In this document: positions 1 through 64,000 of the stretch, piece by piece
Position numbering within the stretch: the first letter of the stretch is position 1
Layout of the letters: the number at the start of each line of letters is the position of its first letter
From: Massalongia carnosa
Taxonomy: Eukaryota
NCBI GenBank assembly: GCA_965645245.1
Contig: OZ287071.1
Location: 1,860,001-1,924,000 of the forward strand
Direction: 5' to 3'
DNA: 64,000 nt
Notes under the pieces: generated by a model
Told to the model about the DNA's origin: nothing
Database searches by the model: none
The model's input: the letters and a program-made list of their open reading frames with translations, nothing else
Made by a program: the position numbers and the translations under genes

Positions 1-158
1 GGTACGAGGGGAGATGGGCTGTCTTTCAAACGCTGACGAGATGCGTCTACGAGTTGAAACGAAGGGATTGTATTTGGTCTGATTGGTGCAGGTAAGCAGG
101 GATGGGACGTCATGAATTCAGCTATTGAAGCTATTCTACTGCCTCCTGCACCAACCCC

Positions 159-1173
159 CTATTTCTTCGTTGGGCATGTCTTCTGGCCATGCCCAGCCGC
201 GCCGCACGATTTACATTTGTGCTGTCGGTAGCACGACGGCCAGGTGCAGGTGCCGCTGTTGTACTTGTCGCAGATTTCCCCCGCTGCCTTCTCGGCCCTA
301 TCGGCCCTGTCTCCTCTCGGGGTCGGTCGCCGGGACGGCGGGGATCGTGAGCGGCGACGGCGTAGGACTGTGAGGGGGGTGCAGAATCGAGCTTGGAATT
401 CGTCGGGCATTTTCCATTGGGATGCGTCGGATGGCTGAGACGCGATGATGTGAGTGTGGGTTTCGATGGCGAGGGGGAGGACTGCTTCCTGCCACTCGTA
501 CACCTTGGCCAGCGTGAGGATTTTTCCGTGGAATGCCGACATGGTGGCGTGAAGCTGTTGACTCGATTTCCCGAAAAGACTGACCATGATCGAGGTGTAG
601 TTGATGAAGCTCTCGGTCCAGACGTCATGAACTGTCTTTCCGAAATCTTTGTAGGTCCCGGATGCCTTTCTCAACCTCAAGGCGCCGTCTTCGATGCCGA
701 TGCGGTCCTAATCCTTGTAGGACTCGTATTGCATGCCGTGCATGTGTCGGAGGCGGGAGAGGTTGATGGCTTTGAATTTATTTGAAAAGATCTTGATGAT
801 CTCGTCCTGTGGTAGGCCCGCGAAACGGGGTGCTATACTTCTTACTTCGAGAGGGATCTCACCTAGGTCCTCGTCGTCATCGCCGACGACACGACTCGGC
901 TTGCCAGCAGGAATGACGGCCGCTATTCGGGCGTCAGATTCTCGGCGCATGCAGTCGATTTCTAGCTGCATTTTTTCCACCTCCTTCTCGGCGACCAATG
1001 CCTTGGACTCGGCAATTCTGGCCTCAGCCTCGGCCGCCTTCGCTTCTGCCTCGGCTTTCTTCTTTTGTAGGGCGAAGATTTTGATTGGACTGGGCCTGCG
1101 TCAATCCGACAATCTCCTGGGAGTCGGGGACTATGTCGTCCATCGGGGTGCTTTGGGAACGGGTGTTCGTCAT
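159..1173 (-). pseudogene. Disrupted gag-like ORF of the DIRS/Ngaro-like element
   Basis: ATG at 1173 (MTNTRSQSTPMDD), frameshift near 1070-1080 and in-frame TAG at 708-710 join ORFs 1024-1215, 708-998 and 159-680 into one coiled-coil + Zn-finger protein. Confidence 0.6.
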
Positions 1174-1187
1174 TGGGAAAAAGCACC

Positions 1188-1319
1188 GACAGCGAGGTAG
1201 GGGCACCGAGGACAACGTGAGGTCGACGACGAGTCAGTGAGATGGGAAAAGCAGCAAGCACTGACAGCGAGGTAGGGGCACCGAGACAACGTGGGGTCGA
1301 CGACGAGTCAGTGAGATGG
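1188..1319. repeat. Two ~57-bp direct repeats (1188-1245, 1263-1319)
   Basis: gacagcgaggtaggggcaccgag(g)acaacgtg(a/g)ggtcgacgacgagtcagtgagatgg occurs twice. Confidence 0.9.
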
Positions 1320-1441
1320 ATGAGGCCGAGTGAGAAGAAGTGGATGAGGAAAGAATTTTCAGAGGGTGATTCTTAATTTACTTTGACTCAGGGGCCTCAC
1401 GTGACATAGAACCATCTCATCTTTTACCCAACTCCCTCATT

Positions 1442-2593
1442 ATGAATAATCAATCATCAATTAATCGTTCTAGTACACCTGATTTTGATGATCATAACTG
1501 TAATCAGGAGTATTCTACGCCCATAAAAGCTAAAGTTCAAGCTGTTGTTGAATTTAATGATGCTCATAAAATTCTCTATTTTAAAGAAGACGTTTTTCGT
1601 CATTTCGGCGTGGAACGAACGAGCGGTTATGCCATGCTTCGGGGCGAATCATCTCGTCGATTTCATCACAACTCGGTCTGGCCAGAGCTTCGAGGTAGAA
1701 AAAAAGCGATTGATTGGGAGACTCTCAAGAGACTGGAGGAAATAATTGAAAATGGAGGTATTCAAGCTCGAGCTATGTCCTGGTATCAACTGGCCAAAGA
1801 AGTAGGCCTCGTGGGCAGTAATCGAGTGCATTGGCACACCATCAGAAATACTATGCAGGACTTGGAATATCACAAATGCATCGCTTGTACGAGGACCTGG
1901 ATTGCTCCTCATCTTCGTGCTTTAAGACGTACTTTTGCACGAGATAAAATCACCACTTGGACATTGGAGGACTGGAAGTTGGTTCGTTTCAGCGATGAAG
2001 TTCATTTCGGGCTTAGTCCTCAACGCCGATTGCGCATTATACGTCGACCGGGTCAAAGATATTGTTTTGACTGCATGCAGGAGGGGAAAGAGCCCGAAGA
2101 AAGAGTACAAAAGCGTTTTCATTGCTGGGCGTGGGTGGGATGGAATTACAAATCAGATCTGATTTTTTACGAGGTTCCTGGAAACACCAATGGAAAGATG
2201 AGTCAAAGAGTCTATATAGACTCCATTTTGGAGCCTATTGTAAAGCCGTGTCTCGAGATGAGTGAACGATTTGTTTTGGAGGAAGATGGTGATTCGGGGC
2301 ATGGTTCAGCCAACAATAACAACATCGTACGGAAATGGAAGGAAGAAAACGGGTTAAAGTACTACTTCAACGCCCCAAAATCTCCCGATTTGTCCATCAT
2401 TGAAAACTGCTGGCAGCCCGTCAAGCAGTGGTTATCAAAATCGGATCATTGGGACGATGAGACCACTTTAGATGCAATTCGTACAGGGTGGAGGGATCAC
2501 GTTCCCCAGGAATGGATCAATTCGTTAGTAGAACAAATGCCACAACGCATGCATGATGTGCTAGATGGAGAGGGTAAAATGACAGGACATTGA
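1442..2593 (+). CDS. Intact Tc1/mariner-family DDE transposase (383 aa)
   Basis: Motifs FSDEVHF, LEEDGDSGH, SPDLSIIENCW; HTH-like N-terminus; uninterrupted ORF; flanked by a 30-bp inverted repeat (1423-1452 / 2627-2656). Confidence 0.9.
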   Translation: MNNQSSINRSSTPDFDDHNCNQEYSTPIKAKVQAVVEFNDAHKILYFKEDVFRHFGVERTSGYAMLRGESSRRFHHNSVWPELRGRKKAIDWETLKRLEEIIENGGIQARAMSWYQLAKEVGLVGSNRVHWHTIRNTMQDLEYHKCIACTRTWIAPHLRALRRTFARDKITTWTLEDWKLVRFSDEVHFGLSPQRRLRIIRRPGQRYCFDCMQEGKEPEERVQKRFHCWAWVGWNYKSDLIFYEVPGNTNGKMSQRVYIDSILEPIVKPCLEMSERFVLEEDGDSGHGSANNNNIVRKWKEENGLKYYFNAPKSPDLSIIENCWQPVKQWLSKSDHWDDETTLDAIRTGWRDHVPQEWINSLVEQMPQRMHDVLDGEGKMTGH

Positions 2594-3078
2594 GCGATTT
2601 TTGTTGCATATAGTCGTGTATAATAGTGATTATTCATGATGAGGGAGTTGGGTAAAGAAGGATTTTTAGGGTGGGTGAAATTTTGGTGTGGGAACCTTTT
2701 TTGGCCCCGCGTGCTAGCTTCCTGCTGCCTCGGCTCATGCGGTTATGTAACTAAGTAGACGGAATGTCCCGCCTGGGCTTACCTATTGATAACTAAGGCC
2801 TTGTGGAGCCGCAAACGGTGTCCGTGATTTTTAACGTTCCACCAATTTTAGTGGGCGCTGTACAGAGAATTTTAGGCATTCAATATTTCGGGGCTAAATT
2901 CTACGTTGGACGTTATAGCTCCTGCATGTACACACCTCGTCCACCTTTACCTCGTTGGGTACTTTTCGGGGTTGGCAACTGCCCACCAAGCAAACCTTTC
3001 CTTGTAGGTGTCGGGGATTCTGTCGATTGACCGGATACCAAAGTTTTCTCTTTTCATGCCCTAACAGTATCTACGAAG

Positions 3079-5763
3079 ATGGGTAGTAAGCTTTATCTAT
3101 TATTGCTTCGCGAATTCACGAAACTGATTATGGAATGTTAGTTCCAGTCTTGGAGGCGTGGTCAAACCGGTTTACAAAGTCCATGCCACTCACCGGCTTG
3201 AAAGGCAGTGTAATAGGTATCGACGCAACCTACTATCTTGATGGCTTTATGGCACCAGCCGAGAAGGAAGCTTTACTTTCTGCGCTGGGTGGCTATCCGC
3301 TTGGACTTGAATCAACAATTGTCAAGCAATTGACAGATCTCCAAACTGCAGGGTTTAACCCGCATTTTGTATTCGATGGTTTGGATTTTGGCATTAAAGA
3401 CGATCCTTTTGGACCATCCATGGCGTCTGCACGCACGAACGCTATTGCATTCGATATATATGCGAAAGATCAGGCTACAGATGTACTCAAAATTTTCAGA
3501 AACTCGGGTCTGTGAGAGATCGTGGAAAAGCAGCTAGAATGCAAAATTTCTGATTTATCATAGGCTCGCCTACTTCGGCAACTCTATCTGAGTTCCTGAA
3601 GAGAGTGCTTCATGAGCATGATATTCCCTTCACGGTTGCGCCATTTAGTGCTTTAGCACAGGTATAACTGATTTGTTCATTACATGACTTTTTCTTCTAA
3701 TGATCGGTAGCTGGTCTATTTTGAACAACACCCCAGCCAATTCATCGACGCTATATACGGACCATCCGAACTATTTCTTTTCGGTGTCGATAAGCTCATC
3801 ACTAACTTCGATCTTTTTTATCAAAGCTATGAAGTTTCCGAGAAGGGCAGCAATAGAAAGATCTCACAGTTCATCCTAGAGAACTCAACGTTCAGGTGGA
3901 TTGACAGACGAACATGTCTTGAGGAACTGGGCAGGATACCGGTTGAAGTATTCATCGATGTTTGCCTTTTAGCTGGCTCAATTATCTTGCGAACCTTTCC
4001 TCCGCTGCTTAACCCGACGCTATTTAGTAAAGGATATTCGCTCCGCGACGTCGTCAGTTTGTTGATGTCATGCGGTCGTAGCGTTGCTCAAGTTTGCGCG
4101 CAATACTCTAGTGATCCGGCTGTGAAGGAGATTGATTACCTGGACAGGTATAAGAAAGCAGTCACCAGCATAAGGCATCATGTTATAGTAACCAAGGATG
4201 GAGACATTGAAACATTAGACAAGGAGAATGCTCCGTCAGATGTGCATGACTGTATCGGGCAACGCCTTCCAGAAGAACTGAACATGTACCTATCACGTGG
4301 GATGCTTCGTTCTCGAGTCCTAAATTGGCTAACTTCTGGCACAATCCTTATAACTGCGCCTTATGATGGGGGTGACAGCGTTGAGTATCAACACCTCGTT
4401 AAAAACCAGCTTGAGCCCCCAAGGAGACAGGCTCTCAGTCTGCTCGCAGACTCCGTGAACCGATATTATCAGCGGAAAGAAATCACCACGCGGCTCTGGT
4501 TTGATCCAACATATGAGGCAAAGGTTAACATCAAAGATCTACTCCCATCCCCGAAGGATTCATTGTCGAAATGGAATGTCAAAGGGGATGTAATTTTGGA
4601 ACATCGCCGAAGACTAGAGGTTCGGCATAGGGCTACAGTACGAGTGAATGTTTTGCTAATTTTATATTCAGGCTACATCAGAAAACTTACTGCCAGGCTC
4701 GTTCTCATTTGCCGTCCGAAGTCTGGCTGATAACACATTCGCCTCAAACACAATAACCCCGAAGTCGAAGGATGAGCACAAGGCATAGGCCCTGAAACCT
4801 ATAGTTTGAGACGTAGCTGACAACGCGTAGCTGCTGAAAACTCGGCATGAGATCACTGCGAACGCTGTTTGGCGATTTCTTCAGCTTCGAGGCTTCGTGG
4901 ACAGTCAACACCAGCTCACAAAATGGGGCAAGGTTTTGGAAGCAACTCTTTCCGCCTCTGGCCCAAACAAGGATCTAGAAGAGGCAGCCTTTCTTGCCAT
5001 TGAGCTTGTAAGGTTAGGTCTTCTGACAGCAGACACAATGTTTCAAGGGTATTCTGGCGCTCCAATGCGAGGTTCGGGTAATAATTCCATTCTCTGCATA
5101 CAGTTTTCGAAGAAACTTAAACGAGTATAGCTGTTGACAGGCGCAACTGTATGCTCATTTCTCGAACCGCTTGCCTTGGAAAACTTCGCCACCAGGCTCG
5201 AGGTTATAGCGGTCCTTTGAGTCGTCACCTCCTATCTTACCATTCAATTATCTCATCATTACACGCAACCCTACGTGATCTGATGGAGATGAGCCTTGCT
5301 ACAATGTTCCTGGAAGGGCATGTTGATAGGGAACGTAGTGATTGGATGGATTTATCTCTTGGGTATGTGACAGCTTTGTCTAAAATGCCTTTCGTCCTGA
5401 AGCAGGGTTCTAATCTCTTTAGGCTACCCCTATATGAGGAGCATTCCTGCGCTTTGGGCGTTGGCGTGATGACCTACCTCGATGAATTATCTACGCGTGA
5501 AGAGCCAACATCAGAAATCACGAGAGAAGAGATGAAGATTAAGGGTCAAAGCTGGGTCCAATATTCCGATTTTCGTGGAAGTCTGGATGATGCGTTCAGA
5601 CTTTGGGATTCAGTGAGTTGACTTTCATGATGCTGAAGGCTGATTAGTATACGGTCAGTTAACGAGTGAACAGGTTTACAAAGGTATCCAAGTTGCCGGT
5701 AAAGATGTTAAAAATGGAGAGATGTGGAATGAGGTAAATAGTTGGCTCTCGGAGAGAAGGTGA
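3079..5763 (+). CDS. MKT1: MKT1-like XPG/PIN-domain protein, multi-exon
   Basis: ATG GGT A|gtaagc first exon. Motifs IGIDATYYL, FVFDG, HDCIGQRLPEELNMYLSRG, WRFLQLRGFV, GYSGPLSRHLL; ends WLSERR* at 5761-5763. Short fungal introns with ctaa/ctga branch sites. Confidence 0.88.
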
Positions 5764-6612
5764 ACTGTAATATTGCACAGCGAAATGCAACGATCTTTAG
5801 GGTTCCTGATATCTTTCAACTCTGTGTAGTAATACATAACGATAAATTAAATGCATCAAGTACAACGGTTGATATATTTCCTTATTTTCATCAACATCTT
5901 GCAATTCATCTTTTTTCTATTCGTTACATTTTAACTAGTTTTTCCAACAGATCGCTACACCTCCCTTCGAGAGTCCCAAAGTTATAAATTTCGTTCAATC
6001 TTTCGATTCTTTAGTCTCGGCGCTGGACAAAAACCTTTCATTCACATTTTCGTTCTCTGCTCCTCATTCTTCAATCTTATCTTGTCAGAAAACCGAGTTG
6101 CCCGAGGGGGGGGGGAAGTTGGGAAAGATATTAGAGACGAGAAGCTAAAGGAGGAGTTGAGGAAGAACTATCTCGGGAGGCTTTGGTAGAGGGAAAGGGA
6201 GGCCATCGGGACACATACTCTCGACGTTTCAGCTGATCTAAACCATGACTAGTGAATGTCTGAATATATTTTAGAAATAATGATCGATCATCTCAAAATA
6301 CACGTCACAAAACGTCGATTCTACGCTGTAGATTTAGTAAAAAATACTCGCTTTCAAGGATGGTACATACATCTCGGTCGAAAAGGGGGTGTAACAGTAG
6401 CAAGATCTTTCCTCAAACTTAAATTTGTTACTAATTCCTGATTGAATTGCAGACAAGAATTTATCGAAACGATTTTGATTTGTCCCATAGAGTACATACA
6501 GAGCACTTAATGATAGGCCCCGATTGCCACATTTTGATATTAACAAGCAAAAACCATTACTGTGCACGTGCACCCCGTAGTTACTTCCGAACAGAATGCG
6601 AAAAGACGAATA

Positions 6613-6981
6613 ATGTCAGCTTCTCTTGAAGATCGCATATCCGAAGATGGTCACCTGCAACCAGCCATAGTAAGTGCATCACCTATCTCGAAGTCAAACC
6701 CCCCTCCTAATATAATATTCTGACATATCCTAGCAAACTAGCGACTCGCAAAACAACGAGGTCATCAGGGCCGTGGACGAGCTGCTTGACCTGGTTAACG
6801 TGAAATTCTCCAAAATCTCGACTGAAGTCTTTGCGAAAAGTAAGCATAAGACATTTCAAAATTCTATGGAGCACGTGTGGTCTAATTATCTACCGACCAA
6901 ACAGTGGATGAGATGGCTCAGCGGTTGGACGAGCTCGAAGCCTCGATTAAGGCTGGCGTTGATGCCACAGACGCAAGTTGA
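6613..6981 (+). CDS. HSBP1: Heat shock factor-binding protein 1-like small coiled-coil protein (3 exons, ~79 aa)
   Basis: Splicing gtaagt..tag and gtaagc..cag introns gives MSASLEDR...AVDELLDLVNVKFSKISTEVFAKMDEMAQRLDELEASIKAGVDATDAS*. Confidence 0.85.
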
Positions 6982-7708
6982 GAATTGTACACGGGATTGG
7001 TATCTTTATGGGAAGCTTGAGAAGGAAAATTTGGTAGCTGAAGAAAACCTTTTCGAAAGCGAACACCCCGGTTCTCCATAGCGACAAACAAGCAATTCAT
7101 TGTAACGTTGATGACCCCTCAACGCGGCGGATAACGCTGAACTGTGTGTGCCATGGTTTTTCAATTGTTGTCCTGTTGCTGCATGGACAACTGGGGCCGT
7201 TAGGGGGGGGAGTGAGTCTGATGGATTAGTTTGTTACATTTATAAGCCCATTGGATTTATTAAATAGCATTCAGAATTACCAAGCAAACCCCATACGCTC
7301 CCACACTCGCAAGATCCGGATTTCTAGCTTTTACAGCCTTTCAGCTTTGCTTACCTTAATACTCTTTGTTAGTCCTTCCATTATCTCGTCAGACCCGATA
7401 TCTTACCTATCTATTCATTTATCCTCTTTTTTAAGACTTAAGTTTAGGGCATGCCTACGAAACGAAAGCGATGAGACAAAATAATAGCTGGATAAGTTGG
7501 AGGACTTAAGTAAGCTGGGAGGTAGGATGGCTCGAACAGGATCACATTGTAAGATTGTGAAGGGTGGCAAGGGTGGCAAGGGTAGGAAGCGTTGATAATG
7601 AAAGCTTCGAAGGTCTCATGCATAAAGGATTCCAGAGTTTAGGGGCACATAGTATAGTATCCAATTTAAAAAAGTAGATGACGCATTCGATTCTTTTAAT
7701 ACCCAAGC

Positions 7709-8858
7709 CTATAGCTCCTCCTTGACGATCCCCGATTTTGAGAACTTGCGCAGGATGTTGGATCGAGAAACCAGATCATCTAGCTTTGCTGGAGCGAGTC
7801 CACCCTTCTTAATCAAGCCCTCTATTCTAGCCAGTTCTTTTCCAGGATAAATCGGGCTGATGCTAAGCTTACCAAATACTTTAACATAATATCCTGCGTA
7901 CTTATCGTGAAGCCCCCTAGCTGCCGTTATGACTTCCTCGGATATCGTACTTAAGCTCCCACCACCAATGAATTGGCTCACAAGCGCATCCAATGATGCA
8001 ATTGTACCCGCATTCGCATTCAATCCTCCGCCCACAACACGTTGAGTGCTAGTTTTCTGGTTCAAAAAGTCAATGAAATCTTGCTCGGACCGCCCACCTT
8101 CGTAATCCTCAGCGATGGCGGATCCCTTGGGGAAGTACTTGATAGTCGGATACGACGTCACGCCCTGTTTTTCGGCAGTGGATTTGGCATTATCGGCTGT
8201 AGCGTCGACTTTGGCAATCAAGACCGTTGGCTCGGCCACAAAGTCATTGGCTAGCGTCTCCCAAACTGGGGCCAGGCTTTTACAGTCTAGTTCTTGTTAG
8301 CTTCTGAATTTCAAATCGAATAGGCTGCCTGGAATACGCACGTCCGCACCAAGATGCTGTGAAGGCCACGAATACATCCTTGTCGCCACCTATTTGCTTT
8401 TTGAACGTTTGATCTGTGAGCGTCTCAACCGCACTTGGAGCGGCCTTTCTTGCTTTGACTTTGATACCAGTTTTCTCGACAATAAAGGCAGATAGACTCT
8501 CCAAGTCTCGACCGCCGGTGTAGTCCGTGGGCATATCACTCTTCCCATCAAACCACTTCAAAGTCGGAAAGCCCTGGACACCAAAGCGACGACCCAGCTC
8601 TTTATGCTCGTCTGCGTCTACCTTGGCGATAGTGACCTTGTCGTTGGCGAAGGCAAAGCTCTCTGCAAGATCCTCCCAGACCGGTGCTAGATTCTTGCAA
8701 TGACCGCACCATGGTGCAAAGAATTCTACAATTGCGGGCTTGCCCGAATGTAGTACAACTTTGTCAAAATTACTGGGTATCAGATCAAGGACGGCCGAAG
8801 CTGCGCGGGTCCCTAGTACAAGAACACCCGAAGAAATAATGTAGCTGAGTAGAACCAT
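7709..8858 (-). CDS. tigA: Protein disulfide isomerase, TigA/ERp38 family
   Basis: Signal peptide, two WCGHCK thioredoxin motifs (second split by intron 8287-8341), ERp29-like C-terminal helical domain, KEEL ER-retention end. Confidence 0.93.
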
Positions 8859-9097
8859 TTCCGAATGGTGGGTAAGAAGGCTCCAAGCAACTGTATTGTG
8901 CACTTGCAATAATCGAGGTTAAACAGATCTTTAAATACTAACGAAATCCATGAAAAAGCCACGTTAACAAATTTTGGGTATTTGTTAAGTTGACTAGTTA
9001 ACGTATCTTGTCACTTTATCACCGGATGAACACACCCACACACCCACACACCCACACACCCACCAAAATTACCCCACAATAATCCAATTGGTCTAAA

Positions 9098-11018
9098 ATG
9101 GTCAACGAAGCAGCTATTCAGGAAGCGATTATTGATTTACAATCCCAGAAAGCTCCTAATTTTGCTGCTACTGCTAAAAAGCATAGCGTACCTCGTTTGA
9201 CCTTAATGCGTCGCTTCAAAGGCGGAACCGTCTCGAGCGCTGAAGCTCACTCTAGACATCATAAGCTACTGACCAATGCTCAAGAATCGATTGAGCATAT
9301 TCGAAAGCTTTCGGACCGGGGTATTCATCCCACTCCTCAAATACTCGAAAATCTAGTTGTGGAGTTCGTGTGAAAGCACATCGGGAAGTGCTGGGTCTAT
9401 GGATTTCTAGAGCGCTACGAAAATGAGCTTACAAGCGTATATCTACGCAATATCGACCAATCTAGGCATATTGCGGATAATTGTAAGCATTTTGAACATT
9501 ACTTTGCAGTCGTACTAACCAATTTCCCCTCATTTCCCTATAACCTATGCTTATGCCGCTGAACTGACCCTAGACCCCCTAGCTCCAGGAGAAGATCGAA
9601 AAATACCACATCAAGCCCTCGAACATATACAACTTCGATGAAAAAGGCTTCCTAATGGGTATATGTCGTACTATGAAGCGTATCGTACCGATTGATCACC
9701 TTCGAAGCAAAAAGACGCTCGGTTCGAGTCAGGACGGATCTCGCGAGTTCATCTCCCTTTTGGCTACGATTTGCGCGACGGTAGCGCTCCAACACCAGCT
9801 TTGATCTATCAGGGGGATTCGTACGATCTACAAGATACCTGGCTCGAAGATTATGACTGCCCATCAGATGAAGCTTACTTTGCTGTATCCAAAAAACGCT
9901 GGACCAATAAAGAACTGCGGCTTTCCTGGCTTTCCTGGCTTTTCGAACCGATTACGCGCAAAAAGGCAGGCAACGCTAGGCGCGTATTGATTATGGATGG
10001 CCATTCGAGCCATGTAAACATGAAGTTTATCGAGTTATGCGATAATCATAGGATTATTCCAGTTATTTGGCCCCGCATTCTACACATCGGTTACAGCCCC
10101 TGGATGTTGGAATCTTCTCACCGCTCTCTACCGCCTATTCGAACCAAAATGACCATTTGATCCAGTCGAGCCAGGGCTTCTCTCGAGTTACTAAGCGTAG
10201 CTTTTGGTCTATGTTCCGTGCGGCATGGAAAACAGCCCTAAGCTTCGAAAATATACGCTCAGCTTTCGCTGCCACTGCGGTTTACCCACTATGCCCCGAA
10301 AAGGTTATAAACCAGCTCAAAAGCCTCCAATACAAAGCGATAGCGAATCTAAGAAAAAGACTCCGGGCTCCGTACGAGGTATACGAAGAGCAGTCAAAGC
10401 GATTCGATCCGAAACGACTGACATACCTGCAGGACTGGATTTGATGATTCGAGCAAGCGAGAAACTAGCAATTAAAAATGATATACTGGAATACGAGATT
10501 ATTGGGCTTCGTACAGCACTAGTAGATGAAAAAAAAAAAAAAAAAAACGCCGGAGAAGGGGGAAACCGATGGGTCTATTTGTCAAAAATGAGCCCGGGCA
10601 GGCTATGTTCTTTTCTCTGGCTAAAATTGCTGCGGTTCGGACCCGTCAAGAGGAGCTCGAGGCTCAGAAAGAACAGGAGAAGCTTGAAAAAGAAGTAGAG
10701 CGTCAAGAGCGTCAAAATCGGGCTGCTGAGAGGGAGCGCAAAGCTCAGGAAGCTCAGGAATGGCGCGAAACTAGGCAGAAGACCCGGGCTGAAAAGCTGG
10801 AGCAGAAGCAGCACGAAAAAGAAGCTCGTACGAAGCAGAAGGAGCTTAACAAGCAACTTAGGCTTGAAGAGCAGTCAGAAAAGGATCAAAAGAAGCAAGC
10901 TACTATAGCTAGAAAGCGAAAACTGGAGGATCCACCTCCTATAGAGCCAAAACTGCCCGAAACGAGAGTAGCTCGTAGCGGGCGCACTGTAGTGATTCCT
11001 TCTAAGTTTAAGGAGTAG
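9098..11018 (+). pseudogene. pogo/Fot1 DDE_1 transposase, frameshifted
   Basis: HTH N-terminus, NIYNFDEKGF, LIMDGHSSH, PHSTHRLQPLDVGIF and coiled-coil tail spread over several frames; probable intron ~9512-9581. Confidence 0.85.
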
Positions 11019-11041
11019 GAAATAGCTGTATCGTGTTCGTA

Positions 11042-12379
11042 CTAGGTTCGGGTGAAAAGTATTGACGGATTAAGCGAGAAATTCAAAATCGATCTTTCAA
11101 TCACCTCCACAATCAAAAATACTAAACCTTCAATTCAACACGATGATTTCTACAATTGATGTCGAAGTCAGATGTATGTATGAAGTAGTTGATCTGAAAA
11201 TTTGAAGCATGTTTTACACTCAATATTTGGTGGAAAAACCATGATTTTTAATCACAGCCCGACAATGATCTCGCATCGTGTTGATCCATTTCAGATGCTT
11301 ATTTTCCTCCACCAACCCGTTCCATTCGTTCGTTCCTGCTATGAATATGTCTTTTGCATTCGTGACTAAACGAGAATATCGTTTGATCTTCTGCTTGCAG
11401 CCCCTCTACATGTACTCGATGGGATTGAGATCAGGACTCGAAGGGGGCCAGGTCATGACCTCTATCTGATGTTGTCGTAGCCACAAACGAGCCTCTTTGG
11501 AATCGTGAATGCTCGCATTATCTTGCATAAAGATAGGACGGTGGCCTTGTGCTTTGAGAGCTTCATACCAAGGAAAAAGGCATGGTTCCAAGATCTGGTT
11601 GATATAATCAGTGGTAGTGATCGAGTCCTTCAAGAGGTCTTTGTTTTTTCCCCTCTTCATCTTCTTCAAAGTCTTCTTAAACTCCACTAATTCGCTGGCC
11701 TGCTGTCCACATATGCCTCCCCAAACCATGACTGACTGTCGACCCGAGTACTTAAAGCTATTCAGACAAATAGGACAGTACTTTTCCCCTGACCTTCGGG
11801 TAACGAACTGACGAGCTCTCTGTCCTATTTCAAACGTGCTCTCATCGGTAAAAATAATACGCAACGAGTCTTCTTCTTGCCAAGACAGATGATCTCGTGC
11901 CCATTTGAGACGTATGCGACGATTGATCCAGGAAACCAGGGGCTTGGGACAGGCCACACAGCCTGCTTTTCGAAGCGCCTTTCGAATAGTCGACATTGAA
12001 GCTTGAATTCCAAGATCTTTGGCTATCTTCATGTAGGATGCTTGTCTACCATATTTAGAACTCGTCACTGCACGCACAAGATGTCGCACGTCTCTAGGGT
12101 TGAGTTTGACCGGTCGTCCCGAGCGAGGATGTGCATCGTGCCGAGGCTCTCCAGATTTGATCCATCTTCGCACAGTTGGTGTGGGTACACTAGTTGCTCT
12201 AAATATTTGAGTAGCGCATATGACTGTCATGATATAGATCTAGTACTCGCTGACGCGTGGGAGTTTCCCATTCAGAATTGGGCTGATGGGAGGGGTGATT
12301 TATGATGATGATGTGGAGAAGATAAGGGGAAAAATGCAAAATAAGCGAGAATCCGTCAATACTTTTCGCGCTAACCTCG
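11042..12379 (-). mobile_element. Tc1-like DD34E transposon nested in the pogo element
   Basis: Imperfect ~30-bp TIRs (ctaggttcgggtgaaaagtattgacggatt / aatccgtcaatacttttcgcgctaacctcg); TA TSDs at 11040-41 and 12380-81; ORF 11406-12230 with FTDES, QDNASIH, SPDLNPIE (34-aa spacing) and a premature TAG. Confidence 0.9.
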
Positions 12380-12681
12380 TACAATGTTATTTACACTTTC
12401 ATATGATTTTTATAGCTTTATGTTTATTGTTCATCGAGATATTCTAGTTTTAGGTCGTAATTAATATTTCTGGAGGGGTGTTCATCCGGTGATAAAATAC
12501 GTTATTTAATACACGTAAATAAAAAGATATATCCGTGCCCCACACTTTTGCTCGGTCGGCCTCGCTTAATGCTAGTCAGTCATACTATCAATACCTTCAA
12601 ATTTCTATCTATCATCTTTTAAAATTCATAATTTATTATTATCATGTCTGAATCTTATACTATAATTGAGTATCGTATTTC

Positions 12682-15600
12682 TGTCACGGCGAGGGCTAGG
12701 CTCAGCATGGTTAGCGCGATCAATGGAAAGATTATATCTTTGCTTTCGCTGTTGAGATTTTCTTTCTTCCTTGTCGAACGTCTTGTAAATATCCGATAGC
12801 CTACCTATAGCAAAGACTTCATACCACCTGATCTTATCTCATTGAGTCCGTCTCGTCACACTACGTTCGACCTACCCTATCAGCTGGTACGCCTTTGCCA
12901 TGGCTGAAGCATCGCCCCCGTCCCCATACATCGTTCCAACTCCTCCCGTTTCCGTGGGTTCTGCGGAAAATTTGTTGTCCGCAGTTCAATCTAATCCCAT
13001 AACCTGGCGTGCCTGGTATGAGTATATGCAGCGCCTGGATCTATTCGCCCACGATGCCAGTACGCATCTGGATACCAATGATGGCGATTTAGCAGAGGCG
13101 AATCACGCGATCCTAGATTTGAACAACAGACTGGCTGGCAGTAACGCGATAGCTGCCGAGCTTCGTGAACAAATACGATCCGCCCCCACCCTAGTCGCAC
13201 ATTCATCTCCGCGTTCAGAGAAACATCCTGATCCGCCTATGTACGGCGGAGACAGAGCCGAATTACGCACATGGACTACTCAGCTGCGTCTGAAACTCTT
13301 GATGAACGCAGATCGATAACCCACCATGCCAGGAAAATTAGCGTACGCGATAAGTCGTCTCAAGGATACGGCCTTGTATCAGATACGTCCTTATATCAAG
13401 GATGACGACACTATCGATCTGCGTGATGTTAGCGAGCTGATTACCAAGCTGGAGCTGGCCTTCGGTGATCCGGACAGAAAGGCCACCGCACAGCGAGAAC
13501 TTCGTCGCCTCCAGCAAGCAAACCGAGAATTCCATGTATATCCGGCCGAGTATCAGCGGTTGATCCCCGATACTGGATTCAACGAAGAGGCGAAACGATC
13601 GATCCTGCTAGAAGGCATTAGTAATGAGCTAAAAAGCGCCATCCTGACGCTTGATCTTCCGACCGACCTAGACGAGGTCATTCAGATTCTCCAGAAGATC
13701 GACAACCGCTACCGCGCCACCCAGGCCTCCATCCGCAAAGCTGGGACTGTCTTTAGCAACACATCACGATCTAGCTCTGCACCCACTATCGCCGCTGTCA
13801 GCAAACCCACACCCGCTCCCGCTCCCACCGTCACCACCACCACCAAAATCTCCGCACCCCCCTCCTCTGACGCCATGGATCTATCAGTATCTCGTCATCG
13901 AGGCCCTCTTACCCCCGCCGAAAAATCACGAAGAATGAACGAAGGATTGTGCATGTATTGCGGGGGATCTGGACATTTTGCGCAATCCTGCCCGCTATCC
14001 TCGTCCAAAACACGCCCGCGATTCCAAGTCTCTGAAATGGAACAGAAGACTGTTGATTTGGGGGGAAAAGTACAGTCTCCGAACTAAGTCGCGTTCGGAG
14101 ACCAACACGGAACAAGTGTATTTCAATATCAGCATTTTCCTTGTCCACCAAACCTTTGCCAGAAGAAGAATTAGATGGCAAACATTTGGTGATATCAATG
14201 GTTGTATCCATAGGTAATCGTCAAATAAAGACCTATGCACTAGTTGACTGTGGAGCATCTGGTTTTGCTTTTATTGACTCTTCGTTCGCGCGCCGTCATT
14301 CCCTGCCCCTATCCCCCTTGAAGCAATCTCGTATCCTCGAATTAGCCGATGGACAACCCATCTCCTCTGGTGAAATCACTCACCTAGCCAAGTTACGTCT
14401 TCAAATCGCCACGCATTCCGAGCCCGCTAACCTTCTCGTCACCAATTTGGGCCACTACCCCATCGTTCTAGGGATCAAGTGGCTACAGATACACGACACC
14501 AGCATACGATGGGCTGGAAACACTCTCTCGTTCACGTCACCATACTGTCTTCAGCACTGCCTCGAGAATCATGAACCCAACACTGTCGTCGGAATAAGCA
14601 ACGTTCCAGAACTTCGTGCAGAGAAGGAGCACCCAGCCGCAGTCACGAAAGTCACCAGTCCGGAACAACGAACATCCGCTTCAGACCAGCCCGGCCGGTC
14701 TGAAGGAAAGGGCGCTAAATTGAAGAGGTCTAGCGCTCCCTCCTTCGACCAATCAGACCCAGACCCAAGACCCAAGACCCCGCCCGAGACCGAGAAATCT
14801 GAGACCGAGAAACCTGAGACCGAGAAACCCGAGATCAAGAAACCCCTGAATATCTGCATGATAGGAGCCGCCCCTTTTGTCCGTCTTGCGCGGAAAAAGG
14901 ACTGCGAACTATTTACCGTGAACCTTAGAGACATTGAACGAGCCCTGACCCCGAAACCGGAAGTTGATCCCGCTACAATATTGCCGCCGGAGTATCACGA
15001 ATTTCTTGATGTATTTTCCAAGAATGAAGCTGATAAACTGCCCGAACGCCGTAGCTATGACCACACTATTCCGCTGATGGAAGGGAAAGAACCCACGTAT
15101 GGACCCTTGTATGGCATGAGCCGAGATGAATTGCTGGTACTGCAGAAGTATCTTACCGAGAATTTGGAGAAAGGATTTATTCGTTCAAGTTCTTCCCCCG
15201 CCGCGTCCCCAGTACTGTTTGTTAAATAGCCGGGCGGAGGCCTGCGCTTTTGCGTTGATTATAGAGCATTTAACGCTATGACTATCAAAAACAGATATCC
15301 CCTGCCCCTGATCAGAGAAACTCTAGACCGCCTGAGTAAAGCATGCATTTTTACTAAGCTAGATATAGTCGCCGCATTCAATCGCCTTCGTATGGCCTAT
15401 GGAGAGGAGTGGAAAACCGCCTTTCGGACAAGATACGGTTTGTTTGAATATCTCGTTATGCCCTTCGGGCTCGCCAATGCACCCAGTTCGTTTCAGCATT
15501 ATATCAATGATGTTTTACGAGAATATCTCGATATATTCTGTACCGCTTATATCGACGATATATTAATCTACAGTAGTTCCATGAAAGAACATAAGGGTCA

Positions 15601-18198
15601 TGTCACCAAAGTTTTGAAGGCTCTGCAAAAAGCGGGGTTACAACTGGATATTTCGAAATGCGAATTCCATGTAACGGAGACAATATATCTTGGATTTATT
15701 ATTTCGGATAAAGGCATTAAAATGGACCCTAAGAAAATAGAGACCATAAAGAACTGGAATACCCCGGAGAACCTCAAGGATGTGCAGGCGTTTATAGGAT
15801 TTGCGAATTTCTACAGACGGTTTGTGAAATCCTTTTCGAAGATTGCTGCCCCCCTCACCGCTATGTCCAAAAAGATTACGCCATTCGTGTGGACCGAAGA
15901 GTGTGCAAAGGCCTTTAAAATCTTAAAGGATGTGTTCTCCAGTGACACCATACTAATTCATTTCGACCCCGATAAGGAAAGCATAGTGGAAACAGATTCT
16001 TCCGACTATGTAAGCGCAGGAGTACTATCGCAGTATGAGGTAGAGGGTGTACTTAAACCAGTAGCCTTCCTTCCCAAAAGACTATCGCCAGCGGAGTGTA
16101 ATTATGAAATCTATGATAAAGAACTTCTGGCCATTATCAGAGCTTTTGAAGAATGGAGACCCGAATTGCAAGGAGCAGCACATCCAGTAAAGGTAATAAC
16201 AGACCATAAGAATCTCGAGTATTTCACTACCACCAAGCAACTCAGTAGGCGCCAGGCAAGATTGGCCGAATTTTTATCACGATTCGACTTTAAGATAGGT
16301 TACAGACCAGGGAAACAAGGAGAAAAACCAGATTCTTTGACTAGCAGATCAGGAGATCTTCCTAAAGAGGGGGACTTGAGACTGGAACATCAGAATCAGG
16401 TTGTACTAAAACCCCATAATTTCGAACTTCTGGCTAATAATCTGCCTCGCCTGACCGATATTACCAACGATGACGCTGATACGGATAATGATCTGGAAAC
16501 CGAACATGAAGACTCCGAGAAATCTATCGAGGAATTGATGAATCAAGGATACGAGCTGGACCCATTCCCCAATAGCATTTTGACTCTTCTTCGAAACGGT
16601 GCTAGCCATAGCAAGGATATAACTCTGGCCGAATGCGAAGACCGAGATGGGAGACTATATTACCGCGAACGCCTATACTTACCCGATTTCCATGATTTGA
16701 GACTCAGACTATGCAAGGAACACCACGATAGCCCTGTCGCCGGTCATCCCGGTAGAGCCAAAATTTTCGGTTTGCTATCTCGAACTTATTATTGGCCCCA
16801 GTACCATCATTTCGTAGCACGATACGTACAGAACTGTCACGTATGTTCTCGTAGCAAAGCTTCCCGTCATCCAAAGTACGGTGTGTTAAGACCTCTGCCC
16901 ATTCCTCAGCAACGCTGGAGAGATATTTCCATGGACTTTGTAAGCGGCATACCCGAATCCGGTAGTGACAAGAAAGACGCAATCCTGGTTGTAGTTGATC
17001 GACTCACCAAGATGAAGCATTACATACCGTGCAAAGAGACTACCAACGCTCACGATTTAGCCAAGTTGTATCTGCAGAATGTATGGAATTTACACGGCCT
17101 GCCCGAATCAATAGTCTCGGATCGCGGTGGGCAGTTCATCTCGGAATTCTGGAAGGCTCTATGTGAAAGACTAGGAATTAAGTCGGCCCTATCCACATCC
17201 TTTCACCCGGAGACAGATGGCCAAACGGAACGATTCAATGCAGTCATGGAATCATATTTAAGAGGCTACGTAAATTACATGCAAGATGACTGGGAAGAAT
17301 GTCTACCAATGGCAGAGTTCACTAGCAACAATGTTGATTCCGAGACCACTACGACAAGTCCCTTTCTAGCGAATTATGGCTTCCACCCCAGTCTAGGTTT
17401 CGAACCTCTCTCTCGCACCAACACCTCCCCAGAGCTCACCAATGCTGATGAATTTGCTACCAATATGGAAGAGATTAATGCCCACCTTCAAGATGAATGC
17501 GATTGGCTCAAGCTCGGTATGAATCCACTGCTAATTATCATAGAACCCCCGCCCCGTCATTTCGCGTAGGAGACGAAGTCTGGTTGAATGCTAAGAACAT
17601 CAAAACCAAGCGACCTTCTAAAAAGCTGGATTGGAAGAAGTTAGGAAGCTTTACAATCAAGCGAGTAGTAAGTAAGTATGCTTACGAACTTGATCTCCCC
17701 ACCTCTATGAAAATACACCCTATATTCCACGTTTCTCTGCTAGAGCCGGTTGCTCAAAACCCACACGATAGCCAAATTCCTCCACCTGCCCCGCCGGTTG
17801 AAGTTGAAGGTGAAGAAGAGTGGGAGGTGGAGAGTATCCTTGATTCGAGATTTTTCCGAAGACGACTGCAATATCTTGTTAAGTGGGCCGGCCATGACGC
17901 ACCTAGTTGGAACGAAGAAAAGGACATCACTCACTGCGAAGATTTATTACGAGAATATCACCAACTGAGGCCTACCAAACCAAGAGGTTCTCGCGGAGCT
18001 CGAACCTAAAGAGACCTGATGTCACGGCGAGGGCTAGGCTCAGCATGGTTAGCGTGATCAACGTAAAGATTATATCTTTGCTTTCGCTGTTGAGATTTTC
18101 TTTCTTCCTTGTCGAACGTCTTGTAAATATCCGATAGCCTACCTATAGCAAAGACTTCGTACCACCTGATCTTATCTCATTGAGTCCGTCTCGTCACA
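12682..18198 (+). mobile_element. Ty3/Gypsy chromovirus (MAGGY-like), degenerate
   Basis: 179-bp TG..CA LTRs (12682-12860, 18020-18198; 4 mismatches seen). Gag 12900-14087 (stop at 13317; CMYCGGSGHFAQSC). Pol PR(DCG)-RT(YIDD)-RH-IN-chromodomain, with stop at 15227 and frameshift ~17497. No matching TSD. Confidence 0.95.
14063..14102 (+). promoter_or_regulatory. -1 ribosomal frameshift signal (gag-pol)
   Basis: In-phase slippery heptamer G GGA AAA, 5-nt spacer, 10-bp stem GTCTCCGAAC/GTTCGGAGAC; the -1 frame is open into pol. Confidence 0.8.
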
Positions 18199-19462
18199 AC
18201 CAATCGGACTCCTGAAACGTCTCGAAAACGATGTGATAATGCCATAGATACCTGAATGAAGTTAATATTGTCGATAAAATAAACAATCCACAGGAGATGT
18301 AAGCTTATCTGGCATTTTACATGCCGGTGCTTCACCGGCTGCTAGGCTTTTAACAGCTAGCTTCTATTGATCAACTATAAGCTTTTGCACTGGAAAGGGA
18401 AATTTTCGTTGATGAGGGCATTCCTGGCATTCGGCCGTGCTAGTAGTACGAAAGCTAGCTTTTTCAGCGCGAGCTCTATTTTCTATTGATCCCCTACGCG
18501 AATCACATGATTTGCAGCCCCCGTCAACGAAAAGGTCATAAAATCCGCTTTACCTATCATACTAATTAATGTGGCGAATGAAGCTTTAAAAATATGACGA
18601 TCTCACCATCTGCATGCTTTTTGATGGATACATGCCAAGATTCAACCAGATTAGTGGTCATGCATTGCATCAATAAACATGAAGGCTGACGGGCATAATT
18701 AGCCCATTGAGACTTAGTCAACATCTATTCTCGTTCTATATAGTCTTTCTTCAAGGGCTGCTTTTAAAGCTTTTTTGATACTGTCATCGTATTGGAATTT
18801 GCCGAGATACCTGAATATTTGCGACCGGGTTCTTTTGCCTCCTGCTTACTAATTTCCAGATTAGGCAATCAGATGCTATATGCGAAAAGCTTCAGATATC
18901 GGCACGACTTCGGCAACTACGAGGAGGCAAAGGTATGCAGCAAAAATGCTACATTTCGGAGGCAATTCAGCTGTTCATGATCACTGGGTGTCTCGGTGTC
19001 TCCGGTCAGCAATAAGGTATATCTTGCCCAGCTGAAAAGGTTCAAAGGAAGCAGGTTCATGCATTTGATATAGGCCGAGATTGAGGCTCTGAAGCAGTAT
19101 AAAGAGACGGTAATTCCTCATGTAATTTAGCTATTCAGTCGTTCAGAATTCAGTTCAGCAGATAGCTAAATTTGGAGTATCTTCACTGGAAATACGGAGT
19201 ACCTGCATCACGTTTGCCAAGTACTTCTCTTCGCCTATCCTTGACAGCCCTAGACTTACGCCGCGGAATAGGTTGGGTTGGGTTGGGTTATTAAAATGAG
19301 AACCCAACCCAATAGGTTTTGGGTTGGGTTGGGTTATCGTTGGGTTACCGAACAGAAAAGGGTACTGATATATGGACACCCCATCCGCTACCTAGACACA
19401 CTCTCTCCTGCTACCTAGACACACCCCTTCTGGATTTTCAATCATTGTAGATTTATTATAAT

Positions 19463-19816
19463 TGTCACGGTGCGAGGTTAGGTAGGAATTCAGGTGGTGC
19501 AAACGTGTTACTTGATTGTCTAGCTAGGTGGACAAGACGTTCGACAAGGAGAAAAGAAACAGAAAATCCAAAGTGGGCGAGTATAAGACTCTGGCGAACG
19601 GAACTAGTCCCAATCCAGCCGTTGATCCAATTTCCCCAAGTCCCTAGCATGAAACTATCGCCATGACACTATTGATAGTCGGAACACTTACCTTTGCCCT
19701 GACTGAACCGTATTAAGCTTAGTTCCTTTCGGATCGGCTAACCGGCTAGTGCTTCGTTCAAGCAGCTAAAGTTGATCCAATGAACTAACTGGCAGGTTCC
19801 CAGTCACTCCATGACA
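19463..19816 (-). mobile_element. Solo LTR (354 bp) related to the 12682-18198 LTR
   Basis: TG..CA ends; 5-bp TSD ATAAT (19458-62, 19817-21); shares ttcttttctccttgtcgaacgtcttg-like core with the first chromovirus LTR. Confidence 0.85.
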
Positions 19817-20867
19817 ATAATGACTATCACAAAGTAAAATGTAGATTATAGGTAAAACATTTATTTCGTTGACGTCGAACTACTATAAAGACTATCACAA
19901 ATTCATATGCTATCTTCTATCGAATATCGAAGTATGTCGCCCATTCATCGCTTCCTATTCAAAACTCGTAAAGAAAGTCTCTCGCCATCTCTTCCTTTAC
20001 TCTCCACCTTCTTGTCACCCCCACCCTCTCTACCCCCCTCCTCTACCTCATCCTCTACCATACCCTCTTCCTCCTCCTCCTCCTCCTCCTCCTCCTCCTC
20101 ATCCACTACACCCTCTTCCTCTTCCTCCTCCTCCACCTCATCTACTAAACCCTCCTCTATTATACCCTCCTTCACCTCCTCGCTTGATGGAAGCCTACCC
20201 CTTCTTGTGCGCTTTGCAATCCTCTTATTCCTATCGCGTTTGCTCGGAAATGGAGTTTCTGTTATTGTAAGTTCGTTTCTTACTGTTCTGTTGAATAATT
20301 AGCTCAAGAAGACACGAAAGTAAGTGACTCGATACTTACATCTCGCGCTGAGACCTGCTCAACCTGCGATGACCCGATCTGCGTTAATTGGTCCTCGTCA
20401 TTGTTATCGTCTTCTTCATCACTAATGTAGACCTTCTGAAAAACCTGTGTTAGGTCTTCATGTCGCCTTTGCATCTCATTAGTTGTGACGAAGCGAGATA
20501 GTGAATAGATTTCTACCATTGCGCCACCTGTCCTTCCCGACCAAAAGGCACAATACTTAGTCCGCAGACCAAGCTCTATTCTACTATAACTGGGACTCCT
20601 GCTATGTTCGCTGTAGGTCCTGCCGTCCGCACCACGCTTGGTCGAACCGTGTCAGGGTCCTGAGGTCACCTGACATCAGACTAGCATCGATTAGGTAATG
20701 TGCCGAGGAACCGACTTTTCAGGGGTTATATAGAACTCCGCCCGAGTAAAGCTTTTAGACTTCGTCTGAAGATTTTGGTGTAGAACTAGGCTATTGAAAT
20801 TGAACTCGTTTTATCCCTCACACAATCTTCAGACCTACAATCAGAATCATTAGGCTAATCAGAAAAC

Positions 20868-22460
20868 ATGAACTCATTAGAATCATCCAGCAGAGATGTC
20901 GCTCCCTCGGGGCCGGCCTTCAACACTAGAGCTCGCTCCATGTCGCGACAATCGACACAGAGCATACCAGGCGAATATGAACCCGCCGACGAAGAGGTGG
21001 GAAATGACACTGTTTTGCCGACAAACAAAGACAAAGGCAGGGAACCGAAGATCGAGGCCCCGACCTCAGAACCGAAAATCGACATAAGCAATTATGCCAT
21101 TTATCGAAGTCTGACGGAAAGCAATCCGTCGAAATCAGCTATGATCATCAAGGTGGCCAATCGAGAAGAGTTGAGAAGGGCCCTTGTCCTAAAGGGAGAC
21201 GGCGACATATGGTACACTGTTCTAGCCGGCACGCTCCTACAACATGAGGTCTTGATCGAGAAATATCAGGACTTGAAAAAAAGAAACAAAGATCTAAAAG
21301 GTCTACAGGCAGAATGGACCCGAATGATAAAGAGCTGGGATCACGAGAGACTAGTATTTGAGGAGGATATCGCGGCTGAAAAATTGGAGACTCAGAAGGT
21401 CAAAGCGGAAAACTCGGACCTCATTCGTGAAATATCAGAGATGAAACGTCTAGCTCGCGAAGCTACTCAGACGTCGACCTCATCGACTGGTCAAACTGAA
21501 GATCAATCCGCCGTCGCTGCCCCCTTAAGCAATTATCGACCCAAAGGCACCAACCCGAAGGAGGCCCTCGACGGTTCCAACTCAGACGCCTATAGTGCAT
21601 GGGCGTTTACGGTGGAAAGAAAAATCAGAACCGACTCCCCAATGTACACTAGTGAGGAGTTGAAAATCGACTACGCCTTATCGCAGATGAAGGATCCCAT
21701 TTTCGACGCCATACACACCTGGGTAGTGGATGCCGGTCCCACTCTCTCTTTGAATACGTTCTTCAAGGAAATTGAGAGCTATCTCGGGATAGCATATTTG
21801 ACAAAGGACGCGAAGAAGGAATTGAAAGAAATAAGCATGAACAAAGATGAAACGGTGACTGAATACTATCATCGAATGTTCAAACTCTGGCAACGTGCAA
21901 AAACCCCCGCGGATGAGAGAATTGAGACGTTCAAGGACACCCTGCGGCCGAACATCGCGCTGTCTCTATTGGGACGGGACTTCATCAGTCTAGAAACCCT
22001 CTTGCATGAAGCCAGGAAAATCGAACAGGGAAGAAAGGAGATGAATCAGAAGTACGCGAAGTCGGAATCTCAGAAGCCCGCGAAAACGACGACTTCTCCT
22101 TCTTCTTCCGTCGGTCGTGGTTTAAACAAAACCACGACCGCCACCTCCAGTACCTCGATCACAGTCAAACCAAAAGCGACTACGACCAACTCCGCCATCT
22201 CCGCCAACCCGAACTCGAAATTCGGACAGGTCTCGACCAAACCGGAAGGATGGGTAGGAGCTTGGTACGAGGGGACGCTTCACCCGCCCAAGTTGGAGGA
22301 CGGGGAACGAGAGACTCTGTCACGACAGGGCCGATGTTGGTCGTGCAGAGGATCAGGGCATAGGGGCCGAGACCCCTGTTGCATTAGGCAAGCAGTGAAT
22401 CTCAGTAGAGTCGCCATTCGAGAAGACTCATCCGAGTCCGAGGACTCGGAAAAAGAATGA
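20868..22460 (+). CDS. gag: Retrotransposon Gag (530 aa)
   Basis: Coiled-coil N-terminus, retrotransposon-gag core, Zn knuckle CWSCRGSGH...C. Confidence 0.9.
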   Translation: MNSLESSSRDVAPSGPAFNTRARSMSRQSTQSIPGEYEPADEEVGNDTVLPTNKDKGREPKIEAPTSEPKIDISNYAIYRSLTESNPSKSAMIIKVANREELRRALVLKGDGDIWYTVLAGTLLQHEVLIEKYQDLKKRNKDLKGLQAEWTRMIKSWDHERLVFEEDIAAEKLETQKVKAENSDLIREISEMKRLAREATQTSTSSTGQTEDQSAVAAPLSNYRPKGTNPKEALDGSNSDAYSAWAFTVERKIRTDSPMYTSEELKIDYALSQMKDPIFDAIHTWVVDAGPTLSLNTFFKEIESYLGIAYLTKDAKKELKEISMNKDETVTEYYHRMFKLWQRAKTPADERIETFKDTLRPNIALSLLGRDFISLETLLHEARKIEQGRKEMNQKYAKSESQKPAKTTTSPSSSVGRGLNKTTTATSSTSITVKPKATTTNSAISANPNSKFGQVSTKPEGWVGAWYEGTLHPPKLEDGERETLSRQGRCWSCRGSGHRGRDPCCIRQAVNLSRVAIREDSSESEDSEKE

Positions 22461-25400
22461 TTCCTGATGATAGTCGCCATCAGGAATGTCGAGAAGTTTC
22501 ATTAAGGGTTGTTAGAGCATCTGTTCTTTCTGTCGATCATCTCGTTCCGGGCAAGCATCTTTTATTTAGATGTAGTATAGCCTCTAATGAAAATCAGTTG
22601 ATGATCGATAACGGAAGTGAAGCTCAATTTCTTCATGAATCCTTTGCGCGCAAAAGAAAACTAGAGACCATTAGACTAAAAAAAAGAGACAGGGTCAGAC
22701 TGGAACTTGGGGATGGAAAAGTCCATCAAATCATTGATAAGGCCGTTATCGTTCCCGTCAGAATCGGAGATCATGAGGAAAAGTTATTCTGCTATCTGGC
22801 CGACATAGGTAATCATACCTTGATCATCGGTGATGGATGGCTGCAGGAGCATAACCCTCACATTGATTGGGTTGAACGCACCATGACGTTCTCCAATCGG
22901 TGCGTCAGTAAGGGATGCGCACCTCGATCTCATTCAGTCTCAAAATTTGAATCCACAATCTTGGAGAAGGAAACGACTGCCTCAGCAAAGAACGAGGCCT
23001 TTGAAAATTTCGATATTCAGTCCCTCACCCCGAAGCGATTTATGAAACTTCTTCGAAGATCGGGTCATCAGACTTACTGTTTCTATCCGAGGGAAAAGCT
23101 CAACAAGAAGTTAGATAGGTACGAGAAGAAGCTTCTGACTGCTTCAAGTATCAACGCAGTCACCAGCGACGATCATGAGAAGTTCATGAAAGACAAAGTC
23201 GAATATACTCTGGAAGAATTGAAAAAACGAGTACCCGAGGCCTATCATGGCGAGATTGAAGTCTTCATGAGGGCTAAGGCAGACGAGTTGGCACCTCATC
23301 GAAAAGAGGATCACGAAATCAATTTGATGCCCGGGATCGAGCCCCCGTTCATCAAGAATTATCGGCCCATGTCCGAACAGGAATTGACCGCGGTAAGAAA
23401 ATATCTAGATGAGCACTTAGCAAAAGGGTTTATTCGTCCGAGCTCGTCAAAGGCGGCCGCGCCGGTACTATTGGTCAGGAAACCAGGCGGGGGTCTTCGC
23501 TTTTGCGTAGATTATCGAGATCTGAATAATATCACGGAGAAAAGTCGATACCCCATTCCATTGATCAGCGAGACATTGGCGAAACTCGCCAAAGCAAAGT
23601 GGTTTACTAAATTGGACGTCATTCATGCATTCAATAGGATGAGGATTAAAGAGGGACAAGAGTGGCTCACGGCGTTCAATACTCGATACGGTCAATTTGA
23701 ATATCTTGTGATGCCCTTCGGACTATGCAACGCTCCATCAACATTTCAGAGCTATATCAATAACTCCCTGCGAGAATACTTAGATTATTTCGTCACCGCC
23801 TATCTGGACGACGTACTGGTGTTCAGTGAAACAGAAACGGAGCACATCGAGCAGGTACTGAAGGTACTTCGTCGTCTGAAAGAAAGAGGACTTCAACTGG
23901 ACATAGACAAGTGTGAATTCTCTGTCTCCGAAGTCAAGTACCTCGGAATGTTCGTAGGGGTGAATGGCGTTAGAATGGACCCAGAAAAGGTGACGGCCAT
24001 ACTAGAATGGAAGACGCCCGCGTCAGTAAAAGAGGTGCAGTCCTTTCTTGGATTCGCTAACTTCTATCGTCGCTTCATTGAGCGATTCTCCGAAAAGGTG
24101 AAGTGTCTGACCGAGCTAACCCGCGGAGAGCAATATGTCACGAAAGGCGGAAAGAGACGCACCAAGTATCAAGACTTCGTGTGGACCACTGAATGTCAGC
24201 AAGCTTTCGAAGACATGAAGATTTCTTTTACCTCTGCGCCGATTCTTGCTCATTACGACCCAAGGCTAGAGACCTGGGTGGAGACAGACGCATCTGACTT
24301 CGTAGTATCGGGGATACTCTCTCAGATGCATGAAGGCGTTCTGAAACCCGTGGCTTATTTCTCGAAGAAGATGAGCCCCGCCGAATGCAATTATGAGATC
24401 TACGATAAAGAACTCCTAGCCATCGTAGAAAGTTTCGTCATCTGGAGACCGGAGCTAGCGGGAGTGGAGCAATCAACAAAGGTCTACTCAGATCATAAGA
24501 ATCTGGAGACCTTCATGACTTTGAAACAACTAAATCGCCGTCAAGTGCGTTGGGCTGAGATGCTGGCGGAATATAATTTTCGCATTATGTATAGACCAGG
24601 CAAGCAAGGGGGCAAACCGGACGCCCTCACCAGAAGAGAGCAAGATCTGCCGATGGACGCGGAGGATGATCGCACCAGATATCAATATCAGGTGCTGCTA
24701 AAAGAAAATCAGCTGGACGATGAAGTGAAACAGGACCTGAAGCTGTACGTGACAACCAGATCCATGGCCAATCGAGAACGGGTTGAAGAGAACATTACTA
24801 CTGACTCATCCGATCAAATCAGGGATGAGGAAGTAGAGGACTTGACGGTAGAGGAGTTCACAATCAATTCGAATGATGATTCGGATGCAGAAAAGCCTGA
24901 TGAATTATTAGAAAATCTTTTAGCGGAGGCATATCAAGAAGACGCAATGATTCAGGAAGTCATGAAGGCTAAGTTGGAAAATCTGAAGAAATTGCCCGAT
25001 AAAATTCTAAGCAACGGGCTGAGACTGGCGATGGGTGACTTGGAAGTCCGTCACGAAAGACTATACTACAAAACACGCCTCTTCATTCCGAATTTCGACA
25101 AGCTGAAGCTGCGTCTTTTATCGGATCATCATAATCCCCCGATGCAAGGACACCCCGGGTATCGAGGCATGTATGCCAAAATGCTGGAGAACTATTTCTG
25201 GATGTCCATGAAGGATGATTGTCGAAGATACGCTACTAACTGCTCTACATGCCGAAGGTCCAAGGCGTACAACGATCAGAAACAGGGACTATTAGCCCCA
25301 CTACCCATACCTCAAAGAAAATGGACAGACTTATCTCTGGACTTTGTAGTCAAACTGCCCAAATGTCACAGACGGGGCCGGACGTACGAAAATATCTTGG

Positions 25401-26527
25401 TTATCGTGGACAGATTGACCAAACGTAGGTTGTACGAACCTATGGTGGATATAGGCACGAAGGACGTACTAGAAGTCCTCAAACGTCGGGTCTTTTCAAC
25501 ATACGGCTTGCCAAACTCCATCGTCCACGATCGCGGGACGCAATTGACAGCCCATCTGTGGAAGCGAATTTGTCAGCGATTAGGAGTCAAATCGAAACCG
25601 TCCTCCGCGCATCATCCAGAAACAGATGGTCAAACCGAAAATGCGAATAAGGTTATGAAGAACTACCTGAGAGCATACGTCAGACATGCTCAAGACGACT
25701 GGGTGGACTACTTACCAGATGCCGAATTTGCAGTCAATAATCATACGAACGCTTCAACCGGAATGTCCCCCTTCTTCGCTGATCACGGTTATCACCCTCG
25801 TAGTGGCTCGGAGCCGCCTCAGCCTTTTGACTCAAATGTCACCGGACGCGCGGAACTGATGTCGGCAGACAAAATAACCGCCCGACAAGAAGCCATGACC
25901 AAATGGCTTATCGAGCACCTAACCTGGGCACAGGCAGATCAGATGAGATATGCCAATGAGTCGCGGGCCCCACATCCAGACTACAAGATAGGAGACATGG
26001 TATATGTCAACACCAAAGATTTCTCCGTCGACAAGCAGAGTCGCTCCCTGAGTTCCAAAAACGCGGGGCCATGGAAAATCATCCGAAACATAGATAACAA
26101 GGCCTATGAATTGGAAATTCCCGAACACTTGAAAAGAGTGGGGCTCACACCCATATTTCATCCATGGAAACTTCATCTGGCTCCTACGAACCCATTCCCC
26201 GGTCAACTTATTGAACCGGGTCCCCCGATACTGATTCAAGAAGACGCCGAATCCAGTCCTCATGAAGAATATGAAGTCCTCGAAATCGTCGACTGCCGTG
26301 AAACTAAGAAATACGGCACTCAGTATAAAGCAACCTATATCGGCTCATGGGATGACTGGAACGCAAACCCACCTTGGCAGCCATGGACTGATTTCATTCG
26401 CGCCAAAGAAGAAATCAGAAAATTTCATACAGACAATAAAGGAAAACCCAACGCCCCAAAGGATGTCCTATTCATGAATAACAGTCAACCATCGACGTCC
26501 GGAGCCGCCGTCTCAGAGGAGGGGTAG
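22457..26527 (+). CDS. pol: Pol polyprotein PR-RT-RNase H-IN-chromodomain (1356 aa)
   Basis: IDNGS protease, YLDD RT, TDASD RNase H, HHCC + DDE integrase, C-terminal EYEVLEIVD..WQP chromodomain; -1 frame relative to gag. Confidence 0.95.
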   Translation: MIPDDSRHQECREVSLRVVRASVLSVDHLVPGKHLLFRCSIASNENQLMIDNGSEAQFLHESFARKRKLETIRLKKRDRVRLELGDGKVHQIIDKAVIVPVRIGDHEEKLFCYLADIGNHTLIIGDGWLQEHNPHIDWVERTMTFSNRCVSKGCAPRSHSVSKFESTILEKETTASAKNEAFENFDIQSLTPKRFMKLLRRSGHQTYCFYPREKLNKKLDRYEKKLLTASSINAVTSDDHEKFMKDKVEYTLEELKKRVPEAYHGEIEVFMRAKADELAPHRKEDHEINLMPGIEPPFIKNYRPMSEQELTAVRKYLDEHLAKGFIRPSSSKAAAPVLLVRKPGGGLRFCVDYRDLNNITEKSRYPIPLISETLAKLAKAKWFTKLDVIHAFNRMRIKEGQEWLTAFNTRYGQFEYLVMPFGLCNAPSTFQSYINNSLREYLDYFVTAYLDDVLVFSETETEHIEQVLKVLRRLKERGLQLDIDKCEFSVSEVKYLGMFVGVNGVRMDPEKVTAILEWKTPASVKEVQSFLGFANFYRRFIERFSEKVKCLTELTRGEQYVTKGGKRRTKYQDFVWTTECQQAFEDMKISFTSAPILAHYDPRLETWVETDASDFVVSGILSQMHEGVLKPVAYFSKKMSPAECNYEIYDKELLAIVESFVIWRPELAGVEQSTKVYSDHKNLETFMTLKQLNRRQVRWAEMLAEYNFRIMYRPGKQGGKPDALTRREQDLPMDAEDDRTRYQYQVLLKENQLDDEVKQDLKLYVTTRSMANRERVEENITTDSSDQIRDEEVEDLTVEEFTINSNDDSDAEKPDELLENLLAEAYQEDAMIQEVMKAKLENLKKLPDKILSNGLRLAMGDLEVRHERLYYKTRLFIPNFDKLKLRLLSDHHNPPMQGHPGYRGMYAKMLENYFWMSMKDDCRRYATNCSTCRRSKAYNDQKQGLLAPLPIPQRKWTDLSLDFVVKLPKCHRRGRTYENILVIVDRLTKRRLYEPMVDIGTKDVLEVLKRRVFSTYGLPNSIVHDRGTQLTAHLWKRICQRLGVKSKPSSAHHPETDGQTENANKVMKNYLRAYVRHAQDDWVDYLPDAEFAVNNHTNASTGMSPFFADHGYHPRSGSEPPQPFDSNVTGRAELMSADKITARQEAMTKWLIEHLTWAQADQMRYANESRAPHPDYKIGDMVYVNTKDFSVDKQSRSLSSKNAGPWKIIRNIDNKAYELEIPEHLKRVGLTPIFHPWKLHLAPTNPFPGQLIEPGPPILIQEDAESSPHEEYEVLEIVDCRETKKYGTQYKATYIGSWDDWNANPPWQPWTDFIRAKEEIRKFHTDNKGKPNAPKDVLFMNNSQPSTSGAAVSEEG

Positions 26528-29144
26528 TGTCAGGGTCCTGAGGTCACCTGACATCAGACTAGCATCGATTAGGTAATGTGCCGAGGAACCGACTTTTCAG
26601 GGGTTATATAGAACTCCGCCCGAGTAAAGCTTTTAGACTTCGTCTGAAGATTTTGGTGTAGAACTAGGCTATTGAAATTGAACTCGTTTTATCCCTCACA
26701 AACCGTTACATTAGTCAAATCCTCAACACTCATGCTTTCTTCTTCTTCCAAATCTACGTGTAAACTTGTATCTGCATTCTCCTTCTGATCGTAAAAACGA
26801 ACCATTATCATCGCGGAGAATGTATCCGGATGAAAATTCTTGCGATAATCGTAAAGGGCTCCCGCAACGCTAAAAACGCGCTCACATCCAACGCCAGCGG
26901 CTGGTACAGCAAGGATGTCCCTTGCAACCATACTCATTTGTGGAAATAACGGCTCGAGATCTTTCTACCGTTGTAGAATAGGACCCGAACGATCACGTAT
27001 CGCTATGTATTGTAAATAAGTTGAACACAATGAGAAAAGACCCGATTTATTGTATCAGTTAACCTACCTCGCTGACGATAGCAGTTGAACTCGTCATCTA
27101 GAGCGAGCGGAGTAGCATCATTCGTACTCAGAAGAAGATCCAGATTATTCAAGTCTCGAATGACCGCGACATTACGCCCGCGTACTTGTGAGGTTTGAGA
27201 ATTCTCGTAGATATTAAATTCCGCTTCCAGAGATTACCAATATTGATCTTCCCATCGACTTTCCTATAGGGCGCATCCCAATTGGGACGCTTGAAAATTA
27301 GGTCCTTCTTATTAGAAGATAGCAATACCGCCTTTCTATATAGATAACCTAATGACCCCTGAGTTTTAGAATATTATTGACGTAATTTCGTTGCAGCCGC
27401 CTCGATGCCATTCAATAGCGCACGTTTCCACGATACTCGCTTACGAGATAATCTTGCGCGAGCTTAATCCAGATGAGCTAATAGCTTATTGTAGATCTCG
27501 AACACCTGATGAATGGTCGGTTATTTTGATTGACCAATCATCTTTGTGAAGACGCAGAATAGCTTCGTTAAATCGATAAGATATTCTATCTGTGACCATT
27601 CCACGTCGAGCAATCTCAAATACTCGGCCTCATGTTTATCATGATATCTATTCAGCGCTTGTCGCAACTTGAGCGCTCGAATTAACATGTGACATGTGGA
27701 GTCCCATCGAGTTTTTATATCTTGAAAAAGCTTAAGTACTGTACTGCTGACCGAGTTTCCAGTGCGTCTCTCTTCGTTATTCCATGCTCGTTGAATAACG
27801 TAGAAGTTCTCCTTACTTAAATTGCTACTGTTAATGTAAACAGCTAATGCTTGAACCTAATCGAAATTTAGAACGACTACTACAACGACTACCATAAAAT
27901 AAATCTTGCCTTAGCTAGCGAAAGGGGAACTCTAGGTGTCGGGTTTTCGAAATCCCGTCTATCTTGCTTATCATCCCAGCTAGTTTTCAAATCGGCATTT
28001 TTGGGATTAATGTGAATACACCTAAGTAGCTGTTTCACGGCAAGTTGAATTACATGTGATAAACAAGACACTCGCTGTATCTCATTAGCATCAGTGTGTA
28101 GAAGTGCCAAGGCTCGATTGCTTCGTACCATTCGTCGCAACTCATCTACTATCGTTATGTTATTAGATGCACTGTCCGTGGTTAATGCCAAAACACGATC
28201 TTCAATAAAATGTCTAATTAAAACGCTGTTCAATACTTCAGCAAGTTATATTCCCGTGTGTGAGCCTTCAACGTGTTCGAAGGCAAGAAGCACTTCGTGA
28301 TAATTCCATTTATCGTCAATAAAGTAAGCATTGATTGCCAGATAACCTTAACGATTAAATGACGACCAACAATCCAAAGCCAGAGAGACCTTTAAACTAC
28401 CCCTAGGTAGCCTCTCGAGTAAAAGCGGAATAATCTCTTGACTTCGGGTCATCAAGCGTTTCTTGATTGTCGATGGTGAAGGAAACTGTACATTATCGAG
28501 CAGACAGTTGAACGCTCTTTGCAATTCGACATTGGCGACATTTCGTAACGGTAGCCCAAGAGCAACAATCATACGAAGCAATTGAGGCTTGAAATTATCC
28601 TTTTTTAGTCTACGCCTGTTGAGAGTTAAGGCCTCTTGTCTTTTTACTCCAATCTAATATTGATTAGCAAAGCACGTAATGTGGTAGTCATTGTGGTAGT
28701 CATACTTCGGCACGATATCCAACCTTTAAGGAAAGTTGCTTTATTCCTTTCAATGTCGACGTCTTTTTACAGGACTCGGACTTTAAGTCATTAGTCATGC
28801 AGTTATTTCCGGAGCCCAGTGAGGGATGAGTCAAGACTAGGGAGCATCGCGAGCAGATTATTTTGGGATTACAATCGCCCACAGTGGCGCCTTCCTGAAA
28901 CTCTTTCCATTCCGCCGCCTTTCTTTTGGTCGATTCCCAATCGATCTTCTTCATCGCCTTTCTACTCTTCTCTTCATTAGCAAAATGCCATCTCGTACTT
29001 CGCCACCATTCCATAAACTCGTTGCTCTTCTCGGCCACATATGCGTAGCATCTGGTGGGTTTGCTCATATCTCGAAGATCATATATCTCTGAATCTATTA
29101 TCTGCGAGCTGCTGATTGTTGCGAATGACGAGGATTGTATATAT

Positions 29145-29278
29145 AGGAATGTATATATAGAATGTAGCAGTAGGAATGTAGCAGTAGGAATATAGCAGTA
29201 GGAATGTAGCAGTAGGAATGTAGCAGTAGGAATGTAGCAGTAGGAATGTAGCAGTAGGAATGTAGCAGTAGGAATGTA
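29145..29278. repeat. 14-bp minisatellite (TAGGAATGTAGCAG)n, ~9 copies, in the hAT 5' region
   Basis: Directly visible tandem repeat. Confidence 0.92.
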
Positions 29279-30642
29279 ACTTTATTGACTAGATTATGCT
29301 GCGATAAAGCATTAATAACTACGTTTACGTTCTAAAAACTCAGTCAAATCCAACGCATGCATATATATTCCACCTAAACTAGCCAACCCAACCTAGTCAT
29401 ACTGAACCTAACCATACCCAACCTAACCTAGTTGCCACGCGCGGCTACTGATAACCTGTCTGCTTGCCTATTTGCTTTTAGATATGGCACCGAAGACTCC
29501 ACGCAAGCGTACGCGCAAACCTGCGCGAATTCCAAACCGAACACTCGACAGAATACCCGGGTCGGGTGCCAGAACTGGTGCGACAAGAAAACCAACCACA
29601 AGGAAGAGTATGCCTGGTGGTAAGTAGATGGTATAGTTGAGAATACATAAGATACTAACGCCGATTGCCACGTTGATAAGTCAAATTTATTGATTACCAT
29701 TACTAAGCATGTGATTTGGGTAACCCAATGAAAACCCAACCCGAACCTAACCCAACCCAACAATAACCCAACCCGAACCCAACCCATCATTGGGATAGGT
29801 TCTTTACGTGAGAACCTAACCCAACCTAACCCATTCCGCGGCGTACTGCCAGCCCTCGGGGGTGGACACGAACTGAATAAATCGTTGTTGACTGACTGAT
29901 GGGTCTGTTGACGGTGATCCGGACGACTGCATAGAGTTAGCCTGAGGCGGAATAAACGCACTGCTCGCCCGATATGCCTCAAATATTGAAGACGTGACCA
30001 TTTCAGGGAATGGCAAGGCATCAACCGGTGGTGCAGCTGGTAGGGCTGATGATAACGACGGAGATGCTGACGGTGCTAGTGCTGACGCTGAATGATTAGA
30101 TAGGCCGGGCCAGTCAAATAGAGTAGAAAAATATGAAGCCGGAGGTGCAGGTAGTGTCTAGCGCGTACGTTTTGCACGTCTAGCCCGTGCGTGCCTAGCT
30201 CGGTTTGACTGCCATGGCCCTGACCTACATGGAGGTAGAAACGACCTCACCCGATTGGCTGACACGGTGGCACTAGCTGATGACCGTGCGAGAATTTCTT
30301 TCACTTTTGTCAGCAACTCGGTCAAAATTTCTCGACCCACGATAGTGTGCAGCAGTATTTTCGTGTTATCAGCACCTGCTAGGTGATTTAGGGCTTCCGA
30401 AAGGGGAAGGCTGGATAGTCGACACATAGGAACTATCCAGGTAGAGGCCTGCAAATATAAAAACGCTAGTGCTCGACGAGAGATAGATGATTGAATTAGC
30501 GGCAAAGTAGACAGATATTTATCGACATCTTGTAAGTGGTCAAGTCTAACAGCGTGACTACTAAATAGATTCGTGATGAATGTACGAATAGAGAGTGGTA
30601 AATCAATAAATTGAGATCACATTTACTATCACATTATTATAT

Positions 30643-30764
30643 ATCGGTCCTCCTACTTCTACACCATCGGTCCTCCTCCTTCTACACCATCGGTCCTCCT
30701 CCTTCTACACCATCGGTCCTCCTCCTTCTATACCATCGGTCCTCCTTCTACACCATCGGTCCTC
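30643..30764. repeat. 23-bp tandem repeat ATCGGTCCTCCTCCTTCTACACC, ~5.4 copies
   Basis: Units start at 30643, 30666, 30689, 30712, 30735, 30755. Confidence 0.93.
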
Positions 30765-30941
30765 ACCACGGAGACGCCAAAGGCCTCACCGTGGAGCGAC
30801 CGACAAACATAGATTTGCTCCTATCTTTTCGCATCAAAACAATGCTAATTTAACGCGTTCATACGCGTCGCAGACGTACGTACGGAAAAGGATACGAAGG
30901 CCAACCACCGGGGGGTAGAATGCGCGCGTCCCTGCACCATG

Positions 30942-31101
30942 CTTCTAAGGGTTCAAGTCCCTTCATGCAGTCATCAGCTGGAAGAAGATGTGGACTAAAG
31001 GAGCCGCATCATCCCCCACCCGGGCACAATCGACACGCGTTCTAGCTCCTGAGAGTTCAAGTCTCCCCATGCAGTCATCAGCTGGGATCAACAGAACGCG
31101 T
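30942..31101 (+). ncRNA. Candidate structured RNA motif, copies 1 (30942-30984) and 2 (31047-31087)
   Basis: P1-[NNRG-TTCAAGT-CYNN]-N4-GCAGTCATCAGC-P1' with different but complementary P1 strands in each copy. Confidence 0.7.
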
Positions 31102-32281
31102 AAAGGCACCGGGGCGAATGCTGTCACCTCAAGAAAACTCCATCTCGGAGCAGAATAACAATATCCCATTGAGTTCATTGAATCAACCATCGACGCCTGA
31201 ACAACAAGAAACACAAGTACCGCAACTTTTGATACACTATAACTTTAACAATCAATTGAGCCTCTATTTCTCAGTCATTTGCGCTCCTCCAGAGTTAAAA
31301 CGCTCTCAGATTGAGTGTAGGAGAGCTCTAGCAAAGCTCCAGCAGAGATTTTCTGCTGGTCGCACGCGACCGACGTGATAAAGCGCGCTCTAGAAGTTGG
31401 AAAAAACAACAAATACCAACAACCTCACCAAAAATCGCTCTTTTTTCTTGTTTTCTTCTGTTCTGTTGTCGCATGACCTTCAATTATCACTATAAAAATT
31501 ATCTACAAAAATTATCTACTCTCGCGGGACTGTACAACAACTGTCGCGACGTCAGAGTCTTCTAAAGTTCATTCCTCATTTAAGGTTACGGGAACTTCCG
31601 CAAGCACAAATTTTCATAGCATATTTCACGTATAAATTTTGCACATTCCATTTTCGGCTTTATAGATCTTCGTTGAACGGCCGGTCAACAGATCACTGAA
31701 AAGAAGGGGAAAAACGTCTGGAATAGGATTATACCAAAGGTCCTGTTTCAGATTAATCAGAATAGGAAGTCTCCTATTGTCTTACATTGCATTAAAATTT
31801 ATCTTTATTGAAAAAAGCAAAAAAAAACTTTCATTATTTTCACCTATTGTAATGTCTGGTAAAGGGTTAAATAAGACTTACTGCCTTAGCGAGGAACGGT
31901 CTATTTTAACCCGATTAGGATTTATTTGACGCGTTATAGTCAAATAAATAGGGATAGGAAAGAAAGAGTCATTTGACCAGTAAACAAACAGGTGTAAATT
32001 CTATTCTGACTAGTACGTCCGGGGAAAGTCAGAATAAATTATTTGGTGGCGATAAAAGGGATATTGCAAAGGCAAAAACACTATGCTCAATCGAAGATTT
32101 AACCCGATAGGTCATAGACCAAATCGATTGATACCAACAACTCCTCCCCCAGGCCCCCCTCCACAACATCTATGGGTCCCCCCGAGTACTCCCCCGTGCC
32201 CCCCCCCGAACCGACTCCCCTACGCCATCTTCGGTAGCGATAATTGGGAGCAACCCCCTAACCGTAGAATCCACGGAGGCC

Positions 32282-33742
32282 ATGGACCAAACGCGAGAAT
32301 TTTCGTCCGCACCGTCCACACCCACCCCAAAAACGAAACCTTTTGTCGCGCCATCTGGTGAATTCAGTACCAATCTGCCCATGCCATCATTGAATTCTGA
32401 TATTCGACTGAGTCCACCAATTAAACGCAACAAAAGACGAACATTTGACGAACATTCGATTGAGAGTCAAGAAGTCATCAATCGATCAAAATCGATTCAA
32501 CTATTGAATACGGCAAAAAATGCATTATTAGAGTCATTCGTAATAGATCAAAACCACGAAACGGCTATGGTCATCGATCACGTCAATTCTCTACTGGCAA
32601 AGAAATCGATCAAGCCAAAAGCAACGTTAGAAATGATGGATTGGAAATTGAATAGGGTGCTAGAACAAACTAGCCAAATTCCAGAAACAAAGAGACAATC
32701 GGTGCATCCTATACAGACAAAATCGAAGGGAAATTCAAATGGAAATTCGAATTTGACTAAAAACGTCAACCCAGAAATTCGGAGCGAAACCGCCGGAGTC
32801 CCAGGGCCGCAGGTCAACGATACAGCTAGAACATGGAGCCAAATGCTCGGAAAAGCGACTGTCAATTCCGAAAATTGGACTACCGTTCCTCGATCCAAAA
32901 AAACAAACAAGAACAACAACAATAATTCGAATGCGAACAAATTCGATAATACTGACGATTTCAAGGCGATCAAATCTCGACGATTGATAATCACACCGAA
33001 AGCTCAAATCGGCGATATCGATTCACTGTTGCTTCGAAACCAAATCAATTCGCTTTTTAAAGACGCGAAATTGACTATCGTTGTTAACACGGTCGAAAAG
33101 TCCAAAACGGGTCAAAACATCGTTCTGACTACTAGTCCTGATAACACTGCTGAAGATTTATTGAACAATAAATCAATATGGGAGCATTTATTCGACCCAC
33201 GAACAGTTCGAAAGGACGAATCGTGGTTCAAAGTCGTCGCACACGGTGTAAATATTGCAACATTTGATGAAAACATGCAATATTTGCAAGACGAAATTCA
33301 AAAGTTCAATTCGAACATGCAATTATGCGATGTTCCCAGATGGCTAGCACGTGATCGTCATAACAAGATCAAATCATCCGTTGTTTTGACATTCAATGAT
33401 CGAAATATGGCCTTGAACGCGTTAAAAGGAGTCAATATCGCGGGCCGACATTGTGACACGGAAATATTTACCTCCGTTCGTCCAAACACACAATGCATTA
33501 ATTGTCAAAAATTTGGACACAAGCATTATCAATGCAAAAGTCAAGCGAAATGCAGCATATGTGCGCAAAACCATGAAACACGCAATCATGAATGCACAAC
33601 ATGCAAGTCAAAAATTGCTTGTGCACACGCCGTCGTCAAATGCGCGAATTGCAACAAGAATCATCAATCCAATGATGAAAATTGTGAAATGGTTATATCG
33701 TTAAATGTTCGAAAATCGACTGACGAATTAGCCGCTTTGTAA
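32282..33742 (+). CDS. LINE ORF1 (Gag-like, three C-terminal Cys/His knuckles)
   Basis: CINCQKFGHKHYQC, CSICAQNHETRNHEC, CANCNKNH..C. Confidence 0.92.
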   Translation: MDQTREFSSAPSTPTPKTKPFVAPSGEFSTNLPMPSLNSDIRLSPPIKRNKRRTFDEHSIESQEVINRSKSIQLLNTAKNALLESFVIDQNHETAMVIDHVNSLLAKKSIKPKATLEMMDWKLNRVLEQTSQIPETKRQSVHPIQTKSKGNSNGNSNLTKNVNPEIRSETAGVPGPQVNDTARTWSQMLGKATVNSENWTTVPRSKKTNKNNNNNSNANKFDNTDDFKAIKSRRLIITPKAQIGDIDSLLLRNQINSLFKDAKLTIVVNTVEKSKTGQNIVLTTSPDNTAEDLLNNKSIWEHLFDPRTVRKDESWFKVVAHGVNIATFDENMQYLQDEIQKFNSNMQLCDVPRWLARDRHNKIKSSVVLTFNDRNMALNALKGVNIAGRHCDTEIFTSVRPNTQCINCQKFGHKHYQCKSQAKCSICAQNHETRNHECTTCKSKIACAHAVVKCANCNKNHQSNDENCEMVISLNVRKSTDELAAL

Positions 33743-36700
33743 TGGCAGGACAGCATTCGTTGACAAACATCGAAAATACACAAAATGTTAAATTTATTCA
33801 ACATAATTGTGCAAAGTCAACGAATGCAATGATATCGTGTTTGGAATATGCTTTATCAAATCAAATTGATATTGTTTTGTTTCAGGAACCATGGACACGA
33901 GATCAAAAAACAATATCACATCCGTCATTTACATGTATTATGCCAAAAATAGCGACTTATCGCTCGAGAGTAGCTATATTTGTCACAAATGGCAATTCCA
34001 AACTGCAATGCACGCCTAGAACGGATCTTATTGACGATTCCGATATGCAAATTATTGAAATTACACTTGATGAAGTTCGAAAAGTGAAGATTTTCAATAT
34101 TTATAACGAAAAAAGTCAAAGTGATCGAGAAACATACACGATCGATCGACTTTTAATCCAATTACAACCAAAATCAACTGATCAATTCGTCATCTGTGGA
34201 GATTTCAATGCACATCATAACTGGTGGAATTCGAAAATTCAACAAGCAATTCGATCAGAAAATCTTGTCAAATGGTTGAAATTAAACAGGTGTAGCTTGA
34301 TAAACACACCTGACTTATGTACATACTACGCCCATTCTGGAAGTTCTTCATCTGTTATTGATTTAACTTTTGCAAATTCTAAAATCGAAAATGCAATTAC
34401 AAATTGGTCAATCGATGAAAACGCAGTCATAGGTTCTGATCATGAAGTCATCCGATTTGAACTAATCGCATCTTTCAAAAACTTGACGTCACATGCAACC
34501 TCATTATCGAATAAATACAATTGCAATAAAGCTGATTGGAATAAATTCGCGAAGTATCTAGACGAAAATTCAACCATCTACGAATCACAAGTTCAAAGTT
34601 TATTGAATAATCATCAATTCGACGAATCAGCGATATATTTGCAAAACGTTATCAAAAACGCGGCTGAAATGTTTATTCCGAAAACGAAAATTTGTGCAAA
34701 ATCGAAAAATTGGTGGTCGCATGATTTAACTGAACTTCGAAAAACCATGTGCAGACATCGTCGAGAATGGAAGAATTATCCGTCCGATTTTAGTCATCGG
34801 ACGTTTAAACATAGTCGAATCGAGTATTTTCATGCAATTCGAAAAGCAAAACAACAAACATGGTTGACTTTTCTTGAAAATGCAGCAAATAAAGATGTAT
34901 TTACCGCGTATAAATACACTACACCGCGAATATTCGAAAAAATACCGCCGATTCTACATGAAAACAAGCTAAATGTTCAGTTTGATGACAAATGCGATGC
35001 ATTTGTGTCAGCAATGTATACAAAAAACCCATTTATTGACGATAATGAGGAAGATTTATCAAATCAAGACAGCGTAAATGATGATAATTGGCCAGATTTG
35101 ACCGAAAACGAGTTGAAAAATGCGATTAGTTTATTTAATCCGAAGAAAGCATGTGGACCTGATGCAATCAATTTTACAATTGTTCAAAAATCGTTTCAAT
35201 CGTTGAAAAACGTGTTTTTCATGATTTATTCGAAATTCATTCGAATCGGTTATCACCCGTTATGCTGGCGGACAGGACTCGGTGCAGTTCTGAAAAAACC
35301 TAATAAATCAGACTATTCGTTTCCAAAATCATATCGAATTATCACATTATTAAATTGTCTTGGTAAAATTGCTGAGAAAATCGTTGCAAATCGACTAGCC
35401 TACTTCGGCGAAAATTCGAATTTACTCGATATCGAACAGATGGGCGGACGCAAAAATCATTCTGCAATTGACGCAGTAATGAACGTTGTTCATGATATTG
35501 AAATTGCAAATAGAAATAAAAACGTCTTATCATGTTTATTACTCGATGTCAAAGGCGCATTTGACTTTGTCTCGATTAATCAACTGCTAAATGTTATGAA
35601 AAAGCTGAAATTATCTCGCATAATAATTCAATGGGTCAAGCATTTCTTGACAAAGCGATCGATCAATTTGATATTTGATGAAAATTTAAGCAAAACATAT
35701 TATGTCGAATCAGGAATTCCACAAGGCTCACCAATCTCGCCTATTCTATTTCTGATTTACATTCGTCACTTGTTTCCGAAAATACGAATGAAATTCAATG
35801 CACATTCTCCCAGTTTTATTGACGATGTTGCAATATATGTCGAAAATAAAACTGCAAAACAGAATTGCAATGAAATCGAAATCATAGTCAAAACGGCCTT
35901 TGATTGGGCCGCATCGAATAATGTCAAATTTGATGACGATAAATCCGAGCTGATTCACTTCGAAAAGACAAGAAATGTATCGAAAGACACATTGGAATTA
36001 CCAAACGGGACAGTACTAGAACCGAAAAATGTAGTCAAATGGTTGGGCGTCTGGTTAGACCGAAAACTAAATTTCAAAAAACACGTCGAAACGCGGATCT
36101 CTTCTGCGAATCGATCGTTTTTTGCAATTCAGAATTTGATGAAATCCGAATGGGGTCTGAAACCGACCGCATGCAGACAGCTCTATATGTCATGCATTAT
36201 TCCTATTTCGGACTACGGCTCAGAAATTTGGTATAATGGTCAAAAGAAATATGAAAAACTATTTCAGAACCTACAAAATCGAATGATTCGAAAGATTTTA
36301 GGAACTTTCAAAACTACACCTGTTCAGGCGATGGAAATTGAATCACATGTTTTACCAGTTAAACTTCGATTATTAATGAAAAATCAAAAATACGCAATTC
36401 GATTATTGAAGATTGCCGAAAATAACCCTATTTGTCAAAGAATTCCAAACACATATTCGATAAAATTCGAAAATATCGGTTTTGACACAAGTTTATGGAA
36501 CAACAAATATGCCGAATGGAACGAAGACGAAAAACAAACAAATAAACGACATCCTAGTCAGCTTATTCGCGTTCTTCATTCCGTTTCCGATATAGTTCAC
36601 AAAACTGATGAATTTGAACAATCAAATCATTTTATTAAACCTTGGAAATCGCATTGCAAAATCAAATTTCAAATCGAAAATACAAAGGAATCTGCTAAAT

Positions 36701-37755
36701 CAAGTTATTATTCGACCTTATCCAAAATTAAATCAATGAACTCCGATAAATCCCGAGTTTTACTTTATACAGATGGATCGAAAATCGAATTTGCAACGTC
36801 TGCAGTCACATTTGCGCCAATTATAAGGAATTAGAGTAATATTATCAATAATTTTAATCGATTTATCGAAAAAGATTGTCTGATCAAGTATCATACGATT
36901 TCGAAAAGCTGGAAATTAAGCAAAAAGTCAAGCATTAAAAATGCCGAACTGCATGCGATTTTACAAGCAATGAAATGGGTCTATAAATTGTCGAATACTA
37001 ATATTTTATCGAACTTAGAAAAAACGATTCGGATTTTTTCTGATAGTATAAACGCGATAAACGAAATTCAGAACTTGACAAATCATATTTTCGCCAGACA
37101 AATTCGAAAGCTCGCAAAAATCTTATTTGAAAGCAATTTTCAGGTGATTTTGCAATGGGTTCCGAGTCATTCAAATATTACCGAAAACGAAATTGCAGAC
37201 AAAATAGCAAAGACGGGCCATAATCAAATCCTAGTCGAGTCCTCGGCGATAACATTTGATTATGTAAAAGATCAAATAAATCAAAATATGCTAACCACAT
37301 GGACGAATCAATGGCAACAATGCAAATCAAAAGGCAAATACAACGAGAAATTCGAAATGAAACCTGGCATATCGAGATTTTATTATTTATCAAACAACTG
37401 TTCCAAATTGATATTTGCTACTATTATGCAATTAAAATTCGGACACGGCTATTTTCGATCTTATTTAAAGCGATTGAAAGATTATAATTCGTCAAAATGC
37501 ACAAATCGATGCAATCAACGACAAACGCCAGAACACTTGTTATTGAATTGCATTCACTATTTCGATGAAATTCAAAACATGAAACAAAATATCGATACTA
37601 CTATCAACTTGAATATGTTGTTTAATACAAAAATCGGAAATGACATTTTGATTAAATTCATTGTCAATAACAAAATCGCGACAAGAAAATGGATACTAGG
37701 TCAGCTTGATGACGAGATTTTCGAAACTGGAGGTTGGGGAGAGATCGAACAGTAA
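33742..37755 (+). pseudogene. LINE ORF2 APE endonuclease-RT-RNase H-CCHC (1337 codons) with a single TGG>TAG stop at 36832
   Basis: QEPW, GDFNAHH, GSDH (APE); GIPQGSPISPILF, FIDD (RT); YTDGSK, AEL, SDS, QWVPSH (RNase H); QTPEHLLLNC. Sister copies read TGG at the stop position. Confidence 0.93.
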
Positions 37756-38033
37756 AATCAGAAACGATTTATGCTGATACATTCACGAACTTACAAAGAC
37801 AAATTTTAAAATCGATATTCTTCGATTACTATAGGTTGTTACTAACACGGAGTAAAAATGGGGAAAAATTGACAATACATAGATGGGTTATAAAGGGTTG
37901 ATTTATTTGTAACAAAGAAACATATCCTAAAATAGTTTAGTGTCATAACCTTAGGTTGAATACACTTAATGAATAAATAAATAAAAAAAAACAATATCCC
38001 ATTTAATAGGCCCGGCCTGTTAAATAAAATCGA

Positions 38034-38203
38034 GGAAAACATAGAGTCACAAAACACATAGTCATCAATCACACGTTGTACAAAGCACACAGTTACAAAG
38101 CACACAGTCACAAACACACAGTCAAAAAACACACAGTCACAAAACACACAGTCACAAAACACACAGTCACAAAACACACAGTCACAAAAAACACAATCAC
38201 AAA
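38034..38203. repeat. 15-bp tandem repeat (ACAAAACACACAGTC)n, ~11 copies
   Basis: Directly visible; lies in the LINE B leader. Confidence 0.9.
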
Positions 38204-38282
38204 TCAATAACACGTCCCTGTGAAGGGGGTTCTGCGGGGGCTCGTTAAGACAGATCTTCACCCCGTTAATATCGGCGTACAT

Positions 38283-38527
38283 ATTTTTAGAGGTTCAAGT
38301 CCTTTCTAGCAGTCATCAGCTGAAAATGATGCATTTTGACACGGGCATGGTGTGGATTTGACACGGGTAGACCTCGATGGATCACAAAACGAATGAAAAG
38401 AGTTCAGCGGAACTTCGTTAATATTGTTCTCGAAGACCTCGTTAATAAGATTTTCATAGACCTCGTTAACAACGTTCAGTCATACTCTTAAAGGTTCAAG
38501 TCCTTTCATGCAGTCATCGGCTGAGAG
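38283..38527 (+). ncRNA. Candidate structured RNA motif, copies 3 (38283-38327) and 4 (38485-38527)
   Basis: Same core and spacing as copies 1-2; P1 = ATTTTTA/TGAAAAT and CTCTTA/TGAGAG. Confidence 0.7.
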
Positions 38528-40910
38528 CTAAAGACGTACGACACGGGTCAGCTATGTCTGTCACACGGGTCTCCTTCGTCTACAACACGGAGCCCTCCGG
38601 CTGAAAGAAATAAAACATATAGACACATAGTGTAGGGTCACACCCTACACGATACAAGGGATTTGGGTTATGAAAACCATCCGATTGATGGCTACCGTGA
38701 GCAACACGGCCCGAACCGGAGTCGTACCGGGGATGGTGGAGGCAACCTAGTCATCAAATAGGACACCCTTGGGACAAGAAGAGGGCAATATACGAGGAAC
38801 CCGTTAATTGATAACAGTCTAGGCCCTGAGCTAATAGACGAATTTCAAACGAGCACCCCTCCGAGTTGTCCTCGACTCGTTTTGGTTAGTAGGGACGGAA
38901 AATCGATACTATACTGCCTGGTCAGGAGCATAGTGGTCGAAATCCCTGCGAGACATGGTCGGTTCATAAACGGGAGACCTTTATGAATAACGCGAAGTGG
39001 GCGTAAAAAACCCGTGAGGCGTGGTATGCAATGGCGGCCACCGTACGGAGACCGTCTGCATAGCCCGAGAGGACAGTATGCGCATGTCGGTGTATATAGA
39101 GCAGGGAATGTTTATCTCGCTCGTAACGAGACCCCGTCGGTTCGCCGGCGCATGGGCTACGGCTAGACTCGCCCTTGATGTATGCTTAAGGAGTAAACTG
39201 GGTTTGACCTGGGCGAAAGGGACGTCGTTCACCCCAATCGTAGAATTCATCAATAATCTTGGGCCGAAAAACGCACCAGTGAGATGAACGAAAACTGGGA
39301 TAGAGACTTCACGAAGGAGAGAGATGTCAACTCTATTTTATCATTCTTAGCCCTCCCCAAATGGAATCTCCGGGGCTCTCGTCAGTAGGACTTATAGAAA
39401 AATCGCCTGTACTTGACGAGCCTATGGATCAATCACATGAATATTCGTCCGCCCCGACTACGCCGACCCCAAAAGCAACCAAATTCCCATCTGGACAATT
39501 TACTACCAATCTACCCATGCCATCGTTAAATTCTAATATAGAATTAAGAAACGTAACAAACGAAAAACATTCGACGAACGAGTAGAGGAAAGCCAAGAAG
39601 CAATCAATCGAGCACAATCGATTGGATTACTCAAAACGGCTAAAACCGCGTTATTGAAGTCATTTGTCTTAGATCAAAATCCAGAAACAGCAATAGTCAT
39701 TGATAATGTCAATTCCTTATTGACAAAAAAATCAATTAATATCAAAACAACACTAGACATGATGAATTGGAAATTGGACAAGGTAATTGATCAGACTAGT
39801 AATCGAACCTCAGAAACAACGCGAAAATCGACTCGGGTTCAACAAGTCAATATGACTGAAAATCCAAATAAAGTCGTCAACACGAACGCACGAAAGGAAA
39901 CCGCCGGGGTTACGAGTACAAAGGTCAATAACACGCCTCCATCCTGGAGTCAAATGCTTGGAAAAGCAACTGCGAATTCCGAAAATTGGACCACTGTTTC
40001 CAGATCGAAAAATTCGAGTCAAACCTCGAACAAACTCGACAAAACCGACGAATTAAATGCAATCAAACTCATACGACTGATAATTACACCAAAAATTCAA
40101 ATCGGCGATATCGAATCATTGAAACTTCGAGATCAAATCAACGCGCAATTCAGCAACGCGAAGTTAGATATCGTAATCAACACGGTCGAAAAATCGAAAA
40201 CCGGTCAGAATATCGTTCTCACTACTAGTTCGAAAAACACTGCTGCAGAATTGTTGGAAAACAAATCTATATGGGAACATATGTTCGATGCACAAAGAAT
40301 TCGAAAAGACGAATCCTGGTTTAAAGTGATCGCACATGGAGTAAATATTGCAACGTTTGATCAAAATATGCAATTTTTGCAAAATGAAATCCAGAAATTC
40401 AACCTTAACATGGAATTGTGCGATTTATCCAGATGGCTAGCGCGAGATCGCGAAAACAAAGTCAATTCTTCGGTCGTTTTGACTTTTAACGATCGAAATC
40501 AGGCCTTAAACGCGTTAAAAGGCGTAAATATCGCGGGAAAACACTGTGACACGGAAATATTTACATCCGTTCGTCCGAATACACAATGTATTAATTGTCA
40601 AAAATTCGGACACAAGCATTATCAGTGTCGAAACAAATCAAAATGCAATATTTGTGCACAAAATCATGAAACACGTAATCATGAATGCATAACATGCAAA
40701 TCGAAAACTGCGTGTGCACACGTTGTTGTGAAATGTGCAAACTGCAATAAAAATCATCAATCAAATGATGAACATTGTGAAATGTTTACTGCATTAAATC
40801 CACGAAAATCGGCTGACGAATTATCCGCCTTATAATGGCAGGACAGCATTCGTTGGCAAATATAGAAAATACTCACAATGTCAAATTTATTCAACACAAC
40901 TGTGGAAGGT

Positions 40911-41560
40911 TTTTTTATTTTTATTTTTTATTCATTAAGTGTATTCAACCTAAGGTTATGACACTAAACTATTTTAAGATATGTTTCTATATTACAAATA
41001 AATCAACCCTTTATAACCCATCTATGTATTGTCAATTTTTCCCCATTTTTACTCCGTGTTAGTAACAACCTATAGTAATCGAAGAATATCGATTTTAAAA
41101 TTTGTCTTTGTAAGTTCGTGAATGTTTCAGCATAAATCGTTTCTGATTTTACTGTTCGATCTCTCCCCAACCTCCAGTTTCGAAAATCTCGTCATCAAGC
41201 TGACCTAGTATCCATTTTCTTGTCGCGATTTTGTTATTGACAATGAATTTAATCAAAATGTCATTTCCGATTTTTGTATTAAACAACATATTCAAGTTGA
41301 TGGTAGTATCGATATTTTGTTTCATGTTTTGAATTTCATCGAAATAGTGAATGCAATTCAATAACAAGTGTTCTGGCGTTTGTCGTTGATTGCATCGATT
41401 TGTGCATTTTGACGAATTATAATCTTTGAATCGCTGTAAATAAGATCGAAAATAGCCGCATCCGAATTTTAATTGCATAATAGTAGCAAATATCAATTTG
41501 GAACAGTTGTTTGATAAATAATAAAATCTCGATATGCCAGGTTTCATTTCGAATTTCTCG
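40911..41560 (-). mobile_element. 5'-truncated LINE copy (650 bp) inserted into LINE B ORF2
   Basis: 13-bp TSD AACTGTGGAAGGT (40898-40910, 41561-41573); T-rich tail on the left; ORF2 C-terminus 41149-41547. Confidence 0.95.
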
Positions 41561-44500
41561 AACTGTGGAAGGTCAACGAATGCAATGATTTCGTGTTTGG
41601 AATATGCTTTATCAAATCAAATCGATATTGTTTTGTTTCAGGAACCATGGACACGAGATCAAAAAACAATATCACATCCGTCATTTACATGCATTATGCC
41701 GAAAACAGCGACTTATCGCTCGAGAGTAGCTATATTTGTCACAAAATGCAATCCCAAACTGCAATGCACGCCTAGAACGGATCTGATTGACGATTCCGAT
41801 ATGCAAATTATTGAAATTACAATTGATGAAATTCGAAAAGTGCAGATTTTCAATATTTATAACGAAAAAAGTCAAAATGATCGAGAAACATACACGATCG
41901 ATCGACTTTTAATCAAATATCAACCTACATCAACTAATCAATTCATCATATGTGGAGATTTCAATGCACATCATAACTGGTGGAATTCGAAAATTCAACA
42001 CGCAATTCGATCAGAAAATTTAGTCAAATGGTTGAAAATAAACAAATGTAGTTTGATAAACACACCTGATTTATGCACATTCTACGCCCATTCTGGAAGT
42101 TCATCATCTGTTATTGATTTAACATTTGCAAATTCCAAAATCGAAAATGCAATTACAAACTGGGCAATCGATGAAAACGCAGTCACAGGTTCAGATCATG
42201 AAGTTATCCGATTTGAACTAATCGCATCTTTCAAGAATTTGACGTCACATGCAACCGCATTATCGAATAAATACAATTGTAATAAAGCCGATTGGAATAA
42301 ATTCGCGAAGTTTCTAGACGAAAATTCAATCAACTACGAATCAAAAGTTCAAAGTTTATTGAATAATCATCAATTCGACGAATCAGCGATACATTTGCAA
42401 AAAATTATCAAAAACGCGGCTGAAATGTTTATTCCGAAAACAAAAATATGTGCAAAATCGAAAAATTGGTGGTCGCAAGATTTAACCGAACTTCGAAAAA
42501 TCATGTGCAGGCATCGTCGAGAATGGAAGAATTATCCGTCCGATTTTAGTCATCGGACGTTTAAACATAGTCGAATTGAGTATTTTCATGCAATTCGAAA
42601 AGCAAAACAACAAACCTGGTTGACTTTTCTAGAAAATCCAGCGAATAAAGACGTGTTTACCGCGTATAAATATACTAAACCGCGCATATTCGAAAAAATA
42701 CCGCCGATTCTACATGAAAATAAGCTTAATGTTCAGTTTGATGACAAATGCGATGCGTTTGTGTCAGCAATGTACACAAAAAAACCATTTATAGACGATA
42801 ATGTCGAAGATTTACCAAATCAAGACAGCGAAAATGATGATAATTGGCCAGATTTGACCGAAAACGAGCTGCAAAATGCGATTAATTTATTTAATCCGAA
42901 GAAAGCATGTGGACCTGATGCAATCAATTTTACAATTGTTCAAAAATCGTTTCAATCGTTAAAAAACGTGTTTTTCATGATTTATTCGAAATTCATTCGA
43001 ATCGGTTATCACCCGTTATGCTGGCGAACAGGACTCGGTGCAGTTCTGAAAAAACTTAATAAATCAGACTATTCGCTACCAAAATCATATCGAATTATCA
43101 CATCACTAAATTGTCTTGGTAAAATTGCTGAGAAAATCGTTGCAAATCGACTAGCCTACTTCGGCGAAAATTCGAATTTACTAGATATCGAACAGATGGG
43201 CGGACGCAAAAATCATTCTGCAATTGACGCAGTAATGAACGTCGTTCATGATATCGAAATTGCGAATCGAAATAAAAGCGTTTTATCCTGTTTATTACTC
43301 GATGTCAAAGGCGCATTTGACTTTTTCTCGATTAATCAACTGCTAAATGTCATGAAAAAGCTGAAATTATCTCGCATATTAATTCAATGGGTCAAGCATT
43401 TCATGATAAAACGATCGATCAATTTGATATTCGATGAAAACAAAAGCAAAACATATTATGTCGAATCAGGAATTCCACAAGGTTCACCAATCTCGCCTAT
43501 TCGATTTCTGATTTACATTCGTCACTTGTTTCCTCATTGAACTTAAACATTGGATCAAGCCCACCAATCAAACGAAATAAAAGACGCACATTTGACGAAC
43601 ATTTGAGAGATAGCCAAGAAGCGATCAATCGGGCAAATTCAATTGAGCTTCTAAAGTCGGCCAAAAAAGCATTATTGCAATCATTTGGACTGGACCAAAA
43701 TCCACAAACGGCTATCGTAATTGACAACGTTAATTCGTTGATTTCGAAAAAATCAATCAATTTACAAACATCCTTAGATATGATTAACTATAAAATGGGC
43801 ATAGTACTTGATCAAACTAGTCATCTTTCCTCAAAAACGTCACAACAACAAACGACTCCACTACAGAATGGTCCAAAAATCCAAAAACCTGTTGTTAAAT
43901 TGAACGAAAATTCAATTATCGAAAATCAGACCATTCGCAAAGGAGCTACCGGGGTCTCTGGTAACAATGTTAGCACAACCGGTACATGGAGTCAAATGCT
44001 TGGAAAAGCAACCGAAAACTCCGAAAATTGGACTACTATTCAAAGGAAAAGTTCGAATAATAATTCGAACAAAGTCGATCGATTTGATGCAATCAAGGCC
44101 AGACGACTCGTGATTTCACCGAAAAATCCTGACGCTCAAATCGACTCTATGAAGTTGCGTGATCAAATTAACGCGCTATTAAAAAACGCAAATTTAAACA
44201 TCATCGTCAATACTGTTGAAAAGTCCAAAACCGGTCAGAATATAGTTCTCACCACTAGCCCTGACAACAATGCCGAAGAATTGTTGAAAAATAAATCTTC
44301 ATGGGAACACATTTTCGAATCACAAAGAATTCGAAAAGACGAATCCTGGTTTAAAGTCATAGCACACGGAGTAAATATCTCGTTATTCGATAATAACATG
44401 CAATATTTGCAAACCGAAATCGAAAAATACAATTCGAATATGCAACTATGCGATTTACCAAGATGGCTTGCTCGGGATCGTCAAAACAAAGTCACGTCGT

Positions 44501-47500
44501 CGGTAGTTTTGACTTTCAATAATCAAAATCAAGCGTCAAACGCGTTAAGAGGCGTGAATATCGCGGGTAGACATTGTGACACGGAAATATTTGCTTCCGT
44601 TCGTCCAAACACGCAATGTATTAATTGTCAGAAATTTGGACATAAGCATTATCAATGCAAAAGTCCGGCAAAATGCAATATATGCGCACAAAGTCATGAA
44701 ACGCATAATCATGAATGCACAACATGCAAGTCTAAAATCGCATGCGCACATGCAATTCTGAAATGCGTCAATTGCAACAAAAATCATCAATCGAACGATA
44801 TAGGTTGCGAAATGTTTATATCGCTAAATCCTAGAAAATCGAATGATGAATTAATGCTTGGTTAATGGCGGGACAACATTCGTTGACAAATATCGAAAAT
44901 ACACAAAATGTCAAATTTATTCAACATAATTGTGCAAAGTCAACGAATGCAATGATTTCGTGTCTGGAATATGCAGTATTAAATCGTGTTGATATTGTTT
45001 ATTTCAGGAACCATGGACGCGAGATCAAAAAACAATTTCCCATCCGTCATTCACATGTATTATGCCGAAAATAGCGACTTATCGGCCGAGAGTAGCTATA
45101 TTCGTTACAAAATGCAATCCAAAATTGCAATGAACGCCTAGAACGGATCTTATAAACGATACTGATCTGCAAATTATCGAAATTACAATTGATGAAGTTC
45201 GAAAAGTGCAGATCTTTAACCTTTACAATGAAAAAAGTCTAAACGATCGAGAAACATATACAATCGATCGACTTTTAGTTAAATATCAACCTATATCAAC
45301 TGATCAATTTGTCATATGTGGAGATTTCAATGCACATCATAGCTGGTGGAATTCGAAGATTCAAAATGCAATTCGATCAGAAAATCTAGTCAAATGGTTA
45401 AAATTAAACAAATGTAGTTTGATAAATACGCCTGATCTATATACATTTTTTGCTCATTCAGGAAACTCTTCATATATTATTGATTTAACATTTGCAAATT
45501 CTAAAATCGAAAACGCAATTACAAATTGGTCAATCGATGAAAACGCAGTCACGGGTTCAGATCATGAAGTTATTCGATTTGAACTTATCGCGTCTTTCAA
45601 GAACTTGACGTCACACGCAACCGCATTATCGAATAAATACAACTGCAATAAAGCCGATTGGGATAAATTCGCGAAGTTTCTAGACGAAAATGCAGTAAAC
45701 TACGAGTCCCAAATACATAGTCTATTGAACAATTATCAATTTGATGAATCAGCGTTATATTTGCAAAACGTTATCAAAAACGCGGCTGAAATGTTTATTC
45801 CGAAGACAAAAATATGCGCAAAATCGAAAAATTGGTGGTCGCAAGATTTATCCGGACTTCGAAAAATCATGTGTAGACATCGTCCAGAATGGAAGAATAA
45901 TCCGTCCTATTTTAGTCATCAAACATTTAGACATAGTCGAATCGAGTACTTTCATGCAATTCGAAAAGCGAAACAGCAAACTTGGTTGGCTTTCCTCGAA
46001 AACGCAGCGAATAAAGACGTATTTACAGCTTATAAATACACTAAACCGCGCATGTTCGAAAAAATACCACCTATTCAATATGAAAATAAGTTAAATGTTC
46101 AATTCGATCACAAATGCGATGCGTTTGTGTCAGCAATGTACACAAAAAACCCGTTCACGGATGATAATATTGAAGATTTAACGAATCAAGACAGCGAAAA
46201 TGACAACAATTGGCCGAATTTAACCGAAAATGAATTGCAAAATGCGATTAGTTTGTTTAATCCAAAGAAATCATGTGGACCTGATGCAATCAATTTCACA
46301 ATAATTCAAAAATCGTTTCAACAATTGAAAAACGTGTTTTTTACTATTTATTCTAAGTTTATACAAATCGGTTATCACCCGTTATGTTGGCGAACAGGAC
46401 TCGGTGCTGTTTTAAAAAAACCTAATAAACCAGACTACTCGCTGCCAAAATCATATCGAATTATTACCTTACTGAATTGTCTTGGTAAAATTGCGGAGAA
46501 AATAGTTGCTAATCGACTAGCCTACCTCGGCGAAAATTCGAGCTTGTTAGATACTGAACAAATGGGCGGACGGAAAAATCATTCTGCAATCGATGCGGTA
46601 ATGAACGTCGTTCATGATATCGAAATCGCAAACCGAAACAAAAACGTTTTATCATGTCTATTACTCGATGTCAAAGGAGCATTTGACTTTGTTTCGATTA
46701 ATCAATTGCTAAATGTTATGAAAAAGCTGCATTTATCTCGCATAGTTATTCAATGGGTAAAGCATTTTATGACAAAACGATCGATCAATTTGATATTCGA
46801 TGAACACAAAAGCAAAACGTACTATATCGAATCTGGAATTCCACAATGTTCACCTATTTCGCCAATTCTATTTCTGATTTATATTCGTTACTTATTTCCG
46901 AAAATACGAATGAAATTCAATGCTCATTCACCTAGCTTTATAGACGATGTTGCAATATATGTCGAAAATAAAACTGCCACACAGAATTGCAAAGAAATCG
47001 AAATTATCGTCAAAACAGCTTTTGAATGGGCCGCAACGAATAATGTCAAATTTGATGACGACAAATCTGAGTTGATTCATTTCGAAAAGTCAAGAAATGC
47101 ATCAAAAGACAAAGTGCAATTACCAAACGGGACAATACTAGAACCGAAAAAATTTGTAAAATGGTTAGGAGTCTGGTTAGACCGAAAACTAAATTACAAA
47201 AAACACGTCGAAACGCGAATTGCTTCTGCAAATCGATCGTTTTTCGCAATTCAAAATTTGATGAAATCTGAATAGGGACTAAAGCCAACTGCATGCAGAC
47301 AGCTCTATCTGTCATGTATTATTCCTATTTCGGACTATGGCTCAAATATCTGGTATAACGGTCAAAAGAAATATGAAAAGCTATTTCAGAATCTGCAAAA
47401 TCGAATGATTCGAAAGATTTTAGGCACATTCAAAACCACGCCTGTTCAGGCGATGGAAATTGAATCGCATATTTTACCAGCCAAGCTACGATTGTTGATG

Positions 47501-48162
47501 AAAAATCAAAAATACGCAATTCGATTATTGAAGATTGCCGAAAATAATCCTATTTGTCAAAGAATTCCCAGTACCTATTCTGTGAAATTCGAAAACATCG
47601 GTTTTGACACTAGTTTATGGAACAACAGATATGCTGAATGGAACGAAGACGAGAAAAAATCGAGTAAACCTCATCCTAGTCAGCTTATCCGTATTCTTCA
47701 TTCCGTTTCGGATATAGTTCACAAAACTGATGAATTCGAATCAGTAAATAATTTCATCAAACCATGGAAGCCGTCTTGTAAAATCAAGTTCCAAATCGAA
47801 AGATCCAAAGAAACAGCAAAGTCAAGTTATTATTCGACTTTATCAAAAATCCAATCAATAAACGCTGTTGAAATAGGTATATGACTATGGCTATATGGCT
47901 ATGATAAAAATGGTATGTATGACCGTGATGTTAAGGATGAAGAGTGCTGTTCAGCAGTCTTTGTCCCATAACTGGTCACCCTCTGCTAAGCGAGGTGATA
48001 AGATTATCTGAGCTGATCTTATCTAATCTCTAGGCTAAGCCTAATACGGCATCTACGGTTTCTGTAGGTGCTCTGTCCATCTTGGGCAGTCGTAGGTGCT
48101 ATGTTCATTGAACTGGTAGGTGTTCACTGTACTGGTAGGAGTTGAATATTCAACACCCCCCC

Positions 48163-51100
48163 TCAAGTCCTGCCAGTACTTGTTTTGCCTGTAGGTTCAA
48201 CCGTGGTTGAATTGTTATCCATGTGTAATTGTCTGACAAACGAGAAGAACTTAACATGAGTGAGAGGTTTTGTCAGTCCGTCTGCTATCATGTCTTCTGT
48301 TGAGACATAGGTGAGGTCGATTCGTCCCTCGAGGACCTCGTTCCGGATGAAGTGATGCTGAATGTCTATGTGCTTAGTCCTAGCGTGTAAGACAGGATTG
48401 TTGGCAAGGGCTATGGCGCTTTGATTGTCGTTTTTTAATGCGATGGTGCCTTCTCCTCTTAACACATTTACCGTTGGGGATTCGTTGTCTATAGTCATTA
48501 ATCCAAGTTCGGTCATCAGTAAACGTAGCCATGTGGCCTCCTTTGCTGCTAAGGTAAGTGCCATATACTCTGCTTCAGTTGATGATAATGCGACGGTTGT
48601 TTGTCTTTTGGAGCACCAGCTTATGGGTCCATTGTTTAACATGAAGACATAACCAGACGTTGACTTGCGTTCTTCCTTGTCTCCGGCCCAGTCGGAATCG
48701 GAATACCCTTGTATTGTCAGGTCTCCTCCGCCGAAGGTGATACCTCTGTCCTTGGTAGCGCTAAGATACCTGAGAATATGTTTGGCCGCTTCCATGTGTG
48801 TCCTGCTTGGATTTTTCGAATGTCGACTGACTGCAGATGTTGCAAAAGCAATGTCGGGTCTTGTTTCTATCATCGCGAACATGATGGATCCAACAATGGT
48901 TTGATATTGTCTAATGTCTTTGTCGGAGGCTTGGGATTCATTGGTGAAAAGACATTCTTCTCGCATGGGAGTATTGGCTGTTTTTGCATTTTGCATATGA
49001 AATCTTTCTAGCACTTTCTCAATATAGGTTGGTTGAGATAGCTTGATGATCCTTTTGACTCGATCTCGTTCGACCTTGAGACCTAAGTAGTAACTGATCG
49101 GTCCCATGTCTACCATTTTGAATGCTAGCTTGAGTTGTCTCTTGACTTCGGTGATCATTTGGGAGCCCTTTGGACCTATGATGTTCAGATCATCAACGAA
49201 AAAAGTAACGATGGGACCTTTTATGCCTTGAGGTGTGGCGAAGATGCTGTGGTCTGCGTGAAGCTTCTCGAGTCCTAATTTTTGCAGCAGAAAGGTAGAA
49301 AGTCGTTCATACCAGAGGCGAGGAGACTGTTTTAGACCATACAGGGCCTTGTTCAGTTTACATATCATGCCGGGTACGTCATAACCTTTTGGCATGTGAA
49401 CATAGATGAGTTGATCAATGAAGCCATTGAGGAAAGCTGTCACTATATCGAGTTGTTCGATATCCAAGTCATGATAAGCAGCTAATGCGAATATCAGACG
49501 AAAGGCCATCGGCTTGACCACAGAAGCGAAGGTTTGATCGAAGTCTACTCCGTATTGTTGTAGATATCCCTTGACGACCCATCTAGCTTTGAAGCGGGTG
49601 ATGTTTCCATTCACATCTTTCTTTAGCTTGTATACCCACTTACCGCTTAATGCTATGTGTCCAAGTTTCATGGTTTCGATAGGTACAGTGTCCCAGGTGT
49701 TGTTTTCCATGAGGCTCTTGTGCTCTTCGTTCATTGCCAGGCTCCATTCGTTTGAATAGCTGGAGTTCATTGCTTGATGATATGTCTGTGGCTCAGCTAT
49801 GTCTGATTGAACGAACGCATCAAGATCGTTTAGGTTTGCTGCTCCCTCTTTTTCCATTTCCTTGGCTAGAAGTATGAGTGGATCTTCTTCATCTTTGTCT
49901 ACCATTGTGAAGATATGCTCTGGTTCAGTCAGTGCTTCATTAGACAGAAGGGCCAGTACTTGTGCTACATGAGCATGTTTCCTGGGCCTACCTCTTCCTC
50001 GTTTTGAAGCTTCAGTGACTTCGGGATTTAACCGTGGTTGAGTTCTGGAAGAGTTGGAAATGGCTTTAGGCAGATTCTCATCTTCTTCAACAATCATCAC
50101 GGAATCGTATGTAGGCAGATCAGTCTCATTCTTGTCTATAGCATCTTCATGAATTCGTAGATCTTTGACTCGAATGACCTTGTAGTCTTTTTCCAGGAAG
50201 ACGCGATAGATAGTGTTTCCGTCATATCCACACAAGATTCCTTTCTGAGCTCTTGGGGCGAATTTTGCAGACTTGCTGTTCATTCCCTTTCGCTCTTGTT
50301 CATGAATCAATGCATAAACGGTGGATCCAAGTACTCTCAAGTGATCTAGCTTGGGTGGTTTGTTCTCAAAGACTTCATAGGGGGTTTTACCTCCCAAGGC
50401 GTTTGTTGGTCTAACGTTTTTGGTGTGAACCATGGCTAAAACGACTTCTGTTCACAGATAATCTGGAATTCCTCCACCAATAACTGTGCATCTTGTCATG
50501 TCCATGATGGTCCTACCCATTCGTTCTGCGACACCGTTTTCTTCTTGAGAATATGTGGCGGAAGGTTCATATATTATACCTTGTTGAAGGAACCAGTTAT
50601 CTGACTTGTGACTGCGTAGTTCTGTGCCGAAGTCAGTGCGAAAGATGCTTATTGGTTTCGCTTTCCCAGATTTGTTTTGAGCCATGTTGTTGTATGTCAA
50701 CAAGTGATCAAACCATTCACTTTTTTTGTGTCCCGTATAAACATGAGTGTATCTGCTGGCGTCACAGGTGAAGGTGAAGAAGTAGAGCTCTTCAAGGAGC
50801 CCTACTGGTTTGATTGGTCCTACCATGTCGGAGTTTATTTTCTGGAAGATCTCCGTGGCTTTCTCTTGTGGAGTTCGATTGTATATCTTGGTGGCTTTCC
50901 CCATCTCGCAAGCATGACAGAACCAACCCTGATTGATATCGTCAACAAACGTTATGTTCAGTGTTTTCAGGTACTTTCGGCATGTCGGTATGTTGAGATG
51001 ACCAAGACGTGCATGCCAAGTTGTGAGCTTGAATTTTATGAAAGTTTGATGAATAGCGACGTTTTCTTCTTGATAAGTGTTCTCGTCAATCTTGTTCAGA

Positions 51101-52482
51101 TGCATCCTCATATCTAGAGTGTCTATGGTTTGTAGCATGAAGTTGCTGTTAACTCTGGGTACATAACATATGATTTTCTTGGTAGGTTCAAGGAACAGTC
51201 TCCAGTTCGAGTTATCATAGAAAATAGAATGCTGATTGAGTAGTCCAAGGCTGACGAGGCTCACAGGGCATTGAGGAATGTAAAGTACATTGTTGAGGGT
51301 CAAAACTGAACAAGGTGATCCGTCCTCTGATGTCAAAGTTTTTTGAATAGTCCCTCTTCCTGGCGATGTGCCTGTGGACGTTGATCCTGCTAGTCCTGTA
51401 GGATAGTCTATGTAGTCAGTGAAAGAGGGTCTGTGATTGCATACATGCATATCTGCCGCGCTGTCCAATAGCCAAGAACTTCTACTGAGACTTGTCATAG
51501 TCATGACCTTCTGTAGTCTAACGGTCATGACCTTTGTGAGTCAACTGCTCACAGTTGGTAGGTCTGTTGATACGGTGGATGTCGGGACCGTTTCCGTTTT
51601 GGAATCAGAGGTCCTTGTTCCTCTTGTCTTCATAGACTCCAAGGGGTATGTTTGACGTCTCAGATTTGGGTATTTCTGAAAGCATTTCTCTAGTAAGTGG
51701 GAAGTCCGCCCTCTTCGGACACATTCTGGAAAGGTGCAAGTTCCTGGTGGTGCTTTTCCGTTGTTTCCGGCAACGCCAGTTCTGGAAGCATTGATGTGGA
51801 GTGCCTTCCTCTCTGGCCTGCTGATGGAGTAAGCGGTGATTGATCTGCATGCAGTCGTGAGGTTCGATCTGCCAGTAATCCAATCCCGACGAAGTTGAGC
51901 TATAAGGGGTAGATAGTCCTCGATGACGTTTCGTAACAAGTATCCTTGAAGGACTTGTTCTGCTCCCTTTGCGTTCAGTTCCGAGTCCTCATCTATCATG
52001 CCTTTTATGGAGTTCAATGCTTTTTCATACTCAGCGCAGTATTGAGTGACATTCTCATAATTCGTCATCTTCTTGGAGTTCATGTTGTAGAGAATGTCGG
52101 TGATGCTCATGGGTGCGATGTCCTGAAACTTGATCTTCAAGATTCTCCACATATCGCCAGCTGTGCGGGTTGATATCAGAGTGTGATGCTGTGGGGCGAC
52201 ACGCATTTGAATGATTCCTTCGGCCTTGAGCATGAGAAGGCTCTGCTTTTCAACGTCAGCTCCGACTTTAGTAAAGATTTGTTCATCCTTGAGATTCGCC
52301 TCGGTGAAGCCCATCTCCAAGTACTTGCGCTTGACTGTCTGATACGTGATAGCGGCAATGTTGTCTTGAATAGCAAAGATACAATTCTTTTGCTTCAGAA
52401 TGCCCTCGGTGTGCACAACCCATTGTGGATAATCTTCCGCTTTTTCTAACAACTGAATCACGTCTTGAGTAGAACTAGACAT
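48163..52482 (-). pseudogene. Copia Gag-PR-IN-RT-RNase H in one frame with two in-frame TGA codons (51541, 50452)
   Basis: WLLDSAA (PR), WHARLGH..CHAC, ENGVAER (IN), FVDD (RT), YSDSDWAG (RNase H). All three ORF pieces are in frame; 50452 replaces the conserved LW. Confidence 0.9.
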
Positions 52483-52673
52483 CTTGTGAATGAAGAGTAG
52501 AAAGCTTGTGAATGAAGAACTTGATTTTTATATCTTAGAGTTCTATAATACAATGTGTGAGGGATAAAGTAGGAGGATGATGTGTTGACTTCTCCTTATG
52601 AGAAAAACAAGCAGCATTCCTTTTACTTATCATCATGCACCTCATTGTCCTAGCAATATTTGCTCCAAGCCCA

Positions 52674-52924
52674 TATCCTAGTGAAAATTTGTCTAACACT
52701 TGGTGGCTTGATTGTAGTCTGATGAACTTTGATCTATCATCGGCTTGTATCCTAGTGAACTTTTACCTATCACTTGGTGGCTTGATTGTAACCTGATGAA
52801 CTTTGATCTATCATCGGCTTCTATCCTAGTGAAATTTTATCTATCACTTGGTGGCTTGATTGTAACCTGATGAACTTTGACCTATCATCGGCTTGTATCC
52901 TAGTGAACTTTTATCTATCACTTG
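52674..52924. repeat. 74-bp tandem repeat, ~3.4 copies, in the Copia 5' leader
   Basis: tatcctagtgaa units start at 52674, 52748, 52822, 52896. Confidence 0.9.
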
Positions 52925-55900
52925 ACGACAAGGAAAAACAGAGTCTGAACAGGGATATACCGTTTTCATTTAACAGGCACAGGGCCTGTTAAATGAAACA
53001 GGGTTCTTCCACTTTCACTACTCCCATGTTTTCCCTTCTGTGGCGTTCAAGAAATCTCTTTTGGCAAGGAAGGACTACTTTTCCAAGATGGGTCTGTATC
53101 TCTTCCTGCTCCCTGAACCTAGTTGACATAGTGGTATCCTTTGGTCTTTAGAGGTTCATCGTTCCTTCTAATCTCCAGGCATACACGCTATTCAAAGGTT
53201 TGTTGAGATTACCTTGGGCCTTTGGGCTAACGGCCTGTCTGGTGTCCAAGGTCTTTGTAGGTATTGTGCATTTGAATTTCGTGTAATGATGCGTGTACGT
53301 AGTTCACGATAGATAATCGTGGTGAGGTAAATTCTAAGTACGCAAAGAAATTTTTTAGTATTGCATCTAAGGGGGTTTTTTTTTTGTAAACGATGATGCT
53401 TAGCTATTATGCACTGTAGTGCTGCGGATGAGCAATTCGATTCGTGACTGAATCGATAGCGCCCTTACGGGCTCATAACCTGTTGAAATAGGTATATGAC
53501 TATGGCTATATGGCTATGATAAAAATGGTATGTATGACCGTGATGTTAAGGATGAAGAGTGCTGTTCAGCAGTCTTTGTCCCATAACTGGTCACCCTCTG
53601 CTAAGCGAGGTGATAAGATTATCTGAGCTGATCTTATCTAATCTCTAGGCTAAGCCTAATACGGCATCTACGGTTTCTGTAGGTGCTCTGTCCATCTTGG
53701 GCAGTCGTAGGTGCTATGTTCATTGAACTGGTAGGTGTTCACTGTACTGGTAGGAGTTGAATATTCAACAAACGCCGATAAATCGCGAATGTTACTCTAT
53801 ACCGATGGATCAAAAACCGAGTTTTCAACTTCCGCTGTCACATTTGCACCAATTATGTGAAATTGGAACAATTTCACCGATAACTTCAATCGTTTTATCG
53901 AAAAAGATTGTCTCCTCAAACATCATACGATTTCGAAAAGCTGGAAATTAAACAAACAGTCAAGCGTTAAAAACGCTGAACTCTATGCGATACTACAAGC
54001 AATAAAATGGGCATACAAATTGACAATTGCGAATATTCTCTTCAATTTGGAAAAAACGATTTGGATTTTTTCCGATAGCATAAACGCGATAAACGAAATT
54101 CAGAACTTGACAAATCATACTTACGCAAAACAAATTCGAAAATTCTCGAAATGCTTATTCGGAAACAATTATCAGGTGGTTCTACAATGGATTCCTAGTC
54201 ATTCGAAAATCGTCGAAAATGAAATTGCAGATAAAGCAGCAAAAGCGGGACATAGTCGAATCCTAGTCGAGTCTTCGATAATAACATTTGATTATGTAAA
54301 GGGTCAAATAAATCGAAATATGTTAGCCACATGGGAGAATCAATGGCAACAATGCAAGTCAAAAGGCAAATACTATGAGAAATTCGAAATGCAGCCGGGC
54401 AAATCGAGTTTTTATTATCTGTCGAATAATTGTTCGAAATTAATATTTGCGACTATTATGCAAATAAAATTCGGACACGGTTATTTTCGATCATATCTGC
54501 ACCGATTGAAAGATTATAATTCGTCAAAATGCACAGGGCGCTGCAACGAACGTCAAACGCCAGAACACTTATTGATGAATTGCATACATTATTCAAATGA
54601 AATCCTAAACATGAAACAAAATATGGATACCACAATTACTTTAAAAATGTTGTTTAATACTAGGATCGGAAATAATATTTTAATTAAATTTATTGTTGAT
54701 AACAAAATCGCGACTAGAAAATGGATGCTAGGTTAGCTGGATGACGAAAATATCGAAACGAGAGGTTGGGGAGAGATCGAACAGTAAAATTAGAAATGAT
54801 TTATGCTGGAATATTTACGAGCTTTACAAAAACAAATTGTAAAATCGATATTTGGATTACTAAAGGTTATTACTAACACGGAGTAAAAACGGGGCAATAT
54901 TGACGATAGATAGTTGGGTTCTAAAGGGTTGATTTATTTGTAAAATAAAACCATATCTTAAAATAGTTTAGTGTCATAACCTTAGGTTGAATACACTTAA
55001 TGAATAAATAAAAAAAAAAAATAAAAATAAAAAAAGTCACTTGTTTCCGAAAATACGAATGAAATTTAATGCACATTCTCCCAGTTTTATTGACGATATT
55101 GCAATATATGTCGAAAATAAAACTGCAAAACAAAATTGCAAAGAAATCGAAATCATAGTCAAAACAGCTTTTGATTGGGCCGCATCGAATAATGTCTTTG
55201 ATGACGATAAATCCGAGCTGATTAACTTCGAAAAGACAAGAAATGTATCGAAAGACACATTGGAATTACCAAACGGGACAGTACTAGAACCGAAAAATGT
55301 AGTCAAATGGTTGGGCGTCTGGTTAGACCGGAAACTGAATTTCAAAAAACACGTCGAAACGCGAATCTCTTCTGCGAATCGATCGTTTTTTGCAATTCAG
55401 AATTTGATGAAATTCGAATGGGGTCTGAAACCGACCGCATGCAGACAGCTCTATTTGTCATGCATTATTCCTATTTCGGACTATGGCTCAGAAATTTGGT
55501 ATAATGGTCAAAAGAAATATGAAAAACTATTTCAGAACCTACAAAATCGAATGATTCGAAAGATTTTAGGAACTTTCAAAACCACACCTATTCAGGCGAT
55601 GGAAATTGAATCACATGTTTTACCAGTTAAACTTCGATTATTAATGAAAAATCAAAAATACGCAATTCGATTATTGAAGATTGCCGAAAATAACCCTATT
55701 CGTCAAAGAATTCCAAATACATATTCGATAAAATTCGAAAACATCGGTTTTGACACTAGTTTATGGAACAACAAATATGCAGAATGGAACGAAGACGAAA
55801 AACAAACAAATAAACGACATCCTAGTCAGCTCATTCGCGTTCTTCATTCCGTTTCCGACATAGTTCACAAAACTGATGAGTTTGAACAATCAAATCATTT

Positions 55901-57256
55901 TATTAAACCTTGGAAATCGCCGTGCAAAATCGAATTTCAAATCGAAAATACAAAGGAATCTGCTAAATCAAGTTATTATTCGACCTTATCCAAAATTCAA
56001 TCAATGAACTCCGATAAATCCCGAGTTTTACTTTATACGGATGGATCAAAAATCGAATTTGTAACGTCTGCAGTTACATTTGCGCCAATTATGAGGAATT
56101 GGAGTAGTATTATCAATAATTTTGATCGATTTATCGAAAAAGATTGTCTGATCAAGTATCATACGATTTCGAAAAGCTGGAAATTAAGCAAACAGTCAAG
56201 CATTAAAAATGCTGAACTGCATGCAACTTTACAAGCAATGAAATGGGTCTATAAATTGTCTAATACTAATATTTTATTGAACTTGGAAAAAACGATTTGG
56301 ATTTTTTCTGATAGTATAAACGCGATAAACGAAATTCATAACTCGACAAATCATATTTTCGCAAGACAAATTCGAAAGCTCGCAAAACGCTTATTTGAAA
56401 GCAATTATCAGGTGATTTTGCAATGGGTTCCGAGTCATTCAAATATTACCGAAAACGAAATTGCAGACAAAATAGCAAAGACGGGCCATAATCAAATCCT
56501 AGTCGAGTCCTCGGCTATAACATTTGATTATGTAAAAGATCAAATAAATCAAAATATGCTAACCACATGGACGAATCAATGACAACAATGCAAATCAAAA
56601 GGCAAATACTACGAGAAATTGGAAATGAAACCTGGCATATCGAGATTTTATTATTTATCAAACAACTGTTCCAAATTGATATTTGCTACTATTATGCAAT
56701 TAAAATTCGGACACGGCTATTTTCGATCATATTTACATCGATTGAAAGATTATAATTCGTCAAAATGCTCAAATCGATGCAATCAACGACAAACGCCAGA
56801 ACACTTGTTATTGAATTGCATTCACTATTTCGATGAAATTCAAAACATGAAACAAACCATCGATACTACGATCAACTTGAATATGTTGTTTAATAATAAA
56901 ATCGGAAATGACATTTTGATTAAATTCATTGTCAATAACAAAATCGCGACTAGAAAATGGATACTAGGTCAGCTTGATGACGATATTTTCGAAACTGGAG
57001 GTTGGGGAGAGATCGAACAGTAAAATCAGAAACGATTTATGCTGAAACAGTTACGAACTTACAAAGATAAATTGTAAAATCGATATTTTTCGATTACTAT
57101 AGGTTGTTACTAACACGGAGTAAAAATGGGGAAAAATTGACGATACATAGATGGGTTATAAAGGGTTTATTTATTTGTAATATAGAAACATATCCTAAAA
57201 TAGTTTAGTGTCATAACCTTAGGTTGAATACACTTAATGAATAAATAAAAAAAAAA

Positions 57257-57856
57257 TAATTGTCAAAAATTTGAACACAAGCATTATCAATGCAAAAGTC
57301 AAGCGAAATGCAGCATATGTGCGCAAAGCCATGAAACACGCAATCATGAATGCACAATATGCAAGTAAAAAATTGCTTGTGCACATGTCGTCGTCAAATG
57401 CGCGAATTGCAACAAGAATCATCAATCCAATGATGAAAACTGTGAAATGGTTATATCGTTAAATGTTCGAAAATCGACTGACGAATTAGCCGATTTGTAA
57501 TGGCAGGACAGCATTCGTTGAAAAACATCGAAAATACACAAAATGTTAAATTTATTCAACATAATTGTGCAAAGTCAACGAATGCAATGATATCGTGTTT
57601 GGAATATGCTTTATTAAATCAAATTGATATTGTTTTGTTTCAGGAACCATGGTCACGAGATCAAAAAACAATATCACATCCTTCATTTACATGTATTATG
57701 CCAAAAATAGCGACTTATCGCTCGAGAGATGCTATATTTGTCACAAATGGCAATTCCAAACTGCAATGCACGCCTAGAACGGATCTTATTGACGATTCCG
57801 ATATGCAAATTATTGAAATTACAATTGATGAAGTTCGAAAAGTGCAGATTTTCAAT
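57257..57856 (+). mobile_element. LINE fragment 'D' (end of ORF1 + start of ORF2) abutting LINE B's tail
   Basis: Near-identical to LINE A ~33500-34098; ORF2 ATG at 57500; cut off by the tail of copy E. Confidence 0.9.
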
Positions 57857-59387
57857 TTTTATTTTTTTTATTTATTCATTAAGTGTATTCAACCTAAGGT
57901 TATGACACTAAACTATTTTAGGATATGTTTCTATATTACAAATAAATCAACCCTTTATAACCCATCTATGTATTGTCAATTTTTCTCCATTTTTACTCCG
58001 TGTTAGTAACAACCTATAGTAATCGAAGAATATCGATCTTAAAATTTGTCTTTGTAAGTTCGTGAATGTTTCAGCATAAATCGTTTCTGATTTTACGGTT
58101 CAATCTCTCCCCAACCTCCAGTTTCGAAAATCTCGTCATCAAGCTGACCTAGTATCCATTTTCTTGTCGCGATTTTGTTATTGACAATGAATTTAATCAA
58201 AATGTCATTTCCGATTTTTGTATTAAAGAACATATTCAAGTTGATGGTAGTATCGATATTTTGTTTCATGTTTTGAATTTCATCGAAATAGTGAATGCAA
58301 TTCAATAACAAGTGTTCTGGCGTTTGTCGTTGATTGCATCGATTTGTGCATTTTGACGAATTATAATCTTTCAATCGCTTTAAATATGATCGAAAATAGC
58401 CGTGTCCGAATTTTAATTGCATAATAGTAGCAAATATCAATTTGCAGTTGTTTGATAAATAATAAAATCTCGATATGCCAGGTTTCATTTCGAATTTCTC
58501 GTAGTATTTGCCTTTTGATTTGCATTGTTGCCATTGATTCGTCCATGTTGTTAGCATATTTTGATTTTTTTGATCTTTTAAATAATCAAATGTTATCGCC
58601 GAGGACTCGACTAGGATTTGATTATGGCCCGTCTTTGCTATTTTGTCTGTAATTTCGTTTTCGGTAATATTTGAATGACTCGGAACTAATTGCAAAATCA
58701 CCTGATAATTGCTTTCAAATAAGAGTTTTGCGAGCTTTCGAATTTGTCTGGCGAAAATATGATTTGTCAAGTTCTGAATTTCGTTTATCGCGTTTATACT
58801 ATCAGAAAAAATCCAAATCGTTTTTTCTAAGTTCGATAAAATATTAGTATTCGACAATTTATAGACCCATTTCATTGCTTTTAAATCGCATGCAGTTCAG
58901 CATTTTTAATGCTTGACTGTTTGCTTAATTTCCAGCTTTTCGAAATCGTATGATACTTGATCAGACAATCTTTTTCGATAAAACGATTAAAATTATTGAT
59001 AATATTACTCCAATTCCTTATAATTTGCGCAAATGTGACTGCAGACGTTGCAAATTCGATTTTCGATCCATCTGTATAAAGTAAAACTTGTGATTTATCG
59101 GAGTTCATTGATTTAATTTTGGATAACGTCGAATAATAACTTGATTTAGCAGATTCCTTTGTATTTTCGATTTGAAATTTGATTTTTCAAGGCGATTTCC
59201 AAGGTTTAATAAAATGATTTGATTGTTTAAATTCATCAGTTTTGTGAACTATGTCGGAAACGGAATCAAGAACGCGAATAAGCTGACTAGGATGTCGTTT
59301 ATTTGTTTGTTTTTCGTCTTCGTTCTATTCGGCATATTTGTTGTTATAAACTTGTGTCAAAACCGATATTTTCGAATTTTATCGAAT
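57857..59387 (-). mobile_element. LINE copy 'E' 3' part (RNase H + 3' UTR), interrupted by copy F
   Basis: T-rich tail at 57857; ORF pieces 58093-58875 and 58881-59108 with small deletions. Confidence 0.9.
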
Positions 59388-62300
59388 TTTTATTTTTATT
59401 TATTCATTAAGTGTATTCAACCTAAGGTTATGACACTAAACTATTTTAGGATATGTTTCTATATTACAAATAAATCAACCCTTTATAACCCATCTATGTA
59501 TTGTCAATTTTTCCCCATTTTTACTCCGTGTTAGTAACAACCTATAGTAATCGAAGAATATCGATTTTAAAATTTGTCTTTGTAAGTTCGTGAATGTTTC
59601 AGCATAAATCGTTTCTGATTTTACTGTTCGATCTCTCCCCAACCTCCAGTTTCGAAAATCTCGACATCAAGCTGACCTAGTATCCATTTTCTAGTCGCGA
59701 TTTTGTTATTGACAATGAATTTAATCAAAATGTCATTTCCGATTTTTGTATTAAACAACATATTCAAGTTGATCGTAGTATCGATGGTTTGTTTCATGTT
59801 TTGAATTTCATCGAAATAGTGAATGCAATTCAATAACAAGTGTTCTGGCGTTTGTCGTTGATTGCATCGATTTGAGCATTTTGACGAATTATAATCTTTC
59901 AATCGATGTAAATATGATCGAAAATAGCCGTGTCCGAATTTTAATTGCATAATAGTAGCAAATATCAATTTGGAACAGTTGTTTGATAAATAATAAAATC
60001 TCGATATGCCAGGTTTCATTTCGAATTTCTCGTAGTATTTGCCTTTTGATTTGCATTGTTGCCATTGATTCGTCCATGTGGTTAGCATATTTTGATTTAT
60101 TTGATCTTTTACATAATCAAATGTTATAGCCGAGGACTCGACTAGGATTTTATTATGGCCCGTCTTTGCTATTTTGTCTGCAATTTCGTTTTCGGTAATA
60201 TTCGAATGACTCGGAACCCATTGCAAAATCACCTGATAATTGCTTTCAAATAAGCGTTTTGCGAGCTTTCGAATTTGTCTTGCGAAAATATGATTTTTCA
60301 AGTTCTGAATTTCGTTTATCGCGTTTATACTATCAGAAAAAATCCAAATCGTTTTTTCCAAGTTCGATAAAATATTAGTATTAGACAATTTATAGACCCA
60401 TTTCATTGCTTGTAAAATTGCATGCAGTTCAGCATTTTTAATGCTTGACTGTTTGCTTAATTTCCAGCTTTTCGAAATCGTATGATACTTGATCAGACAA
60501 TCTTTTTCGATAAATCGATCAAAATTATTGATAATACTACTCCAATTCCTCATAATTGGCGCAAATGTGACTGCAGACGTTGCAAATTCGATTTTCGATC
60601 AATCTGTATAAAGTAAAACTCGGGATTTATCGGAGTTCATTGATTTAATTTTGGATAAGGTCGAATAATAACTTGATTTAGCAGATTCCTTTGTATTTTC
60701 GATTTGAAATTTGATTTTGCAAGGCGATTTCCAAGGTTTAATAAAATGATTTGATTGTTCAAATTTATCAGTTTTGTGAACTATATCGGAAACGGAATGA
60801 AGAACGCGAATAAGCTGACTAGGATGTCGTTTATTTGTTTGTTTTTCGTCTTCGTTCCATTCGGCATATTTGTTGTTCCATAAACTTGTGTCAAAACCGA
60901 TATTTTCGAATTTTATCGAATATGTGTTTGGAATTCTTTGATAAATAGGGTTATTTTCGGCAATCTTCAATAATCGAATTGCGTATTTTTGATTTTTCAT
61001 TAATAATCGAAGTTTAACTGGTAAAACATGTGATTCAATTTCCATCGCCTGAATAGGTGTGGTTTTGAAAGTTCCTTAAATCTTTCGAATCATTTGATTT
61101 TGTAGGTTCTGAAATAGTTTTTCATATTTCTTTTGACCATTATACCAAATTTCTGAGCCGTAGTCCGAAATAGGAATAATGCATGACATATAGAGCTGTC
61201 TGCATGCGGTCGGTTTCAGACCCCATTCGGATTTCATCAAATTCTGAATTGCAAAAAACGATCGATTCGCAGAAGAGATCCGCGTTTCGACGTGTTTTTT
61301 GAAATTTAGTTTTCGGTCTAACCAGACGCCCAACCATTTGACTACATTTTTCGGTTCTAGTACTGTCCCGTTTGGTAATTCCAATGTGTCTTTCGATACA
61401 TTTCTTGTCTTTTCGAAGTGAATCAGCTCGGATTTATCGTCATCAAATTTGACATTATTCGATGCGGCCCAATCAAAGGCCGTTTTGACTATGATTTCGA
61501 TTTCTTTGCAATTCTGTTTTGCAGTTTTATTTTCGACATATATTGCAACATCGTCAATAAAACTGGGAGAATGTGCATTGAATTTCATTCGTATTTTCGG
61601 AAACAAGTGACGAATGTAAATCAGAAATAGAATAGGCGAGATTGGTGAGCCTTGTGGAATTCCTGATTCGACATAATATGTTTTGCTTAAATTTTCATCA
61701 AATATCAAATTGATCGATCGCTTTGTCATGAAATGCTTGACCCATTGAATTATTATGCGAGATAATTTCAGCTTTTTCATAACATTTAGCAGTTGATTAA
61801 TCGAGACAAAGTCAAATGCGCCTTTGACATCGAGTAATAAACATGATAAGACGTTTTTATTTCTATTTGCAATTTCAATATCATGAACAACGTTCATTAC
61901 TGCGTCAATTGCAGAATGATTTTTGCGTCCGCCCATCTGTTCGATATCGAGTAAATTCGAATTTTCGCCGAAGTAGGCTAGTCGATTTGCAACGATTTTC
62001 TCAGCAATTTTACCAAGACAATTTAATAATGTGATAATTCGATATGATTTTGGAAACGAATAGTCCGATTTATTAGGTTTTTTCAGAACTGCACCGAGTC
62101 CTGTCCGCCAGCATAACGGGTGATAACCGATTCGAATGAATTTCGAATAAATCATGAAAAACACGTTTTTCAACGATTGAAACGATTTTTGAACAATTGT
62201 AAAATTGATTGCATCAGGTCCACATGCTTTCTTCGGATTAAATAAACTAATCGCATTTTTCAACTCGTTTTCGGTCAAATCTGGCCAATTATCATCATTT

Positions 62301-64000
62301 ACGCTGTCTTGATTTGATAAATCTTCCTCATTATCGTCAATAAATGGGTTTTTTGTATACATTGCTGACACAAATGCATCGCATTTGTCACCAAACTGAA
62401 CATTTAGCTTGTTTTCATGTAGAATCGGCGGTATTTTTTCGAATATTCGCGGTTTAGTGTATTTATACGCGGTAAATACATCTTTATTTGCTGCATTTTC
62501 AAGAAAAGTCAACCATGTTTGTTGTTTTGATTTTCGAATTGCATGAAAATACTCGATTCGACTATGTTTAAACGTCCGATGACTAAAATCGGACGGATAA
62601 TTCTTCCATTCTCGACGATGTCTGCACATGGTTTTTCGAAGTTCAGTTAAATCTTTCGACCACCAATTTTTCGATTTTGCACAAATTTTCGTTTTCGGAA
62701 TAAACATTTCAGCCGCGTTTTTGATAACGTTTTGCAAATATATCGCTGATTCGTCGAATTGATGATTATTCAATAAACTTTGAACTTGTGATTCGTAGAT
62801 GGTTGAATTTTCGTCTAGATACTTCGCGAATTTATTCCAATCAGCTTTATTGCAATTGTATTTATTCGATAATGCGGTTGCATGTGACGTCAAGTTTTTG
62901 AAAGATGTCATTAGTTCAAATCGGATGACTTCATGATCAGAACCTATGACTGCGTTTTCATCGATTGACCAATTTGTAATTGCATTTTCGATTTTAGAAT
63001 TTGCAAAAGTTAAATCAATAACAGATGAAGAACTTCCAGAATGGGCGTAGTATGTACATAAGTCAGGTGTGTTTATCAAGCTACACCTGTTTAATTTCAA
63101 CCATTTGACAAGATTTTCTGATCGAATTGCTTGTTGAATTTTCGAATTCCACCAGTTATGATGTGCATTGAAATCTCCACAGATGACGAATTGATCAGTT
63201 GATTTTGGTTGTAATTGGATTAAAAGTCGATCGATCGTGTATGTTTCTCGATGACTTTGACTTTTTTCGTTATAAATATTGAAAATCTGCACTTTTCGAA
63301 CTTCATAAATTGTAATTTCAATAATTTGCATATCGGAATCGTCAATAAGATCCGTTCTAGGCGTGCATTGCAGTTTGGAATTGCCATTTGTGACAAATAT
63401 AGCTACTCTCGAGCGATAAGTCGCTATTTTTGGCATAATACATGTAAATGAGGGATTTGATATTGTTTTTTGATCTCGTGTCCATGGTTCCTGAAACAAA
63501 ACAATATCAATTTGATTTGATAAAGCATATTCCAAACACGATATCATTGCATTCGTTGACTTTGCACAATTATGTTGAATAAATTTAACATTTTGTGTAT
63601 TTTCGATGTTTGTCAACGAATCCTGTCCTGCCATTACAAAGCGGCTAATTCGTCGGTCGATTTTCGAACATTTAACGATATAACCATTTCACAATTTTCA
63701 TCATTGGATTGATGATTCTTATTGCAATTCGCGCATTTGACGACGGCGTGTGCACAAGCAATTTTTGACTTGCATGTTGTGCATTCATGATTGCGTGTTT
63801 CATGGTTTTGCGCACATATGCTGCATTTCGCTTGACTTTTGCATTGATAATGCTTGTGTCCAAATTTTTGACAATTAATGCATTGTGTGTTTGGACGAAC
63901 GGAGGTAAATATTTCCGTGTCACAATGTCGGCCCGCGATATTGACTCCTTTTAACGCGTTCAAGGCCATATTTCGATCATTGAATGTCAAAACAACGGAT
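59388..64000 (-). mobile_element. LINE copy 'F' (A subfamily), continuing beyond the window
   Basis: Tail at 59388; ORF2 63634-59621 in one frame (4014 nt, same as LINE A) with nonsense changes TTA>TAA (61076) and GGA>TGA (60599); ORF1 3' end 63634-64000. Confidence 0.94.

Follow-up and report, generated by a model that had tools for sequence, protein, structure and literature searches.

A nest of one LINE family at the probable edge of a regional centromere in an ascomycete, and a non-coding leader carried by LINEs

The DNA analysed here, a stretch of 64,000 nucleotides (the window), takes in the left edge of a nest of about 140 kb that is built from one LINE family on a 2.9-Mb ascomycete chromosome and runs from ~30,618 to ~171,000 in window numbering, downstream DNA included. 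We consider it likely, with a probability of about 0.8, that what the window shows is the margin of a regional centromere (of its core or of the pericentromere), and that an active LINE untouched by RIP integrates there, and only there, by target-primed reverse transcription. Throughout the genome, all 146 exact matches to a 25-mer RT motif of the family fall within 23 clusters on 22 chromosomes, with one internal, gene-poor cluster on each of 21 chromosomes and two on C7. Judging from sequence and map position, these clusters are probably centromeres and integration into them is probably guided by chromatin. The centromere reading of a first-pass annotation of the window is supported as a whole, and the self-targeting that it also raised is disfavoured.

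The clusters, which were defined from the LINE family itself, lie at relative chromosome positions of 0.22-0.77; their RT-motif spans measure 26-182 kb each, and the spans sum to 1.59 Mb, or 3.1% of the 22 chromosomes. The first-pass annotation had suggested mapping the family genome-wide in search of one cluster per chromosome, which is the pattern on 21 of 22, and had set an even dispersal of the family against its own reading; it is a control family that is dispersed. None of the 27 listed copies of this second young LINE family (95-100% identical, and similar in build to the clustered LINE) lies inside a cluster span, and four lie within 100 kb of one, zones that make up 11.9% of the genome (an earlier control pattern had given 5 matches only). 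Other LINE families of the same genome, among them at least six related, arm-dispersed ones, occupy the chromosome arms. A tail motif of the clustered family has 256 matches, of which the 100 listed (C1-C9) are all within 69 kb of cluster spans, the 156 on C10-C22 being outside the listed set. The clusters hold at least three subfamilies with 75-99% identity. On the C5 array, the one examined in full for these features (by ORF screens rather than annotation), the region is gene-void and contains nested young copies on both strands with distinct TSDs, as do regional transposon-cluster centromeres. The two clusters on C7, 1.43 Mb apart and both with young copies, are unexpected under a strict one-centromere rule. 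A misjoin was rejected for C7, which has no internal telomere tract (two patterns) and carries telomeres at both ends, and no gap was found in the 90 kb sampled of the 1.43 Mb between its clusters. A public 1.39-Mb contig resembling half of C7 was set aside; it carries a protein identical to one on C15. Scaffold gaps of 200 N occur in the assembly, so Hi-C contact data probably exist for it.

Within the window (Table 1), 99.8% of 30,618-64,000 is accounted for by the family (76.3%), a separate leader element (5.8%) and a Copia element (17.7%), and the family makes up 0% of 1-30,617 and has no match in the 20 kb upstream of the window. Several claims of the first-pass annotation stand on this basis, namely that at least seven copies of one LINE group (A, B, a 650-bp copy, C, D, E and F) follow each other with no host DNA between them, that they lie in both orientations, and that the family is absent from the first 30 kb; its gradient from genes through DNA transposons and a chromovirus to the LINE nest is borne out by Pfam. 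Its size of more than 33 kb also holds, with the start moved from 30,643 to ~30,618 and the nest continuing beyond the window. On the right side, the next host genes are EBP2 and TruB at about 199-203 kb in window numbering, so that for ~190 kb Pfam and ORF screens, which are not a full annotation, reveal no host gene. The low GC of the nest is the LINE family's own composition and not RIP; a RIP-eroded AT-rich centromere was rejected on CpA (observed/expected 1.06-1.12), TpA (0.58-0.66) and CpG (1.5-1.7), and C>T changes account for 17 of the 89 differences among three young copies. A TRF tandem-repeat search found no satellite in the window, and the two ends of the array share an inverted match of 82 bp only.

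Table 1. Features of the window, in window coordinates
Feature	Position	Strand	Details
MKT1 and protein disulfide isomerase	3711..8918	+ (MKT1), - (isomerase)	last recognisable host genes left of array; Pfam MKT1_N/MKT1_C, Thioredoxin+ERp29
Flanking transposon zone	9696..26700		DDE_1 and Tc1-type transposases, chromovirus, Gypsy (Pfam)
Chromovirus	12682..18198		LTR pair 97.8% identical
Gypsy	20649..26700		LTR pair 100% identical
Leader, 5' part	30618..31170	+	23-bp tandem repeat at 30,643-30,764 (TRF); interrupted by copy A
Copy A	31171..37991	+	near-full-length 6.8-kb LINE, A-rich tail; 14-bp TSD (31157/37990)
Leader, 3' part	38004..39350	+	TTCTTAG end at 39,350, then LINE body of B
B, LINE body	39351..57256	+	three pieces: 39,351-40,910; 41,561-43,533; 55,036-57,256
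650-bp copy	40911..41560	-	5'-truncated, at start of B's ORF2; 13-bp TSD (40898/41561)
Copy C	43534..55035	+	5'-truncated, split by Copia; 13-bp TSD (43521/55036)
Copia LTR retrotransposon	47865..53770	-	inside C; RVT_2, gag and integrase matches; 5-6 bp TSD
Fragment D	57257..57856	+	ORF1/ORF2 junction, 97% to A; adjoins B's tail
E, 3' part	57857..59386	-	continues outside window at 66,228-68,028 and 76,257-78,239
Copy F	59387..64000, end at 66,227 beyond window	-	full length, inside E; 16-bp TSD

Copy A encodes an ORF1 with C-terminal Cys/His knuckles and an APE-RT-RNase H ORF2 with one in-frame stop, and is 98.8-99.1% identical to copy F (98.8%) and to a full copy at 84,365. The body of B is a mosaic with 75%, 94% and 96% identity to A across its three pieces, and copy C belongs to a second subfamily with 83-84% identity to A; the Copia element within C has 291-bp LTRs that are 100% identical. 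The nesting order proposed from TSDs, with A, the 650-bp copy and C placed in B, is right for all three insertions, except that the target of A within B proved to be the separate leader. Insertion of the Copia element into C and of F into E was likewise correctly read, the TSD partner of F being found downstream at 66228. In contrast, the proposed interruption of D by E is unsupported as a simple insertion, since there is no TSD and the continuation of D could not be found in 120 kb downstream. Of the missing TSDs that were expected downstream, that of F was recovered, while B, D and E as whole elements have none, the 120 kb downstream included. The first-pass annotation had overlooked these missing TSDs just downstream of the window as well as an inverted duplication: two further copies downstream, G and H, match each other at 99.9-100% in opposite orientations, and so do two pieces of E. 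The nest has also been reshaped by deletions and by one or more inverted duplications.

TSDs of the family's LINE insertions are 12-16 bp long, and the ten LINE TSDs all differ in sequence. Together with the absence of a site motif and the occurrence of both orientations, this upholds the earlier view that targeting is not sequence-specific. Nor is there the conserved target of a site-specific LINE: the 22 mapped insertion positions are scattered over A2039-6606 of older copies, in both orientations, and the sole repeat is a duplicated junction. The APE, RT and RNase H domains of ORF2, the Cys/His-knuckle ORF1 and the A-rich tail mark an I-group LINE of Tad1-like architecture, which variable TSDs and 5' truncation also fit; the Tad1 label is our presumption from the architecture. 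In a quick tree, which held no named Tad1, CgT1 or MGL reference, the family RT and 31 unnamed proteins make up a separate branch (SH-aLRT 100) that includes neither the arm families nor Aspergillus- and Fusarium-named proteins. Pfam revealed no chromodomain or other targeting domain in ORF1 or ORF2.

The leader, which the first-pass annotation had taken as part of B, is a separate non-coding element of ~1.9 kb (range ~1.9-2.4 kb) that is fused to other LINEs too, and its two parts in the window (30,618-31,170 and 38,004-39,350) are colinear with uninterrupted leaders elsewhere in the genome. Its 3' end is fixed at TTCTTAG, and the LINEs that follow in the same sense come from seven or more families and are truncated to varying extents; since this same end precedes many LINE bodies, the leader is not B's own 5' UTR. 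All 68 genomic matches to the leader end motif were retrieved, 67 being followed by LINE sequence and one unclassified, and the fusions comprise 62 distinct junction 20-mers. Every chimera with a family body (29/29) lies within 100 kb of a cluster, compared with 10 of the 38 with a body of another family (Fisher P 1e-10; one chimera unclassified), so the location of the leader follows the LINE body. Finding the chimeras with a family body in clusters is in part a circular result, as the clusters were defined by the family, and the figure of 10/38, which exceeds the 11.9% genome share, indicates that the cluster regions also collect other elements. TSDs around leader plus LINE as a whole were clean in six cases (G, L072, L020, L023, L024 and L029), and in these the chimera integrated in a single event. 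The best-defined scan (n=14) gave 4 clean, 3 internal or ambiguous and 7 without TSD; scans with cruder tail calls gave 1/17 and 2/12 (one low-complexity). No solo leader source locus exists in the assembly, as judged from the 68 end matches and 11 matches to a longer 5' variant. An origin in the rDNA spacer was rejected (no match in 40 kb of rDNA, itself with two gaps), as were a known RNA (sub-threshold Rfam matches only, one of them for the 3' part in the window) and spliceosomal trans-splicing (AG before the junction in the LINE in only 2/42 cases). No tRNA was found in leaders L001-L014. The sequence GTTCAAGTC occurs four times in the leader as repeats of one unit; we take it to be B-box-like, as a lead only. 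The leader 3' end gave no fold signal, and two internal leader windows have a fold z of about -4 against a crude shuffle.

A fixed 3'-end module on a truncated LINE, with a TSD enclosing both, is the architecture of the Magnaporthe MINE, or WEIRD-MGL, chimeras, whose non-coding 5' module likewise joins variably truncated LINEs, and as described there whole-element TSDs, recurrent junction sites and the lack of a solo copy in the assembly are shared as well (PMC2104539). The leader is larger than the 1.1-kb WEIRD, its partners are LINEs of at least seven families rather than MGL and Mg-SINE, and its junctions follow an A|CCCG-like rule, with CCCG kept, instead of GCC*A/U (PMC2104539). Expression was demonstrated for WEIRD (PMC2104539), whereas our leader, likened to it by architecture, is known from genomic DNA. 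Our literature searches on MINE-like chimeras turned up Magnaporthe papers only.

The clusters themselves also have precedents. Genetically mapped centromeres of another ascomycete, Blumeria graminis f. sp. tritici, are described as gene-void regions of lower GC, one per chromosome, enriched in 11 non-LTR families, the LINE Fuji among the non-LTR elements (PMC6587952). They measure 0.68-2.4 Mb and carry CentA/CentB tandem repeats (PMC6587952), whereas our spans reach 182 kb at most, belong to one family with subfamilies and show no satellite in the window. No Blumeria-named protein was among the matches in protein searches with the LINE family. In the green alga Chlamydomonas, the LINE ZeppL-LINE1 is reported as the main centromere repeat, in CENH3 domains of a similar size (63-175 kb), and one chromosome has a second CENH3 site at a new ZeppL insertion (10.1101/2025.03.28.645958), which C7 parallels. 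CENH3 binding was demonstrated for ZeppL (10.1101/2025.03.28.645958), while our clusters were recognised from sequence. Recent insertions of the Drosophila non-LTR element G2/Jockey-3 are said to favour CENP-A chromatin, a preference (PMC11575011), whereas in our genome no exact RT-motif match lies outside the clusters. Omega-state transposon centromeres, reported for 34 of 49 fungi in a 325-genome atlas, also combine young nested insertions on both strands, distinct TSDs and one cluster per chromosome, although worked examples given there, that of the lichen fungus Ramalina among them, concern LTR elements and not LINEs (10.64898/2026.09.17.752431); the atlas may also list LINE cases.

We propose that a particle of ORF1p and ORF2p would be tethered at the clusters by CENH3/kinetochore or pericentric chromatin. 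Its endonuclease, of APE type where that of Zepp, a different LINE lineage, is restriction-like, would be indifferent to site, and new copies would hit old ones because old copies fill the domain. The leader would be a passenger, the insertion site being fixed when reverse transcription begins at the LINE 3' end; the RT may then leave the LINE RNA at A|CCCG-like sites and continue on the fixed 3' end of the non-coding leader RNA. This template switch is a step that we infer, the source locus of the leader being absent from the assembly.

Self-targeting or cis-retention would give nests of the same kind: the particle would recognise its own DNA, or stay where its RNA is made, and hop into sister copies, and the clusters might then be something other than centromeres, or be reached only via centromere clustering in the nucleus. 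The DNA after 32 tails is family sequence in 23 cases (14 on the opposite and 9 on the same strand), leader in 5 and unassigned in 4, Jockey-3 RNA is described as kept in cis with its cognate DNA (PMC11575011), and a single stray copy could have founded the second nest on C7. However, family DNA makes up 68-81% of the whole array, so 23/32 is the yield expected from regional insertion. Insertions also keep no register with the element and occur on both strands, copies lie within the leader and non-family DNA too, copies 99-100% identical over 901 bp occur on many different chromosomes, and self-targeting alone does not explain why 21 of 22 chromosomes have a single internal cluster. We regard it as improbable.

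Random insertion followed by survival only in non-recombining, gene-free centromeres, with arm copies purged, is very improbable in our judgement: other elements do gather near the clusters (the other-family chimeras above, and LTR elements on the flanks), but young LINEs of comparable build are tolerated on the arms, as the 27/27 listed control copies outside the spans attest, and the 40 listed family copies of youngest age (98-100%) already lie inside clusters without exception. That the assembler stacked or collapsed repeats is hardly credible. The inverted, near-identical G/H copies and E pieces and the lack of TSDs for B, D and E would suit such an artefact, yet the TSD pairs of ten LINEs and three LTR elements agree over distances of 0.55-15 kb, copies differ by 1-25%, neither the window nor the adjoining 140 kb contains an N, and the same pattern recurs on 22 chromosomes. 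Regional, chromatin-guided integration at a centromere is the reading that we prefer.

A wider reading, rather doubtful as a whole, would join these strands. The 31 unnamed relatives on one branch would represent a fungal LINE lineage not yet described, with proteins that recognise CENH3 chromatin and copies that map centromeres, and the 32-kb second nest on C7 would mark a centromere recently added or relocated. The leader would then be a tail-less RNA parasite without its own locus: existing chimeras would release it with an exact UUAG end, and the RT of whichever LINE family is present in the cell would capture it again.

To our knowledge, LINE targeting to centromeres is documented as a pattern, and we know of no identified determinant. 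Here, a family that is nearly intact and free of RIP, and whose restriction appears complete, stands beside six or more related families dispersed over the arms, so that comparisons and swaps of ORF1 and ORF2 could locate the targeting determinant, and through the shared leader the same cargo goes wherever the machinery of the LINE body goes. The leader chimeras constitute a MINE-like system outside Magnaporthe, and their 62 junctions make the template-switch rule measurable. Whether a nest of this kind can mark a second centromere, or seed one, can be tested directly on C7.

The LINE family nested in the window, an I-group family, appears to be confined to discrete clusters in the genome of Massalongia carnosa. 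An RT 25-mer has 146 exact matches genome-wide, every one listed and every one within 23 clusters on the chromosome-sized contigs C1-C22, which span 26-182 kb, cover 3.1% of the DNA and lie at relative positions of 0.22-0.77. The first-pass annotation had raised the question of one cluster per chromosome, and this is what we observed on 21 of the 22 chromosomes, C7 carrying two. An independent tail 26-mer gave 256 matches, and the 100 listed (C1-C9; 156 fall outside the list examined) all lie within 69 kb of RT-motif spans. A stretch of another LINE family served as control; among its best 40 places, 27 fall in the LINE portion (95-100% identity, query included) and 13 were dropped as matches to a 375-bp insert in the query. 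None of these 27 listed copies lies inside the RT-motif spans, and four lie within 100 kb. The insert itself is a dispersed repeat of about 375 bp residing in an arm LINE.

The second C7 cluster, the only exception, consists of solid family DNA extending over some 32 kb, with Gypsy, MULE and other LINEs on either side. Of the nine pieces in it, three share 99.0-99.3% identity with sampled relatives and are as young as those of C5. No internal telomere was found on C7, nor any gap in the 90 kb sampled; fusion, misjoin, neocentromere and non-centromeric nest are all possible. Two LTR elements of the window, Copia and Gypsy, have copies (98.5% and 99.4%, respectively) that flank the first C7 cluster, a hint of pericentromeric LTR families.

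In the window itself, C5:1,860,001-1,924,000, self-comparison and mapping against copy A revealed seven family copies on both strands in 30,618-64,000, of which the family, a non-coding leader fused 5' of LINE bodies and one Copia make up 99.8%; the first 30.6 kb contain no family sequence. ORF2 encodes APE endonuclease, RT and RNase H domains (Pfam), while ORF1 has C-terminal Cys/His knuckles and no Pfam match. The nest first noted is real and larger than described, extending to about 171,000 with five further LINE insertions bearing 12-14-bp target site duplications (TSDs). The order of insertion initially read for A, the 650-bp copy, C and Copia is upheld by matching TSD pairs. Missing TSDs had been expected downstream for B, D, E and F; the partner for F was located there, and none was found for B, D or E, nor any continuation of D in the window or the nest downstream. 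Moreover, a G/E junction beyond the window is present twice, inverted and 99.9-100% identical. Given these TSD-less copies, fragment D and the inverted duplicate, deletion and duplication also shape the C5 nest, in which nesting predominates. The two duplicates carry different later insertions, and their far end diverges (95.5%).

Coordinates of the features discussed (window coordinates unless a contig, C, or fetched locus, L, is named)
Feature	Position	TSD	Remark
Copy A	31,171 (5' end)	14 bp	full-length
650-bp copy		13 bp	
Copy B	39,351-57,256		
Leader before B	30,618-31,170; 38,004-39,350		
Copy C		13 bp	
Copia		5-6 bp	
Copy F	66,182-66,227 (5' end)	16 bp	full-length; TSD partner at 66,228, beyond window
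Copy I	91,160 (5' end)		full-length; beyond window
G/E duplicates	66,228-71,700; 78,240-91,750		L001-L003, beyond window
ORF2 C-terminus	37,690-37,755		
Edge match	30,531-30,612; 170,446-170,527		second beyond window
Second C7 cluster	C7:2,099,329-2,131,413		L080-L084
Copia, first C7 cluster	L098:6536-10000		
Gypsy, first C7 cluster	L099:1-6364		
Longer leader extension	L091:5423-6000; L090:5203-5790		
Matches to extension end	C7:1,379,725-1,379,838		L111
Leader end lacking LINE	C21:987,636		L049
C21 chimera group	C21:448,385-548,089		
Inward telomere tract	C20:1,601,658-1,601,750		
375-bp repeat	L023:2340-2715		

Neither a RIP nor a CpG-loss signature was detected in the family, and the low GC of the nest is therefore intrinsic. 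Copy B is a subfamily mosaic (75%, 94% and 96% to A along its length), which suggests that LINE copies have exchanged sequence through template switching or conversion. The 5' ends of full-length A, F and I bear differing extra bases, 45 in F. Beyond the zinc knuckle, the C-terminal tail of ORF2 is acidic and contains Trp; it is a candidate targeting segment, and several same-branch relatives have similar ends. An 82-bp inverted match (94%) at the array's two edges is probably a small transposon end. About 190 kb separates the nearest host genes recognised on the two sides of the C5 array, MKT1 and a disulfide isomerase to the left, EBP2 and TruB to the right; the right-side call comes from ORF screens, which intron-rich genes could escape, and leaves out a DUF6589 and a helicase ORF near 184-187 kb as they adjoin transposases.

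The apparent 5' UTR of B is the leader, of which the C5 array contains four further instances, each joined to a different position of the LINE. Its 3' 15-mer has 68 matches genome-wide (reversed control, 0), and all 68 ends, when fetched, lead into the family (29), other LINE families (38, a few assigned via DNA similarity to other bodies or translation rather than a direct protein match) or unclassified sequence (1); at least six arm LINE families are among the partners. The unclassified end, which leads into no recognisable LINE sequence, belongs to a leader copy that also carries an insertion close to the 3' terminus. LINE sequence begins at the base right after TTCTTAG, itself invariant by search construction: among the 42 junctions with an unfused template, 32 match that template from +1 to +6. 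The LINE side resembles A|CCCG, with A at -1 in 30/42 (background 33%, P 3e-7), C at +1 in 30/42, a pyrimidine at +2 in 40/42 and G at +4 in 21/42. TSDs bracket leader and LINE as one unit in six cases; most other chimeras examined have none or ambiguous ones.

Leader 5' ends are variable, mostly inside a 23-bp repeat. A longer variant has about 580 extra 5' bases with an identical start in two chimeras whose bodies belong to different LINE families, and each of the 11 places that match this variant is at a chimera or adjacent to one; a second variant bears a different short 5' extension. Two short stretches of non-coding DNA on C7, 41 and 32 bp long, match the extension end and sit beside a GGAGGCTATTT-type repeat. 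The leader is also present in contigs of four public runs, one of which may be the assembly's own source. The five loose ends listed at the leader 3' end (37 others fall outside the list) all enter LINE sequence, two of the five at junctions absent from the assembly.

Chimera position follows the LINE body. Within 100 kb of a cluster lie 29/29 chimeras with a family body, a figure that is partly circular, and 10/38 with an other-family body; within 50 kb, the counts are 27/29 and 5/38. The informative part is that the arms take the same leader cargo on other LINEs. Five other-family chimeras, some with repeated junctions, occur within 100 kb on a C21 arm, where no RT-motif match of the clustered family was found; they are probably local duplications.

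Ten LINE TSDs share no common motif. In 32 family tails sampled from the C5 array, the second C7 cluster and fetched cluster loci, the DNA that follows is family in 23 (14 opposite, 9 same strand) and leader in 5, the other 4 being left unassigned; on inspection, two of these 4 run into family or leader. Insertion positions could be mapped in 22 cases and are scattered along the element. As family DNA constitutes 68-81% of the C5 array, these counts fit site-indifferent insertion within a region, and we consider self-targeting or cis-retention unlikely. Selection alone appears more improbable still, and misassembly has the slimmest chance. The assembly comprises 52.16 Mb in 25 contigs: 22 chromosome-sized, two 1-kb scraps and one 70-kb AT-rich contig, probably mitochondrial, with a tRNA-like sequence at its start. 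TTAGGG tracts are present at many contig ends, and one on C20 faces inward 32 kb from the contig end.

The family makes TPRT-type insertions, is regionally restricted in a family-specific manner that persists across subfamilies, and forms chimeras in single events. We infer that the clustered regions are centromeres, that the family particle may be tethered by centromeric or pericentric chromatin, and that a template jump would add the leader once the insertion site is chosen. A Pfam search of the family ORFs returned no targeting domain. In a quick tree (SH-aLRT only), family RTs group on a single branch nested among 31 unnamed database proteins, and the nine arm-family RTs included from this genome fall elsewhere; database searches gave no named close relative. 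The commonest taxon among atlas look-alikes weakly suggests an ascomycete host, and 63% of the leader's words occur in one public run labelled lichen metagenome, a hint at a lichen-associated fungus.

A LINE-cluster centromere is a kind already known, with ZeppL of Chlamydomonas and Jockey-3 of Drosophila among the precedents. According to the accessible text of the sources, genetic centromeres of Blumeria lack genes, have a lower GC content and show enrichment of 11 non-LTR families, Fuji being plotted in Fig. 1 (PMC6587952); predicted centromeres of Erysiphe necator are mainly LTR-rich (PMC10470754); and in Cladonia LTR centromeres are described for the alga, none being given there for the fungus (PMC12542154). 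An atlas of 325 genomes reports transposon-cluster centromeres in 34/49 fungi; the worked examples consulted are LTR-based, whereas the clusters here are LINE-based, and its supplements may cover Massalongia carnosa (10.64898/2026.09.17.752431). As far as the available description goes, the leader chimeras match the WEIRD-containing MINE chimeras of Magnaporthe, missing solo copy included, but differ in partner range and junction rule (PMC2104539). Our literature search, which most subscription papers lie outside, found no description of the family and no MINE-like system beyond Magnaporthe. What sets the present case apart, and makes it testable, is the apparently complete restriction of the family, together with leader chimeras that span several LINE families and a second C7 nest.

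Follow-up and report, generated by a model that had tools for sequence, protein, structure and literature searches.

The window (the whole 64-kb stretch of DNA analysed) contains a modular, non-coding element of at least 1.6 kb, here called the head, which lies upstream of the body of a LINE (LINE B) and is interrupted by a second LINE (LINE A). The head carries four copies of a small RNA motif, all on the plus strand (Table 1). A search with GTTCAAGTC-N7-GCAGTCATCRGC at 0-3 mismatches gave 4 matches in the window, with 0.00 expected from 100 shuffles. A preliminary description had placed four copies at these positions, with 31 nt between the closing strands and with flanks that differ and yet stay complementary. 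Both claims were confirmed: the spacing is exact, because the four copies align without gaps across the core, and in these copies alone 6 of the 13 predicted pairs carry a compensatory double change.

LINE A is a later insertion, as had been proposed. It is bounded by a 14-bp target-site duplication, and contigs from other runs pass directly from ...GAAAACTCCATCTCGGAGCAGAAT to 37990, giving the uninterrupted head. The four copies therefore belong to one leader. Two copies in each of two LINE leaders, A and B, which align at the motif only, were rejected on the same evidence. LINE A belongs to the same LINE family and has its own 1.1-kb 5' UTR. Neither LINE A nor LINE C contains the motif or the large conserved domain of the head. 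In LINE B, ORF2 is broken (41534-43540).

Table 1 Features of the head and of the LINEs associated with it. Positions are those of the window.
Feature	Position	Strand	Evidence and remarks
Motif copy 1	30942..30984	+	Pattern match; covariance model R1, 70.3 bits; P1 30942-45/30981-84; U 30946; P2 30947-51/30959-63, loop UUCAAGU; J 30964-67; P3 30968-71/30977-80
Motif copy 2	31046..31088	+	Pattern match; covariance model, 61.8 bits
LINE A target-site duplication, left, AACAATATCCCATT	31157..31170		Identical 14-mer at 37990-38003
LINE A, full length, nested in head	31171..37989	+	Target-site duplication, ORFs, contigs
LINE A 5' UTR	31171..32281	+	Without motif
LINE A ORF1	32282..33742	+
LINE A ORF2	33742..36834	+	APE, RT
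LINE A RNase H	36970..37755	+	Followed by A-rich 3' end
LINE A target-site duplication, right	37990..38003		14-mer and contigs
15-nt tandem repeats, (AAACACACAGTCACA)n	38022..38216	+	Copy number varies among contigs of other runs
Motif copy 3	38284..38326	+	Pattern match; covariance model, 64.1 bits
Motif copy 4	38485..38527	+	Pattern match; covariance model, 67.2 bits
Conserved head block: hairpin GTGTAGGGTCACACCCTACAC, then AAGGGATTTGGGTTATGAAAACC...	38619..38779	+	70-77% identity to many loci
Large conserved structured domain	38881..39261	+	Matched in 34 loci
3'-terminal hairpin domain	39295..39350	+	CUGGGA (39295-39300) pairs with UCUUAG (39345-39350)
Head/body junction, CCC common to both sides	39351..39353	+	Run X2 contigs (records 14, 16) diverge here on either side
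LINE B body	39354..43540	+	ORF1 start equivalent 39424, ORF1 to 40835

The copies differ in detail. In copy 2, P2 contains one A.C mismatch, and from the sequence P1 is lengthened outward by 9 bp (ACGCGTTCT/AGAACGCGT). Copy 3 is preceded, at a distance of 13 nt, by CCGTTAATA and followed by two ACACGGG boxes. Copy 4 has an A-to-G change in the P3 loop; three YCGTTAAYA boxes precede it and two ACACGGG boxes follow. The whole window contains YCGTTAAYA 4 times and ACACGGG 6 times, and all of the former and 4 of the latter lie beside copies 3 and 4.

The motif is a three-way junction RNA with helices P1, P2 and P3, all of which covary. P1, the closing stem, has a covarying core of 4 bp and, judged from the sequence, reaches ~10-16 bp in some copies. 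P2 is a 5-bp stem with the 7-nt loop UUCAAGU, the geometry of a tRNA T-arm, and P3 is the short hairpin CAGU-CAUCA-GCUG. P2 had at first been drawn with 3 bp. The purine at position -4 changes together with position 12 (G-C in 15, A-U in 14 and G-U in 4 of 34 copies), so it lies outside P1, and P2 was corrected to 5 bp. The third hairpin proposed earlier does exist; its strands are CAGU and GCUG, closing the loop CAUCA, and not GCAG and CRGC.

In an ungapped alignment of 34 distinct copies, pairing was 94.8%, compared with 82.7% in shuffled and 39-58% in slid controls; 0 of 500 shuffles reached the observed value, and double changes occurred in 8 of the 13 pairs. Among 73 distinct copies, 94.5% of the pairs were formed and 10/13 showed double changes. 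P2 pairs were kept at 95.9%, with double changes in 4/5. The covariation of P3 is carried by few of the 73 copies: the outer C-G pair changes to G-C in two and to U-A in two, and the inner U.G pair to U-A in two and to C-G in one. Because alignment A5 had been fitted to the model, it is biased towards structure. Folding energy gave no signal relative to shuffles, with single-sequence z values of -0.30 to +0.35 on the plus strand.

Over P1 and P2, the 46 distinct instances contain 306 Watson-Crick pairs, 36 G.U pairs, 7 A.C and 19 other mismatches. The prevalence of G.U over A.C indicates that selection acts on the fold of the LINE-sense RNA. Pairing by strand, 92.9% on the plus and 85.1% on the minus strand, agreed with the earlier suggestion that the G-U pairs assign the structure to the plus strand. 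The motif is a structured RNA under selection on the LINE-sense strand.

It is in the two hairpin loops that the nucleotides are invariant; the junction strands are variable (J2/3 is N-N-N-G, J1/2 a single U). Alignment A4 shows no variation in UUCAAGU. Loop invariance is partly a matter of construction for the 46 distinct instances selected by the pattern (45 without one chance match, L029), because the scan pattern fixed both loops. Outside the exact-pattern selection UUCAAGU was kept in 31 of 38 distinct copies, and the covariance model favours it. Two pseudoknots between loop and flank were considered and rejected: the downstream GAUG is present in copies 1 and 3 only, and ACUUG of the upstream box varies without compensation.

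Heads are roughly 1.3-1.7 kb in general, with typically 3-4 motif copies in the 5' half and two more covarying RNA domains downstream. The large domain has 11 helices and 77 predicted pairs, 33 of which show compensatory changes; its pairing was 95.5%, against 87.7% in shuffled and 32-48% in slid controls. The helix that ends the head was 91.5% paired in 10 sequences, with double changes in 2 of 6 pairs, a helix that was named by hand and then counted, RNAalifold itself not predicting it. The 3' end of the head is fixed, and 16 of 19 distinct joints read TTRG-C (the hyphen marks the joint). Both head ends are common to 14 copies (in the numbering of locus L044, 5' at L044:1093 and 3' at L044:2772-2775), and the 5' end of the head lies ~400 nt upstream of the first motif copy. 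The LINE bodies that follow are staggered, being full length or 5'-truncated at many points, and in 12 of 46 loci the ORF2 match begins anywhere from residue 111 to residue 844. Heads with 3-4 internal copies are units that were copied intact to different genomic places. The term "LINE leader" used in the preliminary description was right in placing the motif 5' of a LINE; the head is, however, a separate module with a fixed 3' end and variable LINE joints, distinct from the LINE's own 5' UTR.

A metagenome scan with the pattern gave 46 loci, 45 of them real; L029 was rejected as a chance match in a bacterial dapF region. The covariance model search returned 128 copies, 73 of them distinct. 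The motif is widespread in fungal DNA of soil, peat and lichen samples. Prokaryote genomes gave 0 motif matches. Six loci (L008, L009, L010, L044, L033 and L006) have 3-4 copies each. Tandem 183-nt units occur 1-3 times per head, and both the copy number and the spacing of the motif (51 to 400 nt) are variable. The motif is one of the few head parts conserved between families, and it covaries across families with ORF2 proteins only ~27-38% identical to those of the window.

The lack of a match to known ribozymes, which had been noted from the sequence, was borne out and extended to other RNA families by searches with the covariance models of Rfam 15, including tRNA, hammerhead, HDV, twister, twister-sister, pistol, hatchet, xrRNA and SRP. 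No family reached its gathering threshold in the whole window, and region 30700-31300 had no match at E up to 10. Region 38000-39450 gave only a sub-threshold Streptococcus sRNA (SpR10), dismissed as chance at 24.8 bits against a threshold of 50, and five of the loci gave only a weak tmRNA T-arm fragment (E 0.39). The large domain was compared by eye with consensus features of HDV-like ribozymes, and a consistent mapping was not obtained. In lariat-capping ribozymes, CAU is expected at the triplet that here precedes GCUUAAGG; this triplet varies (UAU, CAU, UGU), and that fold was rejected. The SRP Alu domain shares the helix order, but its sequence or loop-loop complementarity was not found. 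Our literature search found nothing relevant on T-loops or structured RNAs in LINE or fungal retrotransposon leaders, and motifs of retrotransposons go unmentioned in the excerpts of Li and Breaker 2017 and of Gao et al. 2021.

With moderate confidence, we interpret the motif as a repeated cis-acting RNA handle rather than a ribozyme. The junctions on the sense transcript would act as recognition handles, their two invariant loops being read by a protein, which may be a host factor that binds T-arms or the LINE's own ribonucleoprotein. Such recognition could keep the head RNA stable and near the reverse transcriptase. The head is joined at its fixed end to LINE bodies, as WEIRD is to MGL in the MINE elements of Magnaporthe. 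The likeness to the T-arm lies in the 5-bp stem, the closing G-C pair and the 7-nt loop, where UUCAAGU fits UUCRANN, the T-loop consensus. Moreover, GUUCAAGUC of the motif fits GUUCNANNC, the recognition consensus of Pus4/TRUB1. The motif differs from tRNA in having no cloverleaf, D-arm, anticodon arm or CCA end. Its T-arm also comes after the 5' strand of the closing stem and not after the 3' strand; the topology is therefore the mirror of that of tRNA.

A different role for the T-loops is docking, which occurs in tRNA, RNase P and rRNA. The junction could belong to the framework of a single large, folded head RNA, with the T-loops docking onto the downstream domains; the head as a whole would then be a ribozyme, act in the manner of an IRES or form the scaffold of an RNP. 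In five loci (L044, L008, L010, L001 and L040) one motif copy does lie ~50-65 nt upstream of the large domain, and both the 33 compensatory pairs in the 11 helices of that domain and the conserved helix at the end of the head fit such a fold. We regard it as unlikely, given the variable number and spacing of the motif; in addition, the window copy that adjoins the large domain has a degenerate sequence, and L012 keeps one copy with most of the large domain lost.

The preliminary description had also named a DNA-level role as a TFIIIC B-box. The motif would then be such a binding site, or else part of an internal promoter or enhancer in the head that is repeated in the way of the mouse L1 promoter monomers, and the RNA fold would be secondary. 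GGTTCAAGTCC fits the B-box consensus of tRNA genes, GGTTCGANTCC, and 3 of the 4 window copies carry it without mismatch. The variable number of tandem 183-nt units and the short conserved boxes beside the copies, which could be DNA sites, also suit a DNA element. Yet P1 and P3 covary although they lie outside any B-box, which TFIIIC does not explain, and B-box positions 52 and 62 change together, from G-C to A-U. DNA binding does not predict the prevalence of G.U over A.C either. A run of five T residues stops Pol III, and one at 38284-38288 would do so within the head; an A-box or a tRNA was not detected. Transcription of WEIRD-MGL chimeras starts at the WEIRD end (PMC2104539, excerpt), which would agree with a promoter in such a module. 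Overall, we consider a DNA element distinctly unlikely.

Exonuclease-stalling elements are duplicated in flavivirus 3' UTRs, and a similar stabilising element could guard the downstream head and LINE RNA from 5'-3' decay. The small three-way junction, its tandem copies upstream of a part that needs to survive, and the conserved ACACGGG after the motif are in line with this. Against it, a pseudoknot partner for either loop was not found by eye, and similarity to the xrRNA families of Rfam is lacking; we judge such a function improbable.

HDV-like ribozymes trim the 5' ends of R2, RTE and L1Tc elements, and a new small self-cleaving ribozyme could likewise trim the element RNA here, as had been suggested. 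Size, three-way shape and position on the 5' side of a LINE are compatible with this, as is CUGAUGA, the sequence read by 3 of the 4 copies on the minus strand. Copy 4 reads CCGAUGA there, the strand signal is plus, and a minus-strand hammerhead was rejected, since no helix II-GAAA-helix III order can be drawn. No ribozyme family of Rfam was matched at E up to 10. Conservation falls on the hairpin loops and not on the junction strands, so self-cleavage was not supported. Multi-copy heads are copied intact, with a 5' end ~400 nt upstream of the first copy, which argues against efficient cleavage at each copy. A ribozyme is therefore very improbable. A decaying relic of a tRNA-derived SINE head without present function, which would account for the T-arm likeness and the SINE-like architecture of a head with a LINE-derived tail, is extremely unlikely given the conservation and compensatory changes across such divergent families and the lack of a cloverleaf (ARAGORN found 0 tRNA genes in the window and 0 in all 46 loci).

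Tandem 5' units of variable number are also known from the promoter monomers of mouse L1, but the 183-nt units here contain a covarying RNA fold. HDV-like ribozymes of R2, RTE and L1Tc, with their fungal variants, are likewise structured RNAs 5' of non-LTR elements, and the fungal variants are, like the motif, widespread in fungi with variable neighbouring genes (PMC5640933, excerpt). They differ in their nested double pseudoknot, absent from the motif, for which the 43 nt compared are too short; the motif also lacks an Rfam match and has its conserved bases in loops. U6-L1 chimeric retrocopies, like the elements here, unite a foreign RNA with a 5'-truncated LINE copy, but there the acceptor is an abundant small nuclear RNA and not a long, dedicated, structured one (see also PMC2104539, excerpt).

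The most similar architecture is that of the MINE elements of Magnaporthe grisea, which consist of the WEIRD RNA and the LINE MGL (GenBank EF585235-EF585237). Their non-coding 5' module of ~1.1 kb always extends in full to a fixed 3' end, beyond which come LINE copies with 5' truncations at many different points (PMC2104539, excerpt). The head shares all three traits, the non-coding 5' module, the fixed 3' end and the variably truncated LINEs, and solo copies of the module are known for neither, as far as the excerpted account of MINE goes. WEIRD-MGL chimeras are transcribed, and their joint is ascribed there to template switching by the LINE reverse transcriptase. The switch-site consensus of MINE, GCC-A/T (including TTGGCC and TGGGCC), resembles the head end TTRG-C(C). 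The excerpt of PMC2104539 describes no RNA structure for WEIRD and reports no similar sequence in other genomes, whereas the head has a covarying fold and occurs in 45 metagenome loci. The likeness seen between head and WEIRD is one of architecture, drawn from the description of WEIRD.

A tentative and rather unlikely extension is that the head represents a new class of structured non-coding RNA, including WEIRD, that spreads by becoming attached to the 5' end of LINE cDNAs. The acceptor in a programmed template switch would be the base-paired ...UURGC(C) 3' end of the head. As tags that mimic tRNA, the T-arm junctions would allow the LINE reverse transcriptase, or a host factor of the RNP that binds tRNA, to select the acceptor; every new copy, truncated ones too, would gain a promoter-bearing head. 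The proposed tags echo the reverse transcriptase of the Neurospora Mauriceville retroplasmid, which uses tRNA-like 3' tags.

As an RNA structure the motif is well supported, and Rfam has no entry for it. Truncated LINE copies normally lack their 5' end; here such copies have recovered a head that is complete, structured and non-coding. If this head is related to WEIRD, which has been labelled "of unknown function" since 2005-2007, that RNA would gain a conserved architecture, in which T-arm junctions recur, two domains covary and the 3' end is paired. The choice of a template-switch acceptor by a LINE reverse transcriptase, the exchange of LINE 5' modules and the birth of SINE-like elements would then become testable with defined mutants.

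Four motif copies were recovered by a pattern search of the window at the positions given in the preliminary description, all on the + strand. They align gap-free through the core, so the fixed spacing reported there is real. The pattern GTTCAAGTC-N7-GCAGTCATCRGC matched four times in the window with up to three mismatches allowed, and never in any shuffle. ARAGORN found no tRNA in the window, and Rfam had no match there at gathering thresholds. Around copies 1 and 2, Rfam remained without matches up to an E value of 10; around copies 3 and 4 and in the rest of the leader, its sole match was a sub-threshold Streptococcus sRNA, a chance hit. Single-copy folding energies were no better than those of shuffles on either strand, so support for the fold had to come from comparison.

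The exact-pattern scan of metagenome contigs yielded 46 loci with 71 instances (46 distinct), and that of prokaryote genomes none. One locus, L029, was rejected as a chance match within a bacterial diaminopimelate epimerase region. An ungapped alignment of 34 distinct instances (A4) was used to build a covariance model, R1. In the loci, R1 found 128 copies (73 distinct); in the window, it found the four copies only, the next-best match having an E value of 0.92. This weak match (23129-23177, 8.5 bits), reading TTCAAGT ... GCAGTCACCAGC, falls within the 1372-aa reading frame of a different element and probably reflects chance.

The structure tested on A4 was P1 (4 bp), a U, P2 (5 bp, 7-nt loop), 4 nt, P3 (4 bp, 5-nt loop) and the second P1 strand. 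In A4, 94.8% of the cells were paired, compared with 82.7% in shuffles, none of 500 reaching the observed value, and with 39-58% when the partners were slid. Two-sided changes occurred in eight of the 13 pairs, namely all four of P1 and four of the five of P2. Covariation with position 12 placed the purine before the T-stem in P2. Among the 73 distinct R1 copies, whose alignment was fitted to the model and is biased towards it, 94.5% of the cells were paired and ten of the 13 pairs had double changes. The first evidence for P3 came from the 38 distinct copies outside the exact-pattern selection. Over all 73 distinct copies, the outer pair of P3 is C-G in 56, G-C in 2 and U-A in 2, and the inner U.G is replaced by U-A twice and by C-G once. 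A third hairpin had been proposed with a GCAG/CRGC register; these changes support the hairpin, but place it one register off, as CAGU/GCUG.

Over the 46 distinct instances, P1 and P2 together contain 306 Watson-Crick pairs, 36 G.U, 7 A.C and 19 other mismatches. Transitions from G-C at the DNA level should give G.U and A.C equally often, so the G.U excess indicates selection for pairing in RNA of the + strand, which is LINE-sense, and not in the cDNA strand or duplex DNA. The earlier strand claim was thus borne out.

P2 is built like the T-arm of a tRNA, with a 5-bp stem, a G-C closing pair and the loop UUCAAGU; in Rfam, a single faint likeness was seen, to the tmRNA T-arm (E 0.39). GUUCAAGUC is also consistent with the tRNA-gene B-box and with GUUCNANNC, the consensus for Pus4/TRUB1. 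Compared with tRNA, the arm order is mirrored, the T-arm of the motif coming after the 5' strand of its closing stem; a cloverleaf was detected neither in the window nor in the 46 loci. In many copies, such as copy 2, L012 and those of a family with a 183-nt repeat, P1 as read from the sequences extends to 10-16 bp with an internal loop. The junction strands (a single U, then N-N-N-G) are unconserved, whereas both loops are nearly invariant, which suggests that the loops would be read by a partner rather than serving a catalytic junction core.

The motif lies in a non-coding head joined 5' of the body of LINE B, and a second element, LINE A, is nested inside this head. A first reading, in which the copies belonged in pairs to two separate LINE leaders whose regions align at the motif only, was rejected on the basis of read-through contigs and a target site duplication. 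When contigs of four runs were placed on 37900-39600, many of them went from GAAAACTCCATCTCGGAGCAGAAT (31132-31156 in the window) straight into 37990; heads without the LINE A insertion thus occur in other runs. Together with the 14-bp duplication, these contigs identify LINE A as a full-length insertion, in agreement with the nesting originally proposed. LINE A carries ORF1, an APE-RT ORF2 and RNase H, and its own 1.1-kb 5' UTR is without the motif. Once it is taken out, the four copies span about 750 nt.

Features of the window: motif copies, LINE A insertion and parts of the head
Feature	Position	Character	Further detail
Motif copy 1	30942-30984		
Motif copy 2	31046-31088		
LINE A target site duplication	31157-31170 and 37990-38003	perfect 14-bp duplication AACAATATCCCATT	bounds 31171-37989
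Motif copy 3	38284-38326		
Motif copy 4	38485-38527		
Conserved head block	38619-38779	hairpin GTGTAGGGTCACACCCTACAC, then AAGGGATTTGGGTTATGAAAACC	70-77% identity with many loci
Large structured head domain	38881-39261		matches 34 loci at 61-75% identity
Head 3'-terminal helix	39295-39353 region	last six head bases pair with CYARGG about 50 nt upstream	CUGGGA in the window, 45 nt upstream
Head/LINE B joint	39350/39351		73 nt before the equivalent of the ORF1 start

Besides the motif, three parts of the leader are common to many loci: a short box upstream of copy 3, the conserved block and the large domain. For the large domain, 77 pairs in 11 helices were predicted, 33 of them with compensatory changes; 95.5% were paired, compared with 87.7% in shuffles and 32-48% when slid. 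It matched no Rfam family, and it could be a ribozyme, an IRES-like element or a protein-binding domain. All four YCGTTAAYA sites of the window and four of its six ACACGGG sites flank copies 3 and 4, in a + strand cluster at 38263-38569. These boxes border the motif in other families too, so that each repeat consists of a box, the junction and boxes, in this order. One family has this unit as a 183-nt tandem monomer in 1 to 3 copies; most heads have three or four junctions. Judged from sequence, the loop and its flanking boxes could also play a role as DNA, to which the presumed B-box match would belong; such a role could coexist with the RNA role to which the G.U excess points.

Short tandem repeats were seen in the window with units of 15 nt (38022-38216, within the head and of differing length between contigs), 23 nt (30643-30777, just upstream of copy 1) and 14 nt (29132-29299). 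Heads are rearranged: that of the 183-nt family opens with a partial, degenerate copy of the large domain (L044, 1093-1420), and L012 (1333-1801) has lost about 1 kb of head relative to L008, from one junction to where the large domain ends. The 183-nt family (L002-L044) is rich in TA, TAG and TAA, and its copies differ mainly by C-to-T and G-to-A changes, which look like the repeat-induced point mutation of an ascomycete.

In the 183-nt family, 14 copies begin at a common point (L044:1093, or 1130 for two of them) and stop at a common point (L044:2772-2775), diverging outside both. After the 3' end, the same LINE sequence starts at staggered points, with pairwise offsets of 146, 26, 54 and 447 nt. 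Across families the head ends in ...TTRG; of 19 distinct joints, 16 continue with C. By tblastn, the window ORF2 matched 12 of the 46 loci, 260-1200 nt past the last junction, with matches starting at residues 111, 320, 491, 502, 635, 692, 721, 723, 795 and 844. Its named protein relatives, a minority, are fungal (Pleurotus, Fusarium) or from an aphid. The joint in the window is supported by two contigs of the X2 run, which break exactly at 39351-39353, one on each side. The terminal helix is 91.5% paired; in the window and L018, C-G is replaced by U-A, the G-to-A change at the end being matched by C-to-U.

Searches with R1 and the large domain found neither in LINE A nor in LINE C. By its repeat offsets, LINE C (43540-47884) is 5'-truncated within ORF1. 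It follows immediately on the broken ORF2 of LINE B, and the remainder of LINE B is absent after it. LINE C is truncated, yet lacks both motif and large domain, so not every truncated copy receives a head.

Comparison of the loci shows a sense-strand RNA three-way junction with a T-arm mimic. This junction is repeated in a non-coding head that is itself conserved and structured; the 3' end of the head is paired, and its joints to LINE bodies fall at many different points. We infer that the junctions would act as recognition handles, their invariant loops binding a protein, either the ribonucleoprotein of the LINE or a T-arm-reading factor of the host. This binding would keep the head RNA stable and near the reverse transcriptase, which would then switch onto the head 3' end. 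The ribozyme proposed in the preliminary description is unsupported: heads that contain several copies of the motif have been duplicated intact, starting about 400 nt before the first of these copies, which makes self-cleavage unlikely. Fungal HDV-variant ribozymes with variable gene context are described (PMC5640933).

The same architecture, a fixed-end non-coding module on a variably truncated LINE, is described for MINE of Magnaporthe grisea, in which a full-length 1.1-kb non-coding WEIRD RNA of unknown function is fused to MGL LINE copies cut at 28 different sites (PMC2104539). The likeness is one of architecture. The MINE chimeras are flanked by target site duplications and were attributed to a template switch of the LINE reverse transcriptase; neither a solo gene for WEIRD nor related sequences elsewhere were reported from other genomes or its own (PMC2104539). 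The MGL switch-site consensus is GCC/(A or T), and sites such as TTGGCC and TGGGCC (PMC2104539) resemble the head end ...TTRG plus C found here, a likeness that may reflect microhomology with the acceptor 3' end. Our literature searches for later work on WEIRD found a single other paper, which does not deal with structure, and those on T-loops or structured RNAs in the leaders of LINEs or of fungal retrotransposons gave nothing relevant. The original observation is confirmed, and the structural part of its interpretation is strongly supported. The motif represents a new structural class of RNA, within a kind of chimeric retroelement that is known but unexplained.

Follow-up and report, generated by a model that had tools for sequence, protein, structure and literature searches.

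LINEs of a lichen-type fungus and its environmental relatives carry a detachable non-coding 5′ module built around a conserved multi-domain RNA fold

Introduction

In the 64-kb stretch of Massalongia carnosa DNA analysed here (the window), some 700 nt of non-coding sequence upstream of ORF1 of a decayed LINE (LINE B) appear to be tiled with stems and tetraloops. This raises two questions: is an RNA structure conserved here, and does it belong to the LINE as its leader? A preliminary description, made from the letters alone, had proposed that the region is a large multi-branched, tetraloop-capped RNA in the leader of LINE B. Our search of the literature found no described structured RNA in fungal LINE leaders. 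We show that the fold has no match among catalogued RNA families and lies at the heart of a non-coding, detachable 5′ module carried by LINEs of this lichen-type fungus and of environmental relatives.

Results

Covariation reveals a conserved fold on the plus strand

The GC content of 38200-39400 is 0.46-0.52, as against 0.30-0.39 in the adjoining LINE sequence, which bears out the GC-richer non-coding island first described. The window copy was aligned with seven independent homologues from metagenomes (alignment A1; eight sequences from four lineages, five of the eight forming one clade). The lineages are 58-69% identical to one another, and each sequence retains 86-98% of its pairs. Over the 182 predicted pairs, 94.5% of 1428 cells are paired, compared with 34-45% when the partners are slid by one to three columns, and compensatory double changes occur at 84 pairs, compared with 12-22 in the slid controls. 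None of 500 column shuffles matched the observed value on any of five measures. The alignment also indicates the strand: there are 179 G·U cells against 32 A·C cells, the alifold energy is -335 on the plus strand and -290 on the minus strand, and eight pairs are G·U in all eight sequences, an invariance that assigns the RNA to the plus strand.

Folding energy gave a different impression. The 751-nt plus-strand sequence has a minimum free energy of -233.9, against -225.6 +/- 8.2 for shuffled sequences (z = -1.02; 4 of 20 shuffles were as good), while the minus strand has z = -2.53. By sub-domain, the plus-strand z-scores are -2.90 for domain A, -3.21 for domain B, -1.47 for the four-way core and -0.28 for domain C. 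The preliminary description had named two observations that would speak against a structured RNA, a folding energy no better than that of shuffled controls and a lack of compensatory changes among copies; the z-score is indeed unremarkable on the plus strand, whereas compensatory changes are abundant. Taken alone, the z-score would have led us to reject the finding wrongly, and a real structure that scores only z = -1 makes it a poor filter. The structured RNA is real, and the evidence for it lies in covariation rather than folding energy: judged by the pattern of paired substitutions, 38627-39336 on the plus strand is a conserved multi-domain RNA fold.

The fold fills two-thirds of a discrete 1.36-kb module

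The fold lies within a longer unit that has sharp boundaries at both ends. Contig matches begin at 37990, with unlike sequence before (X1 record 2, X2 record 9 and X7 record 22), and stop at 39353, with unlike sequence beyond (X2 record 12 and X7 record 22); both boundaries recur in contigs from other runs, and the homology of all metagenome copies likewise stops at 39353. The module is therefore a discrete 1.36-kb non-coding unit, of which the fold fills the 3′ two-thirds. The features are as follows.

37992-39353, plus strand: whole non-coding 5′ module, 1362 nt, between the A9 tail of LINE A and LINE B sequence
38036-38203, plus strand: tandem 15-mers AAAACACACAGTCAC, 11.2 copies (TRF), near the 5′ end of the module
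38241-38620, plus strand: two promoter-like monomers (38241-38323 and 38438-38524 are 76% alike)
38627-38771, plus strand: domain A, helices 1-8; hairpin 38630-38650, then closing helix 38655-38660/38766-38771
38773-38881, plus strand: domain B, helix 9; variable in length and content, with monomer-like words
38882-39298, plus strand: domain C, with the long-range closing helix TTGGTT/AAACyr (38882-38887/39293-39298)
39300-39353, plus strand: domain D hairpin (39300-39336, helices 29-30) and single-stranded tail ending ...TTCTTAGCC(C)
39354-40910, plus strand: LINE B, 70 nt before the ORF1 ATG (39424), then decayed ORF1

The 5′ third of the module consists of the tandem repeats and the promoter-like monomers. 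The copy number of the 15-mer differs among contigs, some of which have joints skipping 36, 72 or 85 nt. The monomers share the recurring words CCTCGTTAA and GACACGGG, and each holds one tRNA T-arm-like hairpin with the loop TTCAAGT (stems 38289-38293/38301-38305 and 38490-38494/38502-38506), followed by GCAGTCATCrGCTG. A module has two to four such hairpins. Over the 23 instances in the window and the homologous loci the loop is invariant, and 113 of 115 stem cells are paired, with several pair types.

The fold itself is predicted to comprise about 29 helices in four domains over about 730 nt. The closing helix of domain A surrounds a 10-bp helix and a three-way junction, and the single strands GCCCGAA and AAAyAGGrCA are conserved; the model of this domain (R2) scores the window copy at 115 bits. 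Domain B is closed by an 11-bp helix with double changes at 10 pairs, and in two homologues (L001 and L008) it contains an additional T-arm hairpin. In domain C, whose model (R1) gives the window copy 137.6 bits, a long hairpin spans 38889-38949 and a near-invariant four-way junction occupies 38952-39088; the junction has arms with GAGA caps, a 3x3 internal loop (GAA/GGG) and GAGAC words that recur. The domain also includes a helix into which a lineage-specific insertion falls (39089-39186), ATGCTTAAGGAGTAAAC as an invariant single strand, and three more helices.

Most of the stems originally picked out by eye recur in alignment A1. The hairpin at 38630-38650 is retained, with both-side changes at four of its eight pairs, as are TTGATGGCTA/TAGTCATCAA around CCGTG/CACGG and CCGG/CCGG (helices 5-7), GTAGGGA/TCCCTGC around the TCGATACTAT hairpin (helices 13 and 15) and the caps GG-GAGA-CC and CC-GAGA-GG. 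GACATG/CATGTC proved to be part of a nearly invariant 8-bp helix that closes the four-way junction. At CC-GTGA-GG, the consensus has the 3′ strand of a helix and the 3x3 internal loop in place of the proposed tetraloop hairpin. Of the two further stems, CGAGTTG/CGACTCG is specific to the window and sits in the variable domain, and CGTCGG-TTCG-CCGGCG is within the lineage-specific insertion, where L008 carries TGCC-GAAA-GGCA.

The module is non-coding and matches no catalogued RNA family

Protein coding was rejected for either strand. In domains C-D, the part tested for open frames, no frame is open in all copies; variable columns fall into the three phases as 17/24/16, without codon periodicity, and indels in the fold have lengths that are not multiples of three and break the frame. 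Pfam gave no match for the two local ORFs (proteins 14 and 15), and a protein-space search with the spurious minus-strand ORF returned five matches only.

Rfam 15 gave no match within the 64-kb window at the gathering score, and at E up to 10 the only match in the window was SpR10, which scored 24.8 bits where its gathering score is 50. The seven homologue loci gave a single match, to a 21-nt pseudoknot (E 7.3), outside the fold. The families covered include group I and II introns, RNase P/MRP, HDV-like, hammerhead, twister and GIR1 ribozymes, rRNA, snRNA, telomerase RNA and the IRES families, so that the earlier failure to recognise a group I or group II core agrees with the Rfam result for the window. 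Group I and group II introns, RNase P/MRP and telomerase RNA were also dropped after inspection of the conserved strands by eye, since models gave no match and nothing resembling a template or domain V was seen. A scan of prokaryote genomes with a core motif gave 65 loci, all chance matches of 23-31 nt, and a scan of viral contigs gave none.

We also rejected a tRNA-derived SINE or a Pol III gene with a leader promoter. The T-arm-like hairpin resembles a B box (23 instances), but ARAGORN found no tRNA, and hence no cloverleaf, no A box is visible by eye in the monomers, and a T-run terminator is absent from the module end in most copies.

The module end is fixed and the LINE entry point is variable

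All copies of the module end in yTTGGC(C) or TTAGCC(C), and in different copies Tad1/I-type LINE sequence follows directly, entered at a variable point. In the window the entry lies 70 nt before the ORF1 ATG. In L007 it lies directly before the CCHC knuckles of ORF1. Within the reverse transcriptase, L006 enters at residue 692, L009 at 721 and L002 at 723, counted on the LINE A ORF2 equivalent. At the L002 junction, TTGGC of the module overlaps the TGG GCT codons of the LINE. The entries of L002, L006 and L009 lie within about 30 codons and are perhaps not three fully independent events. In total, five of the six copies with readable downstream sequence are joined to a LINE; the sixth, L001, has 1.1 kb downstream in which no LINE was detected, and may be a solo copy. 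The description of the region as a plain LINE leader thus did not hold, for the region belongs, as its core, to a discrete module (37992-39353) whose 3′ end is fixed and which is joined elsewhere to the LINE at quite different points. What does stand is that a large structural RNA, multi-branched and with tetraloop caps, lies upstream of LINE B ORF1 on the LINE coding strand.

LINE B is itself related to an intact LINE (LINE A) in the window, whose ORF1 protein has three CCHC-type knuckles. The two ORF1s are 75% identical (39418-40910 aligns with 32276-33817). A MINE-type composite (compared below) would be flanked as a whole by one target-site duplication; LINE B is full of nested insertions, the two ends of the window composite abut other LINE pieces, and the metagenome contigs are short.

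The arrangement in the window could be that of a native LINE 5′ UTR. On that view the fold would have a role in cis, be it as a translation or IRES-like element or as an R2-like 5′ protein-binding RNA controlling integration, and the truncated joints would arise by internal deletion or by splicing from a donor at the module end to cryptic acceptors in the LINE. The 70-nt distance to the ORF1 ATG fits this explanation, as does a contig from another coded organism (X7 record 22) that keeps the module at 98% identity and then has ORF1-like sequence at the right distance; T-arm monomers also precede LINE A. However, LINE A is intact and lacks the fold, models R1 and R2 each finding one copy in the 64 kb and none upstream of LINE A. 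The module end is identical at the ORF1, late-ORF1 and reverse transcriptase joints, a sameness not expected from random deletion, and in four of the six readable copies (L007, L002, L006 and L009) only truncated LINE follows, from which complete ORF1 is not translatable. Against splicing, the switch sites of the comparable MINE elements of Magnaporthe are not preceded by AG in the accessible text of their report (PMC2104539). We consider a native 5′ UTR unlikely.

Site-specific LINEs, too, produce a constant upstream boundary together with 5′ truncation of variable extent, and the module could accordingly be the upstream half of an insertion target, at ...TTGGC|, as 28S rDNA is for R2. The order in the window (module-like region, LINE A, module, LINE B) is compatible with this, but none of the LINE 3′ ends seen was followed by a downstream target half: LINE A-type ends run into poly(A) and then diverse flanks, and the 3′ end of LINE B continues into another LINE piece. 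The family inserts elsewhere with ordinary 12-13-nt duplications (40899-40910 and 41561-41572), and this explanation is extremely unlikely.

The possible solo copy speaks for a further alternative, in which the LINE machinery simply captures a host housekeeping non-coding RNA, much as L1 captures U6, so that the covariation records the evolution of a host gene and the LINE-linked copies are pseudogenes. The authors of the MINE study favoured this view for WEIRD, the non-coding part of those elements, but the same accessible text reports that no solo WEIRD gene was found in Magnaporthe (PMC2104539). Here, LINE-joined copies predominate and retain 89-98% of the pairs, the module has TE-like tandem repeats and monomers, and 6125 contig pieces of one run match 37600-40000, 2.4 kb that include the module, a depth that does not equal copy number. 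These observations argue against a captured host RNA, which we regard as very unlikely.

The size of the fold, its near-invariant four-way junction, conserved GNRA caps and invariant single strands are typical of large ribozymes. A new self-processing ribozyme could cleave the transcript at its own 3′ boundary, the leader end (possibly a 2′,3′-cyclic phosphate) being re-joined to LINE RNA by ligation or a template jump. The fixed 3′ end is compatible with self-cleavage, and because the downstream sequence varies, the determinant of that end must lie upstream of it; mammalian U6/L1 chimeras, moreover, are made via a cyclic-phosphate end. Yet no ribozyme family matched even at E up to 10, and a cellular nuclease or a terminator could set the end equally well. 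We attach very little probability to this explanation.

Discussion

A proposed WEIRD-like portable leader RNA

We favour, with a probability of about 0.55, the reading that the module is a WEIRD-like portable leader RNA, joined at a free 3′ end to LINE RNA or cDNA, with a fold selected for a role in the LINE ribonucleoprotein. The module would exist as an RNA with a free 3′ end and would be joined to full-length or 5′-shortened LINE RNA or cDNA, either by RNA ligation or by template jumping of the reverse transcriptase, guided by GGC(C) microhomology a few bases long. The joint would supply the LINE piece with a portable, transcribed leader, and selection would keep the fold because the leader must have some role as RNA. 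Most likely, the leader would assemble with the LINE's own ORF1p, through its CCHC knuckles, or with ORF2p, allowing the RNA to be captured, stabilised and copied. Such protein binding would resemble that of a retroviral packaging leader or of the 5′ protein-binding RNA of R2, and the exposed, recurring GAGAC and GGAGA loops are candidate contact sites.

A bolder form of this proposal, which we hold to be quite unlikely, is that the module represents a new large (~700 nt) ribozyme-like class of RNA, a detachable 5′ module of fungal LINEs that defines its own 3′ end, either through self-cleavage or through a tRNA-processing enzyme that it directs. It would be re-attached to LINE RNA or cDNA in each generation, the promoter-bearing leader and the coding body travelling as two RNAs, and WEIRD would be one member of a widespread family.

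To our knowledge, large RNA folds with this much covariation are rare in eukaryotes, and most of those known are ribozymes or the cores of ribonucleoprotein machines. If the portable-leader reading is true, it gives a concrete, testable identity to the WEIRD half of MINE elements, hints at how Tad1-type LINEs acquire and swap 5′ leaders, and offers structural studies a tractable target, an RNA of about 730 nt. Of two systematic screens for fungal structured RNAs, one deliberately avoided transposable elements (PMC8216456), and the accessible description of the other does not mention them (PMC5640933); as described there, both would have missed a structured-RNA class inside transposable elements.

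Comparison with known systems

Mimics of the tRNA T-arm include the Pol III B box of tRNA-derived SINEs and of the yeast RPR1 leader, and the bromovirus "box B" recruitment hairpin. The covarying 5-bp stem and invariant UUCAAGU loop of the module fit the T-loop/B-box consensus GGTTCRANNCC, whereas the cloverleaf (ARAGORN), the A box (by eye) and, in most copies, the terminal T-run are absent.

The 5′ RNA of R2, in which a protein-binding pseudoknot is combined with an HDV-like ribozyme, is like the module a conserved 5′ RNA structure of a non-LTR element, and it acts via the element's own protein or through 5′-end processing. The module fold, in contrast, has no HDV-like or other ribozyme match in Rfam and is far larger; it can be separated from the LINE and is absent from the sister LINE in the window. 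Retroviral 5′ leaders and packaging signals are multi-hairpin RNAs with G-rich loops of the GGAG type, in elements whose Gag protein has CCHC knuckles; the module too is a multi-hairpin 5′ leader with G-rich loops, on an element with a Gag-like protein bearing CCHC knuckles, and the similarity would be one of working, an analogy without homology.

Mammalian chimeras of U6 snRNA and LINE-1, for which the accessible text of a recent report names RNA ligation as a mechanism (10.1101/2025.02.02.635956), likewise arise when RNA ligation or template switching joins a small structured RNA with a defined 3′ end to a variably 5′-truncated LINE. The host RNA U6 is well known, ~106 nt long and encoded by genes of its own, whereas the module is ~1.36 kb, TE-like and of no known family, and possibly relies on the LINE for its spread.

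The closest parallel is the MINE element of Magnaporthe grisea/oryzae, in which a full-length, 1.1-kb non-coding WEIRD RNA is fused to a variably 5′-truncated MGL LINE (PMC2104539). There are differences: three published WEIRD/MINE primers have no match in the module at up to five mismatches, which is a weak test of homology; the accessible text makes no mention of conserved secondary structure, T-arm hairpins or monomers in WEIRD (PMC2104539); and the module has relatives in several lineages, whereas WEIRD is reported there from Magnaporthe only, its authors describing no similarity outside that genus (PMC2104539). As far as that text goes, however, the two share a non-coding 5′ part of ~1.1-1.4 kb (1362 nt here, against about 1 kb for a MINE-type element) that has no conserved ORF, is always complete to its fixed 3′ end and is seen mostly or only as fusions. 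In both, this part directly adjoins a Tad1-clade LINE whose 5′ truncation falls at many different points, and the ..GCC that precedes MINE switch sites, including TTGGCC and TGGGCC (PMC2104539), resembles the TTGGC(C) end of the module.

A conserved fold upstream of LINE B

The GC-rich island that the preliminary description placed upstream of LINE B ORF1 is real, as are most of the stems proposed for it. The predicted fold comprises the following parts:

38627-38771 (+), domain A: a hairpin, then a closed three-way junction
38773-38881 (+), domain B: an 11-bp covarying helix enclosing variable content
38882-39298 (+), domain C: a long-range 6-bp closing helix with a long hairpin inside
38952-39088 (+), a nearly invariant four-way junction within domain C
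39300-39336 (+), domain D: a hairpin, then a tail

In the four-way junction two GAGA tetraloops are conserved and a third GAGA lies next to a variable hairpin; the junction also has a GAA/GGG internal loop and four words of the GAGAC type. Domain C also has an invariant single strand, AUGCUUAAGGAGUAAAC, and a helix with lineage-specific inserts, capped by UUCG in the window and by GAAA in metagenome locus L008. Covariance models of domain A and the four-way core each give a single copy in the window, with no further copies of the fold, and an Rfam search returned no match to it.

Folding energy, suggested earlier as a check, did not set the region apart: the 751-nt + strand scored z = -1.02, and 4 of 20 shuffles folded equally well. 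By sub-domain the + strand gave -2.90 (A), -3.21 (B), -1.47 (four-way core) and -0.28 (domain C) over 60-200 dinucleotide shuffles. The minus strand of the 751-nt region scored better (z = -2.53), which is a composition effect and no evidence for the minus strand.

The compensatory changes anticipated among copies are abundant. A metagenome scan was anchored on a 30-nt motif recurring upstream of LINE A and LINE B, and eight of nine loci matched 38627-39353 at 67-76% identity; L003 carries the motif only, and L004 duplicates L001. The resulting alignment, A1, has eight rows including the window, in four lineages 58-69% identical to each other, with five rows forming one clade. RNAalifold on A1 (897 columns, mean column identity 66%) predicted 182 pairs, 84 of them changed on both sides, and these double changes fall in 23 of the 31 helices. 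Sliding the 3' partners by 1-3 columns lowers the share of standard pairs from 94.5% of 1428 cells to 34.3-45.4%, the number of double-change pairs from 84 to 12-22 and the covariation score from 0.385 to 0.057-0.119, and none of 500 column shuffles attained the observed figure for any measure. The alignment tested is also the one that yielded the structure, so these controls are tilted in its favour, but the margin is still very large. Each of the eight sequences keeps 86-98% of the pairs.

Among the predicted pairs G·U cells outnumber A·C cells (179 versus 32), eight pairs are G·U in every row of the alignment, where the other strand would show invariant A·C mismatches, and the alifold energy is -335 on the + strand versus -290 on the other; together these mark the predicted RNA as the LINE-sense strand. 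Protein coding by the fold is ruled out: over domains C-D none of the reading frames stays open in every copy, the variable columns are spread 17/24/16 across the codon phases, and indel lengths are not divisible by three. A minus-strand ORF over the four-way junction (38981-39253, -), with counterparts at homologous places in L002, L006, L008 and L009, would give 74-103 aa with a common motif, WPPL.TTPHRV, and is predicted by gene callers in at least five database entries. By the same frame, phase and indel tests it is spurious and non-coding, and its recurrence reflects the strong conservation of the RNA core.

A discrete module with a fixed 3' end

In contigs of at least four sequencing runs, among the matches listed, similarity to the window starts at 37990 and stops at 39353, with unlike sequence beyond; in one 8-kb contig, again among the matches listed, 38157-39353 is about 98% identical and the next 565 nt fall below 80%. 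Because the matches begin and end at these points, the fold is part of a discrete unit, 37992-39353. Separately, C>T and G>A dominate among the listed matches when copies in other runs are compared with window 37600-39300 (in X1, for example, at least 13 C>T and at least seven G>A places), which would fit RIP-like mutation of ascomycete repeats.

The 5' third of the module carries 11 tandem 15-mers and two monomers in which the words CCTCGTTAA and GACACGGG recur. In each of them a covarying 5-bp stem carries a UUCAAGU loop that is invariant; across 23 instances in the window and loci, 113 of 115 stem cells are paired. By analogy, this hairpin mimics a tRNA T-arm and Pol III B box. The module contains no full tRNA. 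A captured host RNA is improbable: compensatory conservation across lineages in LINE-joined copies argues that the fold would serve the element rather than belong to a decaying host-RNA pseudogene.

The module ends in ...yTTGGC(C) in the copies and TTAGCC(C) in the window, followed by 0-2 odd bases; the sequence beyond differs between copies:

Window: 70 nt, then the ORF1 ATG
L007: sequence leading straight into two CCHC knuckles
L006, L009 and L002: reverse transcriptase from residues 692, 721 and 723, respectively, of the LINE A ORF2 equivalent

In L002 the TTGGC of the module overlaps the TGG GCT codons of the LINE. No LINE was detected in 1.1 kb downstream of the module in L001, and the L005 and L008 contigs stop before any such sequence. 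We consider a native 5' UTR of the LINE, with an IRES or R2-like role, unlikely. A site-specific insertion target is very improbable. The combination of a fixed 3' end with variable LINE 5' ends reads as the signature of a free-3'-end RNA joined to LINE RNA or cDNA.

The Magnaporthe composite MINE fuses a full-length 1.1-kb non-coding RNA, WEIRD, to MGL copies retaining 230-5461 nt, with switch sites in the LINE after GCC, including TTGGCC and TGGGCC; that study reports that no solo WEIRD gene was found in Magnaporthe (PMC2104539). The module joints have exactly this anatomy, a fixed-end non-coding 5' part and a variably truncated LINE (PMC2104539), and we therefore read the module, by analogy, as a WEIRD-like portable leader. 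Three published WEIRD/MINE primers have no match in the module at up to five mismatches, a weak test with three primers only. In such a leader, module RNA with a free 3' end would join LINE RNA or cDNA; that a self-processing ribozyme generates this end is doubtful. The likeliest role of the fold may be assembly with LINE proteins, since ORF1p carries three CCHC knuckles and the four-way junction shows repeated G-rich loops.

LINE copies around the module

By Pfam and self-comparison the window is an ascomycete transposon nest, with two Gypsy elements, one Copia, Tc1/mariner remnants and several copies of a single LINE of the APE-RT-RNase H type with a Gag-like ORF1. Its host genes are an MKT1_N-domain protein (3987-4730), with 56-71% identity to lichen-forming Lecanoromycete proteins, and a thioredoxin/PDI-type protein (8280-8909, -). 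The MKT1-type gene points to a lichen mycobiont, or a near relative of one, as the most likely source of the DNA; several lichen-fungus records carry the two families as one fused prediction, which suggests a conserved neighbourhood.

LINE A, intact: ORF1 32282-33742, ORF2 33742-36834, RNase H ORF 36970-37755
37983-37991: A9 tail ending LINE A
39418-40910: LINE B ORF1 region, 75% identity to LINE A
41561-43533 and 55036-57259: LINE B ORF2 region, 94-96% identity to LINE A

By its ORF1 and ORF2 identities LINE B is a hybrid (39418-43533 versus 32276-35777), which suggests that LINE subfamilies have recombined or that a template switch took place between them. Three later insertions break it: an inverted 650-nt LINE 3' piece, the 5'-truncated LINE C and a Copia. 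The first (40899-41572), itself 5'-truncated and 98% identical to LINE A 37344-37994, lies exactly at the ORF1/ORF2 boundary with its poly(A) reading as a T run and a 12-13-nt duplication, AACTGTGGAAGG, on both sides: a textbook target-primed insertion. LINE C (nest 43534-57259; 83-84% identity to LINE A) sits within the LINE B RT with a 13-nt overlap of LINE A coordinates, and is split by the minus-strand Copia at about 47864-53764. LINE B picks up again at 55036 and stops at 57259; three LINE pieces in both orientations follow to 64000.

Upstream of LINE A are repeats of the kind found in the module and two T-arm-like hairpins, without the fold. This leader-like stretch (30643-31095, on to 32275) opens with 5.4 tandem 23-mers (30643-30764); the hairpins, at about 30947-30983 and 31051-31087, are each followed by GCAGTCATCAGCTG. 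Over the next 1.1 kb or so the sequence is unlike the LINE B module, and neither covariance model (R1, four-way core; R2, domain A) matches it. The stretch as a whole may represent another kind of 5' module, unrelated to the first.

Relation to known elements

Literature searches turned up no description of structured RNA in fungal LINE leaders. One fungal structured-RNA screen avoided transposable elements by its own statement (PMC8216456), and in the searched passages of a second they go unmentioned (PMC5640933). The composite architecture, a non-coding 5' part with a LINE, is already known; the apparent novelties are the large fold with its conservation, its occurrence in more than one species, and the T-arm monomers. 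The systems to which the module can be likened are R2, retroviral leaders, bromovirus box B, RPR1 and mouse L1 monomers.
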